Assembly: GCA_016183025.1 (NCBI GenBank)
Contig: JACPFL010000109.1
Span: 1-55,339 of the forward strand
Origin: Deltaproteobacteria bacterium
Lineage (GTDB): Bacteria; Desulfobacterota; JACPFL01
Length of the DNA stretch: 55,339 nt
Direction of reading: 5' to 3'
In this document: positions 1 through 55,339 of the stretch, piece by piece
Layout: each line of letters opens with the position of its first letter
How positions within the stretch are numbered: position 1 is the first letter of the stretch
The notes under the pieces: generated by a model
Database searches by the model: none
What the model was told of the DNA's origin: nothing
Seen by the model: only the letters and a program-made list of their open reading frames with translations
Made by a program: the position numbers and the translations under genes

Positions 1-7
1 AAGCAGC

Positions 8-319
8 TCATTGCCCACTGCGCCATTTGGTGAAATCCCGTGCACCGTGCAAGAATGCAAGAATCTCGATCTTCGAGCCGGAGATCTCGTAGATTAGACG
101 ATACCGATGGACGAAGATCTCACGGATCGCCGGAGTGCTGACCTCGGGGACGATTCGACCGCGCTCAGCTATCGTCTGCAACGAAGAAGCGGCCTCGAGC
201 GCGTCGGCGAGAACACACTGTGCCGCTTGAAGGGAGTCTCTTGCGATGTAGGCTACCGCCTCGTCGAGCAGGCCCTTGGCCTGCTCGGACCAGACTACTC
301 GCCAGCGCCGAGCAACCAC
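8..319 (-). CDS. parE: ParE/RelE-superfamily type II toxin (103 aa)
   Basis: ORF track 103 aa. The C-terminal 'FVHRYRLIYEISGSKIEILAFLHGARD' is the typical ParE plasmid-stabilisation toxin pattern. It overlaps the upstream small antitoxin ORF by 25 nt. Confidence 0.8.
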   Translation of the reverse strand: MVARRWRVVWSEQAKGLLDEAVAYIARDSLQAAQCVLADALEAASSLQTIAERGRIVPEVSTPAIREIFVHRYRLIYEISGSKIEILAFLHGARDFTKWRSGQ

Positions 320-492
320 TTCTTGCGGAGCTCTTCTTCGACCTGCTCATGGGGAAGGGTTCGCCCCGCAGCCACGTCGGCCTGGCCGCGCTCGACTGCT
401 CGCAAGACGTAAAGGTGGTACAGCACGTCGTCCATGCTGCAATCATCGGGGAGCCGGTCGAGCAGGGCCCGCACGGCTTCTTTCGCTTCCAT
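295..492 (-). CDS. Small antitoxin partnered with ParE (65 aa, addiction-module component)
   Basis: 65-aa acidic ORF directly upstream of and overlapping parE. GGAGG sits 6-7 nt before the ATG. Size and position are typical of ParD-position antitoxins. Confidence 0.65.
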   Translation of the reverse strand: MEAKEAVRALLDRLPDDCSMDDVLYHLYVLRAVERGQADVAAGRTLPHEQVEEELRKKWLLGAGE

Positions 493-528
493 GTCAGCCT
501 CCGTTTCGGGGATGAGTCATCGATTCCA

Positions 529-557
529 AGTATAGCAGCCAGAATCGGCCGTTTCGA
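529..557 (-). promoter_or_regulatory. Candidate sigma70 promoter of the parE module (TCGAAA-17-TATACT)
   Basis: Minus strand reads TCGAAAcggccgattctggctgcTATACT, about 36 nt upstream of the antitoxin ATG. The -35 is weak. The same 10-mer TCGAAACGGC recurs at the brnT promoter. Confidence 0.4.
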
Positions 558-610
558 GTGCGATGCAGCCTAACCGCTGGCATCAGCCGCGGCTGCAGGC
601 GCCGGGGAGA

Positions 611-1426
611 TCACTGTGGGGCGACCCGAACTCCCCTGACGCCGGCCTGGTCGATGGCTTTCTGCACCAGACCGGTTCGTTTAGCCTCAGTGACGATCTC
701 TGCGAGCTTGCCTTGAGCCGCGGCCGATCGCCCTTTCGGAATGGCGATGGCCTGCGGAACGATCGTGAACTGGCCGGGCACGACCTTCGCACCCGGGAGA
801 CCGTCGGCCACGGCGTGGACGATCATCCCGTTCGAGCCGTACACATCCGCCTTTCCGCTGCGCAGCGCCTCGATCGCGGCCACGCGGCCGGCCGGTATGC
901 GCACGATCTCGGCGGCCCTGAGAGCCCGGCTCAGGAAGCGATCCGGGGCGCCGTCCTTCGCAACGGCCACCTTCACTCCGGGCCGGTCGACTTGCCCGGC
1001 GTCGGCGAATTCGCGTCCGGGCGCGGCGACGTACAGGTTGTCCACCAGCATGAAGTTGGGGCCGTAGTCGGCCAGCTCCGCTCTCGCTCCCCGCGCTCCG
1101 AGTGCGATGTCCCATTCCCCCTGGCCGAAGCTGCGCGCGTAGGCCTCCGCGCTGGAATAGAGGACCGGCTCGAACGGAACGCCGAGTCTGTCGGCAATGA
1201 ATCTGCCGAGATCAATGGCGACCCCGCTGGAGGTGCCGTCAGGCTTTCGCGCCATCAGCACCGGGTTGACTGCAAGAATCGCAACACGCAGCTTTCCCCG
1301 CGGCGCGATTTCGGGGCTGATCGCCGGCTGACCGAATGCCCCGCCGGATATCTGGCTTGCGATCAGGACGATGGCTGACAACAAAGCCGTTCGCGTACAC
1401 CAGCCCGTGTCCATGTGAGCAGTCAT
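611..1426 (-). CDS. ABC transporter substrate-binding protein, family 3 (polar amino acid type), secreted
   Basis: 271 aa from the ATG at 1426, with AAGGAGG 9 nt upstream. The N-terminal hydrophobic signal is 'ALLSAIVLIASQISGGAFG'. The body resembles SBP_bac_3 ('GKLRVAI', 'GFDIDL-like VAIDLGRFIADRLGV', 'KADVYGS'). No cognate permease or ATPase is adjacent. Confidence 0.8.
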   Translation of the reverse strand: MTAHMDTGWCTRTALLSAIVLIASQISGGAFGQPAISPEIAPRGKLRVAILAVNPVLMARKPDGTSSGVAIDLGRFIADRLGVPFEPVLYSSAEAYARSFGQGEWDIALGARGARAELADYGPNFMLVDNLYVAAPGREFADAGQVDRPGVKVAVAKDGAPDRFLSRALRAAEIVRIPAGRVAAIEALRSGKADVYGSNGMIVHAVADGLPGAKVVPGQFTIVPQAIAIPKGRSAAAQGKLAEIVTEAKRTGLVQKAIDQAGVRGVRVAPQ

Positions 1427-1537
1427 GACTTGCGGCCTCCTTTCAGCCGGTACACCGCCCATCGCTCGCGGTCAGCGGCCGGCGCGCGCAGCGCGAGCTC
1501 CGGGCCACTGTAGCGCCACGTTATCTGGCCCTCAATG

Positions 1538-1906
1538 CTAGCGCCGCCTCATGTTGAAGAACATCTCCCGTGACTTATAGCGCCCGTCGATGCTCGCGCG
1601 GTTCGTCGCAACCAGCACGTAGAGAATGTTCAACGCAGCCAGACGGGATGGCACAAGGCGTCGCTTCCTTGTCCGGTTGAAGACGAGCCTCGCCGTCAGA
1701 CCCTGCTGACCTCGAAGTCGGCGGTAGAGGCGGTCGACGGCGGACTTGCCGACAAGATTGAAGTTGCCTGAAGCCCGCTTGCTGCTGGAGACGGACATGA
1801 CGAAATACTGGCGGGCGCTGGACAGAATGTAGTAGTGCTGGCGCTTGCCCTGCACTTCACCGTGGAAAGTTAGACCCCTTGTGAGGCTATTGACGCTGAG
1901 CTTCAT
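1538..1906 (-). CDS. Hypothetical basic protein (122 aa), no family recognised
   Basis: ORF track. Arg/Lys-rich with a non-shadow-like composition. Local GC is visibly lower (hand count 57-62% on three 60-nt lines). Confidence 0.5.
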   Translation of the reverse strand: MKLSVNSLTRGLTFHGEVQGKRQHYYILSSARQYFVMSVSSSKRASGNFNLVGKSAVDRLYRRLRGQQGLTARLVFNRTRKRRLVPSRLAALNILYVLVATNRASIDGRYKSREMFFNMRRR

Positions 1907-2102
1907 CGTCGCCCCGACACTGCGTCAGGTCGCCTGCAGTTCCTGACCGCCGTCGCATACATCCAGGGCGGGAACCACGCTCAAGGCGTACGACGAATGC
2001 GAACCTGCCCCGGCGAAATGACGCTAAACGCTCCGAGCAGTTCGAATGCCCGCTCCCGACACACCTCGCCGCGGTCGAGGCGGCAGCAGCATCATCGCCT
2101 CG

Positions 2103-2546
2103 TTAGCCCGCTTCGCTCCTTCGGACGACGTGAACCTCCTCTTCGTGATCCCAGCGCAGCACGAGCGCGCCGTCGAGCGTCGCAACGAAGCAGTCATCGG
2201 AGCTCGGATAACAGAAATCTTTCCACCGCACGGCGAGTAGGCCAGCGTCTGTGAGCACGGCTGTTCGCTCGTCCCAGCAAACGACGATTCTTGTCGTCGG
2301 CGCAAGGCGGCGCATGATCTCGGCCCCGGAGTCGGCCCCCAGAGGTGCTCCACTGGTCGCGGTCTCGACTGCCTCCGCCTCAACCCCACGGCAGCGCCGC
2401 CATAGCAGTTGGGCCGCCTCGGAGCGAAGCGGCCGTATGCGAGCAAGTTCCTGTGGCGGCAGGCTTGCCCATCGGGGATCCGTCCAGCGCCACTTCAATG
2501 GGAAGCGCTGCAGATCCTCGAAGTCGTCATCCTGAAGAGATCGCAC
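2103..2546 (-). CDS. Hypothetical Trp/Asp-rich protein (147 aa)
   Basis: ORF with a GTG start at 2546, only 15 nt downstream of the BrnT-partner antitoxin stop. Composition looks natural ('FPLKWRWTDPRW', 'WKDFCYPSSDD'). No family recognised. Confidence 0.55.
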   Translation of the reverse strand: MRSLQDDDFEDLQRFPLKWRWTDPRWASLPPQELARIRPLRSEAAQLLWRRCRGVEAEAVETATSGAPLGADSGAEIMRRLAPTTRIVVCWDERTAVLTDAGLLAVRWKDFCYPSSDDCFVATLDGALVLRWDHEEEVHVVRRSEAG

Positions 2547-2561
2547 GCGCCAATAGTCCGG

Positions 2562-2864
2562 CTAACGTAATGCGGCTAAGCGGCCGCGTTTCCCTGCGGT
2601 CCGCTTGAGCCGCTTGTTAGGCACGGACCGATGACGCCGCGAACGGGCTGCAGCGGCATTCGCTGCGTTCAGCAACAGGCGCAGTGCGCTATTGACAGAG
2701 TTGTTGTCAGGGAACACCTCCGCGAGATCAGGCTCGATCAACACGAGGTTGGTCCCTGCAATGGCCCGTTTATAGTATTTTCCGCGCACCCCGCCCTTGA
2801 GCTTCGACAGGTCGTATTCGGGCCGAAGATCGTCCTCAATCGGCTGCGCCAATCCTTTTCGCAT
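2562..2864 (-). CDS. Putative antitoxin partner of BrnT (100 aa)
   Basis: ATG at 2864 is preceded by GAGGAGG and overlaps the brnT 3' end by 29 nt. The motif 'EYDLSKLKGGVRGKYYKR...NLVLIEPDLAEVFPDNNSVNSALRLL' is one I recognise from small antitoxins encoded next to DUF497 toxins. Confidence 0.65.
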   Translation of the reverse strand: MRKGLAQPIEDDLRPEYDLSKLKGGVRGKYYKRAIAGTNLVLIEPDLAEVFPDNNSVNSALRLLLNAANAAAARSRRHRSVPNKRLKRTAGKRGRLAALR

Positions 2865-3123
2865 ACTGCCTCCTCTCACGCTGTGTCGCTTTCCTCGCAC
2901 TGATTATCCGGGTGCGGTCCCCTCGTGCGGAGTGGGCCACAAAAAGAACGCGTTGCTTGGTTGAGACCCCGATAGTGACTTCGCGGTCTTCCTCGTCCGA
3001 GTGGTCCGGATCATCAAACGTAAGGGCCATTGGGTCAAGAAAGACCGACGCCGCTTCCGCGAAGGAAACGCCGTGTTTCCGAAGGTTCGCATCGGCCTTG
3101 ATCGCGTCCCATTCATACGTCAC
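2836..3123 (-). CDS. brnT: BrnT-family (DUF497) ribonuclease toxin (95 aa)
   Basis: 'YEWDAIKADANLRKHGVSFAEAASVFLDP...RIISARKATQRERRQY' is the canonical DUF497/BrnT pattern. GTG start at 3123. Confidence 0.85.
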   Translation of the reverse strand: MTYEWDAIKADANLRKHGVSFAEAASVFLDPMALTFDDPDHSDEEDREVTIGVSTKQRVLFVAHSARGDRTRIISARKATQRERRQYAKRIGAAD

Positions 3124-3129
3124 GTAACG

Positions 3130-3159
3130 ACCATAGCATGCACGTGGGTGCCGTTTCGA
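3130..3159 (-). promoter_or_regulatory. Candidate promoter of brnT module (TCGAAA-18-TATGGT), start codon 6 nt after the -10
   Basis: Minus strand reads TCGAAAcggcacccacgtgcatgcTATGGTcgttacGTG. The spacer contains the CACGTG and GCATGC palindromes. The -35 is weak. Confidence 0.35.
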
Positions 3160-3233
3160 TCAGCAAGATTGCCCCGGTCGAACGCTTGCGATAACCCGCG
3201 GCGGGTGTACGCCCGACGCGGGAACAACCCGCA

Positions 3234-3256
3234 AACCCGCCGCCCGCCGGCGGGTT
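3234..3256 (-). terminator. GC-rich hairpin downstream of the HTH antitoxin gene (9-bp stem, 5-nt loop), no U-tract
   Basis: aacccgccg/cccgc/cggcgggtt are perfect complementary arms, 35 nt past the stop at 3291. Confidence 0.3.
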
Positions 3257-3290
3257 CATGCCGTAGTTAGCCTGTGCCGACCGTAGCCGA

Positions 3291-3581
3291 CTACGCCCTC
3301 ACGGCCTCAGCCACCGCCTCGGGGTTCTCGGCAGCTACCTTGAGCAGAGCCCGAGCCGGCCCTTCGGGCGTGCGGCGCCCTTGCTCCCAGTTCTGGAGCG
3401 TTGCGAGACTCACACCGATCATGAGGGCAAACTCGGACTGTGACTTGCCAAGCTTGACGCGAATCGACTTGATGTCCGCCGGCCTGAGTGTGTAGACCCG
3501 AGCGGGCTTCATTGTTCCGCGCCGGATCCGTCCGGCCTGGCGGACGCTCTTGACAAGAGTCTGGAAATCGCGCGCTCTCAC
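3291..3581 (-). CDS. XRE-family HTH antitoxin (HigA-like, 96 aa)
   Basis: HTH segment 'SQSEFALMIGVSLATLQNWEQGRRTPEGPARALL'. Its GTG start forms a GTGA overlap with the toxin stop. Confidence 0.8.
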   Translation of the reverse strand: MRARDFQTLVKSVRQAGRIRRGTMKPARVYTLRPADIKSIRVKLGKSQSEFALMIGVSLATLQNWEQGRRTPEGPARALLKVAAENPEAVAEAVRA

Positions 3582-3893
3582 TTGAACTCCTTCCGTACCA
3601 GCCGGCCGAGCACCTTCACCTGTTCTGGCGTGAGGTCACCTTGCTCCTGCTTTGTGTAGACGAAGAGCATGCAGAAGGTCTCAGTCGGCCTGTCCCAGTA
3701 GTAAATCACCCGGGCGCCGCCCCGCTTGGCTCGCCCCGTGATGCCCCAGCGCAGTTTACGAAGACCGGCGCTACCTCGGATGACGACACCTTGTTCCGGG
3801 CGCAGAGCCAAAGCAAGCTGCAGCGCCCGGTACTGTTCGTCTTCGAGAAGCGCGGTAACAGCCCTCGCGAAGACTGGTGTTTCAACAAATCAT
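3578..3893 (-). pseudogene. RelE/HigB-like toxin, frame broken one nt after the ATG
   Basis: The track ORF (3578-3811, TTG start) extends in frame upstream to 3889 as 'FVETPVFARAVTALLEDEQYRALQLALALRPEQG', the family-typical N-terminus, with no in-frame start. The only ATG (3893-3891) is followed by one extra A and then TTT GTT GAA. As written it reads ATG ATT TGT TGA. Confidence 0.6.
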
Positions 3894-3900
3894 ATACACT

Positions 3901-3928
3901 AGTATACGCCGTTGGCGTATACATGCAA
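3901..3928 (-). promoter_or_regulatory. Promoter TTGCAT-16-TATACT with embedded operator-like inverted repeat; leaderless start
   Basis: Minus strand reads TTGCATgtatacgccaacggcgTATACTagtgtatATG. The perfect inverted repeat GTATACGCC-gtt-GGCGTATAC (3902-3922) fills the spacer. The ATG lies 7 nt after the -10. Confidence 0.6.
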
Positions 3929-3979
3929 GAACGATCATGAGGCCGCCGTGAAGTGCTGCCTACCTGGCTAGGCGGAACT

Positions 3980-4183
3980 TTAGAATCTGGGGTGACACAT
4001 CACCACCTTGATGTCCCTGATCCGGTCTTCGGGCACGCTCATCAGATCGTCGGAGAGGACCGCGACGTCGGCGAGCTTCAGGTCCGCGGGGGCCGGCCCT
4101 GCCGACTGCGGCCGGACCGCGGCGGGAAAGGCCCCCAGCAGGGGGAACATCCCCAGGATGACCAGCAACACCCTCTTGCCCAT
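3980..4183 (-). CDS. Small secreted hypothetical protein (67 aa)
   Basis: GAGGAG sits 8 nt before the ATG. N-terminal signal-like 'KRVLLVILGMFPLLGAFPAA'. No family recognised. Confidence 0.45.
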   Translation of the reverse strand: MGKRVLLVILGMFPLLGAFPAAVRPQSAGPAPADLKLADVAVLSDDLMSVPEDRIRDIKVVMCHPRF

Positions 4184-4308
4184 GGCCGCTCTCCTCGGGC
4201 GGGCCTTCCCGCACCGGAACGCGCATCTCGGGGAGTTCTTCGACCTGAAGGCGCGAACGGGCCTCGGGGGCGGACCCCGGCTTCCGGGCCCGCCCCGCGC
4301 CCCATGCG

Positions 4309-5325
4309 CTAGCGGCCGCGCTTGGGGAAGAGCTTCGGCAGGAAGTCGTTCGTGTAGATGTCTTCCACCGGGACCTTCGCCCCGACCTTCATGTACTCCG
4401 TGATGATGTCCCGCGTGGACTCCATCTTCTCCCGGGTCATGTAGCCGATCCCGAACTTCTTCGCCGTCTCCGTCATCAGGTGATCCACGGCGATCTCCCA
4501 GTCAGCGCGCGCCACCTCCGGGCTGATGGCCGTGTTGGCCTTGACGAAGAGCTCGATGGCGGGCCCGGAGTTCTCGACCGCCCACGCGAACCCCTTCATG
4601 GTCGCGTGCACGAAGCGGCGGACAAGGTCGGGTTTCTCCCGCACGAGCTTATCGGTCGCGATCAATCCATTCGAGTACACATCCACCCCGTAGTCGCTGT
4701 AGTAGATGACGTGGATGTCCTTCCCCTGTTTCTTCGCGGCAGCCCGAACGCTCGGGATCGCCGCGGCGAAGTATCCCACGGCGTCCACACGGCCCGCGAA
4801 CAGGCTGGGCGTCTGGGCATCCGCGGTCATGGTCACCCAGCGCACCTTCGCCTGGTCGATCCGGTTGGCGCCGGCGAAGGCCGGGAACACGACCTTGACT
4901 GCGTTCCCCTCCGGCGACCCGATGCTGCGCCCCTCAAGGTCCTTGGGGGTCGTCACCCCCGACCCCTTGAGCGTGACGATGGTGTACATCGACTTGTCGT
5001 GGATCATCGCGATCACTTTGACGGCCGCCCCCCGGGCTCGTGCGATGATGAGGGACGGCGTGTCAGCGAAGCCGACCTCCTCGGTCCCCGCCGCGATCCG
5101 CTTGACCGTGTCGCCCGAGCCGTGCCCGCGCAGGAGGGCCACGTCAAGGTTCTGCTCCTTGTAGAACCCTTTCTCCTGCGCGGCAAAGAACCCCGCGTGC
5201 TTGCCGTAGAACAGCCAGTCCAGCGCGAAGGATACCTTGTCCGCGGCCACCCCTGGTGATGGGCTCCAGCCGATCAGGCCCACCGCCAGCGCGATCCCCA
5301 GCACGATGCGTCTGGTGATCATCAT
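4309..5325 (-). CDS. NMT1/THI5-like (NitT/TauT-type) ABC substrate-binding protein, secreted (338 aa)
   Basis: The real start is ATGATG at 5325, with AGGAGG upstream. Signal peptide 'MMITRRIVLGIALAVGLIGWSPSPGVAA'. 'FALDWLFYGKHAGFFAAQEKGFYKEQNLDV' is typical of the NMT1 family. The upstream 378 aa of the 717-aa track ORF is read-through. Confidence 0.85.
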   Translation of the reverse strand: MMITRRIVLGIALAVGLIGWSPSPGVAADKVSFALDWLFYGKHAGFFAAQEKGFYKEQNLDVALLRGHGSGDTVKRIAAGTEEVGFADTPSLIIARARGAAVKVIAMIHDKSMYTIVTLKGSGVTTPKDLEGRSIGSPEGNAVKVVFPAFAGANRIDQAKVRWVTMTADAQTPSLFAGRVDAVGYFAAAIPSVRAAAKKQGKDIHVIYYSDYGVDVYSNGLIATDKLVREKPDLVRRFVHATMKGFAWAVENSGPAIELFVKANTAISPEVARADWEIAVDHLMTETAKKFGIGYMTREKMESTRDIITEYMKVGAKVPVEDIYTNDFLPKLFPKRGR

Positions 5326-5369
5326 GGCTTCCCCTCCTCTGCCCCCGACGACTGAATGCCTCCCGCGGC

Positions 5370-6404
5370 TCAGGGGCGTTGGTCCTCGGGCACGAGCCGG
5401 CCGTCCTGGACGACCGGCTCGCCGTCCAGCGCGAGGCTGGATCCCAGCATGGGCATGTCGAAGTGCGCGAGGGTGTGCCGGGTCCCGCCCGCCTCCGTGT
5501 TGGGCCCGGTCGAGAACTGCACGTTGCCGTAATACGAACGGGCGTCCATCCCGCAGCTCCGGGTCTCGAAGACCAGGGCCGGCCACTGGGCGCGTTCGTC
5601 CAGCCCCCAGCCGATGTGCGACACGGCGAACCCCTCGGGATCGCGGAAGCTCTCGAGCTGCTGCCGGAGCAGCAGGGCGTCCAGGCCGCCCTCGATCTTG
5701 CGGATGTACCCATCCTTGACCGTGAGCGTGATCGGCTGGCTGACGTAGCGGTTGAACGGCCAGATGAGGTCCCCGGTGCTGAGGACCACCCGCCCGGTCG
5801 TCCCTCCCTCGTTGGGCCAGGTGTAGAGGAACCCCGACGGCCAGTGATCCCAGCGCCCGGGCGTGTCGGTATAGCCGTACTGCGTGATCACCGGGTAGTC
5901 GCCGACCGCGATGACGAGGTCGGTCCCGGCCGGCGAGGTCACCCGAAGCTCGCGGGCTTTGCGCAGTCGTTCCGACCCCGCCTCCACACGGCGGCGAAGC
6001 GGCTCGGTCGGGAAGAGGCGAGCCAGGATCTCCACGGGCTCCACGACGAGCAGCATCCGTGCCCCGGCGCGCAGGATCTCCACCTGCTCGGGGGAGTGCA
6101 GGAGGAACATGAGGTCCACCACGAAGTCTGCCTTCTTCAGCGTCTCCAGCGCCACCCGCTGTCCTGTGAGCGGGGTCCGGCCCACGAAGGTCCCCCCCTT
6201 CTGACCCGGGTCTTGGCCGGCCGGCAGCGAGGGAAGCATGATCTCGAAGACCTGCGCCCCCAGCGCGCGGCACGCCGCGATGGAGGCCTGGATGTAGGCG
6301 GGCGAGCTGTGTGGCCCCGCCAGGACCACCACCGTCTCGCCCTCGTGGACCCGGCAGAGCTCGAACTCCGCCCGGAACAGCGCCGCCAGCTCCTCCGGTG
6401 TCAT
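5370..6404 (-). CDS. nicX: 2,5-dihydroxypyridine 5,6-dioxygenase-like protein (NicX/PicD family, M29-aminopeptidase fold)
   Basis: Long blocks match my recollection of P. putida NicX: 'LLHSPEQVEIL', 'GRWDHWPSGFLYTWPNE', 'SHIGWGL', 'MDARSYYGNVQFSTGPNTEAGG', 'HFDMP' (H-x-D). Start taken at MTPEEL (6404). Confidence 0.8.
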   Translation of the reverse strand: MTPEELAALFRAEFELCRVHEGETVVVLAGPHSSPAYIQASIAACRALGAQVFEIMLPSLPAGQDPGQKGGTFVGRTPLTGQRVALETLKKADFVVDLMFLLHSPEQVEILRAGARMLLVVEPVEILARLFPTEPLRRRVEAGSERLRKARELRVTSPAGTDLVIAVGDYPVITQYGYTDTPGRWDHWPSGFLYTWPNEGGTTGRVVLSTGDLIWPFNRYVSQPITLTVKDGYIRKIEGGLDALLLRQQLESFRDPEGFAVSHIGWGLDERAQWPALVFETRSCGMDARSYYGNVQFSTGPNTEAGGTRHTLAHFDMPMLGSSLALDGEPVVQDGRLVPEDQRP

Positions 6405-6540
6405 CGTCCCCCCTCCCGTTCTCCGGATCGCCAGGCCAGGCACTCCGCGCCCGGGGATCCACGTTCCCGCCCGAGGTCCCCTCCGGCGGCCCCTCAGCAG
6501 ATGCGCGCAGCCCTACTTTCCCCGCTCCCGCGCCCTCGGC

Positions 6541-7593
6541 TCAGGGCTTCGGGATCTTCGCCACGTTGAGCACGACCGGCACCTGGTTGCGGAGCTGCAC
6601 CATGTAGACGTTGAAATCGTAGGCCTGGTGGGTCGGCGTGAACCGGAACGTGCCGTTGAACCCCGAGTACTCCACCTTCTCCAGGGCGTCCCGGATCCGG
6701 GCCGACTCCGCGCTCCGCGCATCCGAGATCGCCTTGGCGATGATCTGCAGGACGAGGTACCCGGCGGCCGAGTACCCCTCACTGTAGGGGCCGGCGGCCT
6801 TGAGGTAGGCGTCGATGGTCCAGATCCCTTCGCCGAAGAGCTTGGCCTTGAGCCCCACCTCCTTGATCTGGCGGCTGAGCTGAATGGCATGGGTCTCGTA
6901 GGCGGTCATCCCCAGCGCGTCCACCCCCAGCGTCTTGATCCTCGTGAGATAGGAGTAGTAATCGGTCTCGCTGACCTGGTAGAAGTCGGTGCTGGCCACC
7001 CTGGCGCCGGCCTTCGTCATCGCTTCGCCAAACTCCTTCGCCATCCCCCGCCCCCAGTCCTCGTTGGTCACCAGGAAGGCGACCTTGCGGATCCCCTCCT
7101 TGTTGACCAGGGTCGGGGCGAAGGCGCGGGCCAGCAGGCGGGAGGTGGCCTGGGCCCGGAAGAACCACGGGTTCCCCTGCTCGGTCAGGACCGGGGCGGT
7201 CGAGACCCCGGTCACCTGGGGGATCCGGTACCGCTTCGTCACCTCCATCACCGCCCCTGTGGCCGAGCTGCAGAAGGCGCCGATGAGGGCCACGACCTGG
7301 TCCCGGTTGATGAGCTTTTCGGCCGCGGCCACGGACTGGGCCGGGTTGCAGATCCCATCCTCCACAAAGAGCTGGATGGGACGCCCGGCAACCCCGCCCC
7401 GGGCATTGATCTCCTCCATGGCGATCTTCGTTGCGTTCGCCTGGCTCTGGCCGCTGAAGGCGACCGGCCCGGTCAGCGGGGTCACCATCCCGATCCGGAT
7501 TGGCTCTGCTGCCCAGGCGACGGGCATCCCGCCGAAGAGAAGCGACACAAGCGCGACCAGCCACCCAACTCTTGTCCGTCCGCCCATGGTCAT
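6541..7593 (-). CDS. Liv-type (Leu/Ile/Val-binding family) periplasmic substrate-binding protein (350 aa)
   Basis: ATG at 7593 with an adjacent GGAGG. Signal peptide 'WLVALVSLLFGGMPVAWAA'. 'IRIGMVTPLTGPVAFSGQSQANATKIAMEEINARGGVAGRPIQL' is the Peripla_BP_6 hallmark. Confidence 0.9.
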   Translation of the reverse strand: MTMGGRTRVGWLVALVSLLFGGMPVAWAAEPIRIGMVTPLTGPVAFSGQSQANATKIAMEEINARGGVAGRPIQLFVEDGICNPAQSVAAAEKLINRDQVVALIGAFCSSATGAVMEVTKRYRIPQVTGVSTAPVLTEQGNPWFFRAQATSRLLARAFAPTLVNKEGIRKVAFLVTNEDWGRGMAKEFGEAMTKAGARVASTDFYQVSETDYYSYLTRIKTLGVDALGMTAYETHAIQLSRQIKEVGLKAKLFGEGIWTIDAYLKAAGPYSEGYSAAGYLVLQIIAKAISDARSAESARIRDALEKVEYSGFNGTFRFTPTHQAYDFNVYMVQLRNQVPVVLNVAKIPKP

Positions 7594-7650
7594 CCTCCGC
7601 TTGCGCTTCGAAACAGCCTTCCCAGCCGGGCCGTGGCGATACGACAGACC

Positions 7651-7676
7651 CCTGCCCAGCCCCTTGTCCGGGCAGG
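7651..7676 (-). terminator. Weak hairpin just after the upstream HO-like gene (7-bp stem, 12-nt loop)
   Basis: cctgccc ... gggcagg, 4 nt after the stop at 7680. No clear U-tract. Confidence 0.25.
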
Positions 7677-7679
7677 CGC

Positions 7680-8375
7680 TTACAGCGACGGGGACTTCCG
7701 CCCCTTCACGACGAACTCCCGGTACATCGCCTCGTGCCCGGCGATCTGGATCTCCAGGCAGTGCCTGGCTGCGAACCGGGCCCGGCGCTGCAGCTCCTCC
7801 GTCGTCGCGTAGTGCTCCAGCACCCAGTGCCCGATCTTCGAGTGCGCCACGTCGTCCAGCTCCCCGTGCTCCCCCCAGAAGCGGACCAGGGAGGGGTAGT
7901 TGTAGTACTGCCGCGCCGCCGCCGCCAGCCGGCCCCCGTACATCCCCACCGCCCCCTCGCTCGCGAAGTTGTTCGCCGCCGCCACCTCCACGATGTGCTT
8001 CCGCGCCAGCCAGTTGTAAAAGTACGGGAACGCCGCATACTCCGGGATGAGCTGCGCGTCCCGCGCCTCCTGCGGGTCTCGCCCCACCTCCCGCATGAAG
8101 TCCAGGATCCACTCCGGGTGCTCGTGCTCGTCGTGCAGGTAGTCGATGTACTGGGCCCGGACGACGGGATCCGGACAGATCCGCACCCAACCGGCGTAGA
8201 CGATCGGCATGTCCCGCAGGAAGCAGTAGAGCTGCTTCATGTACTCGACCACGTGGCCCAGCTCCAGCTTCCCCTCGTACCAGGCGCGGTTCATCGGGCT
8301 GTTGCAGAGCGCCTCCTGCAGCGGGCCGATCTCCTGCTGGAGCTGCTTCAGGAACTCGGGACCGGACAGTACCAT
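7680..8375 (-). CDS. Heme-oxygenase-like fold protein (TenA/PqqC/CADD, iron-containing redox enzyme family), paralog 1 (231 aa)
   Basis: ATG at 8375 after AGGAGGAGG. An all-helical-looking sequence with the His/Asp/Glu clusters 'LHDEHEHPEW', 'FASEGAV' and 'EHGELDDVAHS'. Confidence 0.7.
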   Translation of the reverse strand: MVLSGPEFLKQLQQEIGPLQEALCNSPMNRAWYEGKLELGHVVEYMKQLYCFLRDMPIVYAGWVRICPDPVVRAQYIDYLHDEHEHPEWILDFMREVGRDPQEARDAQLIPEYAAFPYFYNWLARKHIVEVAAANNFASEGAVGMYGGRLAAAARQYYNYPSLVRFWGEHGELDDVAHSKIGHWVLEHYATTEELQRRARFAARHCLEIQIAGHEAMYREFVVKGRKSPSL

Positions 8376-8458
8376 GGGTCCTCCTCCTCTCCTGTCATCG
8401 GGGGCTGCTGCCGCGGTCCCCCGCTCGTCGAAACCGTGTCCCCTGCCACGAGGGCGCC

Positions 8459-8486
8459 ATCCTATCCCTACGGCTGCCAATGTCAA
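8459..8486 (-). promoter_or_regulatory. Candidate promoter TTGACA-16-TAGGAT for HO-like paralog 1
   Basis: Minus strand reads TTGACAttggcagccgtagggaTAGGAT, about 80 nt upstream of the ATG, inside a 325-nt intergenic gap. Confidence 0.45.
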
Positions 8487-8700
8487 GAGCATCCGGACGC
8501 ATCCGGGAGCCCGGCCAGGCGCCCGGAGCGGGCCACGTTCTGCGTGACCAGGACGAGCGCCGGGCCACCGGGGGGATGAGGAAGGAGCGGGAGGGATCAG
8601 CGCCCCGCGAGCGGGAGCCGATGGTGGGCAGGGGGACCCAGAGGCCCCGGGTCCCGTTGGTCAGGCGCTCCCGGGGGACGACGGTGAGCTGGATGACCCG

Positions 8701-9393
8701 TCAGGCGAAGGCCTCGTAGGTGCTCAACATCTGGTAGTACGCTCCCGCGTAGGTCCAGGCGGCCTCCATGGCTTCCTGCTGCAGCTCCTCCGTGGTCGCG
8801 TACTCGTGCAGGGCCCGCAGGATGGAGTCGGAGTGGTCCTCGTCGGCCCTCACATGGACATCGAAGAACAGGACCTCGTCGTCGGTGAGCCCGTAAGACT
8901 TCCTCAGCCCATCGGCGATGAGCTTGAAGGCGATAGGGGACTGGTATTCGAACCCCATGGCACAGCCCATCCCCACGACCCAGTGCCGGTGTGCGAGGTA
9001 GAACTCCCCCAGGCGGATCACCTGGGCCGTCGCGGGGTGCAGTTTCGCCCGGTCCATCTCCTCACGCTTGAGCCCGAAGGCCACCCCCACACGGGCCATC
9101 AGCTCCGGATGGGAATCAGTCTTGGTGATCCCGCCCATCTCCTCTTCGTAGAGGTTGAGGAAGATCTCCCGCCGGAACTTCGGGATCGGGCAGTTCGCGT
9201 AGAGCGAGCCAATGTAGCGGACGATCTCGCGGGTCTGGATGTAGATCTGGTTGGCCCAGCCCGCCAGCTGGGTCTTGGTCAGCTCCCCCCGGTTGATCTT
9301 CTCGATCACCGGGTTCGATGCCAGAGCCCGCCCCGGGGCCTGCAGCCCCTGCTCGACGACCTTGACGTAGGTCTCGTAGTCCATCGGCGCCAT
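8701..9393 (-). CDS. Heme-oxygenase-like fold protein (TenA/PqqC/CADD family), paralog 2 (230 aa)
   Basis: Start taken at MAPMDYE (9393) after GGGGAGGG. Motifs are 'LYEEEMGG...SHPEL', 'GFEYQS' and 'DVHVRADEDHSD' (H-x3-D-x2-H). Confidence 0.7.
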   Translation of the reverse strand: MAPMDYETYVKVVEQGLQAPGRALASNPVIEKINRGELTKTQLAGWANQIYIQTREIVRYIGSLYANCPIPKFRREIFLNLYEEEMGGITKTDSHPELMARVGVAFGLKREEMDRAKLHPATAQVIRLGEFYLAHRHWVVGMGCAMGFEYQSPIAFKLIADGLRKSYGLTDDEVLFFDVHVRADEDHSDSILRALHEYATTEELQQEAMEAAWTYAGAYYQMLSTYEAFA

Positions 9394-9460
9394 CGTGCCC
9401 TCCCCTCTTACTGTGATCCACCCGGTCAATCGCCCTTCCCCGGGCAGCCGCGAGAGCGAG

Positions 9461-9488
9461 ATAATACGCCTGCCCCCTCTCTTGTCAA
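9461..9488 (-). promoter_or_regulatory. Strong sigma70-like promoter TTGACA-16-TATTAT for HO-like paralog 2
   Basis: Minus strand reads TTGACAagagagggggcaggcgTATTAT, with a perfect -35 and a 5/6 -10. It lies about 68 nt upstream of the ATG at 9393. Confidence 0.6.
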
Positions 9489-9516
9489 GGAGTGGAGTGC
9501 CTGCGGGCGCGGGCGG

Positions 9517-10476
9517 TCACCGGCCCCGGACGTTCTCGGCGAAGAGGTCGTCCACCGCGACCGGCTTGTCGATGAGCCCCTGCTCGTGCGACCACCGGAT
9601 CATGGTCTCGAGGGCCCGGCGGTTCTCCCGGAGGGTGAACGGCCACGGGTCGGGCCCCAGCACCCGCCGCTCCTCCTCCCAGGCGTCCATGGCCCAGGCC
9701 AGGGTCATCCGGTGCGGCTGTGAGCGGAACTCGTACTGGATGCGCTTGGCCGCCTCGAAGGCCGCCATGAGGTTCGGGCCGATCCACGGGTGTCGGCGGT
9801 AGAGCTCCGTGGGGATCACCAGCGGGTGCATGATCGGGAAGAGCCCCGTGGCCTCGTAGGAGCAGCGCTGGGCCTCGCGGAAATCCGGAAAGACCCGGCG
9901 CACCTCCGGGTGGCCATCCAGGCAGACCTTGGGGACGTTGGGGACCAGCAGCGCGTCGATCTTCCCGGCGAGCATCAACGCCCCCACGTCCTTGGACTCC
10001 GCCCGCTCCAGGCGGAGCCCCGGGACCTTCCGGTCCCGGTCCACCAGCTCCTCCTCGGTCGCCACCCAGGTGATGTCGGTCAGCGTCACGCCGTGGACGT
10101 GCTGCAGGACCCCCTTGGTCGTCAGCGCGAGGGTGTTCTCGTACGAGAGGATCCCCACGCGCTTCCCCGGCAGGTCCCCCGGCCCCTTGATCCCGGAACG
10201 GGCGCTGCAGAAGAAGAACTGCTCGCCGAACATGCGCCGGGTGAAGACCGGGACGGCGGTGAGCCAGTCCTCGCCCCGTGCGCGCATGACGATGTAGGAG
10301 GACATCGAGAACTCGCAGACGTCGAACTCCCGGTGCTCGTACATCCGCCGGTGCCGCGGCCCCGACGGGGCATACGCGATGTTGAGGTCAATCCCCTCGG
10401 GCCGGACCCGGCCGTCGAGCAGGGGCTGGAGGTAGTCGTAGTGGGAGATCGCCAGGGTCAGGGGAAGTCGGCTCAT
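9517..10476 (-). CDS. Cytoplasmic SBP-fold protein of the 4,5-dihydroxyphthalate decarboxylase (PhtD)-like group (319 aa)
   Basis: No signal peptide. 'LTLAISHYDYLQPLLDGRVRPEGIDLN...REFDVCEFSMSSYIV' matches the PhtD-like N-terminus as I recall it. Confidence 0.7.
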   Translation of the reverse strand: MSRLPLTLAISHYDYLQPLLDGRVRPEGIDLNIAYAPSGPRHRRMYEHREFDVCEFSMSSYIVMRARGEDWLTAVPVFTRRMFGEQFFFCSARSGIKGPGDLPGKRVGILSYENTLALTTKGVLQHVHGVTLTDITWVATEEELVDRDRKVPGLRLERAESKDVGALMLAGKIDALLVPNVPKVCLDGHPEVRRVFPDFREAQRCSYEATGLFPIMHPLVIPTELYRRHPWIGPNLMAAFEAAKRIQYEFRSQPHRMTLAWAMDAWEEERRVLGPDPWPFTLRENRRALETMIRWSHEQGLIDKPVAVDDLFAENVRGR

Positions 10477-10486
10477 CGGTCACTCC

Positions 10487-11266
10487 TTACGGGCGCTCCA
10501 CCTCGGCCTTGATGGAGAGCCACATGGAGGTGCACAGGTCGTTGAACTGCGCGTTCTTGCGTAGCTCCTCGAAATTGCGCGGGCGCGGGAGGTCCACCAC
10601 CACATGGTCCTTGACCCGTCCGGGCTGGGCGCTCATCACGATGATCCGGTCCGAGAGGAAGGCCGCCTCCTCGATGCTGTGGGTCACGAAGAGGACGGTC
10701 ATCCGCGTCTCCTCCCAGATCCTGAGGATCTCCTCCTGCATGACGCGGCGGGTCTGGGCGTCCAGGGCCCCGAAGGGCTCGTCCATGAGGAGCAGCTCGG
10801 GGTCCAGGGCCAGGGCCCGGGCGATGGCCACCCGTTGCTTCATCCCTCCGGAGAGCTCGTAGGGGAAGTGCTCGCTGAAGCGGCTCAGTCCCACCATGCG
10901 GGTCAGCCGCTCGACGGTCCCGTCCACGTCCTTCCCCTGCATCCGCTCCCGGGCGATCGCCAGCTCCAGCCCGAAGGCGATGTTGCGGCGGACGGAGAGC
11001 CAGGGGAACAGGATGAACTCCTGGAAGACGATGGAGCGCTCGGGGCCCGGCCTGGTGACCGGGCGGCCATGCATGACGATGGAGCCGGAGCTGGGCAGGA
11101 GCAGCCCGGCGATCATGTAGAGGAGCGTGCTCTTGCCGCAGCCCGACGGCCCCAGCAGGGTCACGAACTCCCCCTTGGTGATCCCGAAGCTCACGTCCTG
11201 GAGGGCCACCACCTCGGCCTTCCCCTTCTCCGAGAAGACCTTGGTGACCTGCCGGATCTCAACCAT
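10487..11266 (-). CDS. ABC transporter ATP-binding protein, NitT/TauT (SsuB/TauB-like) type (259 aa)
   Basis: Walker A 'GPSGCGKST', signature 'LSGGMKQRVAIARAL', Walker B 'LLLMDEPFGALD'. Confidence 0.9.
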   Translation of the reverse strand: MVEIRQVTKVFSEKGKAEVVALQDVSFGITKGEFVTLLGPSGCGKSTLLYMIAGLLLPSSGSIVMHGRPVTRPGPERSIVFQEFILFPWLSVRRNIAFGLELAIARERMQGKDVDGTVERLTRMVGLSRFSEHFPYELSGGMKQRVAIARALALDPELLLMDEPFGALDAQTRRVMQEEILRIWEETRMTVLFVTHSIEEAAFLSDRIIVMSAQPGRVKDHVVVDLPRPRNFEELRKNAQFNDLCTSMWLSIKAEVERP

Positions 11267-11389
11267 CAGCCGCCGGCCCTCCCCTTGCGCCCAGGCATCC
11301 CGGCGGGGGCGCCGGACGGTCAGAGGGGGTGGGGCGAACGGCAGGCCGGCGGGGGGCAGGGAACCGCCCCCCGTCTGCCCACCTCCCGG

Positions 11390-11584
11390 CTACTTCCGCA
11401 GCCCGTCCTTGAACAGGATCCCGCCGTGGCCGATATTCTCCTCGGGCAGGTCGTTGATCAGGACGTGGACGGCCTGGGCCGGGGCCCCGATGGTGCTCGT
11501 GAAGGCGTCCGTGACGGCCTTGACCAGGTCCCGCTTCTGGCTCTCGCTCCGGCCAGCCTTCATGTAGATCACCGCATACGGCAT
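11390..11584 (-). CDS. 4-oxalocrotonate tautomerase family enzyme (64 aa)
   Basis: ATG at 11584 after GAGGAGG. 'MPYAVIYMKAGRSESQKRDLVKAVTDAF' carries the catalytic Pro-1. Size is typical. Confidence 0.85.
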   Translation of the reverse strand: MPYAVIYMKAGRSESQKRDLVKAVTDAFTSTIGAPAQAVHVLINDLPEENIGHGGILFKDGLRK

Positions 11585-11738
11585 GGTCTTCCTCCTCTCT
11601 CCCGGCGAGCCGGGACATGGGGTGCTCGATCCACCAACCTCCGCATGATGCCGTGATGTGGTCGGCGCGCCGGCCGTGCACCGGCTCGCCCTCACCATGA
11701 GGACCTCGTCGGGGCCTCACGGCGAAGGTCTTGCGCCG

Positions 11739-12725
11739 CTAGTCCGGGAAGCGATCCATCAGGTGCTGCTTGATGAGGTCGAGCTGCTTCGGGTCATCGG
11801 TCATGGGGTTCACCATCAGGTACTGGAGCCCCGAGCGTCGCAGCTCCTCGATCCGCCCGCAGATGTCGTCCAGGGAGCCGATGAGATAGGAGGCCATGAG
11901 GTCCTCGAGGGAGCGCGTGCGCCCCATGATCGCCTCGAAGGCCGGCACCTGCTCCCGCAGCGCCTTCTCCCGGTCGTGCGTGTCCACGATGTGCACGAAC
12001 TGCGTGTGGGCGTAGAGGATGCTCTTCGGGTCCCGTCCGGCCGCGCGCGCGTGGGCTTTGACCTCCTCCCAGTCCTTCATCACGGAGTCCTTGTCGCTCC
12101 CGCTGGAGCGCCCGATCCAGGCATCGGCCTTCATGATCCGCCGGAGCACGCTCTTGGCGATGTAGGGCTTGTCGGGCGCGTCCGCGTGGGTCAGGGAGCC
12201 CCCGGCGACCCAGATGGGCGGGCACTCCGGCGGCATCGGGTCGATGGTGACGTTCTCGAACTGGAAAAACCGCCCCTTGAAGCTCGCGTTCCGCGTCGTC
12301 AGGAGGAGCTTGACCGAATCCAGCACCTCGTCGGTGCGAGCGCCCCGCTCCCGGAACGGCACCCCCATCGCCCGGTACTCGGCCGGCTCCCATCCACCCC
12401 CCACGCCCAGGATAAACCGCCCCCCCGTCAAGTAGACCATCGAGGCGATCTCCTTCGCCAGCAGCACCGGGTGACGGAAGGGGAGGATGAGGATCCCGGT
12501 CCCGATCGCCACGTGCTCGGTCACCCCGGACACGAAGGCGAGGACCTTGAGCGGCTCCAGCCAGGAGACCGCGTAGATGGCCGGGCTCGGGAGCAAGTGG
12601 TCGATGACCCAGATGCCGTGGAACCCCAGTTCCTCCACCCGCCGGCAGTACCCCCGGAGGGCGCGGGTCCGCTCGTACGTCAGGTCGGGCCAGACGTACG
12701 ACGGGATCCGGATGCCGAACTGCAT
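11739..12725 (-). CDS. LLM-class (luciferase-like) flavin/F420-dependent oxidoreductase (328 aa)
   Basis: ATG at 12725 after AGGAGG. 'MQFGIRIPS...ELGFHGIWVIDHL...GRFILGVGGGW' is the typical bacterial luciferase family pattern. Confidence 0.85.
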   Translation of the reverse strand: MQFGIRIPSYVWPDLTYERTRALRGYCRRVEELGFHGIWVIDHLLPSPAIYAVSWLEPLKVLAFVSGVTEHVAIGTGILILPFRHPVLLAKEIASMVYLTGGRFILGVGGGWEPAEYRAMGVPFRERGARTDEVLDSVKLLLTTRNASFKGRFFQFENVTIDPMPPECPPIWVAGGSLTHADAPDKPYIAKSVLRRIMKADAWIGRSSGSDKDSVMKDWEEVKAHARAAGRDPKSILYAHTQFVHIVDTHDREKALREQVPAFEAIMGRTRSLEDLMASYLIGSLDDICGRIEELRRSGLQYLMVNPMTDDPKQLDLIKQHLMDRFPD

Positions 12726-12747
12726 GTGTGCCTCCTGTGGGCCTGCC

Positions 12748-13866
12748 CTACAGCCGGTACAGGCGCCGGGGGTTGGCCTCCAAGATCTTCTGCTTGCTCG
12801 ACTCGGAGAGGTCGGAGCGCTCACGCAGGATCTTCGCGGCGAACGGCTCGCGGTCCCCATGGAGCATGTCCGATCCGAAGACGATCTGTTCCTCGCCGAC
12901 CAGCTCGATCACCTGGGGAAGGAGGACGTCCTCCACCTCGGTCGCGAAGTAGAGGTTCCCCCGGCGGATGTATTCCAGCGGGCGGCAGGCCGCCCGGGGG
13001 GCCTGCTCGGGCCAGCGCTTCCCCATGAGCTCAGCAAAGGTGTAACGGTGATCGAGGCGGTGCACCATGTAGTGCACCCACTCGCACCCGGCCTCCAGGA
13101 AGCCCACGCGCAGCTCCGGCAGGCGGTCCAGGACCCCGCTGGTGACCAGGGCCGCGAACCCCATGGCTACCGGCATCAGGAACGGGATCACCGTCCCCAC
13201 GTAGAGGTCCGAGTAGAGGTTGCTGATCGAGGGGCAGGACCACCCCACGTGGACCGCCAGGGCGAGGTCCTCGGCCGCCATGGCCTCGTAGAAGGGGAGC
13301 AGGGCCGGATCATCGAGCAGCCGGTCGCCCACCGTCCCCAGGACCATCACGGCCACGGCCCCGAGCCGCCGCCCCTCCCGGACCACCTCGACCGCCCCGG
13401 GCACATCGTCGAGGTTCACGGCCGCGGCCCAGCGAAGGCGCTCGTGACTCCCCAGCTTGTCCGACATCCAGCGGTTGTAGGCCGCGCAGAGCGCCGTTCC
13501 GAACCGAGGGTTGATGGTCAGCGGGTGGACGAGGAACAACCCGGGGTAGACCACGGCCACGTCGATCCCCTCAGCGTCCATGTCCTGCAGGCGCGCCTCC
13601 GGGGTGCGCAGCTCGATCGACTCCAGCGTCTCCGGCTTCGTGGCCGTGAACCAGGTGCGCCTCCCCTGAACGGTCGTGGGGCTTCCGAGGTTGTGGGCGC
13701 CGCGGCCCACACGCCTGGGGAAGAGCTGATCCTCGATCACCCAGTAGGCGGTGTCGTCCAGGCCGACCTGGCGGGGGCGCTGCGCGCGGAAGGCGGGATC
13801 CAGGTACGCGTCGCCGAAGGTCGCCTCGTGCTCCTCGACGTGGGCGTCAGCGTCGATCACCAACAT
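12748..13866 (-). CDS. Amidohydrolase_2 (ACMSD/PicC-type decarboxylase-hydratase superfamily) protein (372 aa)
   Basis: 'MLVIDADAHVEEHE', 'GIDVAVVYP' and 'IVFGSDMLHGD' give the metal-dependent TIM-barrel hydrolase pattern of PF04909-type proteins. Confidence 0.75.
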   Translation of the reverse strand: MLVIDADAHVEEHEATFGDAYLDPAFRAQRPRQVGLDDTAYWVIEDQLFPRRVGRGAHNLGSPTTVQGRRTWFTATKPETLESIELRTPEARLQDMDAEGIDVAVVYPGLFLVHPLTINPRFGTALCAAYNRWMSDKLGSHERLRWAAAVNLDDVPGAVEVVREGRRLGAVAVMVLGTVGDRLLDDPALLPFYEAMAAEDLALAVHVGWSCPSISNLYSDLYVGTVIPFLMPVAMGFAALVTSGVLDRLPELRVGFLEAGCEWVHYMVHRLDHRYTFAELMGKRWPEQAPRAACRPLEYIRRGNLYFATEVEDVLLPQVIELVGEEQIVFGSDMLHGDREPFAAKILRERSDLSESSKQKILEANPRRLYRL

Positions 13867-13893
13867 GGTCTGTCCTCCGTCCGTGAGGGCAGG

Positions 13894-16164
13894 CTACCTG
13901 CCGGCCGCCTCCTGCTTGGCCTTCAGGGCCTTGCGGATCTTCTCCGGCGTGATGGGGAGGCTCGTGATCCGCACGCCCACCGCGTCGCAGACGGCATTGG
14001 CGATCACGGCGGCCACGGGCACGAGGGGGGTCTCCCCGGTCCCCTTGGCCCCGTAGGGGCCGAACGGGTCGATGGGCTCCACCAGGATGCTCTCCACGTT
14101 GGGCGCGAGCCAGGCGGTCGGGACCTCGTACTCCATGGGCTCCAGCACCCGCCCGTCCTCGAAGACCAGCTCTTCGCACAGGGCATAGCCGAGCCCCTGC
14201 ACCACCCCGCCCTCCACCTGCCCCTCGGCGCTGAGCGGGTTCAGGGCCCGGCCGAGGTCATCGGCCGCGACGACCCTCAGCACCTTGACCACGCCCGTCT
14301 CGGGGTTCACCTCGACCTCGGCGACCTGGCAGGCGAAGGAGTACGCGGGGGCGATGTTGCCGAACTTCTCCTTGCCGACCTGCACGGTCGTGTCCACGGA
14401 GAACTGCCCGCGGCCGATGACCGGCGTCCCGCCCTTCTTGTACATGCTGGCCTTCACCGCATCCGCCACCGTGAGGCTCCGGCCGGGCAGCCCCTTCACG
14501 GAGATGACCCCCTCCCGGATGACCAGGTCGTCGGGGTTGGCCTCCAGCTTCTCGGCGGCCGCCTCCAGGAGCTGGCGCTTGGCGTCCCGGGCCGCCATGC
14601 GCACGCCGTTCCCCCCGATGGCCGTCACGCGGGTGGCCCAGGCCCCCAGGGCGAAGGGCGTCACGTCGGTGTCGGCCACGGACATGTCCACGTCCTCGTA
14701 GCGCACCCCCAGCTCCTCGGCCGCGATCTGCGCGAAGATCGTGTTGGCGCCCTGCCCGATCTCCCCCTCGCCGCAGATCACGTTGGCCCGGCCGTCCTCA
14801 TTGAGCTTGACGAACGCCGCCGAGCCGTCGTAGTCCCCGATGATCCGGTTCCCCGAGACGTGGATGGCGCAGGCGACCCCCAGGCCGCGCCCGAAGGTCT
14901 TCTGCTGCCGCTTCGCGGGCCACCCGATCCGCTCCAGGGCCCGATCGATGCACTCGGTCAGGCCACAGGAGTTGATGACCCACCCGTGGGCCGTCACGTC
15001 GCCGGTCTGAGTCGCGTTCTTCCGGTGCATCTCCGCGGGGTCGATCCCGAGCTCGCGGGCGAGCATGTCGATCATGGAGCCGACGGCGAAGGTGATCTGG
15101 GGGTTGCCAAAGCCCCGGAAGGCGCCGGTGGGCGTCTTGTTCGTGTAGACGAGCTTCGCGTCCGTGCGGATGTTCCGGTAGCGGTAGGCGCTGTCCACCC
15201 GGGTGGCGGCCGTGGAGAGGATCCCCTGCGCCCAGTTCGAGTAGGCGCCGTTGTCCGCGATGATCTGCGTGTCCTTGGCGGTGATCACGCCATCCTTCCG
15301 GGCGCCCATCTTCAGGCGGATGATCATGGGGACCCGCGGCCTGGCGGCCTGCATCTCCTCCTCGCGGGTGTGCTCGCAGAGGACCGGGCGCCGGGACTTG
15401 AGCGCCAGCAGGGCCGTCACCACGGGCAGCTTCTGATCCAGCTTCCCCCCGAACCCGCCCCCGACGTAGGCCTGGATCATCCGGATGTCGGAGAGCCGGA
15501 GGTTCAGCGCCTTGGCGAGGAGCTGCCGGGGGATCTCCAGGAACTGCAGCGGGCACCAGATCGTCAGCTTCCCTTCGCTCCAGTTGGCCAGGGCCGCCAC
15601 GTTCTCCATGTAGTACTGGTGATGGCACTGGGTCCGGAAGGTCTCCTCGAGGACGACGGCGGCCTCGCGCAGGCCGGCCTCGATGTCCCCGCGCTCGAAG
15701 TTCAGGTGGGAGGCGACGTTGTTCGGGAACTGCTCGTGCAGCACGGGCGCGCCCGGCCGCAGGGCCTCCTCGGGGTCGAACACCGCCGGCAGCTCCTCGT
15801 ACTCCACCTCGATCAGGTCCAGGGCCTCCTCGGCCGTATCCCGATCGATGGCCGCCACCGCCGCCACCTCGTCGCCCACGTACCGGACCCGGTCGTCGCA
15901 GAGCGGGAGCTCGTCGTCCACCACCAGGCCGTACTTGATCTTCGGGGTGTCCGCCGCGGTGATGACGGCCCGCACGCCCGTCAGGCCCTTCGCCCGGGCC
16001 GTCTCGATCTGGCGGATCCGGGCGTGCGGGAACGGGCTCCGGAGCACCTTGCCGTACAGCATGCCGGGCAGGCGCATGTCCGCGGTGTACTTGGCGTCCC
16101 CCATCGCCTTGGCCTTCGCGTCGATGCGGGGGAATGGCTTGCCGATCACCGAGAACTCTGCCAT
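13894..16164 (-). CDS. Xanthine dehydrogenase-family molybdopterin-binding large subunit (756 aa, FRGFG type)
   Basis: 'GKPFPRIDAKAKAMGDAKYTADM', 'GGGFGGK', 'GAFRGFGNPQ' and 'GAKGTGETP' (catalytic Glu region). Confidence 0.9.
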   Translation of the reverse strand: MAEFSVIGKPFPRIDAKAKAMGDAKYTADMRLPGMLYGKVLRSPFPHARIRQIETARAKGLTGVRAVITAADTPKIKYGLVVDDELPLCDDRVRYVGDEVAAVAAIDRDTAEEALDLIEVEYEELPAVFDPEEALRPGAPVLHEQFPNNVASHLNFERGDIEAGLREAAVVLEETFRTQCHHQYYMENVAALANWSEGKLTIWCPLQFLEIPRQLLAKALNLRLSDIRMIQAYVGGGFGGKLDQKLPVVTALLALKSRRPVLCEHTREEEMQAARPRVPMIIRLKMGARKDGVITAKDTQIIADNGAYSNWAQGILSTAATRVDSAYRYRNIRTDAKLVYTNKTPTGAFRGFGNPQITFAVGSMIDMLARELGIDPAEMHRKNATQTGDVTAHGWVINSCGLTECIDRALERIGWPAKRQQKTFGRGLGVACAIHVSGNRIIGDYDGSAAFVKLNEDGRANVICGEGEIGQGANTIFAQIAAEELGVRYEDVDMSVADTDVTPFALGAWATRVTAIGGNGVRMAARDAKRQLLEAAAEKLEANPDDLVIREGVISVKGLPGRSLTVADAVKASMYKKGGTPVIGRGQFSVDTTVQVGKEKFGNIAPAYSFACQVAEVEVNPETGVVKVLRVVAADDLGRALNPLSAEGQVEGGVVQGLGYALCEELVFEDGRVLEPMEYEVPTAWLAPNVESILVEPIDPFGPYGAKGTGETPLVPVAAVIANAVCDAVGVRITSLPITPEKIRKALKAKQEAAGR

Positions 16165-16168
16165 GGCG

Positions 16169-16642
16169 CTACCTCTCTCCGCGGGCCACCGCCCGCACGG
16201 CCTCGACGATCTTCACGTAGCCGGTGCAGCGGCAGATGTTGCTCCCCACGGCCTCGTAGATCTCCTCCTCGCTGGGATAGGGGTTCTGGAGGAGCAGCCC
16301 CTTGGCTATAATGATCATCCCCGGGGTGCAGTACCCGCACTGGATCGCCCCGTGCCGGACGAAGGCCTCCTGGAGCGGATCGAGCTGACCGCCCGGGGCC
16401 AGCCCCTCGATCGTCGTGATCTCGCGCCCCTTCACCTGGAAGGCCATCTTGATGCAGCTGGAGACCGGCTGGCCGTCCACCAGCACCGTGCAGGCCCCGC
16501 AGATCCCGGCCCCGCACGACTCCTTGGTCCCCGTCAGCCCCAGCTCGTCCCGGAGCAGCTCCAGGAGGGTCCGCTGGGGCGGCAGCTCCATCTCGTACCG
16601 GTCCCCGTTGATCGTGAAGCTCATGGGAATCCGCGTCGCCAT
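16169..16642 (-). CDS. [2Fe-2S]-binding small subunit (CoxS-like, 157 aa)
   Basis: 'CGAGICGACTVLVDG' and 'QCGYCTPGMI...CRCTGY' are the two Fe-S cluster motifs. Confidence 0.92.
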   Translation of the reverse strand: MATRIPMSFTINGDRYEMELPPQRTLLELLRDELGLTGTKESCGAGICGACTVLVDGQPVSSCIKMAFQVKGREITTIEGLAPGGQLDPLQEAFVRHGAIQCGYCTPGMIIIAKGLLLQNPYPSEEEIYEAVGSNICRCTGYVKIVEAVRAVARGER

Positions 16643-16644
16643 CC

Positions 16645-17529
16645 CTACCCCTGGTAGCCGGGCCCGAGCCCGGTCAGGCCCTCCAGGGCCTGGCGGCTCA
16701 GCACCTCGACCATGTCCCGCTTGTACCCGGCCGACGCCCAGGGGTCATCCCAGGGCGCGGTCCCCGCGGCGGCCGCGGCCCCGACCTGTCGCAGCAGCTC
16801 CGGCGTGGCGCGCTTCCCGCGGAGCAGGTCCTCCGCCCGCCGCGCCCGGAGCGGCGTGGGGGAGACGCCACCGAGGACGATGTGGACCTCCTCGACGGGG
16901 GCGCCATCGCCGCCACGGATGGCCACGGCGATCCCCACAATGGCCATGCTGCTCTTGGCCTTCTGCCCCACGAACTTGATGTAGCTCCCCCGCAGCGGGC
17001 GGCCGTGTCCGGGCAGGCGGATCTCGGTGAGGAGCTCGTCGGGCGCCAACACGCTCTTGAAGGCATCGCTGAAGAACTGCTCCACGGGCAGGGTCCGGGT
17101 CCCACCCCGGGCCGCGATCACCACCTCCGCCCCCAGGGTGATCAGCACCGGCGCGGTGTCGATGGCCGGATGCGCGTAGCAGAGGCTGCCCCCGATGGTC
17201 CCGGAGTTGCGCACCCGCACCGAGCCGATGTTGGCCGCGGTCGTGGCGAGCTGCGGGCAACGCTCGCGGACGAGCGGATGGGTCGCCACCGCCCCATGGG
17301 TCATGAGGGCGCCGAGGCGCAGCCCGCCGCCCGGCATGGGGTCCGCGGTACCGAGCGCGGCCGGCAGGCTCTGGAGCGTGACCAGCACGCGCGGGCTGAC
17401 GATCCGTCGCTTCAGGAAGTAGACGAGGCTGTTCCCGCCGGCGATCACCCTGGCGTCCTCCCCGTGGCGGCCGAGGATCTCGCAGACTTCCCCGACGCTC
17501 ACGGGCTCCGCGTACTCGAATGGCCTCAT
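16645..17529 (-). CDS. FAD-binding medium subunit (CoxM-like, 294 aa)
   Basis: 'ARVIAGGNSL', 'VRNSGTIGGSL' and a CO-dehydrogenase flavoprotein C-terminal-like tail. Confidence 0.88.
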   Translation of the reverse strand: MRPFEYAEPVSVGEVCEILGRHGEDARVIAGGNSLVYFLKRRIVSPRVLVTLQSLPAALGTADPMPGGGLRLGALMTHGAVATHPLVRERCPQLATTAANIGSVRVRNSGTIGGSLCYAHPAIDTAPVLITLGAEVVIAARGGTRTLPVEQFFSDAFKSVLAPDELLTEIRLPGHGRPLRGSYIKFVGQKAKSSMAIVGIAVAIRGGDGAPVEEVHIVLGGVSPTPLRARRAEDLLRGKRATPELLRQVGAAAAAGTAPWDDPWASAGYKRDMVEVLSRQALEGLTGLGPGYQG

Positions 17530-19874
17530 CCCCTGCCCCCATCCTGTGCCCGTTCTCCCCGGCTGATCAGGCGGCGGAGACGCTCAGGGGAGAGCGGGAC
17601 CTCCGTGATCCGCACGCCGAATGGGGCCAGCGCGTCCTCTACGGCCGCGGCGATGGCGGCCGGCGCCGGGATCGTTCCTCCCTCCCCGGCCCCCTTCACG
17701 CCGAGAGGGTTCAGGGGCGACAGAGTCTCCACGTGGTCCAGGAGGATCTCGGGCACCTCCGCGGCGGACGGCAGCAGGTAATCCATGAAGGTCGAGGTCA
17801 GCAGCTGCCCTGACCCGTCGTACACCGGCTCCTCGAGCAGGGCGTTGCCGATCCCGTGAGCCACCCCCCCGCAGACCTGCCCCTCCACGATCATCGGGTT
17901 GATCATCCGGCCGCAGTCGTGGATGGCCCCGTATTTGAGGACCTTCACCATCCCGGTCTCCACGTCCACCTCGACCACCGCCGCGTGCGTGCCGCTCGCG
18001 TAGGCGGCCTGGGCGGGGGTGAAGTAGGAGGTCGCCTCCAGGGAGGTCTCCACGCCCTCCGGCATGGGCGAGCCCGGACCCGGCACCGCCCCCGCCGCCA
18101 CGCGCGCCACCTGGCCCAGCGGCACCCCCTTCTCCGGCACGCCCCTGACCTGGACCCTCCCGCTGATCAGATCGAGGTCCTCCACCCGGGCCTCGAGCAG
18201 GTAGGCGCCCGCACGCAGGGCCCGCGCCCGCACCTCTGTCGCGGCCGCCGTCACGGCGTTGGCCGCCACCGTGGCGATGCGGCTGGCGAAGGTCCCGGTC
18301 CCCTGCGGGATCCCCGCGGTGTCGCCGGTGACGACCGTGATCTCCTCCAGCTCGACCCCGAGCGCATCCGCGCAGACCTGGGCCAGCATCGTCTCATGGC
18401 CCTGGCCCTGGGGCGAAGCGCCCGTGTAGAGGTAGACCCGGCCCGAGGGGTCCACCCGAACGGTCGCGCCCTCATGGGGGCCCAGGCCGGTGGCCTCCAC
18501 GCAGCAGGCCATTCCAACCCCGAGGTAGCGTGCCTCGGCGCGCAGGCGCTCCTGCTCTTTCCGGACCTCTTCGTAGCCGATGAGCCTCAGGGCCCGGGTC
18601 AGGCCTTCCGGGTAGTTGCCGCTGTCGTAGGTCTGTAGCCTGCCGTCCCGGGAACGCAGCCCGACGACGTACGGGAACTCGTGGGGCGGGATGAAGTTCC
18701 GAAACCGGACCTCCGCCGGGTCCAGCCCGAGCTCCCGAGCGACCCGGTCCACCATCCGCTCCATCACGAAGACCGCCTGCGGTCGGCCCGCCCCACGCAC
18801 GGGGGCTGAGGGGACGGTGTTGGTGTACACGACCGTGACCTCGAACCGGTAGTTCGGGATCTTGTAGGGCCCGGGGACCATGGTCGCGGTGAGCACGGGG
18901 ACCACGATCCCCCATGGCGTGTAGGCCCCCTGATCCGCGACGAACCGGTCCCGCACCGCGAGGATCCGACCGTCCCGGCGGACGGCCACCTCGACCTCGT
19001 GGACCTGTCCTCGCTCCTGGATGGCGGTCTGCAGGTGCTCGCGCCGGTCCTCCACCCACTTGACGGGGCGGCCCAGCCGGATGGCCAGGAACGGAACCAG
19101 GAACTCCTCGGGGTAAAAGACCCCCTTGGAGCCGAAGCCCCCGCCGACATCGGGGGCGATGATCCGGATCTGCGCCTCGGTCAGGTTCAGGAGCGGGGCC
19201 AGGCCGCGGCGGATCAGGTGTGGGGTCTGGGTCGAGGACCAGACCGTGAGGGCCTGGAGGAGCGGGTCGTACGCGGCGAGCACCGCCCGGGCCTCGATGG
19301 ACTGGCCGCTTCCGCGAAGGACCCGGAACCGTTCCCGGAACACATGGTCCGCCTCGCGGAAGGCCCGCTCCACATCGCCGGTCTCCTGCTCCAGATGGGC
19401 CGCCACGTTGGTCCCGAGCTCCTCGTGCACGAGGGGGGCATCGGCTGCGAGCGCCCGCTCCGGGTCCACCACCGGCGGGAGCGGCTCGTACTCCACCCGG
19501 ATCAGATCCAGGGCGTCCTCTGCGGCGTACCGCTCCTCGGCCACCACGACGGCCACGGGCTCCCCCACGTAGTGGACCATCCCCGGCGCCAGGGGGAACT
19601 CCTGGGCGGCCTTCAGCGCGGGGTGGGGGACCGGCAGCGGAAGCGGGCCCGCTGGCTGGAGGTCCTCAAAGGCGAGGGCGAGGAGCACGCCCGGGCTCTG
19701 CCGTGCCGCCGTGAGGTCCACGGCCCGGATGCGGGCGCGGGCATAGGGGCTGCGCAGGATCGCGGCGTGGACCATGCCGGGCCGCGCCAGGTCGGCCACG
19801 TAAGCCCCCTCGCCCGTGATCAGGCGCCGGTCCTCCCGGCGCTTGATCCGGGCCCCGACGAAGCGTGCCGCCAT
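17526..19874 (-). CDS. Xanthine dehydrogenase-family molybdopterin large subunit, CoxL form-II-like (782 aa)
   Basis: 'RIKRREDRRLITGEGAYVADL', 'GGGFGSKG', the loop 'PVRGAGRPQ' (an AYRGAGR-type variant) and 'GVKGAGEGG'. Confidence 0.9.
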   Translation of the reverse strand: MAARFVGARIKRREDRRLITGEGAYVADLARPGMVHAAILRSPYARARIRAVDLTAARQSPGVLLALAFEDLQPAGPLPLPVPHPALKAAQEFPLAPGMVHYVGEPVAVVVAEERYAAEDALDLIRVEYEPLPPVVDPERALAADAPLVHEELGTNVAAHLEQETGDVERAFREADHVFRERFRVLRGSGQSIEARAVLAAYDPLLQALTVWSSTQTPHLIRRGLAPLLNLTEAQIRIIAPDVGGGFGSKGVFYPEEFLVPFLAIRLGRPVKWVEDRREHLQTAIQERGQVHEVEVAVRRDGRILAVRDRFVADQGAYTPWGIVVPVLTATMVPGPYKIPNYRFEVTVVYTNTVPSAPVRGAGRPQAVFVMERMVDRVARELGLDPAEVRFRNFIPPHEFPYVVGLRSRDGRLQTYDSGNYPEGLTRALRLIGYEEVRKEQERLRAEARYLGVGMACCVEATGLGPHEGATVRVDPSGRVYLYTGASPQGQGHETMLAQVCADALGVELEEITVVTGDTAGIPQGTGTFASRIATVAANAVTAAATEVRARALRAGAYLLEARVEDLDLISGRVQVRGVPEKGVPLGQVARVAAGAVPGPGSPMPEGVETSLEATSYFTPAQAAYASGTHAAVVEVDVETGMVKVLKYGAIHDCGRMINPMIVEGQVCGGVAHGIGNALLEEPVYDGSGQLLTSTFMDYLLPSAAEVPEILLDHVETLSPLNPLGVKGAGEGGTIPAPAAIAAAVEDALAPFGVRITEVPLSPERLRRLISRGERAQDGGRG

Positions 19875-19891
19875 GGGCTGCGCCCGGGTCG

Positions 19892-21073
19892 CTACCGCGG
19901 CCTGGTGTCGAACTTCTTGACGATCTGTCGCTTGCCGCCCTTGATCTGCACGATGTACATGTGCGGGTAGGCCTGGTTGTTCGCGTCGAACTGGATGCGG
20001 GCCCCCGACAGCGCGATGTAGTCGGTCTTCTTCAGGGCATCCCGGACCGCCGTGCGGAACCCCTGGAGATCCCGCATGAGGGCGCGGAGCCGCTCCGGGC
20101 TTCCGTCCGCGGCCCGCTTGATGGCCTCGGCCAGGACGTAGATGTCGTCATAGCCCGCCTGCGCGTACTCGTCCGGCAGGTCCGCCCCGGGCCGCATCTT
20201 CTTCCAGTCCTCGACGAACTTCCTGCTCCGCGCGTTGTCGACGGCGGGCTCCCATCGGGTGAGGACGTACATCCCCTCGGCCGCGCCCTCGGCCAGCTCA
20301 ATGAACTTGTCCGTCACCTGGCCGTCGGAGCCCAGGAGCATCACCTTCATCCCGAGGTCGCGGATCTGCTTGACCATGGCCGCCCCGGGCCGGCTCACCT
20401 CGACCATGTCGATGGCCTCGGGGCTGGTGGCCTTGATCTTGGTCAGGTACGACGTGTAATCGCTCTCGCCGGGCTTGGCGAACTCCTCGGCCAAGACCGT
20501 GCCGCCGAGCTTCAGGAGGTTCTCCTTGTAGGCCTTGATGGTCTCGCGGCCCCAGTCGTCGTTCCGGGCCAGAAAGGCCACCCGCTTCACCTTCAGATCC
20601 TTCACCCAGAATTCCACGAACCCCGGGGCCTCGATGTCCGAATGGTGGGAGGCGCGGAACAGCCACTTGTATCCGCGGCGGGTCAGCGAGGCGGCGGTCG
20701 AGATCGCCGTCACCGTGGGGACCCCCACCTTCTCGATCTCCGGGATGGCGGCGAAGGTCGAGGAGGAAAACCAGCAGCACTCCAGGGCGTGCACCTGGTC
20801 CTGGTGGACGAGCTTCTTGATCGCATTCAGGGCCTCGGCCGGGATCCCACGGCTGTCCTCCTCGATGAGCTTGATCGGATGCCCCAGGATGCCCCCGGCG
20901 TCGTTGATCTGCTTGACCGCGACCCGCGCGGCGTACACGGTCATCAGGCCGTCGAAGGAGAACGGCCCGGTGATCATGGCCACCAGGCCGATCTTGATCT
21001 CCTGGCCCTGCCCGGCCCCCGTCCAGGCGACCAGGGCGGCGGCCACGACCACGATGGCGAGCAGCCTCTTCAT
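19892..21073 (-). CDS. Liv-type periplasmic substrate-binding protein (393 aa)
   Basis: ATG at 21073. Signal peptide 'MKRLLAIVVVAAALVAWTGAGQG'. 'IKIGLVAMITGPFSFDGLMTVYAARVAVKQINDAGGILGHPIKL'. Confidence 0.9.
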   Translation of the reverse strand: MKRLLAIVVVAAALVAWTGAGQGQEIKIGLVAMITGPFSFDGLMTVYAARVAVKQINDAGGILGHPIKLIEEDSRGIPAEALNAIKKLVHQDQVHALECCWFSSSTFAAIPEIEKVGVPTVTAISTAASLTRRGYKWLFRASHHSDIEAPGFVEFWVKDLKVKRVAFLARNDDWGRETIKAYKENLLKLGGTVLAEEFAKPGESDYTSYLTKIKATSPEAIDMVEVSRPGAAMVKQIRDLGMKVMLLGSDGQVTDKFIELAEGAAEGMYVLTRWEPAVDNARSRKFVEDWKKMRPGADLPDEYAQAGYDDIYVLAEAIKRAADGSPERLRALMRDLQGFRTAVRDALKKTDYIALSGARIQFDANNQAYPHMYIVQIKGGKRQIVKKFDTRPR

Positions 21074-21159
21074 CCTATCCCTCCTCGCCCGGGCTCCACT
21101 TCGGCCCGGGTCACGATCCCTCACGTGCCCGCACCAGGCGTCGGGGCCGGGCGAGCCTG

Positions 21160-21864
21160 TCACAGCCCCAGATACGCCCTCTTGACCAGCGCGTTCCGGA
21201 CCAGGTTTGCGGCCGCGTCCTCGAGCACGATCCGCCCCGTCTCCAGCACATACCCCCGGCCCGCGATCCCCAGCGCAAGCTGGGCCTTCTGCTCCACCAG
21301 CAGGATCGTCACCCCCTGCTTGTGGATGTCCTGGATGATCTGGGCGACCCTGGTGACGATCCGCGGGGAGAGGCCGAGGGAAGGCTCGTCCAGCAAGAGG
21401 AGCTTCGGGTTGGACATCAGCCCCCGCCCGACAGCCAGCATCTGCTGCTCCCCTCCGGAGAGCGTCCCCGCGAGCTGCTGTCGGCGCTCGGCCAGGATGG
21501 GGAAGGAGTCGAAGACCCGTTCGAGGCCCCGACGGAACTGCGCCTTGTCCCTGATCAGGTACCCCCCCAGCCGCAGGTTCTCCAGCACGGTGAGGTCGGG
21601 GAAGATGCGGCGCCCCTCGGGGATGTGGGCGATCCCCCGGGCCAGGATCCGGTGAGGCGGCAGGCCGGTGATGACCTCTCCCTCGAACTCGATCCTGCCC
21701 GCCGAGGCGGGGACCAGGCCCGAGATGGCCTTCAGGGTCGTGCTCTTGCCCGCCCCGTTCGCGCCGATCAGCGTGACGATCTCCCCCTCGCTCACGCTGA
21801 GGGAGATCCCCTTCAGGGCCCGCACGGCCCCGTAGCGCGCCTCCAGGGCCTCAACCTGCAGCAT
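21160..21864 (-). CDS. livF: Liv-type ABC ATP-binding protein, LivF class (234 aa)
   Basis: 'GANGAGKSTTLKAISG', 'LSGGEQQMLAVGRGL', 'LLLLDEPSLGL' and the ending 'KRAYLGL'. Confidence 0.92.
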   Translation of the reverse strand: MLQVEALEARYGAVRALKGISLSVSEGEIVTLIGANGAGKSTTLKAISGLVPASAGRIEFEGEVITGLPPHRILARGIAHIPEGRRIFPDLTVLENLRLGGYLIRDKAQFRRGLERVFDSFPILAERRQQLAGTLSGGEQQMLAVGRGLMSNPKLLLLDEPSLGLSPRIVTRVAQIIQDIHKQGVTILLVEQKAQLALGIAGRGYVLETGRIVLEDAAANLVRNALVKRAYLGL

Positions 21865-22636
21865 CGAGGGCCTCGTCCTGCCCCTCGCCCAGGTAGACCT
21901 CGATGACCTTGGGGTCGAGGGCCACCTGTTCCGGCGTCCCCTCGGCGATCTTCTGGCCGTAGTCGAGGACCACGATCCGCTGGCAGACCCCCATCACCAG
22001 CTTCATGTCATGCTCGACCAGCACGACGGTCATCCCCTGCTCGTTCATCTTGCGGATCAGGGCGTCCATGCGGCCGATCTCCTCGAGGTTGAGCCCGGCT
22101 GCCGGCTCGTCCAGCAGGAGGAGCTTCGGGTCGCCGGCCAGGGCCACGGCGATCTCCAGCTTCCGCTGTTCCCCGTAGGGGAGCCCCCGGGCCTGCGCGT
22201 CGCGGCGGGGGGTCAGCTCCACGAGGTCCAGGATCTCCTGGACCCTGCGCGCCAGGGCCGCCTCCTCGTCCCGCCTGGCCGCCGTGTTGAGCAGGGCCGC
22301 CCAGAACCCGGTGCGCGTGGCCGAGTGGGCCCCGATCGCGACGTTGCGCCAGACCGGCAGCCGGGGGAAGATGCTCGTCCTCTGATAGGTCCGGAGGATC
22401 CCCCGGGCGGCGATCTCATGGGGCGGGAGGTGGGTGATCTCCTCGCCCCTGTACCGGACGGTGCCGCGGTCGGGCTTGAGGAAGCCGGTGACGAGATTGA
22501 AGACGGTCGTCTTCCCCGCCCCGTTGGGGCCGATCAGCCCGAGGATCTCGCCCGGCTCGATGGTGAGGTCCACCCCGTTGACGGCGACCAGGCCGCCGAA
22601 GCTGACCGTGAGCCCTCGGCCCTCAAGCAACGGCAC
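21851..22636 (-). CDS. livG: Liv-type ABC ATP-binding protein, LivG class (261 aa)
   Basis: 'GPNGAGKTTVFNLVTGFLKP', 'LPYGEQRKLEIAVAL', 'LLLLDEPAAGLN'. Confidence 0.92.
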   Translation of the reverse strand: MPLLEGRGLTVSFGGLVAVNGVDLTIEPGEILGLIGPNGAGKTTVFNLVTGFLKPDRGTVRYRGEEITHLPPHEIAARGILRTYQRTSIFPRLPVWRNVAIGAHSATRTGFWAALLNTAARRDEEAALARRVQEILDLVELTPRRDAQARGLPYGEQRKLEIAVALAGDPKLLLLDEPAAGLNLEEIGRMDALIRKMNEQGMTVVLVEHDMKLVMGVCQRIVVLDYGQKIAEGTPEQVALDPKVIEVYLGEGQDEALDAAG

Positions 22637-23582
22637 GGCGCCTCCGCACCAGTCCCCCGGCGCGTTCCAGGACCCCGTTGATCCCCTCGGGCATGAAGAT
22701 CACGGAGAGCACGAGCAGCAGCCCGAAGATCGACATCCGGTACATCTGCGTCCCGCGCAGGATCTCGGGGAGCAGGGCGAAGATGAGGGCGCCGACCACG
22801 GTGCCCCGGATGCTCCCCTGCCCGCCCACGACCACCATGATGATGACAGTATACGAATAGAAAAACGAAAGCAATTCAGGGGAGACGTACCCGACGTAGT
22901 GCGCGTAGAGGCTCCCGGCGATCCCCGCGTAGGTCATGCCGATCACGAAGGCCAGCATCTTGTAGTGGAAGGTGTTCACCCCCACGGACGCCGCCAGGTC
23001 GTCGTTCTCCCGGATGGCCAGGAAGGCGTTCCCCACCCGGGAGCCGATGATGCGGGTGGTGACGAAGATGCAGGCGAGCGCCGCGGCCAGGACGAGGTAG
23101 TAGTTCGACAGCTCGCTCTCGAAGCGGAAGCTGAACAGTCCCGGGACCTCCAGGCTGGCCCGCTTCACCCCGGGGAGCCCCATCGGCCCCCGGGTCAGCT
23201 CCACCCAGTTCAGGGCCACGAGCTGGAGGATCTCGGCGAACCCGAAGGTCACGATGGCGAAGTATGGCCCCTTGAGCTTGAGGCAGGGGTACCCGATCAG
23301 CAGCCCCGCCACCGCGCTCAGGACCACGGCCGCCAGAAAGTCCACGAGGAAGGGCGTGTCGAAGGTCAGGTTCAGGATGGCCGAGGTGTAGGCGCCGATC
23401 CCGAAGAACGCCGCATGGCCCAGGGAGAGCTCGCCCAGGTACCCCACTACCATGTCGAACCCCAGGGCCAGCAGGACGAAGAGCCCGGCCAGCACCAGCA
23501 CGCCGATGTGGTAGGGCTCGGTGAGGACGAGCGGGACGACCACCGCCACGGCGAGCACGACCAGGCGGCCCGGGCTCCTCAT
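22623..23582 (-). CDS. livM: Liv-type ABC permease, LivM class (319 aa)
   Basis: Polytopic hydrophobic ORF. 'GYLGELSLGHAAFFGIGAYTSA' is a typical LivM motif. Confidence 0.9.
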   Translation of the reverse strand: MRSPGRLVVLAVAVVVPLVLTEPYHIGVLVLAGLFVLLALGFDMVVGYLGELSLGHAAFFGIGAYTSAILNLTFDTPFLVDFLAAVVLSAVAGLLIGYPCLKLKGPYFAIVTFGFAEILQLVALNWVELTRGPMGLPGVKRASLEVPGLFSFRFESELSNYYLVLAAALACIFVTTRIIGSRVGNAFLAIRENDDLAASVGVNTFHYKMLAFVIGMTYAGIAGSLYAHYVGYVSPELLSFFYSYTVIIMVVVGGQGSIRGTVVGALIFALLPEILRGTQMYRMSIFGLLLVLSVIFMPEGINGVLERAGGLVRRRRAVA

Positions 23583-23592
23583 GCCGGGCTCC

Positions 23593-24465
23593 TCATGCCG
23601 GGCTCCGCCCGCCGAACAGCCCCTGGGGACGGAAGAGCAGGACCAGGATGATGATGGCGTAGCCGACCGCGTCCTTGTATCCCGTGGAGATGTATCCGGC
23701 CCCGAGGTTCTCGGCGATGCCCAGGATCAGCCCCCCCCAGATGGCGCCCTGGACGTTCCCCATCCCGCCCATGATGACAACGGAGAAGGCCTTGATCACC
23801 CCCCATTCACCGACGAAGGGCGTGATCCCGAACAGGGCCCCGAGCAGGGTGCCGGCCAGGGCCGCCAGGCCCGCGCCGAACGCGAAGGTGAACGCATAGA
23901 CGCCGCGGACGTCGATCCCCATCAGCGCGGCGGCCTCCGCATCCCTGGCGACGGCCCGCATGGCGGTCCCCAGCCTGGTCCGGCGGATGAACCGGCTCAC
24001 CAGGACGATGCTGGCCACGGAGCAGCCCAGGATGAAGAGCCGCTCATGGGTGACGACGACCCCGCCGAGGGAGAGGGTCTTGCCGGCCAGGGGGGATTCG
24101 ATGCGCTGGGGGTCGGGGCCCCACACGATCTGGGTCGTGTTGGCGAGAAAGATGGAGAGCCCGAGGGTCGAGAGCATGAGGATGAAGGCATGCCGCCCGA
24201 TCAGGGGGTGGACGGTCAGATACTCCGAGAGGACCCCGAGGGCTGCCACGAGGAGCATGGAGAGCGCCATGGCCACGAAGAAGTTCAGGTCCGTCACGGT
24301 CAGGAGGGTGAAGGTCATGTACCCGCCCAGCATGTAGAACTCTCCCTGGGCGAAGTTGATCACACCGAGGATGCCGAAGATGAGGGTGAGGCCGATCGCG
24401 ATCAGGGAGTAGACGACCCCGATCGTCACGCCATTGGCGACCTGCTGGAGGAAGGTTTCGACCAT
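23593..24465 (-). CDS. livH: Liv-type ABC permease, LivH class (290 aa)
   Basis: 'QQVANGVTIGVVYSLIAIGLTLIFGILGVINFAQGEFYMLGGY' is the canonical LivH N-terminus. Confidence 0.92.
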   Translation of the reverse strand: MVETFLQQVANGVTIGVVYSLIAIGLTLIFGILGVINFAQGEFYMLGGYMTFTLLTVTDLNFFVAMALSMLLVAALGVLSEYLTVHPLIGRHAFILMLSTLGLSIFLANTTQIVWGPDPQRIESPLAGKTLSLGGVVVTHERLFILGCSVASIVLVSRFIRRTRLGTAMRAVARDAEAAALMGIDVRGVYAFTFAFGAGLAALAGTLLGALFGITPFVGEWGVIKAFSVVIMGGMGNVQGAIWGGLILGIAENLGAGYISTGYKDAVGYAIIILVLLFRPQGLFGGRSPA

Positions 24466-24519
24466 GGGACCACACGGCCGTCGCCGAAGCCACGGACGGA
24501 CCGGGAGCGCGCGAGCCTC

Positions 24520-25227
24520 TCAGGCGCTGCCGAGGTAGGCCCGTTTCACGTGCTCGTTCTCCAGCAGCGCGCGGGCGGGGCCCTCCAGCACGATCCGTCC
24601 CGTCTCCAGCACATAGGCCCGGTGGGCCAGGTTCAGGGCCAGGAAGGCGTTCTGCTCGACCAGCAGCACCGTCGCGCCTCGCTCGTGGATCCCCTGGATG
24701 ATCCTGGCCATCAGCTCCACCACCAGCGGGGCCAGGCCGAGGGAGGGCTCGTCGAACATGACCAGCTTCGGCTGCGACATCAGCGCCCGCCCGATCGCCA
24801 GCATCTGCTGCTCGCCCCCGGAGAGCGTCCCGCCGAGCTGCCGCCGGCGCTCTCGTAACACCGGGAAGACCGTGAACATCTGCTCCATGTCGGCCCGGAC
24901 CCCGCTCCGGTCACCCCGGAGGAACGCCCCGAGCTCCAGGTGCTCCTCCACCGTGAGCCGAGGCCAGATCTTCCGCTCCTCCGGGCAGTGGGAGATGCCC
25001 AGGCGCACGATCTCCTTGGGCGGCAGCCCGTCGATGCGGCGGTCGAGGAACTCGATGGCGCCGTCCGCCGGCGTGATCAGGCCGGAGATGGTCCGGAGGG
25101 TCGTGGACTTGCCGGCCCCGTTCGAGCCGATCAGCGCGATGATCTCCCTCTCGTTGACCTCCAGGGAGATCCCCTTCAGGGCCTCCACCCGGCCATAATA
25201 GCTGCGGATGCCGCGGACCTTCAGCAT
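24520..25227 (-). CDS. livF: Second LivF-class ABC ATP-binding protein (235 aa)
   Basis: ATG at 25227 after GGGAGGGAG. 'GSNGAGKSTTLRTISG', 'LSGGEQQMLAIGRAL', 'KRAYLGSA'. Confidence 0.9.
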   Translation of the reverse strand: MLKVRGIRSYYGRVEALKGISLEVNEREIIALIGSNGAGKSTTLRTISGLITPADGAIEFLDRRIDGLPPKEIVRLGISHCPEERKIWPRLTVEEHLELGAFLRGDRSGVRADMEQMFTVFPVLRERRRQLGGTLSGGEQQMLAIGRALMSQPKLVMFDEPSLGLAPLVVELMARIIQGIHERGATVLLVEQNAFLALNLAHRAYVLETGRIVLEGPARALLENEHVKRAYLGSA

Positions 25228-26135
25228 GGGCGGGCGCTCCCTCCCGGTCCCCGGCCCGCGGCCGATGGCTTCTGCGGCGTCTCGACCGGCTCGCCGGCGG
25301 GCCGGAGCCGCTCGCCCCCGGAGGAGGCGGGCCCACGGGCACCGGCCACGGCCGTCCCCCCGCGCGTCCCACCGGCGAAGCCCGCGCCCAGATAGGCGCG
25401 GATCACATCCGCGTTCTGCCGGATCTCGTCGGGCACGCCCTCGGCGATCTTCTCCCCATGATCCAGCACCACGACCCGGTCTGAGATCCCCATGACCACG
25501 TTCATGTCGTGCTCGACCAGGAGCACGGTCACGCCCTTGGCGCGGATCTGGCCGATCAGGTACGTGACGCGGCGCGTCTCCTCGGGGTTCATCCCCGCGG
25601 TCGGCTCGTCGAGGAGCAGCAGTTCGGGGTCCGCAGCCAGGGCCACCGCGATCTCCAGGAGCCGCAGGTCCCCGTAAGCCAGGTTCCGGGCGACCTCGCC
25701 CTCCTTGCCCGCGAGCCCCACGAACCCGATGATCTCCCGGGCGCGGTCGGCCACCCGCTCCTCGTGCGCCCGTTTTCGGCGGGTGCCGAGCAGCACATCC
25801 CACACCGGGGCCCGGGCGGCCTTGTGCAGGCCGATCAGCACCCCCGTGAGCACCGTGACCTCGGGGAAGACCTCGGTCTTCTGAAACGTGCGGGCGATGC
25901 CGCGGCGGGAGGCCTCGTGGCCCGGGCTCCCGCCGAGGTCACGGCCCCGGTAGAAGACCCGGCCTCTCGTGGGCCGGAGGAATCCGGTCATGAGGTTGAA
26001 GACCGTGGTCTTGCCGGCCCCGTTCGGCCCGATCAGGCTGACGATCTCCCCCTCGTCGACGTGGAAGGAGACGTCCCGCAGCGCGGCGAGCCCGCCGAAG
26101 TAGATCGTCAGGCCTTGCACATCGAGCAATTTCAT
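25221..26135 (-). CDS. livG: Second LivG-class ABC ATP-binding protein with about 55-aa low-complexity C-terminal tail (304 aa)
   Basis: Start at MKLLDVQG (26135). 'GPNGAGKTTVFNLMTGFLRP', 'LAYGDLRLLEIAVAL'. After the usual 'AYLG' end it continues Gly/Ala/Arg/Pro-rich to the stop at 25221. Confidence 0.85.
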   Translation of the reverse strand: MKLLDVQGLTIYFGGLAALRDVSFHVDEGEIVSLIGPNGAGKTTVFNLMTGFLRPTRGRVFYRGRDLGGSPGHEASRRGIARTFQKTEVFPEVTVLTGVLIGLHKAARAPVWDVLLGTRRKRAHEERVADRAREIIGFVGLAGKEGEVARNLAYGDLRLLEIAVALAADPELLLLDEPTAGMNPEETRRVTYLIGQIRAKGVTVLLVEHDMNVVMGISDRVVVLDHGEKIAEGVPDEIRQNADVIRAYLGAGFAGGTRGGTAVAGARGPASSGGERLRPAGEPVETPQKPSAAGRGPGGSARPC

Positions 26136-26143
26136 GGGGCGCA

Positions 26144-26171
26144 AGCATAGTCGCCAGCCCACCGCTGTCAA
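26144..26171 (-). promoter_or_regulatory. Promoter TTGACA-16-TATGCT, ATG 8 nt after the -10 (near-leaderless)
   Basis: Minus strand reads TTGACAgcggtgggctggcgacTATGCTtgcgccccATG. No Shine-Dalgarno can fit. Confidence 0.5.
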
Positions 26172-26192
26172 GGCGTTTTTGCGAGGCCCCGC

Positions 26193-26293
26193 GCCGAGCT
26201 GGCGGTTGCGGCGATCGCGTGTCGGATGTATATTCCGGGCGGCTACGCCCCCGGCGGCGTTACGACCTGGCGACGCTGCTCCGCCAGCTCGGC
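26193..26293. repeat. 13-bp perfect inverted repeat (GCCGAGCTGGCGG / CCGCCAGCTCGGC) enclosing 75 nt
   Basis: The arms at 26193-26205 and 26281-26293 were read directly. They are extendable to about 16 bp with one G-U pair. The repeat lies in the 190-nt gap between the third Mo-hydroxylase operon and the liv promoter. Confidence 0.6.
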
Positions 26294-26363
26294 GTGAGCG
26301 GGCTGCCTCCCCGGCCCGCCCGCTGAGCCTCTCCCGCCTCAGGATGCGACCGCGCCACCGATC

Positions 26364-26834
26364 TCAGCGGGCGGCGTTCGCGCACGCCTCGATCGCCTCG
26401 ATGATCTGGTGGTACCCCGTGCAGCGGCAGAGGTTGCCGGCGATCGCCCGCTTGATCTCCGCAGGGGTGGGGTGCGGGTTCTCATCCAGGAGGGCCTTGG
26501 CCGAGAGGATCATCCCGGGGGTGCAGAAGCCGCACTGGAACCCGTAGTGCTCGATGAACGCGCGCTGCAGGGGGTGGAGCTCGCCGCCGCTGGCCAGCCC
26601 CTCGATCGTCACGATCTTGCGGCCAGCCGCGTGCGGGGCGAGGGTCAGACAGGCGTGCACGGTGCGGCCGTCGAGGATGACCGTGCAGGCGCCGCACTCC
26701 CCCATGCGGCAGTTGACCTTCGTCCCGGTGAGCCCCAGGGTATCCCGGAGCACGTCCACCAGGGTCTGGGTCGGTTCCACCTCCACCTGGTAGCCGCGGC
26801 CGTTGACCGTCAGTCGGATCTTCCGGCGAGCCAT
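26364..26834 (-). CDS. [2Fe-2S]-binding small subunit (CoxS-like, 156 aa)
   Basis: 'CRMGECGACTVILDG' and 'QCGFCTPGMI...CRCTGY'. Confidence 0.92.
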   Translation of the reverse strand: MARRKIRLTVNGRGYQVEVEPTQTLVDVLRDTLGLTGTKVNCRMGECGACTVILDGRTVHACLTLAPHAAGRKIVTIEGLASGGELHPLQRAFIEHYGFQCGFCTPGMILSAKALLDENPHPTPAEIKRAIAGNLCRCTGYHQIIEAIEACANAAR

Positions 26835-26836
26835 GA

Positions 26837-27757
26837 TCAGGCCCCCTCCCTGGAGCGCTGGCGGCCCCGGCCCCGGGTGGCCTCACGCCCGTCCCCCGCG
26901 ACCTGCCAGGCCTGCTCGAGCGCCCGGCGGCTGAGCACGCCGACCAGGTGTCGCTTGTACTCCTCCGACCCGAAGACATCGCTGCTGGGAGCGGCCAGGG
27001 CCCGCGCCCGCCGGGCCACCTCTTCGAGGAGCCCGGGCGAGGGGCGCTCGCCGCGCAAGAGCCCGGCCGCCTCGTCGCAGAGCAGCGGCGTGGGCCCCAC
27101 CGCGCCGAGCGCCAGCCGGGCGTCCTGACACACCCCGTCGGCATCGAGGGTCACCCGCGCGCCCACCCCCGCCACCGGGAAATCCAGCGCGTTCCGGTGG
27201 CTGAACTTCACGTACGTCGCCCCGGTCCCCGGCGGCAGCGGCGGCACCCGGACCTCGGTCAGCAGCTCCCCGGGCTGGAGCGCCGTGCTCAGGAAGTCCA
27301 CGAAGAAGCCCCGTAACGGCAGGCTTCGAGCACCGGCGGCGGAGGCCAGGGTCACCTCCGCATCCAGCACCAGGAGGGCCGGAGCCGGATCCTCCCGCGG
27401 GTCCCCGTGGCAGAGGTTGCCCCCGATGGTGCCGGCATTCCGCACCTGGATCGAGCCCACCTGCCCCTCCATCTCGACCAGCACCGGGGCCCGCCGACGG
27501 ACGACGCGAGAGGTCTCGATCTCCCGATGGGTGGTCAGGGCCCCGATCCGCAACCCCGCGGCGTCGTCCCATCGGATGTACCGGAGCTCCCGAAGCCGGC
27601 GGATGCTGATCAGGCAGGTCGGCTGCAAGAGCCGGTGGTTCATCAGGATGATCAGGGCCAGGCCGCCGGCGATGAGCTTGGCGCCCTCGCCCTGCTCGGT
27701 CAGCGCCCGCGAGGCCTCCTCGACGCTCCGCGCTTCGATGTACTCCACGCCTGTCAC
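26837..27757 (-). CDS. FAD-binding medium subunit (CoxM-like, 306 aa)
   Basis: 'AKLIAGGLALI' and 'VRNAGTIGGNLCHGDP'. It sits between the large and small subunits. Confidence 0.88.
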   Translation of the reverse strand: MTGVEYIEARSVEEASRALTEQGEGAKLIAGGLALIILMNHRLLQPTCLISIRRLRELRYIRWDDAAGLRIGALTTHREIETSRVVRRRAPVLVEMEGQVGSIQVRNAGTIGGNLCHGDPREDPAPALLVLDAEVTLASAAGARSLPLRGFFVDFLSTALQPGELLTEVRVPPLPPGTGATYVKFSHRNALDFPVAGVGARVTLDADGVCQDARLALGAVGPTPLLCDEAAGLLRGERPSPGLLEEVARRARALAAPSSDVFGSEEYKRHLVGVLSRRALEQAWQVAGDGREATRGRGRQRSREGA

Positions 27758-27811
27758 CCCCAGACCCTCTGCCTCGACCTCACTCCCCGGCCTGCCCAGT
27801 CGCCGGCTCCC

Positions 27812-30094
27812 TCAGGCCGTCCGGCCCGCCGCCCCCAGCGCCCGCCAGACCTTCTCGGGCGTGGCCGGGATCTCGTCGATCCAGACCCCCAGCGCGTCGT
27901 GGAGGGCCGCGACCAGCGCCGGCGCCACATCCTTCACCGAGTGCTCGGAGGCGCCTTTCGCTCCATAGGGACCGGCCGGGTAGGGCTCCTCCACGAACGA
28001 CACGATGGTCTCGTCCGTGACGTCGCTGGCCGTGGGGAGGAGGTACTCCATGAGGCTCGGGGTCAGGATCTGGCCCCCCTCCGTGGGCATGTCCTCCAGG
28101 AGCGCGAACCCCAGCCCCTGGGCCTCCCCCCCGATCAACTGCCCCCGCAGGGCCCCGGGGTTCAGCGCCCGCCCCACGTCCAGCACCACCACCGAGCGCA
28201 GCGGCCGCACCTTCCCCGTCTCCTCGTCCACCTCGAGGTCCATGAGGCCGGCGGAAAAGGTATGGCCCAGCTTGCCGTGGGGCTGGGAGAACCACCCATC
28301 GCCCCGCAGCTCGATCCCCTTCAGGCGGCACGCCCAGGAGAGCTTCCCCAGCGAGATGCGGCGGTCCGGCCGCTCGCGGACGAAGACATGCCCCTCGGCC
28401 AGGCCCAGCGCCTCGGGGGGCGCCTCGAGCTCATCCGCCGCGGCCTCGAAGACCTTCGTCCGCAGGTTGTGCGCCGCGAGCATGGCCGCGTTGCCCAGGC
28501 AGAAGGCCTGGCGGGACGCCACCGCCCGCCCCGACTTCGGCACCGCGGAGGTGTCCCCCAGCACGCAGGTCACGTCCTTGACCTCCAGCCCCAGCTCCTC
28601 GGCCACCACCTGGGCGAGCAGGGTCGAAGCCCCCTCGCCGAACTCGGCGGACTCGCACCGGACCACCGCCGTCCCGTCCGGCAGCAACTCGATGTTCGCC
28701 CCGGTCCCCTTCAGCAGGTAGATGGCGCCCGAAGAGGTATCGAAGATCGGCATGGTGCAGGCCACGCCGCGCCCGACCTTCTTGCGGGGGCCCGAGGGCT
28801 CGGGCTTCGGCCCGGCCAGCTCCCGGATCCGGGTCAGCACCTGCGGGAGCGTGACGGGATGATCGAGGTGGAGCATGGGCGAGATCGGGGTCGAGCGCCC
28901 CTGGACCAACGCGTTCTTCAGGCGGAGCGCGATAGGGTCCGTGCCCAGCGCCGTGGCCATCTTGTTCACCGTGGTCTCGAGGGCGAAGGCCGCCTGCGGG
29001 CCGCCGAAGCCCCGGAAGGCGCCGGCGATAGGGTCGTTCGTGTACGCCGCGACGCCCCGAATCCGCACGTTGGGGATGTCGTACGGACCACCCAGGTAGC
29101 AGCAGGCGACCTTGAGCACCGGCGGCGACGAGGAGGCGTAGGCGCCCCCGTTCAGCAGCACGTCGGCCTCGCAGGCGACGAAGGTCCCGTCGCGCCTCGC
29201 GCCCAGCTTCACCCGGATCCGGGCCGGGTTCCGCTTGGGGCTGGCCTGGAACGACTCCTCCGAGCGCCAGGCCATCCGCACCGGCCGGCCGCTCTTCAGC
29301 GCCAGCAGCGCCAGGTGGGGATGCACCGACACGTCGATCTTGCCGCCGAAGGCCCCGCCCATGGGCACGGGCACCACCCGGACCCGGTGCTCCGGGATCC
29401 CCAGCGCCCGGCTCACGCTCGTCCGCGCCTGCATCGGCGCCTGCGTGCCGGCGTACAGCGTCACCCCGCCCCCCGGCTCGGGCACCCCCACCCCCGCCGC
29501 CGGCTCCATGTACGCGTGCTCCTGGCGCGGCGTCCGGTAGGTCCCCTCCACGATCACGTCCGACTCGGCGAACCCACGCTCCACGTCGCCCCGGTCCAGC
29601 ACGACCGGGTCCCCACAGATGTTGCTCCCGCGGTCCTCGTGCACCCGGGGCGCGCCGGGCTGGATCGCCGCCTCCGGGTCCACAATGGGCGGCAGCACCT
29701 CGTACTCCACCTGGATCCGCTCCAGCGCTGCCTCCGCCAGCGCCTCGCTCTCCGCCGCCACCAGGGCGAGGGGGTCCCCCACCATCTTGGCCGTCTCCCC
29801 CTCGGCCACCAGCACCGGCTGGTCCGCCGCGTAGTCGCCGAACCGGTTCGTGCCGGCGACATCCTTGGCGGTGACCACGGCGATCACGCCCGGCATCCGC
29901 TCGGCCTCGCTCGGGTCGATCCGGAGCACCCGGGCGTGGGGATAGGGCGAGCGCAACGTCTTCCCGTGCAGCATCCCCGGAAACGTCACGTCGATGTTGT
30001 AGCGCTCCTGGCCGGTCGTCTTCGCCGGGCCCCGCACATCGGGGACCGTCTGCCCGATCACCCGGTAGGGAGAGCCGTCAGACGCCATCGCCAC
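27812..30094 (-). CDS. Xanthine dehydrogenase-family molybdopterin large subunit (760 aa, FRGFG type)
   Basis: 'VIGQTVPDVRGPAKTTGQERYNIDV', 'GGAFGGK', 'GAFRGFGGPQ', 'GAKGASEHS'. Confidence 0.9.
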   Translation of the reverse strand: MAMASDGSPYRVIGQTVPDVRGPAKTTGQERYNIDVTFPGMLHGKTLRSPYPHARVLRIDPSEAERMPGVIAVVTAKDVAGTNRFGDYAADQPVLVAEGETAKMVGDPLALVAAESEALAEAALERIQVEYEVLPPIVDPEAAIQPGAPRVHEDRGSNICGDPVVLDRGDVERGFAESDVIVEGTYRTPRQEHAYMEPAAGVGVPEPGGGVTLYAGTQAPMQARTSVSRALGIPEHRVRVVPVPMGGAFGGKIDVSVHPHLALLALKSGRPVRMAWRSEESFQASPKRNPARIRVKLGARRDGTFVACEADVLLNGGAYASSSPPVLKVACCYLGGPYDIPNVRIRGVAAYTNDPIAGAFRGFGGPQAAFALETTVNKMATALGTDPIALRLKNALVQGRSTPISPMLHLDHPVTLPQVLTRIRELAGPKPEPSGPRKKVGRGVACTMPIFDTSSGAIYLLKGTGANIELLPDGTAVVRCESAEFGEGASTLLAQVVAEELGLEVKDVTCVLGDTSAVPKSGRAVASRQAFCLGNAAMLAAHNLRTKVFEAAADELEAPPEALGLAEGHVFVRERPDRRISLGKLSWACRLKGIELRGDGWFSQPHGKLGHTFSAGLMDLEVDEETGKVRPLRSVVVLDVGRALNPGALRGQLIGGEAQGLGFALLEDMPTEGGQILTPSLMEYLLPTASDVTDETIVSFVEEPYPAGPYGAKGASEHSVKDVAPALVAALHDALGVWIDEIPATPEKVWRALGAAGRTA

Positions 30095-31484
30095 CGTCGC
30101 GCTCCGTCTTCACGCCCTCACGCGGACCATAGACCGTGTCGTAGTAGAGGGTGCGCCGCGTCATGAAATGGGTGCGCTCGTAGCGCATCTCCCGGGCCTG
30201 AGGCCAGGGATGGCGGAGGTCCACACAGCGACCCCCCTTCATGACCACCGCCAGCCGGGCGCGATCCTGCAGCACCCGGATGTCCCCGAGCGGGTCGCCA
30301 TCCACCACGAGGAGGTCGGCATAGCGCCCCGGCTCCAGGACGCCGCCGTCCTGCTCGAGGTTCACGGCCACGGCGTTGTTGCGGGTCGCCGCCATGATGG
30401 CCTCCATCGGCGTGAAGTCCAGGTACTTGACGAAGATCTCGAGCTCCCGGGCGTGCCAGTGGCCGAACGGGGTCACCGCGAACCCGGCATCCGTCCCCGC
30501 CATGAACCGGAGCCCGGCCTGGCGGGCCAGGCTCAGGATCTTCACCGAGGAGTCGATCAGCCGCTTGTAACTGTCCATGAGCCCCTGCGACGCCCCGACC
30601 AGGTGTCCCCACTCGACGGTGTTGACGAGCAGCGTCAGCGTGGGACAGATCGGGATGCCGGTCTTCAGCAGGGCCCCCAGGTCCGTCTCGTTCATGAGGT
30701 CGCCGTGGATCACCCAGTCCACCCCGGCCTCCGCGGCGTACCGGACCGCCAGGCCGGCCCGGGCGTGGATGGTCACCTTCTTCCCCAGCCGGTGGGTCTC
30801 CTCCACGATCGCCTTCAGCTCGTCCAGGCTGAGCGAGGGGACATCCCCCGAGGGCGTCCACACCGGGTTCGGATCGCCGCTCCCCGCCACCTTGATCAGG
30901 TCTACCCCCTGCTTCACCTGTCGGCGCACCTCGCGGACCATCTCGTCCCGGGTGTTGCACAGGACCCCGACGTTCGACGGCGGGGAGCCGACCCAGAGCG
31001 GGAAGAGATCCCCGATCGAGGCATGGGTCGAGAGCATCTGCCCCGCCGCGGTCATGCGCGGCCCTTCGACCAGCCCCGCGGCCATGGCATCGCGCACGGC
31101 CACCGCCACGCCCCACCGGCTCCCCGGGTCGCAGATCCCGGTGACGCCCGCGCGCAGGACCTTCTGCATGTTCCAGGCGGCCCGGATGGCCGAGTACTCG
31201 GCGCCCGGGTACATCCCCTCCTCCTCGTGCGTGCGGACCTCCCCGTAGCTCGTGTGGCAGTGGGCGTCGATCAGCCCGGGCATCACGGTCTTGCCGCCGG
31301 CCTCGATGACGAGATCGTACGGACCCTCCGGGGCCTCGCGCGCCGGGCCGACCCAGGCGATCCGCTCCCCTGCCACCACGACCGCCCCGTCGCGCATGGC
31401 CGGGCGCCCAGTCCCGTCAATGATCGTCCCACCCCGGATCAGCGTCCGCCCGGTCCCGCCTGCCTGCTCCGTGGCCGTGGTCAT
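30078..31484 (-). CDS. Amidohydrolase_1 family metallohydrolase (468 aa)
   Basis: Start at MTTATEQ (31484). 'LIRGGTIIDGTG...GKTVMPGLIDAHCHTS' gives the H-x-H metal motif. It overlaps the downstream Mo subunit start by 17 nt. Confidence 0.8.
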   Translation of the reverse strand: MTTATEQAGGTGRTLIRGGTIIDGTGRPAMRDGAVVVAGERIAWVGPAREAPEGPYDLVIEAGGKTVMPGLIDAHCHTSYGEVRTHEEEGMYPGAEYSAIRAAWNMQKVLRAGVTGICDPGSRWGVAVAVRDAMAAGLVEGPRMTAAGQMLSTHASIGDLFPLWVGSPPSNVGVLCNTRDEMVREVRRQVKQGVDLIKVAGSGDPNPVWTPSGDVPSLSLDELKAIVEETHRLGKKVTIHARAGLAVRYAAEAGVDWVIHGDLMNETDLGALLKTGIPICPTLTLLVNTVEWGHLVGASQGLMDSYKRLIDSSVKILSLARQAGLRFMAGTDAGFAVTPFGHWHARELEIFVKYLDFTPMEAIMAATRNNAVAVNLEQDGGVLEPGRYADLLVVDGDPLGDIRVLQDRARLAVVMKGGRCVDLRHPWPQAREMRYERTHFMTRRTLYYDTVYGPREGVKTERDGGDGV

Positions 31485-31574
31485 CTCCGTCCTCTCGCCG
31501 GCCCCATGCCGGCCCTCTCCCACCCCGGATCGGACGGCCATTTCCATCCGTTCCAGCGCCTTCCGGTGCAGAGC

Positions 31575-31603
31575 ATCCTAGGAGACAGGCCGAACGCGGT
31601 CAA
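31575..31603 (-). promoter_or_regulatory. Candidate promoter TTGACC-17-TAGGAT heading the catabolic gene array
   Basis: Minus strand reads TTGACCgcgttcggcctgtctccTAGGAT, about 90 nt upstream of the amidohydrolase ATG. Confidence 0.45.
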
Positions 31604-31693
31604 GAGCCCTCCTGCCCCATCCCGCCATCGAGACGGCCCTCGAGGCTCACAGCCGGCTCCGCACCAACATCCAGGGGTCGTCTGTCTGAGAGC

Positions 31694-31738
31694 TTGACAC
31701 GGCCGCGGCCCGCAGTTTATCTGGTCACAGTTTATCTG
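31694..31738 (+). promoter_or_regulatory. TTGACA box followed by two copies of an AT-rich 11-mer CAGTTTATCTG (15-nt period) upstream of yfhO-1
   Basis: TTGACA at 31694-31699. Repeats at 31713-31723 and 31728-31738. The first repeat covers the position where a -10 (TTATCT) would lie at a 17-nt spacing. Confidence 0.4.
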
Positions 31739-31795
31739 CAGAGGAGAATGCAAGAAATGGTCTGGTGTCACCTCCTGGGTTAGGCCCCCGTTCCA

Positions 31796-34387
31796 GTGCG
31801 TCGAGCTTTCGGAGCCCTGCGTCTCCCGCAACCTGCAGCCACAGGCTTTCTGCTGCTGGCCACTCTGCTCCTGCTCTGGCCGGCCTTCCTCGGCAGGACG
31901 CCGGTCCCGGCAGATATCCTCTACGAGAACTACTTCCCGTGGAAGGCGATCCAGTCCGGCGTGCAGGCCCAGAACCCCGCGATGGAGGATGCCATCAGGG
32001 TTTACGTCCCGCTGACCGAATACGCCTTCGACCGGTGGCGGGCCGGCACCCCTCCTCTCTGGAACCCCCTGATCGTGGCCGGCACGCCCGAAGCGGCGGC
32101 GAGCTTCTCCGGGGCGTTCTATCCGCTCAACGCCCTGTACCTCCTTCCCCACCGGCCCCTGGCTCACGCCCTGGATGTCGGGCTCCACCTGTTCCTGGCG
32201 ATGGCCTTCATGCAGCTCTTCCTCCGGGCACTCGGGTGCTCGGGATTCGGTGCGACCCTCGGGGGGATCGTCTATGGGCTGGGCGGGCTCATGGCGATCT
32301 GGCTCCCGTACGCGCCGGGCCGGCATGTCGTCGTCTGGCTCCCCCTGGCGTGGTACTTCCTCGAGCGCCTCTTCCACGGCGCACGGCTGGGAGCGGTTGC
32401 GGGCCTCGGCGTGGCCGTAGCCCTGCAGATCCTGGGCGGCCACGCCGAGTACCTCCTGTTCCAGGCACTGCTCACCGGCTTCTACCTGATCCTGCGGGGC
32501 TTCTGGTGGCTCCGGGGACGTCCGGGGGGGGCCGCGGCAGGGCGCCTGGTCGGGCGGGTGCTCCTCTCGGCCGGAGTCGCCCTGATGCTGGGCGCCATCC
32601 AGTGGCTCCCCCTGCTGGAGGTGCGCGCCCAGAGCCACCGGATCACCCGGGCTCTCGATGCCGAGGTGGATGCCGTATCGCCGTTCGCCCTGACCACGCT
32701 CATCTCCCCCCGGCTCTTCGGTTCGCCCATGGAGCGGAACCGGGTGGGGCCCACCTCCATCACGGTGATGTACATCGGGATCGCGCCCCTCCTGCTGGCC
32801 GTGGCGGGCGCCTGGTGGGGCCGGGGATGGCGGGGACGTGGAATGGCGGCCCTTTTCGTGCTCAGCTTTCTTGTGGCGACGAAGACACCCCTGACCTGGT
32901 TCTTCTATGACGTCGTCCCCCTGTTCTCACAGCTGCGCACGCTTCGGCGGATCATCCTCATCTTCGCAGCGCCGCTCAGTGTCCTCGCCGGGGTCGGGGC
33001 GAGCGCGCTGCAGGCGCGCCTGCAGCAGGAGGCGTTCTGTCGGGCGGTGATGCGCAGGCTGTCATGGGCCCGAATCGGAGCGCTGGGAGCGCTGCTCGGC
33101 GCAGGGCTGACCGGGGCGTACCTCCTCCAGGGGCTCTTCTATGAACCCGCCCTGAGACTGGTGGAGAAGACCCGGCCCGGCGTGCTCGTCGGGGATGTCC
33201 CGGCCAAGTTCCGGACCTTCTTCGCGTATGAGCTCCAGCAGCTCGCCCTGGCCGGCGCGCTCCTCATCGGATTCCTCCTCCTGGTCAGACTCCGTGCCAC
33301 GGGCTCCCTCCGGGAGCGCCCCTTCACCCTGGCCCTGCTCCTCCTCACGCTCATGGACCTCCTGCTCTTCGCGCGCGGCATCATGTCCATGGTGGATCTG
33401 CGCTGGCACCCGACCTCCCCTCCTCTGCCGGCGATCGCGCACATCAAGGCCGATACGGATCTCTTCCGGGTGATGCCGTTCGACCGCTACGGCCCGATCC
33501 ATGCGGATATCCCGTTTCCCGGCAATACGCTGATCCCTTACGGCGTGCAGGCATTGAACGGGATCCACGCCTTCCTGCCACGCCGGACGCTGGAGCTGAT
33601 GGGCGTGGCCGGATTCTGGGGCGTGCAATCGCCGGACCCGACGAGATTCCTGGGCCGATCATGGGTCTCCTTGATGGGTCTGGGCGACCCGCGGGGGAGG
33701 GCCCTCTTTCAGGTCCGGTACCTGATCACCAGCCCCCGAGATGACCATCCCCTTCCCGCGGATGCCCAGCTGATCTACCGGGGTGAGGTCAACCTCTACC
33801 GGCTCCCCACCCCGCTCCCACGGGCCTTCGTGGCGCGGCAGGCACGCACCTTCTCCGATGACACGCTGCTGCTCCGGGCGGTGATGGACCCCGGCATCGA
33901 CCTCCGCACCACGGTGCTGCTGGAGGCCGGCCCCACGGCCGGTGAGTACCGGGATCCCCTGGCGGAACCTCCTCCCGGTCGGGCCGGCGCGGAGAAGGCG
34001 GGCATGGGGACGGCGGGCGGAGAGATCTCCGGGGCCGGGAGGGCCGGAGAGGCGGCCGAGGTCACGCGCTACGAGCCGGAGCGCGTCGAGGTCCGCGCGC
34101 GTTCCTCCACCGGCGGATGGCTGGTGCTGCTGGATGCCCACTACCCGGGCTGGCGGGCCCGCGTCGATGCTCTGGAGGTCCCGGTCCTCCGCGCCAACTA
34201 CGCCTTCCGGGCCGTGCGCATCCCGCCGGGGGAGAGCACGGTGCTCTTCTTCTACGCCCCGGCCGGCGTCAGAGCGGGACTGCTCCTGTCCGGTCTGGGG
34301 GTCCTACTGCTCGCCGCCCTTCTTGTCGTGCATCTCCGCGGCCGCGAAGCCGGTCCCGCTCAGCGTGACGTCTCCCCTGCCAGATAG
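31796..34387 (+). CDS. yfhO: YfhO-family polytopic membrane protein (GT-C-type glycosyltransferase candidate), 863 aa
   Basis: GTG start. There are many TM segments in the first roughly 560 aa, then a soluble C-terminal domain and a terminal TM anchor. 'PLWNPLIVAGTPE...FYPLN' resembles the YfhO family. It has a full-length paralog at 37971-40564. Confidence 0.75.
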   Translation: MRRAFGALRLPQPAATGFLLLATLLLLWPAFLGRTPVPADILYENYFPWKAIQSGVQAQNPAMEDAIRVYVPLTEYAFDRWRAGTPPLWNPLIVAGTPEAAASFSGAFYPLNALYLLPHRPLAHALDVGLHLFLAMAFMQLFLRALGCSGFGATLGGIVYGLGGLMAIWLPYAPGRHVVVWLPLAWYFLERLFHGARLGAVAGLGVAVALQILGGHAEYLLFQALLTGFYLILRGFWWLRGRPGGAAAGRLVGRVLLSAGVALMLGAIQWLPLLEVRAQSHRITRALDAEVDAVSPFALTTLISPRLFGSPMERNRVGPTSITVMYIGIAPLLLAVAGAWWGRGWRGRGMAALFVLSFLVATKTPLTWFFYDVVPLFSQLRTLRRIILIFAAPLSVLAGVGASALQARLQQEAFCRAVMRRLSWARIGALGALLGAGLTGAYLLQGLFYEPALRLVEKTRPGVLVGDVPAKFRTFFAYELQQLALAGALLIGFLLLVRLRATGSLRERPFTLALLLLTLMDLLLFARGIMSMVDLRWHPTSPPLPAIAHIKADTDLFRVMPFDRYGPIHADIPFPGNTLIPYGVQALNGIHAFLPRRTLELMGVAGFWGVQSPDPTRFLGRSWVSLMGLGDPRGRALFQVRYLITSPRDDHPLPADAQLIYRGEVNLYRLPTPLPRAFVARQARTFSDDTLLLRAVMDPGIDLRTTVLLEAGPTAGEYRDPLAEPPPGRAGAEKAGMGTAGGEISGAGRAGEAAEVTRYEPERVEVRARSSTGGWLVLLDAHYPGWRARVDALEVPVLRANYAFRAVRIPPGESTVLFFYAPAGVRAGLLLSGLGVLLLAALLVVHLRGREAGPAQRDVSPAR

Positions 34388-35295
34388 CGCTCCGCTACGC
34401 GCCTGAGCCCCTCCTTCAGCGGCACCTCTGCCCGCCACCCGAGGACCTCACGGGCTCTCCGGCAATCGGCTGTCACGCGAGCCGCCTCGCCCTGACGGGC
34501 GTCTCCATGCGCGTGCGTCGGGGGGGCCCCGCACAGCTCGACCAGGTCGGTCAGCACGTCGCGGACCCTCGTGGGCACCCCACTGCCGATGTTGAAGACC
34601 TCAAACGGGTCATCGCCCCGCCCGGGCCCCAGCAGCCGGCAGAAACTCGCCGCCCTGATGAACGCCTCGACCACGTCATCCACGTAGACGAAGTCACGAA
34701 CCGCGTCGGGCATCCTGAGCCGGATCGGTTCCTGCCGCACCACGCACTCCAGGATGTACGGGACGAGGTAGGCCGGCTCCTGCCCGGGCCCGTAGACGTT
34801 GAACAGGCGCAGGACCACGGAGGGCACGCCCGAGCTGCGAGACGCCTGCCGGCACAGGTTCTCCCCCAGCCACTTGCTGATCCCGTAGGGTGAGGTCGGC
34901 CCGACCGGGGCATCCTCGGACAGCGCCCTGCCCTCGCCGCTTCCCGAGTACACGCCGCTCGTCGAGGCCATGATGCAGCACGCGTGCATCCTCCGGCAGT
35001 ACTCCAGGACGGCGCAGGTCCCGGTCACGTTGATGTCATAGCTCTCGTGCGGCGCCTCTGCGAACCGCTCGTGCCGCGTCACAGCCGCCAGATGGAAGAC
35101 CACCTCAGCCGGCGTCGCGCACTCCGCCACCCTCCGGATATCCGATCCCCACTCCAGCACATCGAGCCCCTCCCTCTTCAACCGGGCCACCAGGTGTCGC
35201 CCGATGAAGCCCCGGGGCCCCGTCACGAGCGGCCGCCGGAACGATGCGCCGGGCGCGTCGCGGGTCGGGGGGGCAGGTGTCGTCAAGGCCGTCAC
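34360..35295 (-). CDS. NAD-dependent epimerase/dehydratase (extended SDR), 311 aa
   Basis: GTG start in a GTGA overlap with the upstream stop. 'VTGPRGFIGRHL' Rossmann motif and the 'SPYGISKWLGE' YxxxK catalytic motif. Confidence 0.8.
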   Translation of the reverse strand: MTALTTPAPPTRDAPGASFRRPLVTGPRGFIGRHLVARLKREGLDVLEWGSDIRRVAECATPAEVVFHLAAVTRHERFAEAPHESYDINVTGTCAVLEYCRRMHACCIMASTSGVYSGSGEGRALSEDAPVGPTSPYGISKWLGENLCRQASRSSGVPSVVLRLFNVYGPGQEPAYLVPYILECVVRQEPIRLRMPDAVRDFVYVDDVVEAFIRAASFCRLLGPGRGDDPFEVFNIGSGVPTRVRDVLTDLVELCGAPPTHAHGDARQGEAARVTADCRRAREVLGWRAEVPLKEGLRRVAERYLAGETSR

Positions 35296-36278
35296 AGCCC
35301 GAGGCGACACAGCGCAGAGGCGGGATCCATGAACTCCTTGATGAACCGGCCGTACCAGTCGATCGTGATCTCGAGGCCCCTCTCGAAGCCCACGCGCGGC
35401 CGCCATCCGAGCAGGCGTTGGGCCTTCTCGTTCGCGGCGCACATCCGCCAGATCTCCGTCGGGCGGTACGGCAGCGCGCCGATCCGGACCCGGGACGACG
35501 ACCTGGTCATCCCGTGGATCACCCCGATCAGGTCGCGGATCGCGATCTCCCTGCCGGACCCCACATTGACCACCTCGCCGACCGCCTCGTCGCGGCCCGC
35601 CGCGAGCACGAAGGCGTCCACCAGATCCTCCACGAAGCTGAAGTCGCGCGTCTGCTTCCCCTCCGTCGCCAGCACCTCCTGTCCCAGCAGGCAGTTGATG
35701 ATGATCTCCGCGACGACCGCCCGCGGGCTCTGATAGGGCCCGAAGGCATTGAACGGCCGGAGGACGACGATCGGCTTCCCCTCGACCGCCCATTTCATCC
35801 GCGCGTAGAGCTCGCCGGCATACTTGCCCACCGCGTAGGGCGAGACCGGGAACGGGGTGGCGCCCTCGTGGAAAGGGCCGGCCTCCTGGCGCCCGTAGAC
35901 CTCGGACGACGAGATGTAGATGAAGCGCTCGTAATCCCCGTACGCCTCCAGGACGTTCACCGACCCCTTCCCGTTCGAATCGATCGCCTCGGCCACGTGG
36001 AGAAAGCTGTCCCCGACGTGATTGTAGGCGGCGAAATGGTAGATGATCTCCGGCCTGATCGTCCGGAGCTGCGCCAGCGAATCCGGGTTCCGGATGTCGG
36101 CCTCCACCGGGATCAGCTGGCCCCACAGCCCCGCCAGGCGCACATTGTCGATGATGCTGTTGTACCGCGTGAGCACGTAGAGCGAGGCCCCCTCCCGCAC
36201 CAGCCTCCGGCAGAGGTGCGAGGCGATGAACCCGGGGCCCCCGGTCACCAGCACCTTCTTGTTACGGAGGTCCATCAC
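35292..36278 (-). CDS. NAD-dependent NDP-sugar dehydratase/epimerase (extended SDR), 328 aa
   Basis: 'VLVTGGPGFIASHL', 'YISSSEVYG' and 'SPYAVGKYAGE' (S/YxxxK). Confidence 0.85.
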   Translation of the reverse strand: MMDLRNKKVLVTGGPGFIASHLCRRLVREGASLYVLTRYNSIIDNVRLAGLWGQLIPVEADIRNPDSLAQLRTIRPEIIYHFAAYNHVGDSFLHVAEAIDSNGKGSVNVLEAYGDYERFIYISSSEVYGRQEAGPFHEGATPFPVSPYAVGKYAGELYARMKWAVEGKPIVVLRPFNAFGPYQSPRAVVAEIIINCLLGQEVLATEGKQTRDFSFVEDLVDAFVLAAGRDEAVGEVVNVGSGREIAIRDLIGVIHGMTRSSSRVRIGALPYRPTEIWRMCAANEKAQRLLGWRPRVGFERGLEITIDWYGRFIKEFMDPASALCRLGL

Positions 36279-36988
36279 GCGTCCGTCTCCCGGTGCGTGA
36301 AGAAGGCGATGAGCTCGCGTTCGGCCTGCCGGTACTCCTGCTGGGTGTTGAACGTGATCTGCACCCCGCGATGCGGATGCACCCGCACGCGTCCCTCCTC
36401 GATCAGCCGCCCGAGCAGCCTGACGAGGCCTTCCCCGTCAGGCATCCGGAGCCACGCGGGCTCCACGTCGTCCAGCGCGGCGGCCTCGAGCAGCATCTGC
36501 CCGATGTAGTACGTCAGCACCGGCTTCTCCTCGAACGACCGGGCCCAGCCGGCCTCGTCCGCGGTCACCAGGCCGAACGGGCTCCGGATGTCGCCCGTGG
36601 TGATGGTCACCGCGGCCCCATGCCGTTCGTGCTCGGCCACCATCTGGTCCAGGTCCACCGACACAAGCGTATCGCCGTAGACGACGAAGGCGGTCTTCCC
36701 CATCATGGGCCGGGCATGACACAGGCGCTCCAGGATGCTCGCCTGCTCCCCGGCGTCGGCGAACTCGACTTCTGCATCGAACGAGCCGCGCGAGACGAAG
36801 TCCCTGATCAGGTCGCCCCGGTACCCGAGGCACAGGACGAAGCGGCGGTACCCTCTCGAGATGTAGTACTCGAGGTTGTGCTGGAGGATGGGCTTGCCGT
36901 TCAGGGGCACGAGCGGTTTGGGCACCGTGTCCGTCAGCGGCCTGAGCCGCGACCCCCGTCCGCCGCAGAGGATGATGGTCTTGATCAT
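36275..36988 (-). CDS. Sugar-1-phosphate nucleotidyltransferase (237 aa)
   Basis: ATG in an ATGA overlap with the GT2 stop. 'IILCGGRGSRLRPLTDTVPKPLVPLNGKPIL' is the NTP_transferase signature. Confidence 0.85.
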   Translation of the reverse strand: MIKTIILCGGRGSRLRPLTDTVPKPLVPLNGKPILQHNLEYYISRGYRRFVLCLGYRGDLIRDFVSRGSFDAEVEFADAGEQASILERLCHARPMMGKTAFVVYGDTLVSVDLDQMVAEHERHGAAVTITTGDIRSPFGLVTADEAGWARSFEEKPVLTYYIGQMLLEAAALDDVEPAWLRMPDGEGLVRLLGRLIEEGRVRVHPHRGVQITFNTQQEYRQAERELIAFFTHRETDA

Positions 36989-37974
36989 CCGGTGGAGGAC
37001 TCCCCTGTCGTCCGCTCGGTGCCGGCCGCCTCCCTCACGATGAATACCGGCCTGCCCTTCGTCTGGTCGTACAGGCGCCCCAGGTACTCCCCCAGCAGGC
37101 CGATCCCGATCAACTGGATGCTGCCGAGGAACATCCCGGAGGCCACCAGGGTGACCCAGCCTGCCGGCAGGTCCACCTTCGAGCCGAACAGCCGCATCAC
37201 CCCCAACGCCACCACGAAGGCCACATACGCGAGGGAGACCGAGGCGACGATCACCCCGGTGGCGAACAGGATGCGCAGCGGGACGATGGAGAACGCCAGG
37301 ATGCCGTCCCACGCGAAAGACACGAGCTCCCTGTAGCCGAACTTCGACCGTCCCGCGCGGCGCGGCGCGACGTCATAGGCGAGGCCGACCTGGCGGAATC
37401 CCACCCAATCCACCAGCCCGCGGAGAAACTTCCGGTATTCCGGGATGGCCACGATGACGTCCGCCACCTTGCGGTCCAGGAGGCGGAAATCCGACTGCCC
37501 GAACGAGAGCTTCAGCCCCGAGAGCTTCGACATCAGCCAGTAGAAGAGCCTCATCTGTTGGAGCTTCAGGCCGCTCAGCTGCGCGCTCCGCTTGATCGTG
37601 TAGACCACCTCGTAGCCCTGGCGCCAGAGGGCGATCATCTCCGGAATCAGGGAGGGCGGATGCTGGAGGTCGGCGTCCATCGTGATCACGGCCTCCCCGC
37701 GGGTGTAGCTCAGGCCGGCCAGGATCCCGCCCTGATAGCCGAAATTGCGCGAGAGCGACACGAACTTGACACACGGGTCCGTGTCCCTCAGGCGCTTGAT
37801 GATCTCGAGCGAGCGATCGTTGCTCCCGTTGTCCACGAACAGCATCTCGTACGAGGCCCCGGCCTTCTGACAGGCCTCCCGCACCTGCTCGTACAGCGTC
37901 TCCAGGTTCCCCTCCTCGTTCCAGACCGGAAACACGACGGAGACCTCCGGAACCCCTGCCGCAGCCATCGTCAC
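36985..37974 (-). CDS. Family-2 polyprenyl-phosphate glycosyltransferase (GtrB/CsbB/ArnC-like), 329 aa with two C-terminal TM helices
   Basis: 'VSVVFPVWNEEGNL...LFVDNGSNDRS...ITMDADLQHPP' gives the DxD/DAD motifs. The C-terminal hydrophobic segments are 'ILFATGVIVASVSLAYVAFVVALGV' and 'WVTLVASGMFLGSIQLIGIGLLGEY'. Confidence 0.88.
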   Translation of the reverse strand: MTMAAAGVPEVSVVFPVWNEEGNLETLYEQVREACQKAGASYEMLFVDNGSNDRSLEIIKRLRDTDPCVKFVSLSRNFGYQGGILAGLSYTRGEAVITMDADLQHPPSLIPEMIALWRQGYEVVYTIKRSAQLSGLKLQQMRLFYWLMSKLSGLKLSFGQSDFRLLDRKVADVIVAIPEYRKFLRGLVDWVGFRQVGLAYDVAPRRAGRSKFGYRELVSFAWDGILAFSIVPLRILFATGVIVASVSLAYVAFVVALGVMRLFGSKVDLPAGWVTLVASGMFLGSIQLIGIGLLGEYLGRLYDQTKGRPVFIVREAAGTERTTGESSTG

Positions 37975-40564
37975 TCCGTCCCCACCTGCGGGGCCACGGG
38001 CTTCCGGCGAGCACGGAGACAGGCCACGGCGACGCCCGCGACCAGCACGAGTCCGAGGCCGGACAGGACCAGTCCAACCCTGACGGCGGCCGGGGCGTAA
38101 AAGTAGACCACCGTGCTCTCCCCTTCGGGGATGCGGACAGCCCGGAAAGCGTAGTTGGCGCGAAGGACCGGGACCTCACGACCATTGACGCGGGCCCGCC
38201 AGCCCGGATAGTGGGCATCGAGCAGCACCAGCCATCCGCCGACCGGAGTCCGTGCCCGGATCTCGACGCGCTCCGGCTCGTACCGGATGATCTCGGCTGT
38301 GCCGCCCGTCCTGCCGTTCGCGGTCGCGCTTCCGCCAGCCGCGACCGCGTCGCCCCCCCTTGCGCCGGTCGGGCCGGGCGGGAGGGCCGCGGGTGAGCCA
38401 CGCCGTCCACCCTCCGCTGAGGCGGCCTCGAGCAACACCGTTCGAGCAAGACCGTGGCGCGCAGGTCCACCTTGGGGTCCAGCACCGCCTCGAGCAACGC
38501 CGTGTCATCGGAGAAGACCTGCGCCCGCGGCACCACGAAGGCCCGGGGAAGCGGAGTGGGGACCTGGTAGAGGTTGACCTCACCCCGGTAGATCAGGCGG
38601 GCCTCGGGCAGGGGCGGCGGCTCATCCCCCGGCCGCGTGACGAGGTATCGAGCCTGAAAGAGCGCCGCTCCGCGGGGGGACCCTGGGCTCGTCACCGAGA
38701 TCCACGGGATGCCCACATAACGCTGCAGCCCCGGTCGACCCCAGAAGCCGAGGACCCCCATCAGCTCGACCGTGCGGCGTGGCAGAAATGAATTGTACCC
38801 GTTCACCGATTGCAGGCCATACGGGAGGAGCGTGTTCGGCGGGAAGGGGAGGTCGGGGTAGATGTCCCCGTAACGATCTATCGGCATCACGCGGAAGAGG
38901 TCCGTGTCGGCCTTGAGCCGCTGGACCGCCGGCGGGGTGGGGAACGGGGGAAGCCGGCGCGGGTCGACCATGGGGTTCCAGTGCACGGCGAAGAGCATGA
39001 GGTCGCCGAGCGCCAGGAACAGGACCGCCGGGGCGAAGGCGCCTTCCCGCAGGGTGGATCCGGCTCGCAGCCGCAGCAGGAGCAGGCTCCCGAGGAGCAG
39101 CGCCGCGGCGAGGGCCAGTTGCTGGACCTCGTACCCGAAGAAGGCCCGGAACTTGCCGTGAATGTCGCCCGTGACGACCACGGGCCTCGTCCTCTCGACC
39201 AGCTTCAGGGCAAGTCCAAAGAAGAGGTCCTGGAGGAGGTAGCCTCCGCCCAATCCGATCGCGAGGATGGCCGCCAGTGCCCCGAGTCGGGCCCACGAGA
39301 GCCTGCGCGCCACCGCTTGCCGGAACTCCTCGCGCCGGAGCCGCGCCTCCAGCTCGGTCGCGCCGATCCCCGCCAGGATGCTCAAGGGGAGGGGGAACAG
39401 GTTGATCATGCGGGAGAGGAATCGGAGCTGCGCGAGAGGGGGGAAGACCTGATAGAAGAGCCAGATCAGCGGGGTCCTCAGCGCCAGCAGCGCGACGAGG
39501 AGGAGAAGGACCAACATCCCGCGGGTCGGCCAGACCTTCCGCCACCGGGCCGCCCCCACCGCGAGCAGCAGCGGCGCGATCCCGATATAGATCAGCAGGC
39601 CGAAGTGGGTGCCGGGCCCCACCCAATTGTGGTCGACGGGTGACCCGAAGATGCGGGGGGAGACGAGGGTGGCGACGGCGAGCGGCGACATGAACTGCAG
39701 GTCCTCGAAGGTGCGTGTCGCCCGGTGGCTCTCGGCCCGGACCTCCAGGAGGGGGACCCACTGGGCGGCGCTCAGCAGGAGGGCCAGCCCGGCCGCCAGC
39801 AGGAGGCCACCGGCGACCGACGCCGGGGTCGCTTCACCCCGCAGGCCGCGGAGCCACCAGAAGGCCCGCAGGACCACGTACAGGCTCGTCAGCAGCAAGT
39901 GGAACAGGATCGTCTCCGCGTACCCGACGAGGACCTGCAGCCCGAGCGCGCAGCCCAGGCCGATGACCGCCCCCGGCCGGGCCCTCTGGAAGATCTGCTC
40001 GATGAAGTACCACGCCAGGGGGGACCAGACCATCACGTGGAGGGTGGGCGTATAGTGCCACAGCACCGTCGTGGCCGACAGCCCGTAGACGATCCCCCCG
40101 AGCGTCGCGCCGAACCCCGAACAGCCGAGCCGTCGGAGCAGCAGGTGCATGAAGGCCATCGCCAGGAACAGGTGGAGCCCGAGGTCGAGGGTGCGGGCGA
40201 GGGACCAGTTGCCCAGCAGGTACAGGATGTTCAACGGGTAGAACGCGCCCGAGAGCCCCGCTCCGGCCTCCGGCGTGCCGGCCACGATCAGGGGATTCCA
40301 CAGGGGAGGGGTCCCGTCCCGCCAGCGCTCGAAGGCATAGTTCGTCAGGGGGATGAATTGCCGGATCGGATCGCTCATCGCCGGGTGCTGGGCCCGGACG
40401 CCGGGCTTCAGTGCCTTCCACGGGAAGAACTGCTCGTAGAGGAGATCTGCCGGGGCCGGGATTCGGCCGAGGAAGGCCGGCGCGAGCAGGAGCAGCACGG
40501 CCAGCAGCAGGAAGCCCGGGCCCCTCAGGCAGCGCCGGCGCAGGAATGTGGAACCACCACGCAT
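37971..40564 (-). pseudogene. yfhO: Second YfhO-family gene, split by a 14-nt tandem duplication
   Basis: The N-terminal 703 codons (ATG 40564) align residue-for-residue with yfhO-1 up to 'ATVLLE'. The C-terminal 155 aa continue in another frame (track ORF 37971-38438), ending in an ATGA overlap with the GT2 start. Length minus 14 nt is divisible by 3. Confidence 0.8.
38428..38455 (-). repeat. 14-nt tandem direct duplication (one mismatch) causing the yfhO-2 frameshift
   Basis: Minus strand reads ACGGTCTTGCTCGA ACGGTGTTGCTCGA. Both copies encode T-V-L-L-E. Removing either copy restores 'ATVLLEAASAEGG', collinear with 'TTVLLEAGPTAGE' of yfhO-1. Confidence 0.9.
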
Positions 40565-40680
40565 TCGATTAAAATCCCTGCCATCTCCGCCATTGTCAAG
40601 AACGAATCGGCTCTCTTCCGGACTCGGAGGCCGTTCCTGGTCCGGATCCCCACGGCACGATACGCGACCTTCCCGCCGGA

Positions 40681-40709
40681 CTGTCATTCGTTCTCCCCGG
40701 TATGATAAT
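40681..40709 (+). promoter_or_regulatory. Candidate promoter CTGTCA-17-GATAAT for the plus-strand GT2 gene
   Basis: The AT-rich TATGATAAT lies in a high-GC context, about 130 nt upstream of the GTG at 40842. Confidence 0.35.
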
Positions 40710-40841
40710 CTCTTGATCCACCGTGGGGTCGACCCCCTGAGGGGCGCTGCCTTCCGGCTCGAGGAGACCCGTGGCGGCCCATGTGATCGAAGTCGACATC
40801 GGTCGAGGAGTTCATCCCGGCGCCTCCGCCATGGAACAGCC

Positions 40842-41564
40842 GTGACCGCGTTCTTATCCGTCGTGGTTCCAGCGTATAACGAGGCGTGCATCCTCGGAAG
40901 CACGATCCCGACGATCTCGAAGTACCTCAAGGCCGAGCAAATCGATTACGAATATGTCTTTGTCGACGACGGCAGCACGGATGGCACGGCAGACGTGCTC
41001 ATGAAGCTGACCTCCGGACAGCCTTCCACCCTGCTCAGGAATGACCGGAACATGGGGAAGGGATTCTCGGTCCAGCGAGGGATGCTGCACGCGAGCGGGG
41101 AATACGTCCTGTTCACCGATGCCGACCTCTCCACCCCGATCGAGATGGCCTCCGAGCTGCTCCGCTGGGCCCAGCAAGGCTACGATGTGGTCATCGGGTC
41201 GAGGCGGCTGCCCACTTCGAAGACCGTCGTGCACCAGCCGCGGTACCGCGAGCTTCTCGGGGAGGTCTTCTACTGGCTGGTCAGGGTGTTCATCCTTCCC
41301 CAGATCAGGGATACCAACTGCGGGTTCAAGCTGTTCCGGAGGGACGTGGCCCGAGCGGTCTTCCGTCGGCAGACACTCAGGCGGTGGGGCTTCGATGTCG
41401 AGACATTATTCATCGCCACCAAGCTCGGGCTCTCGATCCGTGAGGTTCCGGTGAGCTGGTACAACGTGCGGGATACAAAAGTCCGACTCATCCAGGCGAC
41501 GCTTGAGACCTTGGGCGAGCTCGCGCGGATCAAGCTCAACGACTGGAAGGGGCTGTATGAGTGA
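40842..41564 (+). CDS. Family-2 glycosyltransferase, dolichyl/polyprenyl-phosphate beta-glucosyltransferase-like (240 aa, no TM tail)
   Basis: GTG start. 'LSVVVPAYNEA...VFVDDGSTDGT...LFTDADLSTP...DTNCGFKLFRR' gives the GT2 motifs. The start choice is uncertain. Confidence 0.8.
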   Translation: MTAFLSVVVPAYNEACILGSTIPTISKYLKAEQIDYEYVFVDDGSTDGTADVLMKLTSGQPSTLLRNDRNMGKGFSVQRGMLHASGEYVLFTDADLSTPIEMASELLRWAQQGYDVVIGSRRLPTSKTVVHQPRYRELLGEVFYWLVRVFILPQIRDTNCGFKLFRRDVARAVFRRQTLRRWGFDVETLFIATKLGLSIREVPVSWYNVRDTKVRLIQATLETLGELARIKLNDWKGLYE

Positions 41565-41596
41565 CCTCCTCGATTTATCCGGGCCGACCCGTGGAT

Positions 41597-42706
41597 TCAT
41601 GACTCCCGGGGGAGATCAACGGGTTCAGCCGAGCAGAGCACTCGCAGGGCTGCAGGATCGGACGGCAGCCCCAGATCGGCGATGTGGTGACCGGTCACCA
41701 GAAACGGTTCCCCGCAGAGCACTGACCCCAGGTGGATGAACGCTCGGGCCACGGGCATCGCCACGTCGAGGAGCCCGCCCAGCTCGACGAGCGGCACCAG
41801 GCAGTCCCGGACGTTCTCCAGCAGGTAGCGGTGCCGCACCTCGGTAGGCCCCTTGAGCCGAGCGAAGCTCTCCAGGCCTGATCCCTGGAACTCCACCCCC
41901 TCCAGGCTGAGCGGCGGGCCGAACTCCGCCTCCGCGTACTGCGGGAGGGCAAAGCCCAGGGCGGCCGCCAGGCGTTCAAGCTCACCGTGCAGGGCCCGGA
42001 TCACGCGGCTGACCGCAGGAGTGATCCCCTCGCGGAAGATGTAGAACTCCCCTCCGGTGAACTCGATCCGGCCGACGTTCAGCAGGGTCCCAGCCGCGTA
42101 GACCGTCACTGCGGGATTGCTGAGGGCCGCGGCCAGGGCATGCGGGACGGCCTGCATCCCAGGAAAGAGCGGCCGGAGACGGCCGAGGAGCAGCGCGGTG
42201 GCCTTGCCGGGCCATCCCCCGACGAACAGGCGCCGAGCGGTGAAGAAGATCTCCACGCGGGCCGGGCCGGTCAGCCGCGTGCCATAGGGCAGCGTGTTCG
42301 TCTCCCCGACGGTCATCTCGACCCCCGGCCTCGCCTGCCGCAGCCGGCTGGCCAGGCGGAGGGCACCGAGGCGGCCCGCCCAGACGACGACGGCCATCCC
42401 CTGGCGCAGCCGGGGCAGCAACGCGTCAAACAGGGCCTCATGCCCGGTGGTGGGGATGACGACGTGTATGAGCTCCACCCCTTCCAGCGCGGCCTCGAGG
42501 TCCGTGGTGGCCAGCTCCAGGGGCGCGGTGGCAGCCCGGCCGTCCCGGATGAACTCGATCGCGCCGCGCTCGAAGGTCGGCTGGAAGGCCCGGGCGAAGG
42601 CGGGGTGCTCGCACAGGCGCACGCGATGCCCGGCGAGGGCCAGCTCCGCGGCCATGGCATGGGCGCCGTTGCCGCCACCCAGGACGGCCAGGGGCGCCAC
42701 GCTCAT
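41597..42706 (-). CDS. NAD/NADP octopine/nopaline dehydrogenase-family protein (369 aa)
   Basis: Start at MSVAPLAV. 'LAVLGGGNGAHAMAAELALAGHRV' is an N-terminal Rossmann motif. Length and layout resemble the opine dehydrogenase family. Confidence 0.65.
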   Translation of the reverse strand: MSVAPLAVLGGGNGAHAMAAELALAGHRVRLCEHPAFARAFQPTFERGAIEFIRDGRAATAPLELATTDLEAALEGVELIHVVIPTTGHEALFDALLPRLRQGMAVVVWAGRLGALRLASRLRQARPGVEMTVGETNTLPYGTRLTGPARVEIFFTARRLFVGGWPGKATALLLGRLRPLFPGMQAVPHALAAALSNPAVTVYAAGTLLNVGRIEFTGGEFYIFREGITPAVSRVIRALHGELERLAAALGFALPQYAEAEFGPPLSLEGVEFQGSGLESFARLKGPTEVRHRYLLENVRDCLVPLVELGGLLDVAMPVARAFIHLGSVLCGEPFLVTGHHIADLGLPSDPAALRVLCSAEPVDLPRES

Positions 42707-42791
42707 CGGGGCCCGCCTTGTCGCCAGGAGCACCGATCTGCTAGACGATCTGCTATGGGGGGCGACAGGGCCATCGGAAAGGGGGACGGCT

Positions 42792-42959
42792 ATGCGCTAC
42801 AAGTTCAAGATCGAGTTCATCTGTGACCGGGAGATCACCCCGATGCACCTCGAGGAGGCCTTGGCCGAGCGGTACGTCACGGAGTTCATCGAGTCGGCCG
42901 AGTCCACCGTGGGCCAGTATACGATGCTCCTGACGCTCAAGGACGAGGCGGAGCGCTGA
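42792..42959 (+). CDS. Small hypothetical protein (55 aa)
   Basis: ATG with a GGGGGA-rich site upstream. Non-shadow composition ('MRYKFKIEFICDREITPMHLEEALAERYVTEF'). Confidence 0.4.
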   Translation: MRYKFKIEFICDREITPMHLEEALAERYVTEFIESAESTVGQYTMLLTLKDEAER

Positions 42960-42981
42960 TCGACCCGTCCCGGCCAGCTGC

Positions 42982-43149
42982 TCAGCGACCCATCGAGAGC
43001 CAGCTCAGCAGCGCGAGGAGCAGGAGCAGGAGGACGAACCCGGCCAGCAGGTGGCCGCTCCCCCGCCGGCGGGCCTCGGGGGTAAGCCGCTCCTCGTCGG
43101 GCGGCCCACCCGCCTGCGCCGTGCCCGGATCCCTACCCTCGATCCCCAT
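42982..43149 (-). CDS. Small C-terminally anchored membrane protein (55 aa)
   Basis: ATG at 43149 after GAGGG. A charged N-terminal half is followed by 'LLAGFVLLLLLLALLSWL'. It lies directly downstream of the zinc-ribbon gene. Confidence 0.35.
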   Translation of the reverse strand: MGIEGRDPGTAQAGGPPDEERLTPEARRRGSGHLLAGFVLLLLLLALLSWLSMGR

Positions 43150-43186
43150 CCGGCCCTCACGTCTCGACCCATCAGGCCGGGCAGCG

Positions 43187-43387
43187 CTACTTGTCCCGGA
43201 GGACGTCGCGTCCTGTCCGGTCAAACACATGCACCCCGGCGAACCGGTCCCGGGTGCGAAACCGGGGGAGGGCGCGTTCCACCGGGCCGCCGCAGACCTG
43301 ACAGCGCTCCACCGGCGCCTCTCCGGCCTTCTGGATCACTTCAAAGGTATGCCCCTGTTCCCTGCAGCGATACTCGTAGAGCGGCAT
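43187..43387 (-). CDS. FmdB-family zinc-ribbon protein (66 aa), first CxxC degenerate
   Basis: The 'MPLYEYRC' start is typical of the family and the second pair 'CQVC' is present. The first pair reads C-R-E-Q instead of CxxC. Confidence 0.75.
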   Translation of the reverse strand: MPLYEYRCREQGHTFEVIQKAGEAPVERCQVCGGPVERALPRFRTRDRFAGVHVFDRTGRDVLRDK

Positions 43388-43402
43388 CGCCCTCCCCCCG
43401 CG

Positions 43403-44884
43403 CTATCCCCGGCGCCAGCGCAGCCGCGGCTGCCGGGCGGCCCGTACCTCGTCCAAGCGCGAGAGCTTCGGGTGGTGGGGAGCCTCGAGCACCGTAGCCG
43501 GCTCGACCTCGGCCTCCCGGGCGATCCGGATGAACGCCTCGACGATCCGGTCCAGCTCCTCCCGGCTCTCGGTCTCCGTCGGCTCGATCATGAGGGCTGC
43601 CTGGACGACCAGGGGGAAGTAGATGGTCGGCGGGTGGATCCCGAAGTCCATCAGGCGCTTGGCGATGTCCAGGGTGTGCACCCCGTGCTGGCCCTGGCGG
43701 CGGTCGGTGAACACGCACTCGTGCATGCAGGGGCGGTCGTACGGCAGGTGATAGTAGGGCTTCAGGCGCTCCTTCAGGTAGTTGGCGTTGAGGACCGCGG
43801 TCTCCGCCACCTCCCGCAGCCCCGCGGGTCCATAGGCCAGGATGTAGCTGTAGGCCCGGACCAGCATCCCGAAGTTCCCGCAGAAGGCCCGGAGCCTTCC
43901 GATCGAGCGGGGCCGGTCGTAGTCCTGCCGGAAGCGCTCTCCCTCCTTCACGATCACCGGGACCGGCAGGAACGCCGCCAGCGCCCGCGTGACCCCTACC
44001 GGCCCGGCCCCGGGCCCGCCGCCGCCGTGGGGCGTGGAGAAGGTCTTGTGCAGGTTGAAATGGAGCACATCAATGCCCATGCTCCGCGGTCGGGCGATCC
44101 CCAGCAACGCGTTCAGGTTGGCCCCGTCACAGTAGACCAGCCCCCCCCGTGCGTGCACGACCTGGGCGATCTCCCCGATCTCCTCCTCGAACAGGCCGAG
44201 CGTGTTCGGGTTCGTGACCATGATGGCCGCCACCTCGTCGTCCACGAGGCTGGCCACCCGCTCCGCACGGAGGTACCCGCGCTCCCCGGTGGGGATCGGG
44301 ACGACCTTGTAGCCGCAGAGCGCGGCGCTGGCAGGGTTGGTGCCGTGGGCCGTGTCCGGGACGAGGACCTTGGTCCGGACCGAGTCGCTCGCGATGTGGT
44401 ACGCGCGGATCATGAGCATCCCGGCCAGCTCGCCGTGGGCCCCGGCCGCCGGCTGCAGGGTCACGGCGTCCATCCCGCTGATGTCGGCCAGGAACCGCTC
44501 CAGCTCGTGCATGAGCCGCAGCGCCCCCTGGCTCAGCGCGTCCGGCTGGCCGGGGTGGGCCAGGGCGAAGCCGGGAATCCGCGCGGCCTCCTCGTTCACT
44601 TTGGGGTTGTACTTCATCGTGCAGGAGCCCAGAGGATACGGCCCGACGTCGATGGCGAAGTTCCACTGAGACATCCGGGTGAAGTGGCGGACGACCTCCA
44701 CCTCGCTCACCTCCGGGAAGTCCTCGATCTCCTTGCGCACGAGATGGGAGGGGAGGAGCTGGTCCAGCGGCGGGGCCTCCACGTCGCAGGCGGGGAGGGA
44801 ATACCCGCGGCGTCCAGGGGCCCCCTGCTCGAAGAGGAGCGGCTCGTTGAAGATCAGCCCGGTCGTCCCCAGCGGTTCCGCCAT
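43403..44884 (-). CDS. gcvPB: Glycine dehydrogenase (decarboxylating) subunit 2
   Basis: ATG at 44884. 'GSCTMKYNPK' and 'NLHKTFSTPHGGGGPGAGPVGV' (PLP-lysine region), 493 aa. Confidence 0.95.
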   Translation of the reverse strand: MAEPLGTTGLIFNEPLLFEQGAPGRRGYSLPACDVEAPPLDQLLPSHLVRKEIEDFPEVSEVEVVRHFTRMSQWNFAIDVGPYPLGSCTMKYNPKVNEEAARIPGFALAHPGQPDALSQGALRLMHELERFLADISGMDAVTLQPAAGAHGELAGMLMIRAYHIASDSVRTKVLVPDTAHGTNPASAALCGYKVVPIPTGERGYLRAERVASLVDDEVAAIMVTNPNTLGLFEEEIGEIAQVVHARGGLVYCDGANLNALLGIARPRSMGIDVLHFNLHKTFSTPHGGGGPGAGPVGVTRALAAFLPVPVIVKEGERFRQDYDRPRSIGRLRAFCGNFGMLVRAYSYILAYGPAGLREVAETAVLNANYLKERLKPYYHLPYDRPCMHECVFTDRRQGQHGVHTLDIAKRLMDFGIHPPTIYFPLVVQAALMIEPTETESREELDRIVEAFIRIAREAEVEPATVLEAPHHPKLSRLDEVRAARQPRLRWRRG

Positions 44885-44898
44885 CGCTCGCCTCCCGG

Positions 44899-46254
44899 TC
44901 ACGCGCGCCCCAGGCGGCCCAAGGCTTCGGCGAGCCGGTCGATGTCCGCGCGGGCATGGGTCTCGGTCACGCAGACGAGGAGGGCCGGCCGGAGCTCCGG
45001 ATACCACCGTCCGAGGTCCACGCCGCCCAGGATCCGCTCCGCCTCGAGGCGCTCCAGCAGCCGGGCAGGCGGGGCCGGGGGTTCCAGGACGAACTCGTTG
45101 AAGGTCGGGGCCCGGAACTTCAGGCGGAACCCCGGGAGGGCGCCCAGGCGATCCCGGGTGTAGGCGGCCTTGTTGAGGTTGAGGCGGGCCACCTCGCGGA
45201 GCCCCTCCTTCCCCATCGTCGCCAGGTAGATCGCGGCCATCAGCGCGCACAGTCCCTCGTTCGTGCAGATGTTCGAGGTGGCCTGCTCCCGCCGGATGTG
45301 CTGCTCCCGCGTCGCCATGGTCAGGACGTATCCGCGTCGGCCCTCGCGGTCCACGGTCTCGCCCACGAGCCGTCCGGGCATGGCGCGCACGTGCGCGTCG
45401 CGGGTCGCGAAGAACCCCAGGTACGGCCCGCCGAAGGAGAGCGGGATCCCGAACCCCTGCCCCTCCCCGGCCACGATGTCAGCCCCCTGTTCCCCGGGCG
45501 GGCGCAGCAGCCCCAGGGAGATCGGCTCAGCGACGATGGCCACGAGCAGCGCCCCCTGCCGGTGGGCCACGTCGGCGAGCGGGGCCAGGTCCTCCACCCC
45601 GCCGAAGACATTGGGGGACTGCACGATCACGCAGGCCGTCTCCCCGTCCACATGCCCCTCCAGCCAGTCCCCATCGGTCACGCCGTCGCGGAACGGCACC
45701 TCGACGAGATCGCCCGCCGCGCCGGCCAGGTAGGTGGCCACCACCTGGCGGTACTCGGGGTGAAGGCTCCGGGCCAGGAAGACCTTGCGGCGGCGGGTGA
45801 CCCGGCGGGCCATCAGGGCCGCCTCCGCCGTGGCCGAGGCCCCATCGTAGAGGGAGGCGTTGGCCACATCCATCCCCGTGAGCTGGCAGATGAGGGTCTG
45901 GAACTCGAAGATCGCCTGCAGCGTGCCCTGGCTGATCTCCGGCTGATAGGGCGTGTACGCGGTGTAGAACTCCGCCCGTCCGGCGAGGTGGCGGACCAGG
46001 CTGGGGATGAAGTGATCGTAGGCGCCGGCGCCCAGGAAGGAGGTATGGCTCCGGACCTGGGCGTTCGCGGCGGCCAGGCCCTCCAGGTGTGCCAGCAGCT
46101 CGGCCTCGCTCAGGGGTCCGCCCACCTGCAGCGGCTCGCGCACCCGGAACGGGGCCGGGATCGTCGCGAACAGCTCCTCCACCGAGCTGCAGCCGATGGC
46201 CTCGAGGAGCGCCTGGCGGTCGCCCTCGCTGTGGGGGATGTAGCGGTGGGTCAC
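44899..46254 (-). CDS. gcvPA: Glycine dehydrogenase (decarboxylating) subunit 1
   Basis: GTG start in a GTGA overlap with the gcvH stop. 'YIPHSEGDRQALLEAIG' and 'YTPYQPEISQGTLQAIFEFQT', 451 aa. Confidence 0.93.
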   Translation of the reverse strand: MTHRYIPHSEGDRQALLEAIGCSSVEELFATIPAPFRVREPLQVGGPLSEAELLAHLEGLAAANAQVRSHTSFLGAGAYDHFIPSLVRHLAGRAEFYTAYTPYQPEISQGTLQAIFEFQTLICQLTGMDVANASLYDGASATAEAALMARRVTRRRKVFLARSLHPEYRQVVATYLAGAAGDLVEVPFRDGVTDGDWLEGHVDGETACVIVQSPNVFGGVEDLAPLADVAHRQGALLVAIVAEPISLGLLRPPGEQGADIVAGEGQGFGIPLSFGGPYLGFFATRDAHVRAMPGRLVGETVDREGRRGYVLTMATREQHIRREQATSNICTNEGLCALMAAIYLATMGKEGLREVARLNLNKAAYTRDRLGALPGFRLKFRAPTFNEFVLEPPAPPARLLERLEAERILGGVDLGRWYPELRPALLVCVTETHARADIDRLAEALGRLGRA

Positions 46255-46640
46255 CCCTGGAACTCCTGGACGTGACGTTCGTACTGCTGGGCCGTGAAGA
46301 GGTGGCCGAGCTGGCTGGGGTCCTCCATCTCCACCACGATCATCCACCCCTGGCCGTACGGCTCCCGGTTGATGAGATCAGGGTTGTTCGGCAGCGGGGT
46401 GTTCACCTCTGTCACCGTCCCGCTCACCGGGGCGAACAGGTCGGAGACCGACTTGACGGACTCGACCACGCCGAAGGGCTGCCCCTGGATCACCCGCGCG
46501 CCCGGCTGAGGCAGTTCGACGTAGACGACGTCGCCCAGGGCGTCCTGGGCGTAGTCCGTGATCCCCACGGTCACGCGGTTCCCCTGCACGCGCGCCCACT
46601 CGTGCTCCGTGGTGTACTTCAGCTCCGGAGGGTAGTGCAT
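46251..46640 (-). CDS. gcvH: Glycine cleavage system H protein
   Basis: 'YTTEHEWARV...GITDYAQDALGDVVYVELP...VESVKSVSDLFAPVSG' (lipoyl-Lys motif), 129 aa. Confidence 0.95.
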   Translation of the reverse strand: MHYPPELKYTTEHEWARVQGNRVTVGITDYAQDALGDVVYVELPQPGARVIQGQPFGVVESVKSVSDLFAPVSGTVTEVNTPLPNNPDLINREPYGQGWMIVVEMEDPSQLGHLFTAQQYERHVQEFQG

Positions 46641-46647
46641 GGTCGCC

Positions 46648-47751
46648 TCACCCCGCGCGCTTGTAGAACGGCGTGGGCACGATCCGGGCCTTCGCCCTCC
46701 GTGCCCGGATCCCGATCTCGATCTCGACCCCGGGGGCGGTCGCCTCCACGGGGACGTAGGCCAGGCCGATGGCCTTCTTCAGCGTGGGGGAGAAGGTGCC
46801 GCTCGTCACCTGCCCCGCTTCCCGCCCGCCGGCCCACACCGGGTAGTGCGCGCGGGGGATCCCCGGCTCCAGCATCTCGAACCCGACGAGCTTGCGCTTG
46901 AGCCCGTCGGCCCGCTGCCGCTCCAGGGCCTCCTTGCCCAGGAAGACGGGCTTCTGGAACTTCACGATCCAGCCCAGGTTCGCCTCGAGCGGCGTGACCC
47001 CGTCGTTGAGCTCATGCCCGTACAGGGCGTAGCAGGCTTCCAGCCGCAGGGTGTCTCGCGCCCCGAGCCCCGTAGGGCGGATGCCGAAAGGCTTCCCCTC
47101 CTCGAGCAGCCGCTCCCAGAGCGCCGTCGCCGCCGCCGCAGGGAGGTAGGCCTCGAAGCCGTCCTCCCCGGTGTAGCCGGTCCGGGAGATGATCGCCTCG
47201 GCCCCATCGAAGGCCGTCGCGGTGAACCAGTAGCGGCGGATCGCCGTCAGGTCCACCGGCACGACCCGTCCCAGCACCGTCTCGGCCAGCGGCCCCTGGA
47301 TGGCCAGGAGGCAGAAGTGGGCGCTCCGGTCCTCGATCTGGGCCCGCCCGTCGTTGTGCAGGCGGAGCCATTCCAGATCCTTCTGGGTATTGGCCGCATT
47401 CACGGTGAACATGTAGCGGTCCTTGCCCAGGCGATACAGGGTCGCGTCGTCCACCACGCCCCCGCTCGGGTTCATCAGGGCCGTGTATTGGACCTGGCCA
47501 TCGGCCAGCCGGGAGGCATCGTTGCAGGTGACCTCCTGGATCACCTCGAGGGCGAGGTCTCCCGTGACCACGATCTCTCCCATGTGGCTGACGTCGAAGA
47601 CCCCGACGGCCGTGCGGACCGCAAGATGCTCCTCGATGACCCCCGCATAGGAAATGGGGAGTTCCCAGCCGGCGAATTCCCCGAACCGGGCCCCCCAGGC
47701 CCGCTGGACCCCGTAGAGGGGAGTGCGCTTGAGTCCCTGCGTCGCGCCCAT
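46648..47751 (-). CDS. gcvT: Aminomethyltransferase (glycine cleavage T protein)
   Basis: 'LKRTPLY...FAGWELPISY...EHLAVRTAVGVFDVSHMGE', 367 aa. Confidence 0.95.
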   Translation of the reverse strand: MGATQGLKRTPLYGVQRAWGARFGEFAGWELPISYAGVIEEHLAVRTAVGVFDVSHMGEIVVTGDLALEVIQEVTCNDASRLADGQVQYTALMNPSGGVVDDATLYRLGKDRYMFTVNAANTQKDLEWLRLHNDGRAQIEDRSAHFCLLAIQGPLAETVLGRVVPVDLTAIRRYWFTATAFDGAEAIISRTGYTGEDGFEAYLPAAAATALWERLLEEGKPFGIRPTGLGARDTLRLEACYALYGHELNDGVTPLEANLGWIVKFQKPVFLGKEALERQRADGLKRKLVGFEMLEPGIPRAHYPVWAGGREAGQVTSGTFSPTLKKAIGLAYVPVEATAPGVEIEIGIRARRAKARIVPTPFYKRAG

Positions 47752-48623
47752 CAGCCGGCCTCAGCCGCCGCCAGAATCACCGGCACCCGCTCCTCGGCGC
47801 CGATGGTCATGATGTGCACGCCGTGCGCCAGGCCCCGGACTTCCCGGATCTGCCGCCCGGCGACCTCGATTCCGAAGCGTACCGGGTCGGGCGCGTGCTC
47901 GATCCCCCTGATGAGCGGCTCGGGCACCTTGATCCCGGGGACCTTGGCGTTCATGTACTGGGCCATCTTGGCCGACTTCAGCGGGATGATCCCGCAGAGG
48001 ATCTTCACCGGGTAGCGGGCCGCGATCTTCATGAAGGCCTCGAACCGCTCGAGGTTGTAGACGGCCTGCGTCTGAAAGAAGCGCGCCCCGGCCTCCACCT
48101 TCCTCTCGAACTTCGCCAGCTCGGGCTCGAAGGGATCGGCCTCAGGCATGACCGCCGCGCCGGCGTACAGATCCGTGCCCCCCTTCAGGGGGTTATCGTG
48201 GAAGTCCCGGCCCTGGTTCAGCTTCGCGATGGCCTGGATGATCTGGACCGAGTCGAGATCGAAGACCGGCTTGGCGTCCGGGTGGTCCCCGATCTGGATC
48301 GGGTCGCCGGTCAGCGTGAGGATGTTGCGGATCCCGAGCACCGAGGCCGAGAGGAGCTCCGACTGGATGGCCAGCCGGTTCTTGTCCCGGCAGACGACCT
48401 GCATGACCGGGTCGAGCCCCTCCCGGAGCAAGATGAGCGAGCCGGCCAGCGGCCCGAGGCGCATGACCGAGGTCTGGTTGTCCGTCACGTTCGCCGCATG
48501 GACCTTCTCCCGGAGCAGCCGGACCTTTTCCACCAGCTTGGTGACGTCGGTCCCCTTGGGGGGCTCCAGCTCGGTGGTGACCACGAACTCCCCCGCCTCC
48601 AGCGCTTCCCGCAGCCCTCTCAT
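47751..48623 (-). CDS. metF: Methylenetetrahydrofolate reductase (MetF-like, 290 aa)
   Basis: ATG at 48623 in an ATGA overlap with the folD stop. '[10 protein letters not shown]', 'NILTLTGDP' and '[12 protein letters not shown]' are MTHFR family features. Confidence 0.85.
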
Positions 48624-49477
48624 GCGGCCTCCCCCGCCTGCAGGCGAGCGGCCCGCAGGGTGTTCGCCATGAGCATGGCCACAGTCATGGGCCCGACCCC
48701 GCCGGGGACCGGGGAGATGGCGGCGGCCCGGGGCTCCGCGGAGGCGAACTCCACATCGCCCACCAGCTTGCCGTCCACGCGGTTGACGCCGACATCGATG
48801 ACCACCGCCCCCTCGCGTATCATCTCGCCCTTGACCAGCCCGGGGCGGCCTGCTGCGGCGACGAGGATGTCGCCGCGGCGGGTGACGTCGGGGAGGTCGC
48901 GGGTCCGGGTGTGACAGATGGTGACGGTGGCATGGCGGTGCAGGAGCATGAGGGCCACCGGCTTGCCGACGATGTTGCTCCGGCCGACCACCACCGCGTG
49001 GCTCCCCTGGATGGTGACCCCGTAGTGCTCCAGCATCCGGATGATCCCGAGGGGGGTACACGGCTCGAAGCGCGGTCGCCCCTCCACCAGGCGGCCGACG
49101 TTGGTCGGGTGGAAGCCGTCCACGTCCTTCTCGGGCGACACCGCTTCGAGGAGTTCGGTGGAGTTGAGCTGCGCGGGGAGCGGGAGCTGGATCAGCACCC
49201 CGTGCACGCGGGGGTCGCGGTTCAGACGGCCCACCAGCGCCGAGACCTCGGCCTGGGAGGTCTCGGCCGGGAGCAGGTATTGCTCCGAGCGGATCCCCAC
49301 TTCGCCGCAGACCTTCTCTTTCGTGCGGACGTAGATGTGGGAGCTGGGATCATCGCCGACCAGGATGAAGGCAAGGCCCGGGGGAAAGCCATGACGGGAG
49401 ACAAACTGAGCAACCCCGGCAGCGACCTCGGCCCTGACCTGCTTGGCCAGGGCCTGCCCCTCGAGAATCTTCGCCAC
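48620..49477 (-). CDS. folD: Bifunctional methylene-THF dehydrogenase / methenyl-THF cyclohydrolase
   Basis: '[11 protein letters not shown]', '[14 protein letters not shown]', 'VLIQLPLP', 'DVDGFHP' and 'GRSNIVGKP'. The GTG at 49477 (GGAGG upstream) is preferred over the track TTG at 49558, because a good promoter lies between them. Confidence 0.92.
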
Positions 49478-49528
49478 GGCGCTCTGCGGGACCTCCGCAC
49501 GGGGAATGCCCGGATGAAAAGCGGCGTC

Positions 49529-49558
49529 AGTATACTGAAGCGCTCTCGGGATTGGCAA
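49529..49558 (-). promoter_or_regulatory. Promoter TTGCCA-18-TATACT of the folD-metF-gcv operon
   Basis: Minus strand reads TTGCCAatcccgagagcgcttcagTATACT, about 50 nt upstream of the GTG at 49477. Confidence 0.5.
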
Positions 49559-49592
49559 GGACTTTCCCCCCTGCGCACGCGGTCTCCGTGCC

Positions 49593-49624
49593 CGTGCGAC
49601 GCCCGTATCGTGCGACGCCCGTAT
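49593..49624. repeat. Perfect 16-nt tandem direct repeat (CGTGCGACGCCCGTAT x2)
   Basis: Read directly at 49593-49608 and 49609-49624, in the divergent folD/SDR intergenic region. Confidence 0.9.
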
Positions 49625-49675
49625 GTGGGTCGGCGGCCCGATGCTGACAGAGGTCGAGCGTTGAACGGAGGTGGC

Positions 49676-49705
49676 TGGACAGGTCTGCGGCGCGCCACAT
49701 ACAAT
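49676..49705 (+). promoter_or_regulatory. Promoter TGGACA-18-TACAAT of the SDR gene
   Basis: Plus strand reads TGGACAggtctgcggcgcgccacaTACAAT, 32 nt upstream of the ATG, with a GGGAGAGAG Shine-Dalgarno in between. Confidence 0.5.
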
Positions 49706-49737
49706 GCGGAGTCAACGGCGGAAACCGGGAGAGAGCC

Positions 49738-50487
49738 ATGCTCGACGGACGGGTTGCGCTGGTCACAGGGGGTGGACGGGGGATGGGGACGGCCATCTGC
49801 CGGGCGCTGGCCCGGCAGGGATCCACGGTCGTGATCAACTACCGGGAGAGCCGGGACCGGGCCGAGGCCCTGGCCGCGGAGATCATCGGGGCCGGAGGCA
49901 AGGCCCTCGCGCTCCAGGCTGACGTGATGGACGGGGAGGCCGTGGCCCGCATGGTCGAGGAAGCGCGGCGGCAACTGGGCAAGCTCGACATCCTGGTGCA
50001 CAACGCGGCCCTGCTCGGGTTCTCGAAGCCGTTCACCCAGATGACGTGGGCGGACTTCGAGCTGCAGGTCGGGATCAGCCTGAAGGCTGCCGTGCACTGC
50101 GCGCAGGCGGTGCTCCCGGACATGACCGCCCAGCGCTGGGGGCGGATCGTCACCATGGGGACCGTCATGGTCAACTTCCCCGGGGCCGCCGGGTACACGG
50201 CCTATCTCGCGGGAAAGGCCGCGCTGCTGGGGTTCACCCGCAGCCTGGCCTTCGAGGTCGGCCCCCTGGGGGTCACGGTCAACATGGTCGCCCCGACCCT
50301 GACGCTGACCGAGCGGATTGCCGCAGGGCCGCAGGATCGGATCGAGGCCTTCGCCCGGCAGATCCCGGTGGGGCGGATCCCCAGTCCGGAGGACGTGGCC
50401 CAGGCCGTGACCTTCCTCGCCTCGCCCGGAGCCGCGCTGATCACCGGGGTCTTCCTGCCGGTCTGCGGCGGGATGCTGATGCTGTAA
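49738..50487 (+). CDS. Short-chain dehydrogenase/reductase (FabG-like, 249 aa)
   Basis: 'VALVTGGGRGMGTAI', 'NAA', 'YLAGKAA' (YxxxK) and 'GVTVNMVAP'. Confidence 0.88.
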   Translation: MLDGRVALVTGGGRGMGTAICRALARQGSTVVINYRESRDRAEALAAEIIGAGGKALALQADVMDGEAVARMVEEARRQLGKLDILVHNAALLGFSKPFTQMTWADFELQVGISLKAAVHCAQAVLPDMTAQRWGRIVTMGTVMVNFPGAAGYTAYLAGKAALLGFTRSLAFEVGPLGVTVNMVAPTLTLTERIAAGPQDRIEAFARQIPVGRIPSPEDVAQAVTFLASPGAALITGVFLPVCGGMLML

Positions 50488-50502
50488 CGATGGTCCCCCC
50501 CC

Positions 50503-50544
50503 AAAAAGAACACGGCCGATACCGAACCGCCAGTATCGGCCGTG
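50503..50544 (-). terminator. Rho-independent terminator of the second FmdB gene (12-bp perfect stem, 10-nt loop, UUCUUUUU tail)
   Basis: Minus strand reads CACGGCCGATAC-tggcggttcg-GTATCGGCCGTG-TTCTTTTT, 20 nt after the stop at 50564. It lies between convergent genes. Confidence 0.75.
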
Positions 50545-50563
50545 GGGACGTTCGCGCCGAGCC

Positions 50564-50875
50564 TCAGCCGGTCTCGCTGGAACCCTTGGACCCGTCGGAC
50601 TTGGACTCCGCCTTTGCGCTCCCCTTCTTGGCCGCGTCACCGTCCTTGGAGTCCGCGGCTTTGTCCCCGTCGCCGGCCCTCTCCGGGTCCTTCATCCCTT
50701 TGCGCGCATAGTCGGTCAGGTACCACCCGGTCCCCTTCAAGATGAAGCCGGCGGGCGAGATGAGCCGGGTCACGGGTCGCTGGCACTGCGGGCAAGACTG
50801 GAGGGCCTCCTCGGAGACCTTGTGCATGACCTCGAACCGGCCACACTGCTCACAGTGGTACTCGTAGATAGGCAT
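50564..50875 (-). CDS. FmdB-family zinc-ribbon protein with Lys/Asp/Ser/Gly-rich tail (103 aa)
   Basis: '[12 protein letters not shown]...CPQC' is the canonical double CxxC. AGGAGG sits upstream. Confidence 0.85.
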
Positions 50876-50954
50876 CCCTGCTCCACCTCCTGGCTATTAG
50901 GAAAACTAAATTATGTTAGCATCAAACGGCGCGTATCGCAAGGAACACACGCGG

Positions 50955-51251
50955 TTAGCCGGTAGTCCTGACAGTTGAGGAGAGCCGGCAGCGCAACTCG
51001 TCCGGGCTCAGCCCCGCGACCCGCACGAGCTTCCGTCGGACCCGGGCCCCCCTGACGATCGTGAGGCTGGAGCGCGCGACCCCCAGCAGCTCGGCCAGGA
51101 GGTCGAGACAGGCCTGGCTCGCCGCCCCCTCTACCGCGGGCGCCGTGACCCGGACCCTCAGCGCCGCCCCCTGCCACCCCACCACCTCGCTCCGGGAGGC
51201 ACGGGGCTGGACCAGGAGTTCCAGGAGCGCAGCGGGGTCCGTGGCCCTCAT
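50955..51251 (-). CDS. DUF167 (YggU) family protein (98 aa)
   Basis: 'LLVQPRASRSEVVG...LRVRVTAPAVEG...LTIVRGARVRRKLVRV' matches the YggU pattern. Classical position next to yggT. Confidence 0.75.
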   Translation of the reverse strand: MRATDPAALLELLVQPRASRSEVVGWQGAALRVRVTAPAVEGAASQACLDLLAELLGVARSSLTIVRGARVRRKLVRVAGLSPDELRCRLSSTVRTTG

Positions 51252-51287
51252 CGCGCGCTGGCCTCGCCTGTCGCCGCCGCCCCCCCC

Positions 51288-51590
51288 TCAGCGCAGGAGG
51301 CCGGCGAACTGGTACAGGGAGCGCACGACGAACTGGCGGGCGAAGATCATGAGCACGAAGGCGATGATGGGCGAGATGTCGAGCCCGCTGTACCGCATGC
51401 CGGGGATCAGCCGGCGCAGCGGCGAGAGCACCGGCTCCGTGGTCTGATGGAGGAATCGCACAATCGGGTTGTACGGGTCGGGGTTCACCCAGGAGAGGAT
51501 GGCCCGCGCGGCGATGATGAAGATGTAGATGGTCAGGAGCGTGTCGATCACGTAGGCGAACGCCTCGATCAGGTTGGACAGGATGAACAT
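51288..51590 (-). CDS. yggT: YggT family membrane protein (100 aa)
   Basis: Start at MFILSN after GGAGG. 'YIFIIAARAILSWVNPDPYNPIVRFL...TEPVLSPLRRLIP...GLDISPIIAF' is the YGGT repeat motif. Confidence 0.85.
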   Translation of the reverse strand: MFILSNLIEAFAYVIDTLLTIYIFIIAARAILSWVNPDPYNPIVRFLHQTTEPVLSPLRRLIPGMRYSGLDISPIIAFVLMIFARQFVVRSLYQFAGLLR

Positions 51591-51769
51591 GAGCAGGCTC
51601 CTCCAGGAACGATTGCCGAAGCGAGCATAGCACAGGCCTTTCTCGGCCCACAATCGCAAACGCGCGCCAATCGCGGGCCCTGCGATGGCATCGATGTTGA
51701 CACGCTCAGGGGTTTTCCCCTAAGCTCGGTCTCGCGCCGCACGGAATGCGGCCTCGCGGGGGGTTGGCC

Positions 51770-52600
51770 ATGCTGAAAGGGAAGCGGATCGGCTTCGTGG
51801 GCGGCGGGAACATGGCCGAGGCGCTCGTGCGCGGGCTGCTCCAGTCCGGCCAGACCAATGCCTCGAACCTCATCGCCTCGGACGTGATCGACGAGCGCCT
51901 GACGCTCCTGCAGCGGACCTTCGGCATCCGCACGACGACGGACAACCGCGAGGTCGTCTCGACGTCGGACCTGTTCATCCTCGCCGTGAAGCCCCAGATC
52001 ATCGGGGAGGTCCTGGACGGGATTGCCCCCAAGGTCGGCGCCGACAAGCTGGCCATCTCGATCGCGGCCGGCGTCCCCCTCGCCACCCTGGAGGCCCATC
52101 TGGGGGCCAAGGCCCGGGTGATCCGCGTCATGCCGAACAACTGCGCCCTCATCGGCGAGAGCGCCTCGGCCCTCGCGCCGAACCGGATCGCGACCGCCGA
52201 CGACCTGGAGGTGGCCCGGGCCATCTTCGACGCCGTGGGGAAGACCGTGGTGGTGGAGGAGAAGCTGATGGACGCCGTGACCGGGCTCAGCGGGAGCGGC
52301 CCGGCCTACGTCTATGCGGTGATCGAGGCGCTGGCCGACGGCGGGGTGAACATGGGCCTCCCGCGGGACGTGGCCCTGACCCTCACGGCCCAGACGGTGC
52401 TCGGGGCGGCGAAGGCGGTGCTGGAGACCCGCGAGCACCCGGCGGTCCTGAGGGACCGGGTGACCTCACCCGGCGGCACCACCATCGCCGGGCTCTACGC
52501 GATGGAGCGGGCCGGGCTGCGGGGAGCGCTGATGGCGGGGGTGGAGGCGGGCACGCGGCGCTCGAAGGAGCTGGGGGCCGCCGCGGCTCCCAAGCCGTGA
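51770..52600 (+). CDS. proC: Pyrroline-5-carboxylate reductase
   Basis: 'IGFVGGGNMAEALVRGL', 'LAVKPQ', 'RVMPN' and 'SPGGTTIAG'. The ATG at 51770 is preferred, with an alternative ATG at 51746. Confidence 0.92.
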   Translation: MLKGKRIGFVGGGNMAEALVRGLLQSGQTNASNLIASDVIDERLTLLQRTFGIRTTTDNREVVSTSDLFILAVKPQIIGEVLDGIAPKVGADKLAISIAAGVPLATLEAHLGAKARVIRVMPNNCALIGESASALAPNRIATADDLEVARAIFDAVGKTVVVEEKLMDAVTGLSGSGPAYVYAVIEALADGGVNMGLPRDVALTLTAQTVLGAAKAVLETREHPAVLRDRVTSPGGTTIAGLYAMERAGLRGALMAGVEAGTRRSKELGAAAAPKP

Positions 52601-52639
52601 TGGTCGCGGTGCCCCGGATCAGGTCACGCCACAGCTTCT

Positions 52640-53422
52640 TCAGCAGCCCTTGAAGGCCGGCGGGCGCTTCTCCAGGAAGGCGGCGACCCCCTCCTCCTTG
52701 TCCGCCGTGGAGAAGCAGACCCCCCAGGCCTTGGCCTCCAGGGCCAGGCCGCTCTCCAGGCCCGCCCGCGAGCCCTCCTCGACCGCCTCTTTGGCCAGGC
52801 GCAGGGCCACCGGGGCCTTTGTGGCGAGCTTCTCGGCCAACGCCCGGACTTCGCCCTGGAGATCCGCGAGCGGCACGACCCGGCCCACCAGCCCGAGGCG
52901 GTAGGCCTCCCGCGCATCGATCAGATCCCCGGTGAAGATCAGCTCCTTCGCCCGCTGCTTCCCGACGAGGCGGGGGAGGCGCTGGGTGCCGCCGGCGCCG
53001 GGGATGATCCCCAGGTTGATCTCCGGCTGGCCGAACCGCGCCGTCTCGGCGGCGTAGATGATGTCGCAGGCCATCGCCAGCTCACACCCACCCCCGAGGG
53101 CAAAGCCGTTCACCGCCGCGATCACCGGCCTGCCCAGACGCTCCAGCCGGGTCACGAGGCCCTGGATGCGCTGCGAGTAGCGCACGGCCTGGGGCCCGGT
53201 CATCCCGCGGAAGTCGCCGATGTCGGCCCCGGCCATGAAGGCCTTCTCTCCGGCCCCGGTCAGGATCACGACCCGGACCGCATCCTCCCGCTCCACCCGG
53301 TCCAGCACCGCTTCGAGCTCCCCCTGCATCTCCAGGCTCATGGCGTTCAGGGCCTGCGGCCGGTTCAGGGTGATGGTGGCGATCCCGCCCGTCATATCGA
53401 GCAGCAGCGTCTTCAGCTCCAT
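52640..53422 (-). CDS. Enoyl-CoA hydratase/isomerase (crotonase) family protein (260 aa)
   Basis: ATG at 53422 after AGGAGG. 'ITLNRPQALNA', 'VVILTGAGEKAFMAGADI' and 'AAVNGFALGGGCELAMACD'. Confidence 0.92.
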   Translation of the reverse strand: MELKTLLLDMTGGIATITLNRPQALNAMSLEMQGELEAVLDRVEREDAVRVVILTGAGEKAFMAGADIGDFRGMTGPQAVRYSQRIQGLVTRLERLGRPVIAAVNGFALGGGCELAMACDIIYAAETARFGQPEINLGIIPGAGGTQRLPRLVGKQRAKELIFTGDLIDAREAYRLGLVGRVVPLADLQGEVRALAEKLATKAPVALRLAKEAVEEGSRAGLESGLALEAKAWGVCFSTADKEEGVAAFLEKRPPAFKGC

Positions 53423-53499
53423 CGTCCACCTCCTGCCCCCTGAACCGGGCCGTCGCCCGGCCTCGCTGACCGAGGGCCGCGGCCCCGGCGCCACTCCGG

Positions 53500-54973
53500 T
53501 CAGCCCCGATCGATCTGGGCCTTCTGGAGGCGGCCGCTGTAATCCACGTAGATGCTCTTCCACTCCGTGAAGACGTCCAGGACCTGCTCGCCCCCCTCGC
53601 GGTGCCCGTTGCCCGTGGCCCGCGTCCCCCCGAACGGCAGGTGGACCTCGGCCCTTCACGTACACGATCCCGGCATTGAACTCCCGCATCGCCTGGAAGG
53701 CCCGGTTCACGTCGCGCGTGTAGATGGAGGAGGAGAGCCCGTACTGGGTCCCGTTCACCACCTCCACCGCCTCGCGGAAGCTCGCCACCGGGATGATCGC
53801 CGTGACCGGTCCGAAGATCTCCTCCTGGGCGATGCGCATGGCCGGCTTGACGTTGGCGAAGACGGTGGGCTGGTAGAAGTACCCCCGCGCCAGCTCCCCC
53901 TCGGCGGCGACCTCGCCGCCGCAGAGCAGCTCGGCGCCCTCCTCCTGCCCGACCTTCACGTAGGAGTGGACGCGCTGGAGCTGGGCCTCGTTGATGAGCG
54001 GGCCCAGGTCGGTCTTCTCATCCAGGCCGTTGCCCAGGCGCAGCGTCCGGGCCCGGTCCACCAGACGGGCCGTGAACGCCTGGACGACATCGTGGTGGAC
54101 GATGATCCGGCTCCCGGCCGTGCAGCGCTGCCCCGAGGTGCCGAAGGCGCTCCAGACCGCGCCGTCCACCGCCAGGTCCAGGTCCGCATCCTCCATGACC
54201 ACGATGGGGTTCTTGCCGCCCATCTCCAGGGAGAGCCGCTTCAGGTCCCGCGCGCATTCCAGGGCGATGAGCCGGCCGGTCTCCGTCGAGCCGGTGAAGG
54301 AGATGAGGGCCACGTCCCGATGCCGGACGAGCGCGGCCCCGGCCTCCTCGCCGATGCCGAAGACCAGGTTGAGCACCCCGTCAGGGATCCCGGCCTCGAG
54401 CAGAATCTCGGCGAAGCGCAGCCCGCACAGCGGGGTGTCCTCGGCCGGCTTGAAGACCACCGTGTTCCCGCCCAGGAGCGCCGGGACGATCTTCCAGGAG
54501 GGGATGGCCATCGGGAAGTTCCAGGGGGTGATGATGCCGACGACCCCCACTGGCTCCCGGACCGTCATGGCGAACTTGTCGGGGAGCTCCGCCGGGGTGG
54601 TCTGACCGAGGAGCCGCCGCCCTTCCCCGGCGATGAAGTAGGTCATGTCGATGGCCTCCTGGACATCCCCCCGGGCCTCCTTCAGCACCTTCCCCATCTC
54701 CCGGACCATGAGCCGGGCCAGCTCCTCCTTCCGTCTCGTCAGGAGCTCGGCCGCGCGGAACAGGATCTCGGCCCGGCGCGGGGCCGGCACCCGGCGCCAC
54801 GAGGGGAAGGCCGCCACGGCGGCCGCCACCGCCTCCTCCACGTCCTTCCGGTTCGAGCGCGGGAAGGTGCCGAGGACCTCGGCCCGGTTGGCCGGGTCGA
54901 TGCTGTCGAAGGTGGCCCCCGTGCTCGCGTCGAGCCACTTCCCGCCGATGAGGTTCCTGAACTGCTCGCTCAT
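53500..54973 (-). pseudogene. Aldehyde dehydrogenase family gene with a 3n+2 deletion near the C-terminus
   Basis: ATG at 54973 after GGGGAGG. A normal ALDH sequence runs through 'FTGSTETG', 'EMGGKNP' and 'SGQRCTA' to 'NAGIVYV'. The frame then turns into an Arg/Gly/Pro-rich shadow, while the proper tail '[21 protein letters not shown]...LQKAQIDRG*' continues in another frame to 53500. The span is 1474 nt (mod 3 = 1). Confidence 0.75.
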
Positions 54974-55070
54974 GTTTCGCTCACCTCCCCTCCATCTCTC
55001 ACAACTATTCTTACCGTCGCTCGCGTCGAAGTCAAAAGGCTTTTGTCCGCGGGATGTTGGCACATTCCTG

Positions 55071-55099
55071 TTGACGGTCTCGGCCGGCTCGTCTATCGT
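55071..55099 (+). promoter_or_regulatory. Promoter TTGACG-17-TATCGT of the bactofilin gene
   Basis: Plus strand reads TTGACGgtctcggccggctcgtcTATCGT, about 58 nt upstream of the GTG. The GAGGAGG Shine-Dalgarno sits 7 nt before the start. Confidence 0.5.
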
Positions 55100-55157
55100 C
55101 AAAGAAGAACCTCGTTGAAACCGCGTCCATGTCCATCCCCCGAGAGGAGGTCCCATC

Positions 55158-55339
55158 GTGTTCCTGACACGTGTCGGCATGCGCTTGAAGCCGAGGGGGC
55201 ATGCCTTCTCATTCCTCCAGCAGGGGGCGGAGTTCACCGGCAAGCTCAGCTTCGACGGGATGGTCCGTATCGACGGGTCCTTCGAGGGTGAGATCACGGG
55301 GAGCGGGACGCTCATCGTCGGCGTGGGCGCGCGGGTCAG
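55158..55339 (+). CDS. Bactofilin (DUF583/CcmA) family protein, 5' part only (runs off the window)
   Basis: Manual translation gives 'VFLTRVGMRLKPRGHAFSFLQQGAEFTGKLSFDGMVRIDGSFEGEITGSGTLIVGVGARV', which shows the bactofilin beta-helix repeat pattern. It is not in the ORF track because it is truncated. Confidence 0.7.
   Translation, partial: MFLTRVGMRLKPRGHAFSFLQQGAEFTGKLSFDGMVRIDGSFEGEITGSGTLIVGVGARV

Follow-up and report, generated by a model that had tools for sequence, protein, structure and literature searches.

Gene content and organisation of the cluster

GC3-based gene calling in the window, by which we mean the whole analysed stretch of 55,339 nucleotides (55 kb), resulted in a minus-strand run without breaks from position 31547 down to 4309. 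The first-pass annotation had described about 28 genes arranged head-to-tail on this strand. The run is indeed continuous but comprises 25 genes in 27 kb, or 26 if a small 67-aa ORF at 3980-4183, which may prolong it, is included. The genes and gene groups discussed here are, from the first to the last gene of the run:

30078..31547, minus: g26, Amidohydro_1 metal-dependent amide hydrolase, Cc2672/prolidase/ochratoxinase-like (PF01979, E 7.5e-33), first gene
26364..30094, minus: g25-g24-g23, complete XDH-family set 1 (Pfam)
27812-30094, minus: g25, Mo subunit of set 1 (Pfam)
26837-27757, minus: g24, FAD subunit of set 1 (Pfam)
26364-26834, minus: g23, 2Fe-2S subunit of set 1 (Pfam)
19892..26171, minus: g22-g16, Liv-type ABC importer (Pfam)
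25221-26171, minus: g22, LivG (Pfam)
24520-25227, minus: g21, LivF (Pfam)
23593-24465, minus: g20, LivH (Pfam)
22623-23582, minus: g19, LivM (Pfam)
21851-22636, minus: g18, second LivG (Pfam)
21160-21864, minus: g17, second LivF (Pfam)
19892-21073, minus: g16, binding protein with signal peptide (Pfam)
13894..19874, minus: g15-g14-g13-g12, XDH-family set 2 plus extra Mo subunit (Pfam, NCBIfam)
17526-19874, minus: g15, Qor-like Mo subunit of set 2 (Pfam, NCBIfam, PDB)
16645-17529, minus: g14, FAD subunit of set 2 (Pfam, NCBIfam)
16169-16642, minus: g13, 2Fe-2S subunit of set 2 (Pfam, NCBIfam)
13894-16164, minus: g12, second Mo subunit, 4-HBCR-alpha-like, orphan (Pfam, NCBIfam)
12748..13866, minus: g11, Amidohydro_2, ACMSD/LigW decarboxylase type (PF04909, E 3.9e-21)
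11739..12725, minus: g10, luciferase-like (LLM) oxidoreductase, F420-type by NCBIfam (PF00296, E 9.5e-48)
11390..11584, minus: g9, 64-aa 4-oxalocrotonate-tautomerase (4-OT) family protein (PF01361, E 2.1e-15)
10487..11266, minus: g8, NitT/TauT-type ABC ATPase (Pfam)
9517..10476, minus: g7, cytoplasmic PhtD-like (4,5-dihydroxyphthalate-decarboxylase-like) protein, NMT1 fold (9jp7, E 1.8e-44)
8701-9393, minus: g6, heme-oxygenase-like dimetal (HDO, CADD-like) protein (PF14518, E 3.6e-31)
7680-8375, minus: g5, heme-oxygenase-like dimetal (HDO, CADD-like) protein (PF14518, Haem_oxygenas_2, E 4.7e-15)
6541..7593, minus: g4, Peripla_BP_6 solute-binding protein with signal peptide (Pfam, E 6e-65)
5370..6404, minus: g3, NicX-type 2,5-dihydroxypyridine 5,6-dioxygenase (7cn3, E 4.6e-100)
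4309..5325, minus: g2, NMT1/SsuA-type periplasmic solute-binding protein with signal peptide (PF09084, E 6.9e-50), last gene

Pfam bears out the LLM, 4-OT, Amidohydro_1 and two heme-oxygenase-like proteins noticed earlier. The molybdenum hydroxylases had been counted as three XDH-family sets with four Mo subunits; present are three Mo, two FAD, and two 2Fe-2S subunits, corresponding to two full sets and one orphan Mo subunit. Of the four solute-binding proteins proposed, three are true ones with signal peptides (g2, g4, and g16; seen in the sequence of g2 and in the translation of g4), while the remaining one, also NMT1-like, is g7, the PhtD-like enzyme. Liv-type transporters also adjoin NicX in the comparison loci L060, L011, L048, and L069 (43-59% identity), and homologs of g4 (38-40% identity) adjoin NicX in the same four loci and in L064. 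Concerning the ATPase g8, a tblastn search with the L005 permease as query gave no match to a cognate permease in the window.

Among the 24 junctions of the run, 13 are overlaps or gaps of at most 30 nt, five measure 31-100 nt, and six 123-325 nt. Four sigma-70-like promoter matches were found on the minus strand, all in larger intergenic gaps, compared to a chance expectation of about 1.5:

31603-31575, minus: promoter-like site upstream of g26 (sigma-70-like match)
26171-26144, minus: promoter-like site upstream of g22 (sigma-70-like match)
9488-9461, minus: promoter-like site upstream of g6 (sigma-70-like match)
8486-8459, minus: promoter-like site upstream of g5 (sigma-70-like match)

Together with the six gaps of more than 120 nt these sites suggest a minimum of four transcription units, the probable number being about four, and the earlier term of a single supercluster is therefore too strong. 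Nearly all genes of the contig, and not just those of the cluster, are encoded on the minus strand, and co-orientation by itself therefore says little in favour of one unit. A regulator gene is not present within the cluster, and neither a TPP nor any other riboswitch was detected across the whole window. The 27 kb do not contain any unrelated housekeeping gene.

Hydroxylases, decarboxylase-type enzymes, and accessory enzymes

The three Mo subunits share 32-37% pairwise identity, and the catalytic glutamate is kept in all of them. Set 1 carries the catalytic-Glu motif GAKGASE, its top NCBIfam match is pucD (563 bits, under the cut-off), and its top PDB matches are 4-HBCR alpha and the nicotinate dehydrogenase of E. 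barkeri. In the PDB search, the closest solved structure of g15 is the large subunit of quinoline 2-oxidoreductase (E 1.3e-166), and 6-hydroxypseudooxynicotine dehydrogenase is also among the nearest solved relatives. At the position of the Cys-containing copper motif of the CO dehydrogenases g15 has VRGAGR, the Cys motif being absent. Subunits similar to g15 (47-50% identity) are encoded at most 10 kb from NicX in seven other loci.

Two decarboxylase-type proteins had been predicted, and their assignments to the Amidohydro_2 and PhtD-like families stand. The PicC-like genes that adjoin NicX elsewhere are no more than distant relatives of g11 (E about 1e-10), whose PDB relatives include LigW, ACMSD, IDCase, and PtmU3. 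The family of g11 is large and its neighbourhoods are varied; in L103 a g11 homolog with 72% identity is found one gene away from a g15 homolog with 53%. The other protein, g7, does not have a signal peptide and aligns over its full length (residues 1-313) to PhtD (9jp7), with which it has in common the cytoplasmic NMT1/periplasmic-binding-protein-like fold used as an enzyme. PhtD belongs to phthalate catabolism, whereas g7 is found in an N-heterocycle context without phthalate dioxygenase or dehydrogenase genes, and it presumably acts on a hydroxylated pyridine dicarboxylate. In the metagenomic loci L086 and L088, g7 homologs (44% identity) have an XDH Mo gene on one side and an XDH FAD gene on the other; in the pic-like locus L065 a homolog (32%) adjoins the gene of an XDH FAD subunit. 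Mo-dependent hydroxylation combined with decarboxylation of a pyridine (di)carboxylate, as proposed before, fits this placement of the PhtD-like genes.

The LLM protein g10 passes the cut-off of NCBIfam TIGR03619 (187 versus 166.9 bits). In g9, Pro1 and Arg11 are retained, and because position 39 is occupied by His and not Arg, g9 is probably no standard 2-hydroxymuconate tautomerase. The sequence of g26 shows HxH, K, and D motifs, and its best PDB relatives are of the carboxypeptidase, prolidase, and ochratoxinase types (E 1e-38 to 1e-28).

The NicX-type dioxygenase and the missing nic and pic enzymes

The NicX-like dioxygenase with its SHIGWG and H-x-D motifs was recognised correctly in the first-pass annotation. 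339 residues of g3 align to P. putida NicX (7cn3) with about 55% identity (E 4.6e-100), all catalytic residues (H105, H265, S302, H318, and D320) are kept, and PF26233 (NicX) is present in homologs of g3. The nearest NicX relatives (62-67% identity) are located in canonical nicotinate-type clusters, and g3 has therefore probably retained its function on 2,5-dihydroxypyridine (2,5-DHP). With regard to aminopeptidase T, for which a comparison had been suggested, g3 is a close relative of NicX; an M29 aminopeptidase was rejected as the PDB search returned NicX only and no aminopeptidase T or S even at E<=10.

Using about 190 NicC, NicD, NicF, and NicE homologs from 83 NicX loci as queries, tblastn did not give a single match at E<1e-3 in the whole 55-kb window, nor does any called gene of the window have a Pfam match to abhydrolase, isochorismatase, or Asp/Glu-racemase. 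The earlier observation that NicD, NicF, and NicE cannot be recognised thus holds for the entire window. It is a minority state, because at least one of the three is encoded within 10 kb in 49 of 55 comparison NicX loci (89%) and none nearby in the other six. The use of different enzymes downstream of ring cleavage, as had been suggested, does not follow from the absence on one 55-kb MAG contig; in some genera picG is reported to be located far from the pic cluster (bioRxiv 10.1101/530550), and six other NicX loci are also without these genes nearby. The canonical beta-hydroxylases, NicC and the PicB Rieske oxygenase, are both absent as well. It had been overlooked that for the canonical formation of 2,5-DHP, too, the enzymes (NicC, or PicB together with one of the PicC type) are lacking or have no more than remote counterparts here.

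In common with nic, the cluster for aerobic nicotinate catabolism of Pseudomonas putida KT2440 (NicAB, NicC, NicX, NicD, NicF, NicE), are the NicX ortholog and the Mo-dependent first hydroxylation. However, the flavin monooxygenase NicC, NicD/F/E, and a regulator are not present, and the hydroxylases are of the three-subunit Qor/CODH-like and not of the NicAB type. With pic, through which Alcaligenes faecalis JQ135 degrades picolinate (bioRxiv 10.1101/530550), the cluster shares a three-subunit XDH-family hydroxylase, which in pic makes the 6-hydroxy acid, an Amidohydro_2-family decarboxylase, and a NicX-type dioxygenase (PicD) for ring opening. In contrast, PicB, PicE, PicF, and PicG are all missing, and two more Mo subunits, the PhtD-like protein, the HDO pair, and the LLM, 4-OT, and Amidohydro_1 proteins are additional. 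Among the comparison loci are also uncharacterised NicX clusters of other genomes: L065 is a pic-like cluster with a PhtD-like gene beside XDH genes, L006 combines XDH, UbiD/UbiX, and NicX, and in L003/L005 NicX is accompanied by ABC systems of the Liv and NitT types and a Mo subunit resembling g15. They share the modular logic of an XDH hydroxylase, some decarboxylase, NicX, and ABC uptake, and g15 has 47-50% identity to their Mo subunits. However, they retain at least the isochorismatase-type amidase and usually the alpha/beta-hydrolase, and none of them has the HDO pair, the 4-OT protein, or a g11-type Amidohydro_2 protein. Across 85 NicX loci, homologs of g5, g6, g9, and g11 were never found near NicX (0/85), and their linkage is thus seen only in the present organism. 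Homologs of g9, g10, and g26 accompany NicX elsewhere only in weak cases (LLM, 26%, in L061; Amidohydro_1, 28%, in L079).

The heme-oxygenase-like dimetal pair

The proteins g5 and g6 form a divergent pair with 25% identity. All six metal ligands of CADD are retained in g6 and the equivalent positions in g5, while the sacrificial Tyr27 of CADD is absent from g6. The known heme-oxygenase-like dimetal oxidases/oxygenases, such as CADD, UndA, BesC, and SznF, are biosynthetic (oxidative decarboxylation, C-C fragmentation, N-oxygenation, and pABA synthesis), and none of them is a ring hydroxylase (PMC13108848), whereas g5 and g6 belong to a catabolic cluster. Both also match Pfam TENA/THI-4/PQQC (E about 1e-7) and the NCBIfam CADD family, g6 with 104 bits versus a cut-off of 200. 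The family is very rare, which had also been overlooked: of 1.84 billion representative clusters, nine match at E<=1e-30. Homologs are found as tandem pairs or adjoining a Rieske ferredoxin. For example, the gene of an 83% homolog of g6 comes after one for a Rieske ferredoxin, as would suit an oxygenase that needs a reductant; within the cluster itself neither a reductase nor a ferredoxin is encoded that could serve g5/g6. Relatives of g6 have catabolic-looking neighbours (amidohydrolases, amidases, Rieske ferredoxin, transporters). The pair is the leading candidate for a replacement oxygenase, followed by the LLM protein g10.

A proposed route to 2,5-dihydroxypyridine

The N-heteroaromatic catabolic theme of the first-pass annotation holds. 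Judged by its sequence, we consider the locus, with a probability of about 0.6, to be a catabolic island of an uncultured bacterium that imports one or several pyridine-carboxylate-type N-heteroaromatics and funnels them to 2,5-DHP. Uptake would take place via the Liv-type ABC system and the binding proteins (g16-g22, g4, and g2), and g26 might cleave an amide or conjugate so that the heteroaromatic acid is set free. Up to three XDH-family Mo hydroxylases (g25/24/23, g15/14/13, and g12, which would borrow FAD and FeS subunits) could then hydroxylate next to the ring nitrogen, followed by non-oxidative decarboxylation through g7 and g11. The O2-dependent, possibly decarboxylative, hydroxylation at the beta-position, for which NicC or the Rieske oxygenase PicB is normally responsible, might be taken over by g5/g6 or, as second candidate, g10. 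Finally, g3 would open the 2,5-DHP ring in an extradiol-type reaction yielding N-formylmaleamate, whose further conversion most likely relies on genes beyond this contig.

The first-pass annotation had instead suggested different enzymes after ring cleavage, which would amount to a non-orthologous lower pathway within the cluster. Here, g26 would hydrolyse N-formylmaleamate/maleamate, and the C4 unit would be handled by g9 and/or reduced by g10, the three standing in for NicD, NicF, and NicE. The lack of NicD/F/E in 55 kb, compared to at least one of them in 89% of the comparison loci, is in agreement with this, as are the amide-bond hydrolase family of g26, the residues of g9 (Pro1, Arg11, His39), which is probably no standard 2-hydroxymuconate tautomerase, the F420-type LLM score of g10, and the presence of other hydrolase families beside some NicX genes, such as abhydrolase_3 in L006. 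However, g26 opens the run, 24 kb away from g3 and beside a Mo hydroxylase, a position that suits an upstream step better, and g9 and g10 are grouped with g11 and the Mo genes and not with g3. Given also that homologs of the three are unlinked to NicX elsewhere except for L061 and L079, that distant lower-pathway genes are known (bioRxiv 10.1101/530550), and that six other NicX loci are without nearby D/F/E genes, such a replacement seems unlikely.

Slightly more doubtful still is the reading that there is no single 27-kb pathway and that the operons, each for another substrate, are independent of one another and just happen to be neighbours on the leading strand. Its units would be g26-g23 (amidohydrolase and hydroxylase), g22-g7 (transporter, hydroxylase, and decarboxylase), g6, and g5-g2 with NicX, consistent with the four promoter-like sites, the six long gaps, the common strand of nearly all contig genes, and the separate occurrence of homologs of single modules elsewhere; the duplicated LivG/LivF and the orphan ATPase also suggest patchwork assembly. 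However, the enzyme families fit one theme of N-heteroaromatic hydroxylation, decarboxylation, and cleavage without housekeeping interruption, NicX is accompanied in other genomes, too, by g15-like hydroxylases, Liv transporters, and g4-like proteins, and PhtD-like genes are repeatedly found with XDH subunits and also in a pic-like cluster. It is hard to imagine that g2 and g5-g8 are there by chance and serve cofactor metabolism (TenA/ThiY-type salvage, CADD-type p-aminobenzoate or PqqC-type synthesis). In favour of this are the TENA/THI-4/PQQC and CADD matches of g5/g6, and salvage of the thiamine pyrimidine moiety typically involves NMT1/THI5-like proteins together with ABC parts of the NitT type. 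However, no riboswitch was detected in the window, g6 lacks Tyr27 and stays far below the CADD cut-off, g7 is a full-length homolog of a PhtD-type enzyme and not a binding protein, and the relatives of g6 are found in catabolic-looking contexts.

Returning to the route to 2,5-DHP, the upper modules of NicX clusters elsewhere consist of NicC, of a Rieske oxygenase with an Amidohydro_2 protein, or of UbiD/UbiX, and another variant is therefore plausible. The cluster described here adds to this already diverse set of upper modules.

Layout and gene content of the cluster

The window (55,339 bp, GC content roughly 69%) was annotated by third-position GC content, raw ORF lists at such high GC being mostly spurious frames. 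This gene calling yields 25 consecutive genes on the minus strand, which run from 31547 down to 4309 and are followed by a possible 67-aa ORF at 3980-4183.

Genes of the cluster in the order of transcription (source of assignment in brackets; XDH, xanthine dehydrogenase)
g26, minus: Amidohydro_1 hydrolase, Cc2672/prolidase/ochratoxinase-like (Pfam, PDB)
g25, g24, g23, minus: XDH-family hydroxylase Mo, FAD and 2Fe-2S subunits (Pfam, NCBIfam, PDB)
g22 to g16, minus: LivG, LivF, LivH, LivM, second LivG, second LivF, binding protein
g15, g14, g13, g12, minus: Mo, FAD, 2Fe-2S and second Mo subunit
g11, minus: Amidohydro_2 protein (Pfam)
g10, minus: LLM protein, above the TIGR03619 F420-type cut-off (NCBIfam)
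g9, 11390-11584, minus: 64-aa 4-OT-family protein
g8, 10487-11266, minus: NitT/TauT-type ABC ATPase
g7, minus: PhtD-like protein
g6 (8701-9393) and g5 (7680-8375), minus: heme-oxygenase-like proteins
g4, minus: Peripla_BP_6 binding protein
g3, 5370-6404, minus: NicX-type protein
g2, 4309-5325, minus: NMT1-type periplasmic binding protein

The inventory of the first-pass annotation was largely right, but its three XDH sets with four Mo subunits reduce to three Mo, two FAD and two FeS subunits, and no XDH gene beyond g25-g23 and g15-g12 is present anywhere in the window. Three of its four solute-binding proteins are real and have a signal peptide, while the fourth had to be dropped. The Liv importer (21160-26171) comprises two LivG and two LivF (53% and 60% identical within the pairs) together with a single LivH and a single LivM. 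The Peripla_BP_6 proteins g16 and g4 are 31% identical and lie 12 kb apart. A permease matching the ATPase g8 and the NMT1-type protein g2 is absent from the whole window; the homologous NitT/TauT system of another genome (L005) has all three parts, an ATPase, a BPD_transp_1 permease, and a binding protein.

Among the 24 junctions of the run, 13 are overlaps or gaps of at most 30 nt, five measure 31-100 nt, and six 123-325 nt. Because the minus strand carries almost all genes of the contig, co-orientation of the run is weak evidence by itself. The downstream flank (1-3900) has a lower GC content and contains ParE and BrnT toxin genes, antitoxin-like small ORFs, and an SBP_bac_3 gene, and on the upstream side sugar-nucleotide and glycosyltransferase genes lie beyond a YfhO-like membrane protein gene of divergent orientation. 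Both flanks therefore give the cluster clear boundaries. Within 8-3811 (GC 62-64%) the toxin genes ParE (8-319) and BrnT (2836-3123) both have Pfam matches and are overlapped by small ORFs at the expected antitoxin position (295-492 and 2562-2900, respectively). A further pair of small ORFs (3578-3811 and 3291-3581) has a toxin-antitoxin-like layout, its 77-aa ORF being without Pfam match. Recent horizontal acquisition of the cluster was considered and rejected: there is no integrase or transposase, and the GC content of the cluster (67-73%) agrees with that of the rest of the contig, in which only the toxin-antitoxin region falls lower.

On the minus strand, a simple promoter scan yielded four sigma-70-like sites compared to about 1.5 expected, all of them intergenic and located upstream of g26, g22, g6, and g5. 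These are consensus matches in a host whose own promoters may differ and are suggestive only; they suggest roughly four transcription units (g26-g23, g22-g7, g6, and g5-g2). The 325-nt gap between g6 and g5 (8376-8700) contains a promoter-like TTGACA-16-TAGGAT site; a small ORF such as a ferredoxin was sought in this gap, but none was convincing, and the gap has no Rfam match. The genes of the cluster do not include a regulator.

The ring-cleavage enzyme and the missing lower pathway

The g3 protein aligns to Pseudomonas putida NicX (7cn3) over 339 residues (query 18-356, E 4.6e-100). The Fe(II) ligands His265, His318, and Asp320 as well as Ser302 and His105 (P. putida numbering) are identical in g3 (5/5), and the alignment blocks around conserved residues read LLHSPE, SHIGWG, FSTGPN, and AHFDMP. 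Homologs of g3 carry PF26233 (NicX), and the proteins closest to it (62-70% identity) come from metagenomes and bear the annotation 2,5-dihydroxypyridine (2,5-DHP) dioxygenase. Judged by homology and active site, g3 is thus predicted to be a NicX-type 2,5-dihydroxypyridine 5,6-dioxygenase. The first-pass annotation had set its NicX-like call against an M29 aminopeptidase, which is rejected in favour of NicX because no aminopeptidase T/S structure matched even at E<=10. Those close relatives of g3 that were looked up are found in canonical contexts with NicC-like monooxygenase, alpha/beta-hydrolase, isochorismatase, and XDH genes, and the neighbourhoods of the closest metagenomic relatives are either canonical nic-type or unrelated and give no clue to the upper pathway. 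In a GTDB genome scan with NicX the best matches are only 53% identical, the cluster's unusual module recurs at none of the 80 loci, and a syntenic genome was not found. Proteins of more than 90% identity are encoded by a sister MAG labelled 'Deltaproteobacteria bacterium' (with MBI3075765-8 and MBI3077411), the same organism is present in the Logan assemblies SRR12113401 and SRR12113422, and some of the homologs of g3 and g11 belong to MAGs labelled Binatia and Deltaproteobacteria.

For comparison, all ORFs of 80 NicX loci from species-representative genomes (GTDB scan) and of five metagenomic loci were clustered. The identities of the four commonest families next to NicX were confirmed by Pfam spot checks.

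Commonest neighbour families at NicX loci
isochorismatase type: likely NicF, 54/83 loci
alpha/beta-hydrolase: likely NicD, 50/83 loci
FAD monooxygenase: likely NicC, 46/83 loci
Asp/Glu-racemase/Amdase type: likely NicE, 38/83 loci

Every member of these four families from the comparison loci was searched by tblastn against the whole window without a match at E<1e-3, and none of the window genes has a Pfam domain of the deformylase, maleamate amidase, or maleate isomerase families. The earlier statement that N-formylmaleamate deformylase, maleamate amidase, and maleate isomerase are missing is therefore borne out. Of the 55 NicX loci whose flanks extend for 8 kb or more in both directions, 49 have at least one of NicD, NicF, and NicE, and six have none. 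Given the zero tblastn matches and these six loci, the absence of NicD/F/E is genuine and represents a minority state (about 11%), which is not unique. On a single MAG contig, however, genes encoded elsewhere and genes that have been replaced look alike, and N-formylmaleamate, the product of NicX, is most likely handled outside the contig. If the lower pathway were really replaced, N-formylmaleamate would have a second way into central metabolism.

The upper pathway

Based on the gene content, the step forming 2,5-DHP would also be non-canonical here. For the NicC-type FAD monooxygenase, which converts 6-hydroxynicotinate to 2,5-DHP, neither a tblastn match nor a FAD_binding_3 Pfam match was found in the window. 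PicB of the picolinate (pic) cluster of Alcaligenes faecalis JQ135 is a Rieske-type 6-hydroxypicolinate 3-monooxygenase (bioRxiv 10.1101/530550), and no window gene has a Rieske or Ring_hydroxyl_A domain according to Pfam.

The three Mo subunits g12, g15, and g25 all contain the Hammerhead, MoCoBD_1, and MoCoBD_2 domains (Pfam) and have kept the catalytic-Glu motif GxKGxxE near the C-terminus. Their pairwise identities of only 32-37% suggest that each has a specificity of its own. As the cluster has two FAD and two FeS subunits, g12 is left without dedicated partners, and the PicA-type Mo/FAD/FeS dehydrogenase is matched at the family level by two complete sets. Among solved structures, g15 is closest to quinoline 2-oxidoreductase (E 1.3e-166) and to 6-hydroxypseudooxynicotine dehydrogenase, and g15-like subunits (47-50% identity) are located within 10 kb of NicX at seven other loci. 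In aerobic CO dehydrogenases, the active-site loop of form I CoxL (AYRCSFR) carries a Cys for the Mo-Cu centre. An assignment of g15 to the CO dehydrogenases was rejected, as it has PVRGAGR at this position and scores only 872 against the NCBIfam CODH group-5 model, whose cut-off is 950.

The g7 protein, labelled 'ABC transporter substrate-binding protein' by PGAP, matches 4,5-dihydroxyphthalate decarboxylase end-to-end (residues 1-313, E 1.8e-44), and its N-terminus MSRLPLTLAISHYDY has no signal peptide, indicating a cytoplasmic protein. Full-length homology and location thus mark g7 as a probable PhtD-type decarboxylase homolog. A metagenome scan with g7 retrieved only five short contigs, useful solely as evidence for flanking XDH genes: in two metagenomic loci (L086 and L088) the g7 homologs (44% identity) have XDH Mo and FAD genes on either side. 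At a third locus (L065) a 32% identical homolog adjoins an XDH FAD subunit. The Amidohydro_2 protein g11 is remotely similar to the Amidohydro_2 genes beside NicX in pic-like loci (E 3e-10 to 9e-7), and at L103 a 72% identical g11 homolog is one gene apart from a 53% identical g15 homolog. The neighbourhoods of g11 homologs are variable, and only this connection to a g15-like Mo subunit was meaningful. Homologs of g5, g6, g9, and g11 are near NicX at none of the 85 loci. Together, the Mo subunits and the putative decarboxylases support an upper pathway that would hydroxylate and then decarboxylate an N-heteroaromatic acid.

On MAG contigs of uncultured lineages, genes of the g11 type are repeatedly found near NMT1-like proteins (L100, L101, and L104, the latter alone with five) and, in L103 and L104, also near LLM oxidoreductases and alpha/beta-hydrolases, L103 having a Meth_synt_2-domain protein in addition. 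The neighbourhoods in these four loci look like a recurrent module. 4-OT has Pro1, Arg11, and Arg39. The g9 protein, scoring just above the NF002571 cut-off (56.9 versus 55), has kept Pro1 and Arg11 but has a His at position 39, and because of this replacement its substrate is probably not 2-hydroxymuconate.

The heme-oxygenase-like pair

All six metal ligands of CADD (E81, H88, E142, H174, D178, and H181) are identical in g6, and g5 has residues at the equivalent positions with one single-residue insertion, although the two proteins are only 25% identical. They fall short of CADD-type p-aminobenzoate synthases, the TIGR04305 scores being 104 bits (g6) and 37 bits (g5) compared to a cut-off of 200; the sacrificial Tyr27 of CADD is an Ile in g6. 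The family is rare: an indexed search returned 21 proteins at E<=1e-10, and among 1.84 billion representatives, searched exhaustively, 9 clusters reached E<=1e-30 and 191 reached E<=1e-10. Relatives are encoded in tandem pairs whose neighbours are NMT1-like proteins, amidohydrolases, and an amidase. The closest one (83% identity) directly follows a Rieske-type ferredoxin gene, which suggests that the pair may be a reductant-dependent oxygenase. From its position, and since the LLM protein g10 is the only other oxygenase candidate, we infer that g5/g6 is a candidate for the missing ring oxygenase.

The reactions that a recent review lists for the heme-oxygenase-like dimetal superfamily are biosynthetic only and comprise oxidative decarboxylation, C-C fragmentation, N-oxygenation, rearrangements, and pABA synthesis (PMC13108848), so that a catabolic ring oxygenase would be a new role. 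Literature searches on pyridine-dicarboxylate, quinolinate, the PhtD structure, and HDO catabolism turned up no description of a cluster like this one. If the pair were the missing oxygenase, the superfamily would extend from biosynthesis to aromatic catabolism and offer a new biocatalyst for the regioselective hydroxylation of pyridines. It is also conceivable, but doubtful, that g5/g6 is a novel ring oxygenase making 2,5-DHP from a hydroxypyridine carboxylate by hydroxylation or UndA-like oxidative decarboxylation, thereby replacing NicC and the PicB Rieske system, and that at the same time N-formylmaleamate is processed by the Amidohydro_1 hydrolase, the 4-OT-family protein, and the F420-type LLM protein instead of NicD, NicF, and NicE.

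Interpretation and comparison with known systems

Aerobic mineralisation of nicotinate, picolinate, nicotine, and related pyridines by bacteria proceeds mainly via 2,5-dihydroxypyridine, and most routes of this kind characterised so far are from Proteobacteria and Actinobacteria. We regard a modular pyridine-carboxylate catabolic island feeding NicX as the best reading of the cluster (probability about 0.6), in which Mo hydroxylation and decarboxylation would lead to 2,5-DHP as the substrate of NicX. This logic is shared with the pic cluster and with the nicotinate (nic) cluster of P. putida KT2440, but the cluster is a member of neither: NicC, PicB, and NicD/F/E (PicE/F/G) were looked for in the window and none was found. 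The first-pass annotation had proposed N-heteroaromatic catabolism with a missing lower pathway, and both stand; that the later steps are catalysed by different enzymes is unproven from a single contig. Pyridine catabolism is a well-founded hypothesis at the level of annotation.

A replacement of the lower pathway within the cluster would agree with the lack of NicD/F/E and with the hydrolase and tautomerase-family genes present, and a location of these functions elsewhere in the genome would leave the same picture; we consider such a replacement unlikely. The cluster could also be a mosaic of unrelated operons, and the several putative transcription units would fit this; the XDH genes recurring next to g7-type genes at other loci do not, and a mosaic seems improbable. 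A role of the heme-oxygenase-like and NMT1 genes in cofactor metabolism would be in line with the NCBIfam match of g5 and g6 to the CADD family, but the Rfam scan of the window matched no riboswitch or other RNA family and therefore supports no thiamine link and gives no regulatory clue; it is hard to imagine that this explanation is correct.

The catabolic island feeding NicX would be a variant of a known pathway type and not categorically new, because NicX loci already show several upper modules: NicC, a Rieske oxygenase with Amidohydro_2, UbiD/UbiX (L006), and a PhtD-like gene with pic genes (L065). Together with the UbiD- and PhtD-containing loci, the cluster means that uncultured soil lineages join quite different upstream modules to one ring-cleavage enzyme. 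The NicX cluster of L006 (2000-15000, Alphaproteobacteria MAG) consists of a g15-like XDH set, DUF2390, UbiX, a CMD-family protein, a UbiD decarboxylase, an abhydrolase_3 esterase, and an isochorismatase. Similar clusters are present in L002, L009, L014, and L015. Clusters of this type contain no NicC, NicD, or NicE family members and appear to represent another uncharacterised route to 2,5-DHP. The L065 locus (479-11649, Comamonadaceae MAG) is a complete pic-like cluster with Rieske oxygenase alpha and beta subunits and reductase, Amidohydro_2, Amdase-type isomerase, hydrolase, NicX, and isochorismatase. Genes for a PhtD-like protein, a TctC receptor, and an XDH FAD subunit lie just upstream and suggest a branch by which a pyridine dicarboxylate would enter the picolinate pathway.

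Other features of the contig

Outside the cluster, the window also contains the following.

37974-40568, minus: three consecutive ORFs (177, 403, and 244 codons) in one high-GC3 frame with in-frame stops between them
41597-42733: octopine/nopaline-dehydrogenase-like gene, just downstream of the one-carbon block
43403-49558, minus: compact one-carbon block with split glycine dehydrogenase (GcvPB, GcvPA), GcvH, GcvT, MTHFR, and FolD
52640-55315, minus: 891-aa fusion of an aldehyde dehydrogenase (E 4e-171) and an enoyl-CoA hydratase (E 3e-75), close to the contig end

The C-terminal of the three ORFs at 37974-40568 matches YfhO, and the stretch looks like a disrupted gene of a YfhO-like membrane protein (about 865 aa); the disruption would reflect pseudogenisation or misassembly. 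The intact YfhO-like gene at 31961-34387 on the plus strand would be its paralog.

Follow-up and report, generated by a model that had tools for sequence, protein, structure and literature searches.

Two adjacent genes in the window (the whole stretch of DNA analysed here, 55,339 nt) encode proteins, p1 and p2, that we regard with moderate confidence as two separate O2-activating dimetal HDOs, most likely diiron enzymes, in a pyridine-degradation cluster of the nic/pic type. They probably supply the missing O2-dependent hydroxylation step of pyridine breakdown, a role that is proposed because their relatives in many uncultured bacteria adjoin the gene for the ring-opening enzyme NicX. We infer the metal content, the substrate and the product of both proteins from sequence.

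The original prediction of a tandem heme-oxygenase-like pair was confirmed. Both genes lie on the minus strand (Table 1), the fold could be modelled, and both products exceed the gathering threshold (28.9 bits) of PF14518 (Haem_oxygenas_2, iron-containing redox enzyme), p1 with 56.9 bits (3e-15) and p2 with 109 bits (3e-31). Comparison with PF14518 and PF03070, which had been proposed as a check, gave matches of both proteins to both profiles, with PF03070 the weaker at 30–32 bits, above its cut-off of 22 and much below the PF14518 scores. The motifs quoted in that prediction are all present (EEEMGG...H, FEYQ and HVRADEDH in p2; HDEHEH, SEG and HGELDDVAH in p1), and the gaps of 325 nt and 123 nt are exactly as claimed, the second being positions 9394–9516 upstream of p2. 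The p1 reading frame starts with the ATG at 8375, which GGAGGAGGA precedes. The two proteins are distant paralogs, 25% identical by BLASTP (E 1e-8) and paired by hhalign with a probability of 98.9.

Table 1. Features of the HDO gene pair and its surroundings in the window.
Feature	Positions	Strand	Remarks
NicX homolog (2,5-dihydroxypyridine 5,6-dioxygenase)	5370-6443	minus	PDB 7cn3 at 4.5e-100
Periplasmic binding protein (Peripla_BP_6)	6541-7593	minus	downstream of p1
p1	7680-8375	minus	231 aa, PF14518, clade B (NicX-linked family)
Spacer p2/p1	8376-8700	minus	325 nt
Sigma-70-like site upstream of p1	8486-8459	minus	TTGACA-16-TAGGAT, 10/12
p2	8701-9393	minus	230 aa, PF14518, clade A (CADD-like branch)
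Sigma-70-like site upstream of p2	9488-9461	minus	TTGACA-16-TATTAT, 11/12
4,5-dihydroxyphthalate decarboxylase homolog (PhtD-like, NMT1-like fold)	9517-10476	minus	PDB 9jp7 at 1.8e-44
Rest of catabolic cluster	10487-31547	minus	profile assignments

The best AF2 models had a mean pLDDT of 92 and a pTM of 0.89 for p1 and for p2 alike. For p1, the four other models were lower than the best, because the alignment contained only 6 sequences, and the alpha3 region (residues 171–180) was modelled with less confidence. Foldseek placed the models on CADD, UndA, PqqC, BesC and HrmI with TM 0.73–0.87; p1 matched UndA, PqqC and CADD at TM 0.76–0.85, and the best matches of p2 were CtCADD 8vag/8va9 (TM 0.82/0.87). 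These confident models give both p1 and p2 the seven-helix heme-oxygenase-like fold.

HDOs are defined by a 3-His/3-carboxylate ligand motif on the core helices alpha1–alpha3 (review PMC13108848). The candidate ligands of p2 are E84, H95, E149, H180, D184 and H187, which are invariant in 21 homologs and align, in this order, with E81, H88, E142, H174, D178 and H181 of CADD; p2 also aligns to the NePabS-type structures. In p1, the candidates are E83, H86, E140, H170, D175 and H178. These are conserved in the p1 family, the D175 position being D or E across the family and the other five being kept. The p1 family profile matches CADD at 1.3e-9, with the register around E140 shifted by 1–2 residues depending on the alignment method. 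The H-x3-D-x3-H spacing that had been read in p1 did not stand, as the alignment gives H170-x4-D175-x2-H178 with D175 as the carboxylate. Compared with the canonical H-x3-D/E-x2-H spacing, which more distant members of the p1 family have, one residue is inserted. At the sequence level, the candidate ligands of both proteins do map to the metal-ligand positions of CADD and UndA and are invariant within each family, so that p1 and p2 each carry a complete candidate 3-His/3-carboxylate set.

The pair was predicted to sit in a pyridine-type cluster, and a NicX homolog and Mo-hydroxylases are indeed present. The NicX homolog, with a probable start at 6404, conserves all catalytic residues and all Fe ligands (Leu104-His105, His265, Ser302, His318, Asp320, Arg293 and Glu308; reference residues from PMC7910607). 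Directly upstream of p2, the PhtD-like gene encodes a protein with no signal peptide and a weak PF09084 match. The rest of the cluster encodes an ABC ATPase, a tautomerase, an F420-type LLM oxidoreductase, Amidohydro_2 and Amidohydro_1 proteins, a Liv-type ABC transporter, and Mo-hydroxylase components comprising three large (MoCoBD), two FAD and two 2Fe-2S subunits. The cluster as a whole holds two decarboxylase types, PhtD-like and Amidohydro_2. The LLM oxidoreductase scores as F420-dependent (TIGR03619, 187.7 versus a cut-off of 166.9); an LLM protein could in principle be an oxygenase.

Neither a NicC-type flavin monooxygenase (FAD_binding_3) nor a Rieske oxygenase or other Rieske protein was found among the assigned ORFs of the window, and its 55 kb contain no gene for a ferredoxin or reductase that would serve the HDOs. 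Searched by tblastn for an intact or degraded Rieske ferredoxin gene, the spacer and the window as a whole gave chance matches only (E above 1). Likewise, the alpha/beta hydrolase and isochorismatase of locus L050, used as NicD and NicF queries in tblastn, had no match in the window. The nic/pic-type context here consists of the NicX homolog with its conserved catalytic residues and the Mo-hydroxylases, with NicD, NicF and NicE not found in the cluster.

Relatives were compared at 53 loci (L001–L053), many from uncultured bacteria and six contributed by a scan of genome contigs. L048 and L052 lie on metagenome-assembled contigs of Mb scale. In the JGI annotation, relatives are called PqqC. Across the loci, both families recur beside NicX, CoxL-type hydroxylases, NicD/NicF-like hydrolases and a small Rieske ferredoxin. 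One arrangement is a conserved operon of HDO-a, NicX, HDO-b and an alpha/beta hydrolase (L049, L050/51, L052 and L053), close to which lie isochorismatase and CoxMSL genes (L049–L053); at L053 the HDO-NicX gaps are only 1–16 nt. Elsewhere, NicX comes next after a p1-like gene (L017) or lies 3 kb from a p2-like one (L015), and in L016, L025, L030 and L045 the HDO gene has a CoxL-like gene directly upstream. Other genes of the window recur as well: a Peripla_BP_6 gene follows the p2 orthologs in L005, L010, L020 and L024, and HDO genes have NMT1-like neighbours in L003, L049, L050, L052 and L053. The NicX homologs of the related loci are 34–55% identical to the queries used and could act on a related diol instead of 2,5-dihydroxypyridine.

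In loci from soil and from Alphaproteobacteria, p2-family genes have an orthologous Rieske ferredoxin (44–57% identity) beside them. This small protein may serve a Rieske oxygenase instead of the HDO, because an alpha subunit is encoded nearby in the alphaproteobacterial loci. The p1-family operons (L049–L053) show neither a ferredoxin nor a reductase gene for their HDOs.

A plausible pathway can be derived from this gene content. The Mo-hydroxylases would place a hydroxyl group beside the ring nitrogen, with water as the source, and one or both HDOs would then add a second hydroxyl from O2 and two electrons. The HDO reaction may be coupled to loss of a carboxylate, as in the flavin enzyme NicC; alternatively, the PhtD-like or Amidohydro_2 decarboxylase may act afterwards, as in PicB/PicC. 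The product would be 2,5-dihydroxypyridine, to be cleaved by NicX. In the relatives, the Rieske ferredoxin encoded alongside would probably supply the electrons; the window has no gene for one. Most likely, p1 and p2 would handle different substrates or steps and be regulated separately from their own promoters. There is precedent among HDOs for oxidative C-C cleavage and decarboxylation, with substrates that ligate Fe1 (reviewed in PMC13108848).

A scan of positions 4000–12000 for the sigma-70 consensus found two sites, versus 0.6 expected from shuffles, each directly upstream of p1 or p2. In line with the claim that each paralog has its own promoter, a promoter-like site is present in both places, with transcription starts expected near 9454 (p2) and 8452 (p1). 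No other site in the scanned bases 4000–52000 matches the consensus as well as the near-consensus promoter claimed at 9461–9488, with its 11/12 agreement. A further promoter-like site, at 31603–31575, precedes the first gene of the cluster. About 100 nt upstream of the p2 ATG is a CTTGACAA box that is common to the p2 orthologs in L005, L010 and L020. Conservation of the p1 site does not extend to L016, in which the region upstream of the ortholog fails to align. No gene was found in the 325-nt spacer, no terminator-like site was detected in a scan between p1 and p2, and neither Rfam (gathering thresholds) nor a tRNA scan identified a known RNA in the whole window, spacer included. The spacer has an unremarkable fold z-score of -1.14 and thus gives no sign of a riboswitch or terminator.

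These features bear on whether p1 and p2 could instead, as the original prediction suggested, form one heteromeric alpha/beta HDO, in which both subunits are catalytic or one has a structural or effector role. Separate promoters and a 325-nt spacer argue against obligate co-expression. The closest p2 orthologs (82–83% identity) occur without p1 in L005, L010 and L020, being preceded by the small Rieske ferredoxin in L005 and standing alone in L010, and the closest p1 ortholog (83%, L016) follows a CoxL-type gene, without p2. Two HDO genes per cluster are nevertheless recurrent across clade combinations: A+A tandem pairs with 23–75-nt gaps (L001-4, L009 and L021-23), the A+B pair of the window, A+C pairs (L010 and L029), and B+B pairs that flank NicX within one operon (L049–L053). 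Some form of partnership is therefore possible, and the clade C partners, which lack the helix-2 Glu ligand, would fit a non-catalytic subunit. However, p1 and p2 both have full ligand sets and neither looks degenerate, and according to the review (PMC13108848), no HDO studied to date depends on a protein effector. On balance, we consider a heteromer unlikely.

We assign a similarly low probability to a different role for diiron HDOs at this locus, such as desaturation, N-oxygenation, or breakage of a C-C bond in a side chain or a non-aromatic intermediate, and not formation of the NicX substrate. The reactions known for HDOs are very diverse and differ even between enzymes with identical ligand sets. 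The neighbours of p2-family genes are also variable (amidase, Amidohydro_3, M20 peptidase, RidA and SMP-30), and at L048 a p1 relative with 51% identity is not adjacent to NicX, which is absent there. Against this stand the repeated and tight HDO-NicX adjacency, with the 1–16-nt gaps at L053, and the lack of any alternative candidate for O2-dependent hydroxylation among the ORFs of the window.

It is far less probable that p1 and p2 work without a metal, as another kind of enzyme with this fold: a cofactor-less oxidase like PqqC or an aminopyrimidine hydrolase like TenA. Such an assignment could draw on the PF03070 matches above cut-off, the JGI label of the relatives and the good fit of PqqC structures to the fold, while the frequent NMT1/THI5-like neighbours would suit a TenA-like role. 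However, the six metal-ligand positions are all occupied and invariant, and the PF14518 scores far exceed those of PF03070. PqqC itself was rejected, as the TIGR02111 equivalog model gives 19.5 and 26 bits versus a cut-off of 240 and no pqq genes are present among the annotated ORFs of the window. The catalytic residue of TenA is a Cys (Cys135 in B. subtilis TenA). TenA was rejected because neither family conserves a Cys in the equivalent helix: in the p1 family the AAANNF[AGS][SN]E helix contains no Cys, and C144 of p2 is replaced by N, A, S or T in homologs. The sole invariant Cys (C67/C68) lies in a CP motif, and CADD has that Cys too. A thiamine-pyrimidine salvage system of TenA, an NMT1/ThiY-like protein and an ABC transporter was ruled out by the ligand conservation, the missing Cys and the NicX/Mo-hydroxylase context.

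That p2 is a self-sacrificing para-aminobenzoate synthase of the CADD/PabS type has a negligible probability: its nearest solved structures and nearest NCBIfam model are CADD-type, but TIGR04305 gives p2 only 104.7 and p1 37.3 bits versus a cut-off of 200, the sacrificial residues known from the literature (Tyr27 and Lys152) correspond to I30 and I159 in p2, and the former to N29 in p1, the Tyr27 position being I, V or M throughout the p2 family, and the neighbouring genes are catabolic and not folate-related. The identities of CADD-type enzyme, PqqC and TenA are excluded for both proteins.

A heterodimeric pair of this kind in a pyridine-type pathway was, for the original prediction, not known to be described, and no pyridine-pathway or catabolic HDO was found in the searchable literature. 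According to a review of March 2026 (PMC13108848), of over 10,000 HDO sequences only about a dozen have been characterised; the only roles it mentions are in biosynthesis or virulence, with mainly fatty or amino acids as substrates, and it names no catabolic role. Literature searches on catabolic HDOs, on HDOs together with Rieske proteins, on NicX together with "iron-containing redox enzyme" and on dipicolinate clusters gave no relevant paper. We tentatively propose, with less confidence than the assignment of p1 and p2 themselves, that the HDOs linked to NicX (p2 here, and the whole p1 family) may be the first catabolic HDOs, acting as diiron hydroxylases of pyridones or hydroxypyridine carboxylates that replace NicC/PicB in forming 2,5-dihydroxypyridine; they would possibly be decarboxylating, possibly an alpha/beta pair, and served in many lineages by a dedicated Rieske ferredoxin.

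If so, the widespread operon-level link of two HDO families to NicX would point to a new reaction class, the oxygenation of N-heteroaromatic rings in degradation, and would offer a candidate "missing hydroxylase" for many nic/pic-like clusters of uncultured organisms that lack NicC and PicB. It would also provide a shortlist of substrates for deorphanising an abundant HDO clade of soil and freshwater, with the Rieske ferredoxin as a natural redox partner. Heteromeric assembly of the paired HDOs is conceivable and would be without precedent in the HDO family.

Among known systems, p2 is most similar to CtCADD and NePabS, the Fe/Mn or Fe2 para-aminobenzoate synthases (PDB 1rcw, 8va9 and 9pj4), which are its best matches in sequence (E 6e-13 to 5e-10) and in fold (TM 0.82–0.87) and have the same 3His/3carboxylate set. 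The ligand spacing is alike except for an E-to-H loop that is 4 residues longer in p2, and the two share a conserved Cys-Pro/Asp motif before helix alpha1. In contrast to CADD, p2 lacks the sacrificial residues, scores far under the TIGR04305 cut-off, and belongs to a catabolic pyridine cluster, with relatives beside a Rieske ferredoxin.

For p1, UndA, the oxidative decarboxylase of fatty acids (PDB 4wwj and 6p5q), is among the top fold matches (TM 0.76). The first ligand pair of UndA is E101-x2-H104, and E83 and H86 of p1 are spaced just as closely, as E-x2-H. The oxidative loss of the Fe1-bound carboxylate in UndA is a precedent for decarboxylative hydroxylation. However, the identity is about 17%, the UndA substrate is aliphatic and its role biosynthetic, and alkene formation is not indicated here.

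The step proposed for the HDOs is the one performed by NicC, the flavin 6-hydroxynicotinate 3-monooxygenase, and PicB, the Rieske 6-hydroxypicolinate 3-monooxygenase, giving the order Mo-hydroxylase, HDO, NicX. The PicB/PicC/PicD scheme likewise places hydroxylation after the Mo-hydroxylase and before ring cleavage. PicB was also considered as a possible HDO and rejected, as it is a Rieske oxygenase. The clusters that carry these HDOs lack NicC-type and PicB-type genes, and the folds and cofactors are unrelated, so the relationship would be one of non-orthologous replacement. A functional analogy only can be drawn with the soluble diiron monooxygenases of the T4MO type and the 2-hydroxypyridine 5-monooxygenase HpdABCDE, where a diiron centre that receives electrons from a small Rieske-type ferredoxin hydroxylates an aromatic or pyridone ring. 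T4MO has a Rieske ferredoxin component. The T4MO-type enzymes are ferritin-like four-helix bundles with several subunits and an effector protein, whereas p1 and p2 are single proteins of ~230 aa with the heme-oxygenase fold.

The two neighbouring minus-strand genes, p1 and p2, lie at the positions originally predicted, with spacings of 325 nt between them and 123 nt between p2 and its upstream gene, and every quoted motif is present in their products. Both genes are preceded by Shine-Dalgarno-like sequences and have a high third-position GC (0.90–0.91; window GC, 69%). The assignment to the TenA/PqqC/CADD fold was borne out by AlphaFold2 (mean pLDDT 92 and pTM 0.89 for each, the p1 input alignment having six sequences only and the other four p1 models being poorer) and by Foldseek searches of the PDB, where the top match for p2 was CtCADD (TM 0.82/0.87) and those for p1 were a mixture of UndA, PqqC, CADD and TenA-like structures (TM 0.76–0.85). 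In the Pfam comparison that had been proposed as a check, both proteins matched PF14518 ("iron-containing redox enzyme"; p1 3e-15, p2 3e-31) more strongly than PF03070 (TenA/PqqC). The two are only 25% identical (BLASTP 1e-8), with a homology probability of 98.9% by profile-profile comparison.

The predicted ligands of the heme-oxygenase-like diiron oxidase (HDO) type also found support, in that a full six-residue candidate set aligns to CADD in each protein. With E values of 4e-10 to 6e-13, p2 aligns to CADD/CT610 (1rcw, 8va9) and to 9pj4, a "4-aminobenzoate synthase" of 267 aa; CADD ligands E81, H88, E142, H174, D178 and H181 correspond to E84, H95, E149, H180, D184 and H187, all invariant in a 21-sequence family alignment with identity down to 29%. 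A six-sequence p1 profile matches CADD at 1.3e-9, and E83, H86, E140, H170, D175 and H178 of p1 share the ligand columns in L-INS-i alignments of both families. Relative to p2, p1 lacks 8 residues between its first Glu and first His, leaving E-x2-H, the spacing found in UndA. One extra residue separates H170 from D175 in p1 and its close orthologs, and more distant members have the canonical H-x3-E-x2-H. The register around E140 shifts by one or two positions between pairwise methods; no acidic residue other than E140 is invariant up to two positions to either side of the aligned column, and another invariant Glu, E130, precedes E140 by ten residues.

The families looked rare at first, with 21 matches for p2 and 6 for p1 in a word-indexed protein search. 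A profile search gave ~70 p1-family clusters (42–51% identity), and an exhaustive single-sequence search 95 relatives at E ≤ 1e-3. We fetched 53 loci (L001–L053) and surveyed neighbours by tblastn. A neighbour-joining tree has three clades: A (the p2 family), B (the p1 family) and C, the sister of B. Since the helix-2 Glu ligand is replaced by Gly in clade C, which also carries ~27 inserted residues, the members of this clade (~250 aa, co-occurring with p2-type genes) may be non-catalytic or bind a single metal.

In several unrelated metagenome contigs (L049, L050/L051, L052 and L053), the order HDO-a, NicX (2,5-dihydroxypyridine 5,6-dioxygenase), HDO-b, alpha/beta hydrolase is kept. The two HDOs, both p1-family copies, are 66–69% identical, each with the full candidate ligand set; P0168, the HDO-b of L050, comes from a Deltaproteobacteria MAG according to NCBI. 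Intergenic gaps are 1–16 nt in L053; in L049 and L052, additional small genes come after HDO-a and before NicX. The HDO-b after the first NicX of L049 has no recorded Pfam match and its C-terminal third is unaligned, which fits a frameshift, through either pseudogenization or an assembly indel. An isochorismatase gene and CoxMSL are near the arrays, whose usual flanks hold NMT1-like genes, Amidohydro_2 or UbiD decarboxylases, a split TPP-enzyme pair, DUF3891, SDRs and an IclR regulator. Elsewhere, a p1-like gene is followed by NicX (L017), NicX lies 3 kb from a p2-like gene (L015, an alphaproteobacterial MAG), or a CoxL-like Mo-hydroxylase is directly 5' of the HDO (L016, with a p1 ortholog at 83%, L025, L030 and L045).

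Directly 5' of p2-family genes in soil and alphaproteobacterial loci (L005/6/8/19, L011–14, L036, L038, L039, L042) is a small Rieske ferredoxin of ~100–108 aa, orthologous across lineages (44–57% identity); the order is Rieske-CoxL-HDO in L045 and HDO-HDO-Rieske in L029. The alphaproteobacterial MAGs L011–L014, L036, L039 and L042 share one block: MFS transporter, Rieske-oxygenase alpha subunit, SMP-30/gluconolactonase-like protein, RidA, small Rieske protein, p2-like HDO and amidase.

Features of the window and of related loci (L numbers), window genes of the catabolic cluster in transcription order
Feature	Source	Coordinates	Strand	Remarks
Catabolic cluster	window	4309-31547	-	all genes
Amidohydro_1	window		-	first in cluster
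PucD-like Mo-hydroxylase with FAD and 2Fe-2S subunits	window		-	position 2
Liv-type ABC transporter	window		-	position 3
CoxL-like large subunit	window	17526-19874	-	position 4
XdhA/4-hydroxybenzoyl-CoA-reductase-like large subunit	window	13894-16164	-	position 4
Amidohydro_2	window		-	after Mo-hydroxylase genes
F420-type LLM oxidoreductase	window		-	TIGR03619, above cut-off
4-oxalocrotonate-tautomerase-like protein	window		-	
ABC ATPase	window		-	
4,5-dihydroxyphthalate decarboxylase homolog	window		-	9jp7, 1.8e-44
p2	window	8701-9393	-	230 aa
p1	window	7680-8375	-	231 aa
Periplasmic binding protein	window		-	
NicX homolog	window		-	7cn3, 4.5e-100
NMT1-type binding protein	window		-	last in cluster
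Low-GC region	window	1906-4309		61-63% vs 68-70%
BrnT/DUF497-like	window	2836-3123	-	by eye
BrnA-like partner	window	2562-2900		by eye
RelE/HigB-like	window	3578-3811	-	by eye
XRE-HTH partner	window	3291-3581		by eye
Aldehyde dehydrogenase/enoyl-CoA hydratase-domain fusion	window	52640-55315	-	891 aa
CTTGACAA box	window	9461-9488		
CTTGACAA box	L005	~7010-7060		
CTTGACAA box	L010	~3900-3950		
CTTGACAA box	L020	~650-700		
Clade C HDO	L010	11514-12287	-	
Clade C HDO	L029	848-1594		
HDO-a/NicX/HDO-b array	L053	8001-11185		
HDO-a/NicX/HDO-b array	L050	8074-11428		
HDO-a/NicX/HDO-b array	L052	8001-12182		
HDO-a/NicX/HDO-b arrays	L049	7757-11950; 14779-17281		
HDO-b after first NicX	L049	10574-11233		
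Small Rieske [2Fe-2S] protein	L005	6674-7000		
Small Rieske [2Fe-2S] protein	L013	9553-9861		
Small Rieske [2Fe-2S] protein	L014	9603-9902		
Small Rieske [2Fe-2S] protein	L029	1751-2032		
Small Rieske [2Fe-2S] protein	L038	122-415		
Small Rieske [2Fe-2S] protein	L045	228-545		

Two HDOs per cluster are common and occur in every clade combination, as tandem clade A duplicates (L001–4, L009, L021–23), as A+C pairs (L010, L029), as B+B around NicX and as A+B in the window. Together with the ligand loss in clade C partners, this would suit p1 and p2 being one heteromeric enzyme. We nevertheless consider this unlikely: the nearest p1 and p2 orthologs are found apart from each other, the 325-nt gap separates two genes that each have a predicted promoter, both proteins carry full candidate ligand sets, and known HDOs need no protein effector (PMC13108848).

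CADD is the first Foldseek match of p2 and agrees with it in all six ligands, but CADD-type pABA synthases sacrifice Tyr27 and Lys152 (PMC13108848), and p2 has I30 and I159 at these positions, p1 N29; with the sacrificial residues missing and TIGR04305 scores (104.7 and 37.3 bits) well under the 200-bit cut-off, this identity is rejected. The active sites that would have spoken against HDOs found no support either: PqqC is rejected on equivalog scores of 26 and 19.5 bits against a cut-off of 240 and on the lack of pqq genes among the window's annotated ORFs, and TenA because its catalytic cysteine, Cys135, has no conserved counterpart in either family.

In the window's cluster, the CoxL-like and XdhA-like large subunits share, and flank, a single FAD/2Fe-2S subunit pair; counting 26364-30094 as well, the three Mo-hydroxylase large subunits are accompanied by no more than two subunits each of the FAD and 2Fe-2S types. 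The NicX homolog retains the Fe ligands His265, Ser302, His318 and Asp320 and the substrate-positioning Leu104, His105, Arg293 and Glu308 (residues from PMC7910607). Neither a NicC-type flavin monooxygenase nor a Rieske oxygenase was found among the window's assigned ORFs, nor NicD-like or NicF-like genes in the window; tblastn of the spacer and whole window found no Rieske ferredoxin or remnant of one. Beside the cluster, a region of lower GC without long ORFs contains, as judged by eye, two small toxin-antitoxin-like pairs, both on the minus strand, and may be a small mobile islet. Outside the cluster, the fusion gene at the window edge adjoins glycine-cleavage and folate genes.

A consensus scan of 4000-12000 predicted two sigma-70-like sites (0.6 expected), both in minus orientation and immediately 5' of their genes, p2 (11/12 match) and p1 (10/12), in agreement with the original prediction that each gene has its own promoter. 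Over ~48 kb the scan gave eight sites of this kind (~2.5 expected), several at sensible places (31603, ahead of the cluster's first gene; 49558/49676, within a divergent intergenic region), so the consensus seems meaningful in this host. The p2 site coincides with a CTTGACAA box, ~100 nt 5' of the start codon, common to p2 orthologs in L005, L010 and L020, where it is followed by GAGTC(G/T)ATAGCCTCC. The flanking DNA diverges while the box stays conserved, and the L005 copy is located between the Rieske and HDO genes; judging from sequence, the region could combine a promoter with an operator. The DNA 5' of p1 shows no conservation in the L016 ortholog, Rfam and tRNA scans of the window gave no matches, and folding of the 325-nt spacer gave nothing notable.

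The HDO superfamily is large, with about a dozen validated members, whose named roles are in biosynthesis and virulence factors only (March 2026 review PMC13108848). Full-text searches of the freely available literature returned no HDO assigned to a pyridine or other catabolic pathway, in keeping with the original remark, and no Rieske-HDO pairing. As genuine HDO-type proteins, p1 and p2 occupy a catabolic context that is new and widely conserved, and this context yields a specific, testable predicted reaction.

In the nic and pic pathways, Mo-hydroxylases place a water-derived hydroxyl beside the ring nitrogen. The second hydroxyl of 2,5-dihydroxypyridine needs O2 and comes from the flavin enzyme NicC (decarboxylative) or from the Rieske enzyme PicB followed by the decarboxylase PicC. 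From gene context, we infer that p1 and/or p2 form the substrate of NicX, since the clusters have Mo-hydroxylases, decarboxylases and NicX and are without NicC and PicB, the HDOs adjoining NicX are their only O2-activating candidates, and HDOs have precedent in oxidative decarboxylation and C-C cleavage, with substrate on Fe1 (PMC13108848). The Mo-hydroxylases would install the hydroxyl next to the ring nitrogen, p1 and/or p2 would hydroxylate a hydroxypyridine or its carboxylate, and electrons for the HDO would come, in many relatives, from the neighbouring Rieske ferredoxin. Against this hydroxylase role, no reductant partner is encoded in the window or in clade B operons, and NicX was not found near the clade B member L048. 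The small Rieske protein may instead serve the Rieske oxygenase, because an alpha subunit of one is nearby in the alphaproteobacterial loci.

Follow-up and report, generated by a model that had tools for sequence, protein, structure and literature searches.

We describe a gene cluster whose products most likely build lipid-linked sugars within the cell and join them to an envelope molecule on the outside of the membrane. It lies in a 55-kb stretch of DNA (hereafter the window, i.e. the whole stretch analysed) from an uncultured high-GC bacterium, and fuses two module types, both already known. With a probability of roughly 0.6, we read the whole region as a multi-component transmembrane (‘three-component-type’) glycosylation system built from both. 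The cluster is real but fairly ordinary.

Gene content and operon coupling

All genes listed in a preliminary description of this DNA were found in the window, and a sequence check confirmed their coordinates and minus-strand order. The operon on the minus strand starts with yfhO-2 (37971..40564), followed by a GT2 with C-terminal transmembrane (TM) helices (GT2-TM, 36985..37974), a sugar-1-phosphate nucleotidyltransferase (NT, 36275..36988) and two extended SDRs, SDR1 (35292..36278) and SDR2 (34360..35295). The 4-nt overlaps between starts and stops reported earlier are present at all four junctions, namely GTGA (yfhO-2 stop and GT2-TM start), ATGA (GT2-TM stop and NT start), GTGA, and again GTGA (SDR1 stop and SDR2 start); at two of the four, an alternative start is possible at an ATG 1–6 nt downstream. 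On the plus strand, yfhO-1 (31796..34387) converges on the operon with a 28-nt overlap with SDR2, and a short GT2 (40842..41564) diverges from yfhO-2. The divergent intergenic region (277 bp, 40565..40841) is of lower GC, has no Rfam match and contains one sigma-70-like match on the plus strand (40681-40709), which is a consensus match only. The gene order is the same in a sibling strain (contig L001).

YfhO was the only Pfam family matched by the two large membrane proteins at E ≤ 0.01, mainly over the C-terminal 80 residues and with low identity to the family profile. YfhO-1 (863 aa) scored 38.1 bits against PF09586 (cut-off 28.5); of yfhO-2, which is interrupted in the assembly, the C-terminal piece passed with 35.1 bits and the N-terminal piece, with 20.5 bits, fell below the threshold. 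The AF2 model of YfhO-1 (pLDDT 84, pTM 0.89) had high-probability structural matches only to GT-C glycosyltransferases, the top Foldseek matches being AftD, STT3/AglB/PglB, AftA, Emb and PMT4 (probability 1.00 each). Its topology of approximately 13 TM helices, an extracytoplasmic domain of about 295 aa and a last TM helix is that of Bacillus subtilis YfhO, in which a large loop separates the last two helices (PMC5836110), and D65 in the first extracytoplasmic loop is kept in at least 90% of 44 homologues. The GT-C assignment proposed earlier was thus borne out by Pfam, model and Foldseek, which together rule out an ArnT/PMT or transporter identity; the HMM comparison suggested at the time gave no better match to either. 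YfhO-1 and YfhO-2 are 61% identical over 821 aa (73-79% at the DNA level in conserved blocks), a likeness far above chance.

GT2-TM (329 aa, DAD motif) is a polyprenyl-phosphate glycosyltransferase of the GtrB/CsbB/ArnC type, as the preliminary description had it (GtrB/CsbB-like). It is a full-length homologue of Synechocystis GtrB (PDB 5EKP, E 2.4e-76, residues 9-320), matches ArnC in PDB at E 1e-47 and has hydropathy peaks at 220-238 (weak), 241-259 and 276-294. In NCBIfam, PgfS (269 bits, E 4e-80) was the best match and ArnC reached 175 bits, both below cut-off; with 500 bits set for PgfS, GT2-TM does not score as a PgfS equivalog. The short GT2 (240 aa, most likely start GTG 40842; Pfam Glycos_transf_2 3e-28) has a DAD motif, no TM helix and a DPM1/PpgS-like sequence, with P. 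furiosus Dol-P-Man synthase as the best PDB match (5e-19), GtrB and ArnC next, and weak, below-cut-off NCBIfam matches to Dol-P-hexose transferase, AglJ and PpgS.

The three nucleotide-sugar enzymes all stayed below every curated NCBIfam equivalog cut-off. NT (237 aa; Pfam NTP_transferase 1.6e-24) matched Glc-1-P cytidylyltransferase and Man-1-P guanylyltransferase best in PDB, and MurU over its full length. SDR1 (328 aa; Pfam GDP_Man_Dehyd 6e-54) is of the dehydratase or decarboxylase type, with an S-S-E motif (compared against Table 4 of PMC12820599), below-cut-off NCBIfam matches to LegB-type 4,6-dehydratase (2e-53) and dTDP-Glc 4,6-dehydratase (1e-40), and PDB matches to Mth375, Pal and DesIV. 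SDR2 (311 aa; Pfam Epimerase, E 1e-42) is of the epimerase or 4-ketoreductase type, lacks the catalytic Glu (motif STSGVYS) and is closest in PDB to MoeE5 (UDP-GlcA 4-epimerase), archaeal epimerase/dehydratase-family proteins (6wj9/6wjb) and GDP-6-deoxy-4-hexulose reductases.

Distribution of the two modules in other genomes

Gene neighbourhoods identify GT2-NT-SDR-SDR as a separate, widely conserved cassette. Its four genes follow one another at identical offsets in loci L006-L009, and it is present at 20-21 of 84 loci with GT2-TM homologues, from roughly ten taxonomic groups; since it is kept with GT2-TM homologues across loci, we conclude that NT, SDR1 and SDR2 serve GT2-TM. The dedicated NDP-sugar pathway proposed earlier therefore holds, its genes being coupled to GT2-TM here and travelling together elsewhere. 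The same coupling and conserved association rule out an O-antigen cluster that simply abuts the locus, and no O-antigen genes were found in the window.

YfhO relatives in other genomes are often paired. In an Acidobacteriota MAG, a GtrB-like GT2 is located close to a YfhO gene. TM-less GT2s of 214-304 aa occur near YfhO genes at 13 of 80 metagenome loci, and among 36 contigs of 5 kb or more, 10 have a short TM-less GT2 beside YfhO relatives, which suggests that the short GT2 is probably a lipid-sugar synthase partner of YfhO and not an accessory, although it could be an ordinary soluble GT2 instead of a lipid-phosphate sugar synthase. The second, soluble GT2 of the preliminary description is indeed TM-less and divergent from yfhO-2, and it is the role that we revise, because GT2s of this kind are the usual neighbours of YfhO relatives. 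Taken with the independent occurrence of the cassette, this association identifies the island as two known module types fused. The co-occurrence of yfhO with GT2 and NDP-sugar genes, proposed as a check, was found for short GT2s but hardly ever for the NT-SDR-SDR cassette: a YfhO gene lies near the cassette in one of the 84 other loci (sibling strain set aside), and the cassette is present at none of the 80 metagenome YfhO loci. The case that the cassette works with YfhO hence rests on the operon structure of one lineage.

It is conceivable, if rather unlikely, that unrelated modules are merely adjacent, the cassette feeding a GT-C enzyme elsewhere (e.g. a PMT_2/ArnT-like one acting on lipid A, on the model of the Lgm, Flm and Arn pathways) and the YfhO pair using the short GT2 only. 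In other genomes the cassette is usually followed by a YdjC deacetylase and methyltransferases, with PMT_2/ArnT-like GT-C proteins nearby in three loci; GT2-TM shares 43% identity with the GT2 at Bordetella parapertussis locus L084, where a YdjC homologue comes next and which we infer to be lgm (for the Lgm pathway see PMC4993483); and short GT2s, not GtrB-like ones, typically adjoin YfhO relatives. However, the overlap of yfhO-2 with GT2-TM makes the five genes one overlapping operon, the sibling strain keeps this arrangement, and YdjC, methyltransferase and PMT_2 genes were not found in the window.

The frameshift in yfhO-2

The paralogue described earlier as yfhO-2 is present, but not as one intact ORF. 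An imperfect tandem duplication of 14 nt (cggtcttgctcgaa|cggtgttgctcgag; 38427..38454, minus strand), read directly from the sequence, shifts its frame, so that frame A starts at ATG 40564 and the C-terminal 155 aa come from a separate reading frame running from GTG 38438, a start created by the second copy, to 37971. Deletion of either copy restores an open 859-aa ORF colinear with YfhO-1. Loss of frame, together with a shifted frame that runs approximately 350 codons further into GT2-TM and would break translational coupling, could mean that the island is decaying, with yfhO-2 turned into a true pseudogene following duplication and only yfhO-1 (with either GT2) functional. We consider this improbable: contig L001, 99.1% identical across this stretch, reads through the site without the duplication; each copy is one base off the sibling sequence, a pattern not expected of a recent duplication; both halves are 61-74% identical to yfhO-1 and free of in-frame stops; and the sibling contig has a deletion of its own, with 80 bp missing from gcvPB, so that indels in the two assemblies may reflect artefacts or minor variants.

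Proposed mechanism and comparison with known systems

Gene content, family and fold assignments, the coupling of the operon and the conservation of the cassette are observed; for the two-module glycosylation system, we infer donor identities, donor-YfhO pairing, flippase and acceptor as follows. In the cassette, NT would convert a sugar-1-phosphate to an NDP-sugar, SDR1 (with its catalytic Glu) and the epimerase-/reductase-like SDR2 would remodel it, most likely to a 6-deoxy and/or 4-epimerised hexose or N-acetylhexosamine, and GT2-TM would load the product onto undecaprenyl phosphate at the cytoplasmic membrane face. In the second module, formed by the YfhO pair and the short GT2, the latter would probably make another polyprenyl-phosphate sugar, drawing on a housekeeping nucleotide sugar. 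A flippase from elsewhere in the genome would carry the lipid-linked sugars across the membrane, and the two YfhO enzymes would pass them to an extracytoplasmic acceptor, using one donor each or serving successive positions; candidates are Ser/Thr-rich envelope proteins and LPS or another periplasmic glycan. As noted earlier for the GtrA/GtcA type, no GtrA-like protein or other flippase is encoded in the window, which is normal, since characterised systems encode GtcA/CflA at other genome sites (PMC8035078).

For GcvPB and GT2-TM, the closest named homologues belong to Methylomirabilales/NC10, Deltaproteobacteria, Thermodesulfobacteriota, Binatia and Acidobacteria, all diderm phyla; the host lineage is not Firmicute and, going by these relatives, the host is probably diderm. 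Because of these relatives, and because YfhO enzymes also O-glycosylate proteins (PMC12041528), the Firmicute teichoic-acid analogy drawn earlier is unlikely to extend to the acceptor, for which envelope proteins or LPS are better candidates than teichoic acid. That a monoderm host decorates LTA/WTA as CsbB/YfhO do is highly improbable on the same two grounds and given the absence of teichoic-acid genes from the window, even though every glycan acceptor that has been characterised genetically for a YfhO enzyme is a teichoic acid (PMC5836110, PMC8035078).

Precedents act on O-antigen (Gtr and GT136 systems; PMC11127046), proteins (GtrB/PgtC2 and PgfS/PgfM1/PgfM2; PMC12041528) and teichoic acid (CsbB/YfhO; PMC5836110). 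The Gtr (GtrA/GtrB/Gtr*) and GT136 systems share the logic of a cytoplasmic polyprenyl-phosphate sugar synthase, a flippase and a periplasmic GT-C enzyme, whereas here the GT-C enzymes are of another family, no flippase of the GtrA/SMR or MATE type is linked, and O-antigen locus, phage and integrase context is absent. The lipid A aminosugar systems (Bordetella LgmABC, Francisella FlmF2/NaxD/FlmK, enterobacterial ArnC/ArnD/ArnT) resemble the cluster in the ArnC/LgmA-like GT2-TM, in the YdjC deacetylase and PMT_2/ArnT-like GT-C enzymes of the cassette relatives, and in sugar-nucleotide tailoring genes linked to a lipid-carrier GT2; they differ in that the GT-C partner here is YfhO and the window lacks a YdjC/ArnD-type deacylase, an aminotransferase and an ArnT/PMT_2 enzyme. 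PgfS/PgfM1/PgfM2 belongs to another phylum and has a GT2 of which GT2-TM is not an equivalog (269 against 500 bits); Ser/Thr-rich adhesin genes are absent from our cluster, which carries a nucleotidyltransferase and a second SDR in addition. Both combine one GtrB-like GT2 (PgfS being the best NCBIfam match of GT2-TM) with two YfhO-type GT-C enzymes and an SDR-type sugar-nucleotide enzyme. Finally, compared with CsbB/YfhO (B. subtilis, S. aureus) and Lmo2550/Lmo1079 (Listeria), the cluster has two YfhO paralogues, a dedicated NT and two SDRs after the GT2, a second, TM-less GT2, and a non-Firmicute, probably diderm host in which teichoic acid is an unlikely acceptor, but in all of them a GtrB-type GT2 and a YfhO-family GT-C enzyme share an operon, a large outside domain lies between the last two TM helices of YfhO, and the flippase gene lies outside the operon.

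Gene content and setting of the island

ORF calling was guided by GC3 and gene families were assigned from Pfam and NCBIfam scans, and both bore out the gene set and order proposed in the preliminary description. On the plus strand, yfhO-1 (31796-34387, 863 aa), a gene of the YfhO GT-C family, converges on a minus-strand operon. The first gene of this operon is the paralogue yfhO-2 (start ATG 40564), followed by a GtrB/CsbB/ArnC-type glycosyltransferase with C-terminal TM helices (GT2-TM; 37974 to 36985, 329 aa), a sugar-1-phosphate nucleotidyltransferase (NT; 36988 to 36275, 237 aa) and two extended SDRs, SDR1 (36278 to 35292) and SDR2 (35295 to 34360); the last four genes are referred to here as the cassette. 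A TM-less glycosyltransferase, the short GT2 (plus strand, likely start GTG 40842, 240 aa), diverges from yfhO-2 across a 277-bp spacer of lower GC. The four start/stop junctions of the operon read GTGA, ATGA, GTGA and GTGA, in agreement with the 4-nt overlaps originally described, and one of these overlaps is shared by the end of yfhO-2 and the beginning of GT2-TM, so that a lipid-carrier GT-A and a GT-C are encoded together. The convergent genes yfhO-1 and SDR2 overlap by 28 nt (34360-34387); the terminator scan detected no terminator-like structure at this overlap, and convergent transcription could cause interference there. The possibility that the inverted paralogues are the ends of an invertible or recently converted segment was dismissed, as the arms are merely 73-79% identical.

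The flanks are metabolic and encode an amidohydrolase, three Mo-hydroxylase sets, a branched-chain amino-acid ABC transporter, an octopine-DH-like gene and gcv (glycine-cleavage)/folate genes. In the window we found no Wzx/Wzy or ABC-exporter O-antigen/capsule set, initiating phosphoglycosyltransferase or further glycosyltransferases. An abutting O-antigen cluster to which the sugar genes might belong, envisaged at the outset as an alternative, was excluded from this flanking gene content. No candidate flippase of the GtrA/SMR or MATE/MOP type was found in the 55-kb window, and the only small membrane ORF in it encodes a YGGT protein; the lack of a small GtrA-type flippase noted earlier therefore holds at this scale. 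It is not anomalous, since in characterised systems the flippase is often encoded elsewhere (GtcA and CflA are unlinked; PMC8035078) and MATE/MOP flippases can take its place. Rfam, tRNA and terminator scans of the window returned nothing, hence no riboswitch, tRNA or phage-style insertion signature.

Several features of the surroundings are recorded here in their own right. The segments 13894-19874 and 26364-30094 encode three large subunits of molybdopterin hydroxylases (CoxL/xanthine-DH type) and contain two genes each of FAD-subunit and 2Fe-2S-subunit size (Pfam confirming one of each); they bracket the branched-chain amino-acid ABC transporter (19892-26171). Two neighbouring paralogous Haem_oxygenase_2/TENA-PQQC-like genes (7680-9429) adjoin luciferase-like monooxygenase, tautomerase and amidohydrolase genes. 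The next gene downstream of the short GT2, encoded on the other strand, is the octopine/nopaline-DH-like one (41597-42733); it occupies the same place in the sibling contig and has no evident link to the glycosylation genes. Positions 1-4000 have a GC content of 0.62-0.64, compared with approximately 0.70 elsewhere, and no ORF there passed the GC3 filter.

No relative of GcvPB exceeded 69% identity; its named neighbours belong to Methylomirabilales/NC10, Deltaproteobacteria and Thermodesulfobacteriota, and the best named matches of GT2-TM to Methylomirabilales, Binatia and Acidobacteria. The lineage of the host is deep and uncultured, with its nearest named neighbours in diderm phyla; judging from these affinities, the host is itself probably diderm.

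YfhO proteins and the interrupted frame of yfhO-2

PF09586 scored 38.1 bits against YfhO-1 and 35.1 bits against the C-terminal piece of yfhO-2 (cut-off 28.5), with the N-terminal piece of the latter under the cut-off at 20.5 bits. No Pfam family other than YfhO matched these proteins at E <= 0.01, and precomputed PF09586 assignments are present on most YfhO homologues. By sequence, YfhO-1 had no match in the PDB, and there is no solved YfhO structure for direct comparison. With 44 homologues as input, AlphaFold2 gave a model (pLDDT 84, pTM 0.89) that was searched with Foldseek against the PDB, where GT-C enzymes were the sole confident structural neighbours: AftD, STT3, AglB, PglB, AftA, Emb (EmbA-C) and PMT4, with probability 1.00, E-values of 4e-6 to 1e-2 and TM-scores of 0.3-0.5. 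From the modelled helices and hydropathy, YfhO-1 comprises a TM core (residues 13-529), an outside domain of approximately 295 aa (531-822) predicted to terminate in a beta-sandwich, and a last helix (823-851). The count of approximately 13 TM helices and the position of a large extracytoplasmic domain just ahead of the final one agree with the published description of B. subtilis YfhO (PMC5836110). Assignment of the large membrane proteins to the YfhO family is supported by profile score and, for YfhO-1, by the modelled fold and topology, and an ArnT/PMT or transporter identity was ruled out by the Pfam scan and Foldseek. Residue D65, in the first extracytoplasmic loop (TM1-TM2), is kept in at least 90% of the 44 homologues (E64-D65 in YfhO-1, S-D in YfhO-2) and is a candidate catalytic residue.

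The place of yfhO-2 in the operon and its paralogy to yfhO-1 stand; however, it is not a single intact ORF. On the minus strand, the frame is shifted at 38454-38427 by an imperfect tandem duplication of 14 nt (cggtcttgctcgaa followed directly by cggtgttgctcgag), and the second copy contains the GTG from which a 155-aa C-terminal ORF starts. Removal of either copy restores an 859-aa YfhO-2 that has 61% identity with YfhO-1 across 821 residues. The sibling contig (L001, GCA_016192655.1), syntenic with the window at 99.1-99.7% identity, reads acggtcttgctcgaggcc at this site, without duplication and uninterrupted. Its yfhO-2 is split by a run of 14 N in another place in the gene, and a conserved or programmed split was rejected on both grounds. 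The sibling also lacks 80 bp of gcvPB (window 43933-44012, sibling approximately 6633), and no gcvPB was called in it. Frame-breaking indels in otherwise conserved genes occur in both assemblies and could reflect either assembly errors or differences between strains; given the gcvPB indel, such indels are unreliable evidence of pseudogenisation here.

The putative sugar-donor cassette and its distribution

GT2-TM aligned over its full length (residues 9-320) with Synechocystis GtrB (5EKP; E 2.4e-76) and also matched ArnC in the PDB (E 1e-47). It carries a DXD motif (TMDADLQH) and hydropathy peaks at 220-238 (weak), 241-259 and 276-294. The full-length alignment, the motif and the C-terminal peaks substantiate the lipid-carrier type proposed for this enzyme. 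Its best NCBIfam models are PgfS, at 269 bits (cut-off 500), and ArnC, at 175 bits (cut-off 529); both scores are sub-cut-off, and by sequence GT2-TM is a member of the GtrB/CsbB/ArnC family with no equivalog-level match. The short GT2, devoid of TM helices, resembles Dol-P-Man synthase most, followed by GtrB and ArnC.

NT, SDR1 and SDR2 each fell under every NCBIfam equivalog cut-off. SDR1 carries the motif S-S-E, where GMD and UXS have TSE. This motif also resembles the S-A-E of the UXS Mth373 and differs from the T-D-E of RmlB (PMC12820599). The best matches of SDR1 were LegB-type and dTDP-glucose dehydratases, Pal and Mth375, and SDR2, which is without the catalytic Glu, is similar to 4-epimerases and 4-ketoreductases. 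The dehydratase-type matches of the former and the epimerase/4-ketoreductase likeness of the latter suggest that the cassette sugar is probably a remodelled NDP-hexose or NDP-HexNAc, 6-deoxy and/or epimerised.

The GT2-TM family is very large and well conserved (>5000 matches at E <= 1e-40). Its closest homologues (63-68% identity) are located on four independent contigs (L006-L009), each followed by NT (237-238 aa; a 179-aa truncated call in L007), SDR1 (326-327 aa) and SDR2 (281-289 aa); L007 8001-13236 is an example, and the arrangement recurs across L006-L009 and L010-L064. Downstream of the cassette, all four contigs encode a YdjC deacetylase and SAM methyltransferases, and a PMT_2-type membrane protein is found nearby in two (L007 and L008). 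Unannotated neighbours of 608 and 643 aa (in L006 and L009) were considered as GT-C partners and rejected, having one hydropathy peak each and no Pfam match. The GT2-NT-SDR1 order is kept at the same offsets in 20-21 of the 84 loci with GT2-TM homologues and in 16-17 of the 19 at >= 52% identity. Cassette loci span roughly ten taxonomic groups: Binatia, Acidobacteriota, Planctomycetota, Omnitrophota, Chloroflexota, Methylomirabilales, Magnetococcales, Alpha-/Gammaproteobacteria, Thermoleophilia and Bacteriovorax. In 11 more loci the GT2 is followed directly by YdjC, including one in Bordetella parapertussis (L084) which we infer to be lgm. The cassette has the appearance of a lipid-linked sugar pathway of the Arn/Lgm kind that is as yet uncharacterised. 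A YfhO gene was located within 10 kb of a GT2-TM homologue in only one of the 84 loci, an Acidobacteriota MAG. In these other loci the linkage of GT2 to NT and SDR genes recurs, and a YfhO gene is almost never close by.

Scanning species-representative genomes for YfhO-pair patterns yielded no relative, wider YfhO alignments were too divergent as scan seeds, and a first metagenome scan for YfhO relatives found nothing. An alignment of the C-terminal domain gave 80 metagenome loci with the nearest YfhO relatives, none of which carried the cassette. A TM-less GT2 (214-304 aa; 26-34% identical to the short GT2 of the window) was found near YfhO in 13 of these 80 loci, directly adjacent in six, and in 10 of the 36 contigs of >= 5 kb. 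About 13 of the 80 loci, and also L004, have two YfhO copies. The recurrence of the cassette without YfhO, together with short GT2s beside YfhO relatives, argues that the island is, in its gene content, a junction of two recurrent modules: YfhO (often paired) with a short GT2, and a GtrB-like GT2 with NT and two SDRs.

Paired YfhO genes, on opposite strands or in tandem, occur in unrelated metagenome contigs (L091, L092, L098, L103, L109, L153 and others), and the pair at L004 6850-12786 has FG-GAP repeat proteins on either side. YfhO-flippase fusions of approximately 1384 aa, with an N-terminal YfhO GT-C and a C-terminal Wzx/MOP-type domain (Polysacc_synt 889-1211), were also detected (P0004 in L002 948-5102, P0013, P0019, P0025 and P0028).

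Proposed function and comparison with known systems

To our knowledge, YfhO enzymes have so far been characterised in Firmicutes only. They glycosylate teichoic acids (PMC5836110) and Ser/Thr-rich protein regions (PMC12041528); if the host is diderm, as is probable, the more likely acceptors would be proteins or LPS. Another possible explanation is that the cassette may serve a GT-C other than the YfhO pair, as the rarity of the cassette-YfhO pairing elsewhere would suggest. However, the operon overlaps tie the cassette to yfhO-2 in this lineage, and because of them we argue that its product would be used here by the YfhO enzymes. Tentatively, with a probability of roughly one in three, we propose that YfhO GT-Cs have been coupled, in an uncultured diderm lineage, to a widespread GtrB-NT-SDR-SDR cassette for a lipid-linked rare sugar (probably 6-deoxy/amino). 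This would constitute a two-donor periplasmic system with a non-teichoic acceptor, such as LPS or envelope proteins rich in Ser/Thr, and the cassette would represent a new donor pathway of the Arn/Lgm kind whose GT-C partner can be exchanged. The interpretation in the preliminary description was broadly right but incomplete, as the two-module makeup and the yfhO-2 frameshift had been missed.

The cluster combines known parts in a new way, and the advance would be incremental because the logic of such systems is already well known. If functional, it would extend YfhO-type extracytoplasmic glycosylation past Firmicutes and past teichoic acids. It is of value mainly because it points to a widespread uncharacterised four-gene sugar-donor cassette (GtrB-like GT2, NT and two SDRs) with interchangeable partners (YdjC, methyltransferases, PMT_2 and YfhO). 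The identity of the sugar, once established, would provide annotation for many environmental genomes. Arn and Lgm have effects on charge or antimicrobial-peptide resistance; the cassette could likewise mark a common envelope modification, with either property possibly affected.

Among known systems, the enzyme set is analogous to that of the S. mutans Pgf system for protein O-glycosylation, in which PgfS is accompanied by a 4-epimerase and two YfhO-type enzymes and the substrates are Ser/Thr-rich adhesins. It differs in that GT2-TM is under the PgfS cut-off, SDR2 is only epimerase-like and no gene for a Ser/Thr-rich substrate was found in the window. Of the ArnC-like GT2, YdjC/ArnD deacylase and ArnT/PMT_2 GT-C that make up the Lgm/Flm/Arn systems for lipid A aminosugar modification, the window holds the GT2 alone; YdjC and PMT_2 had no match in it and are present beside relatives of the cassette.
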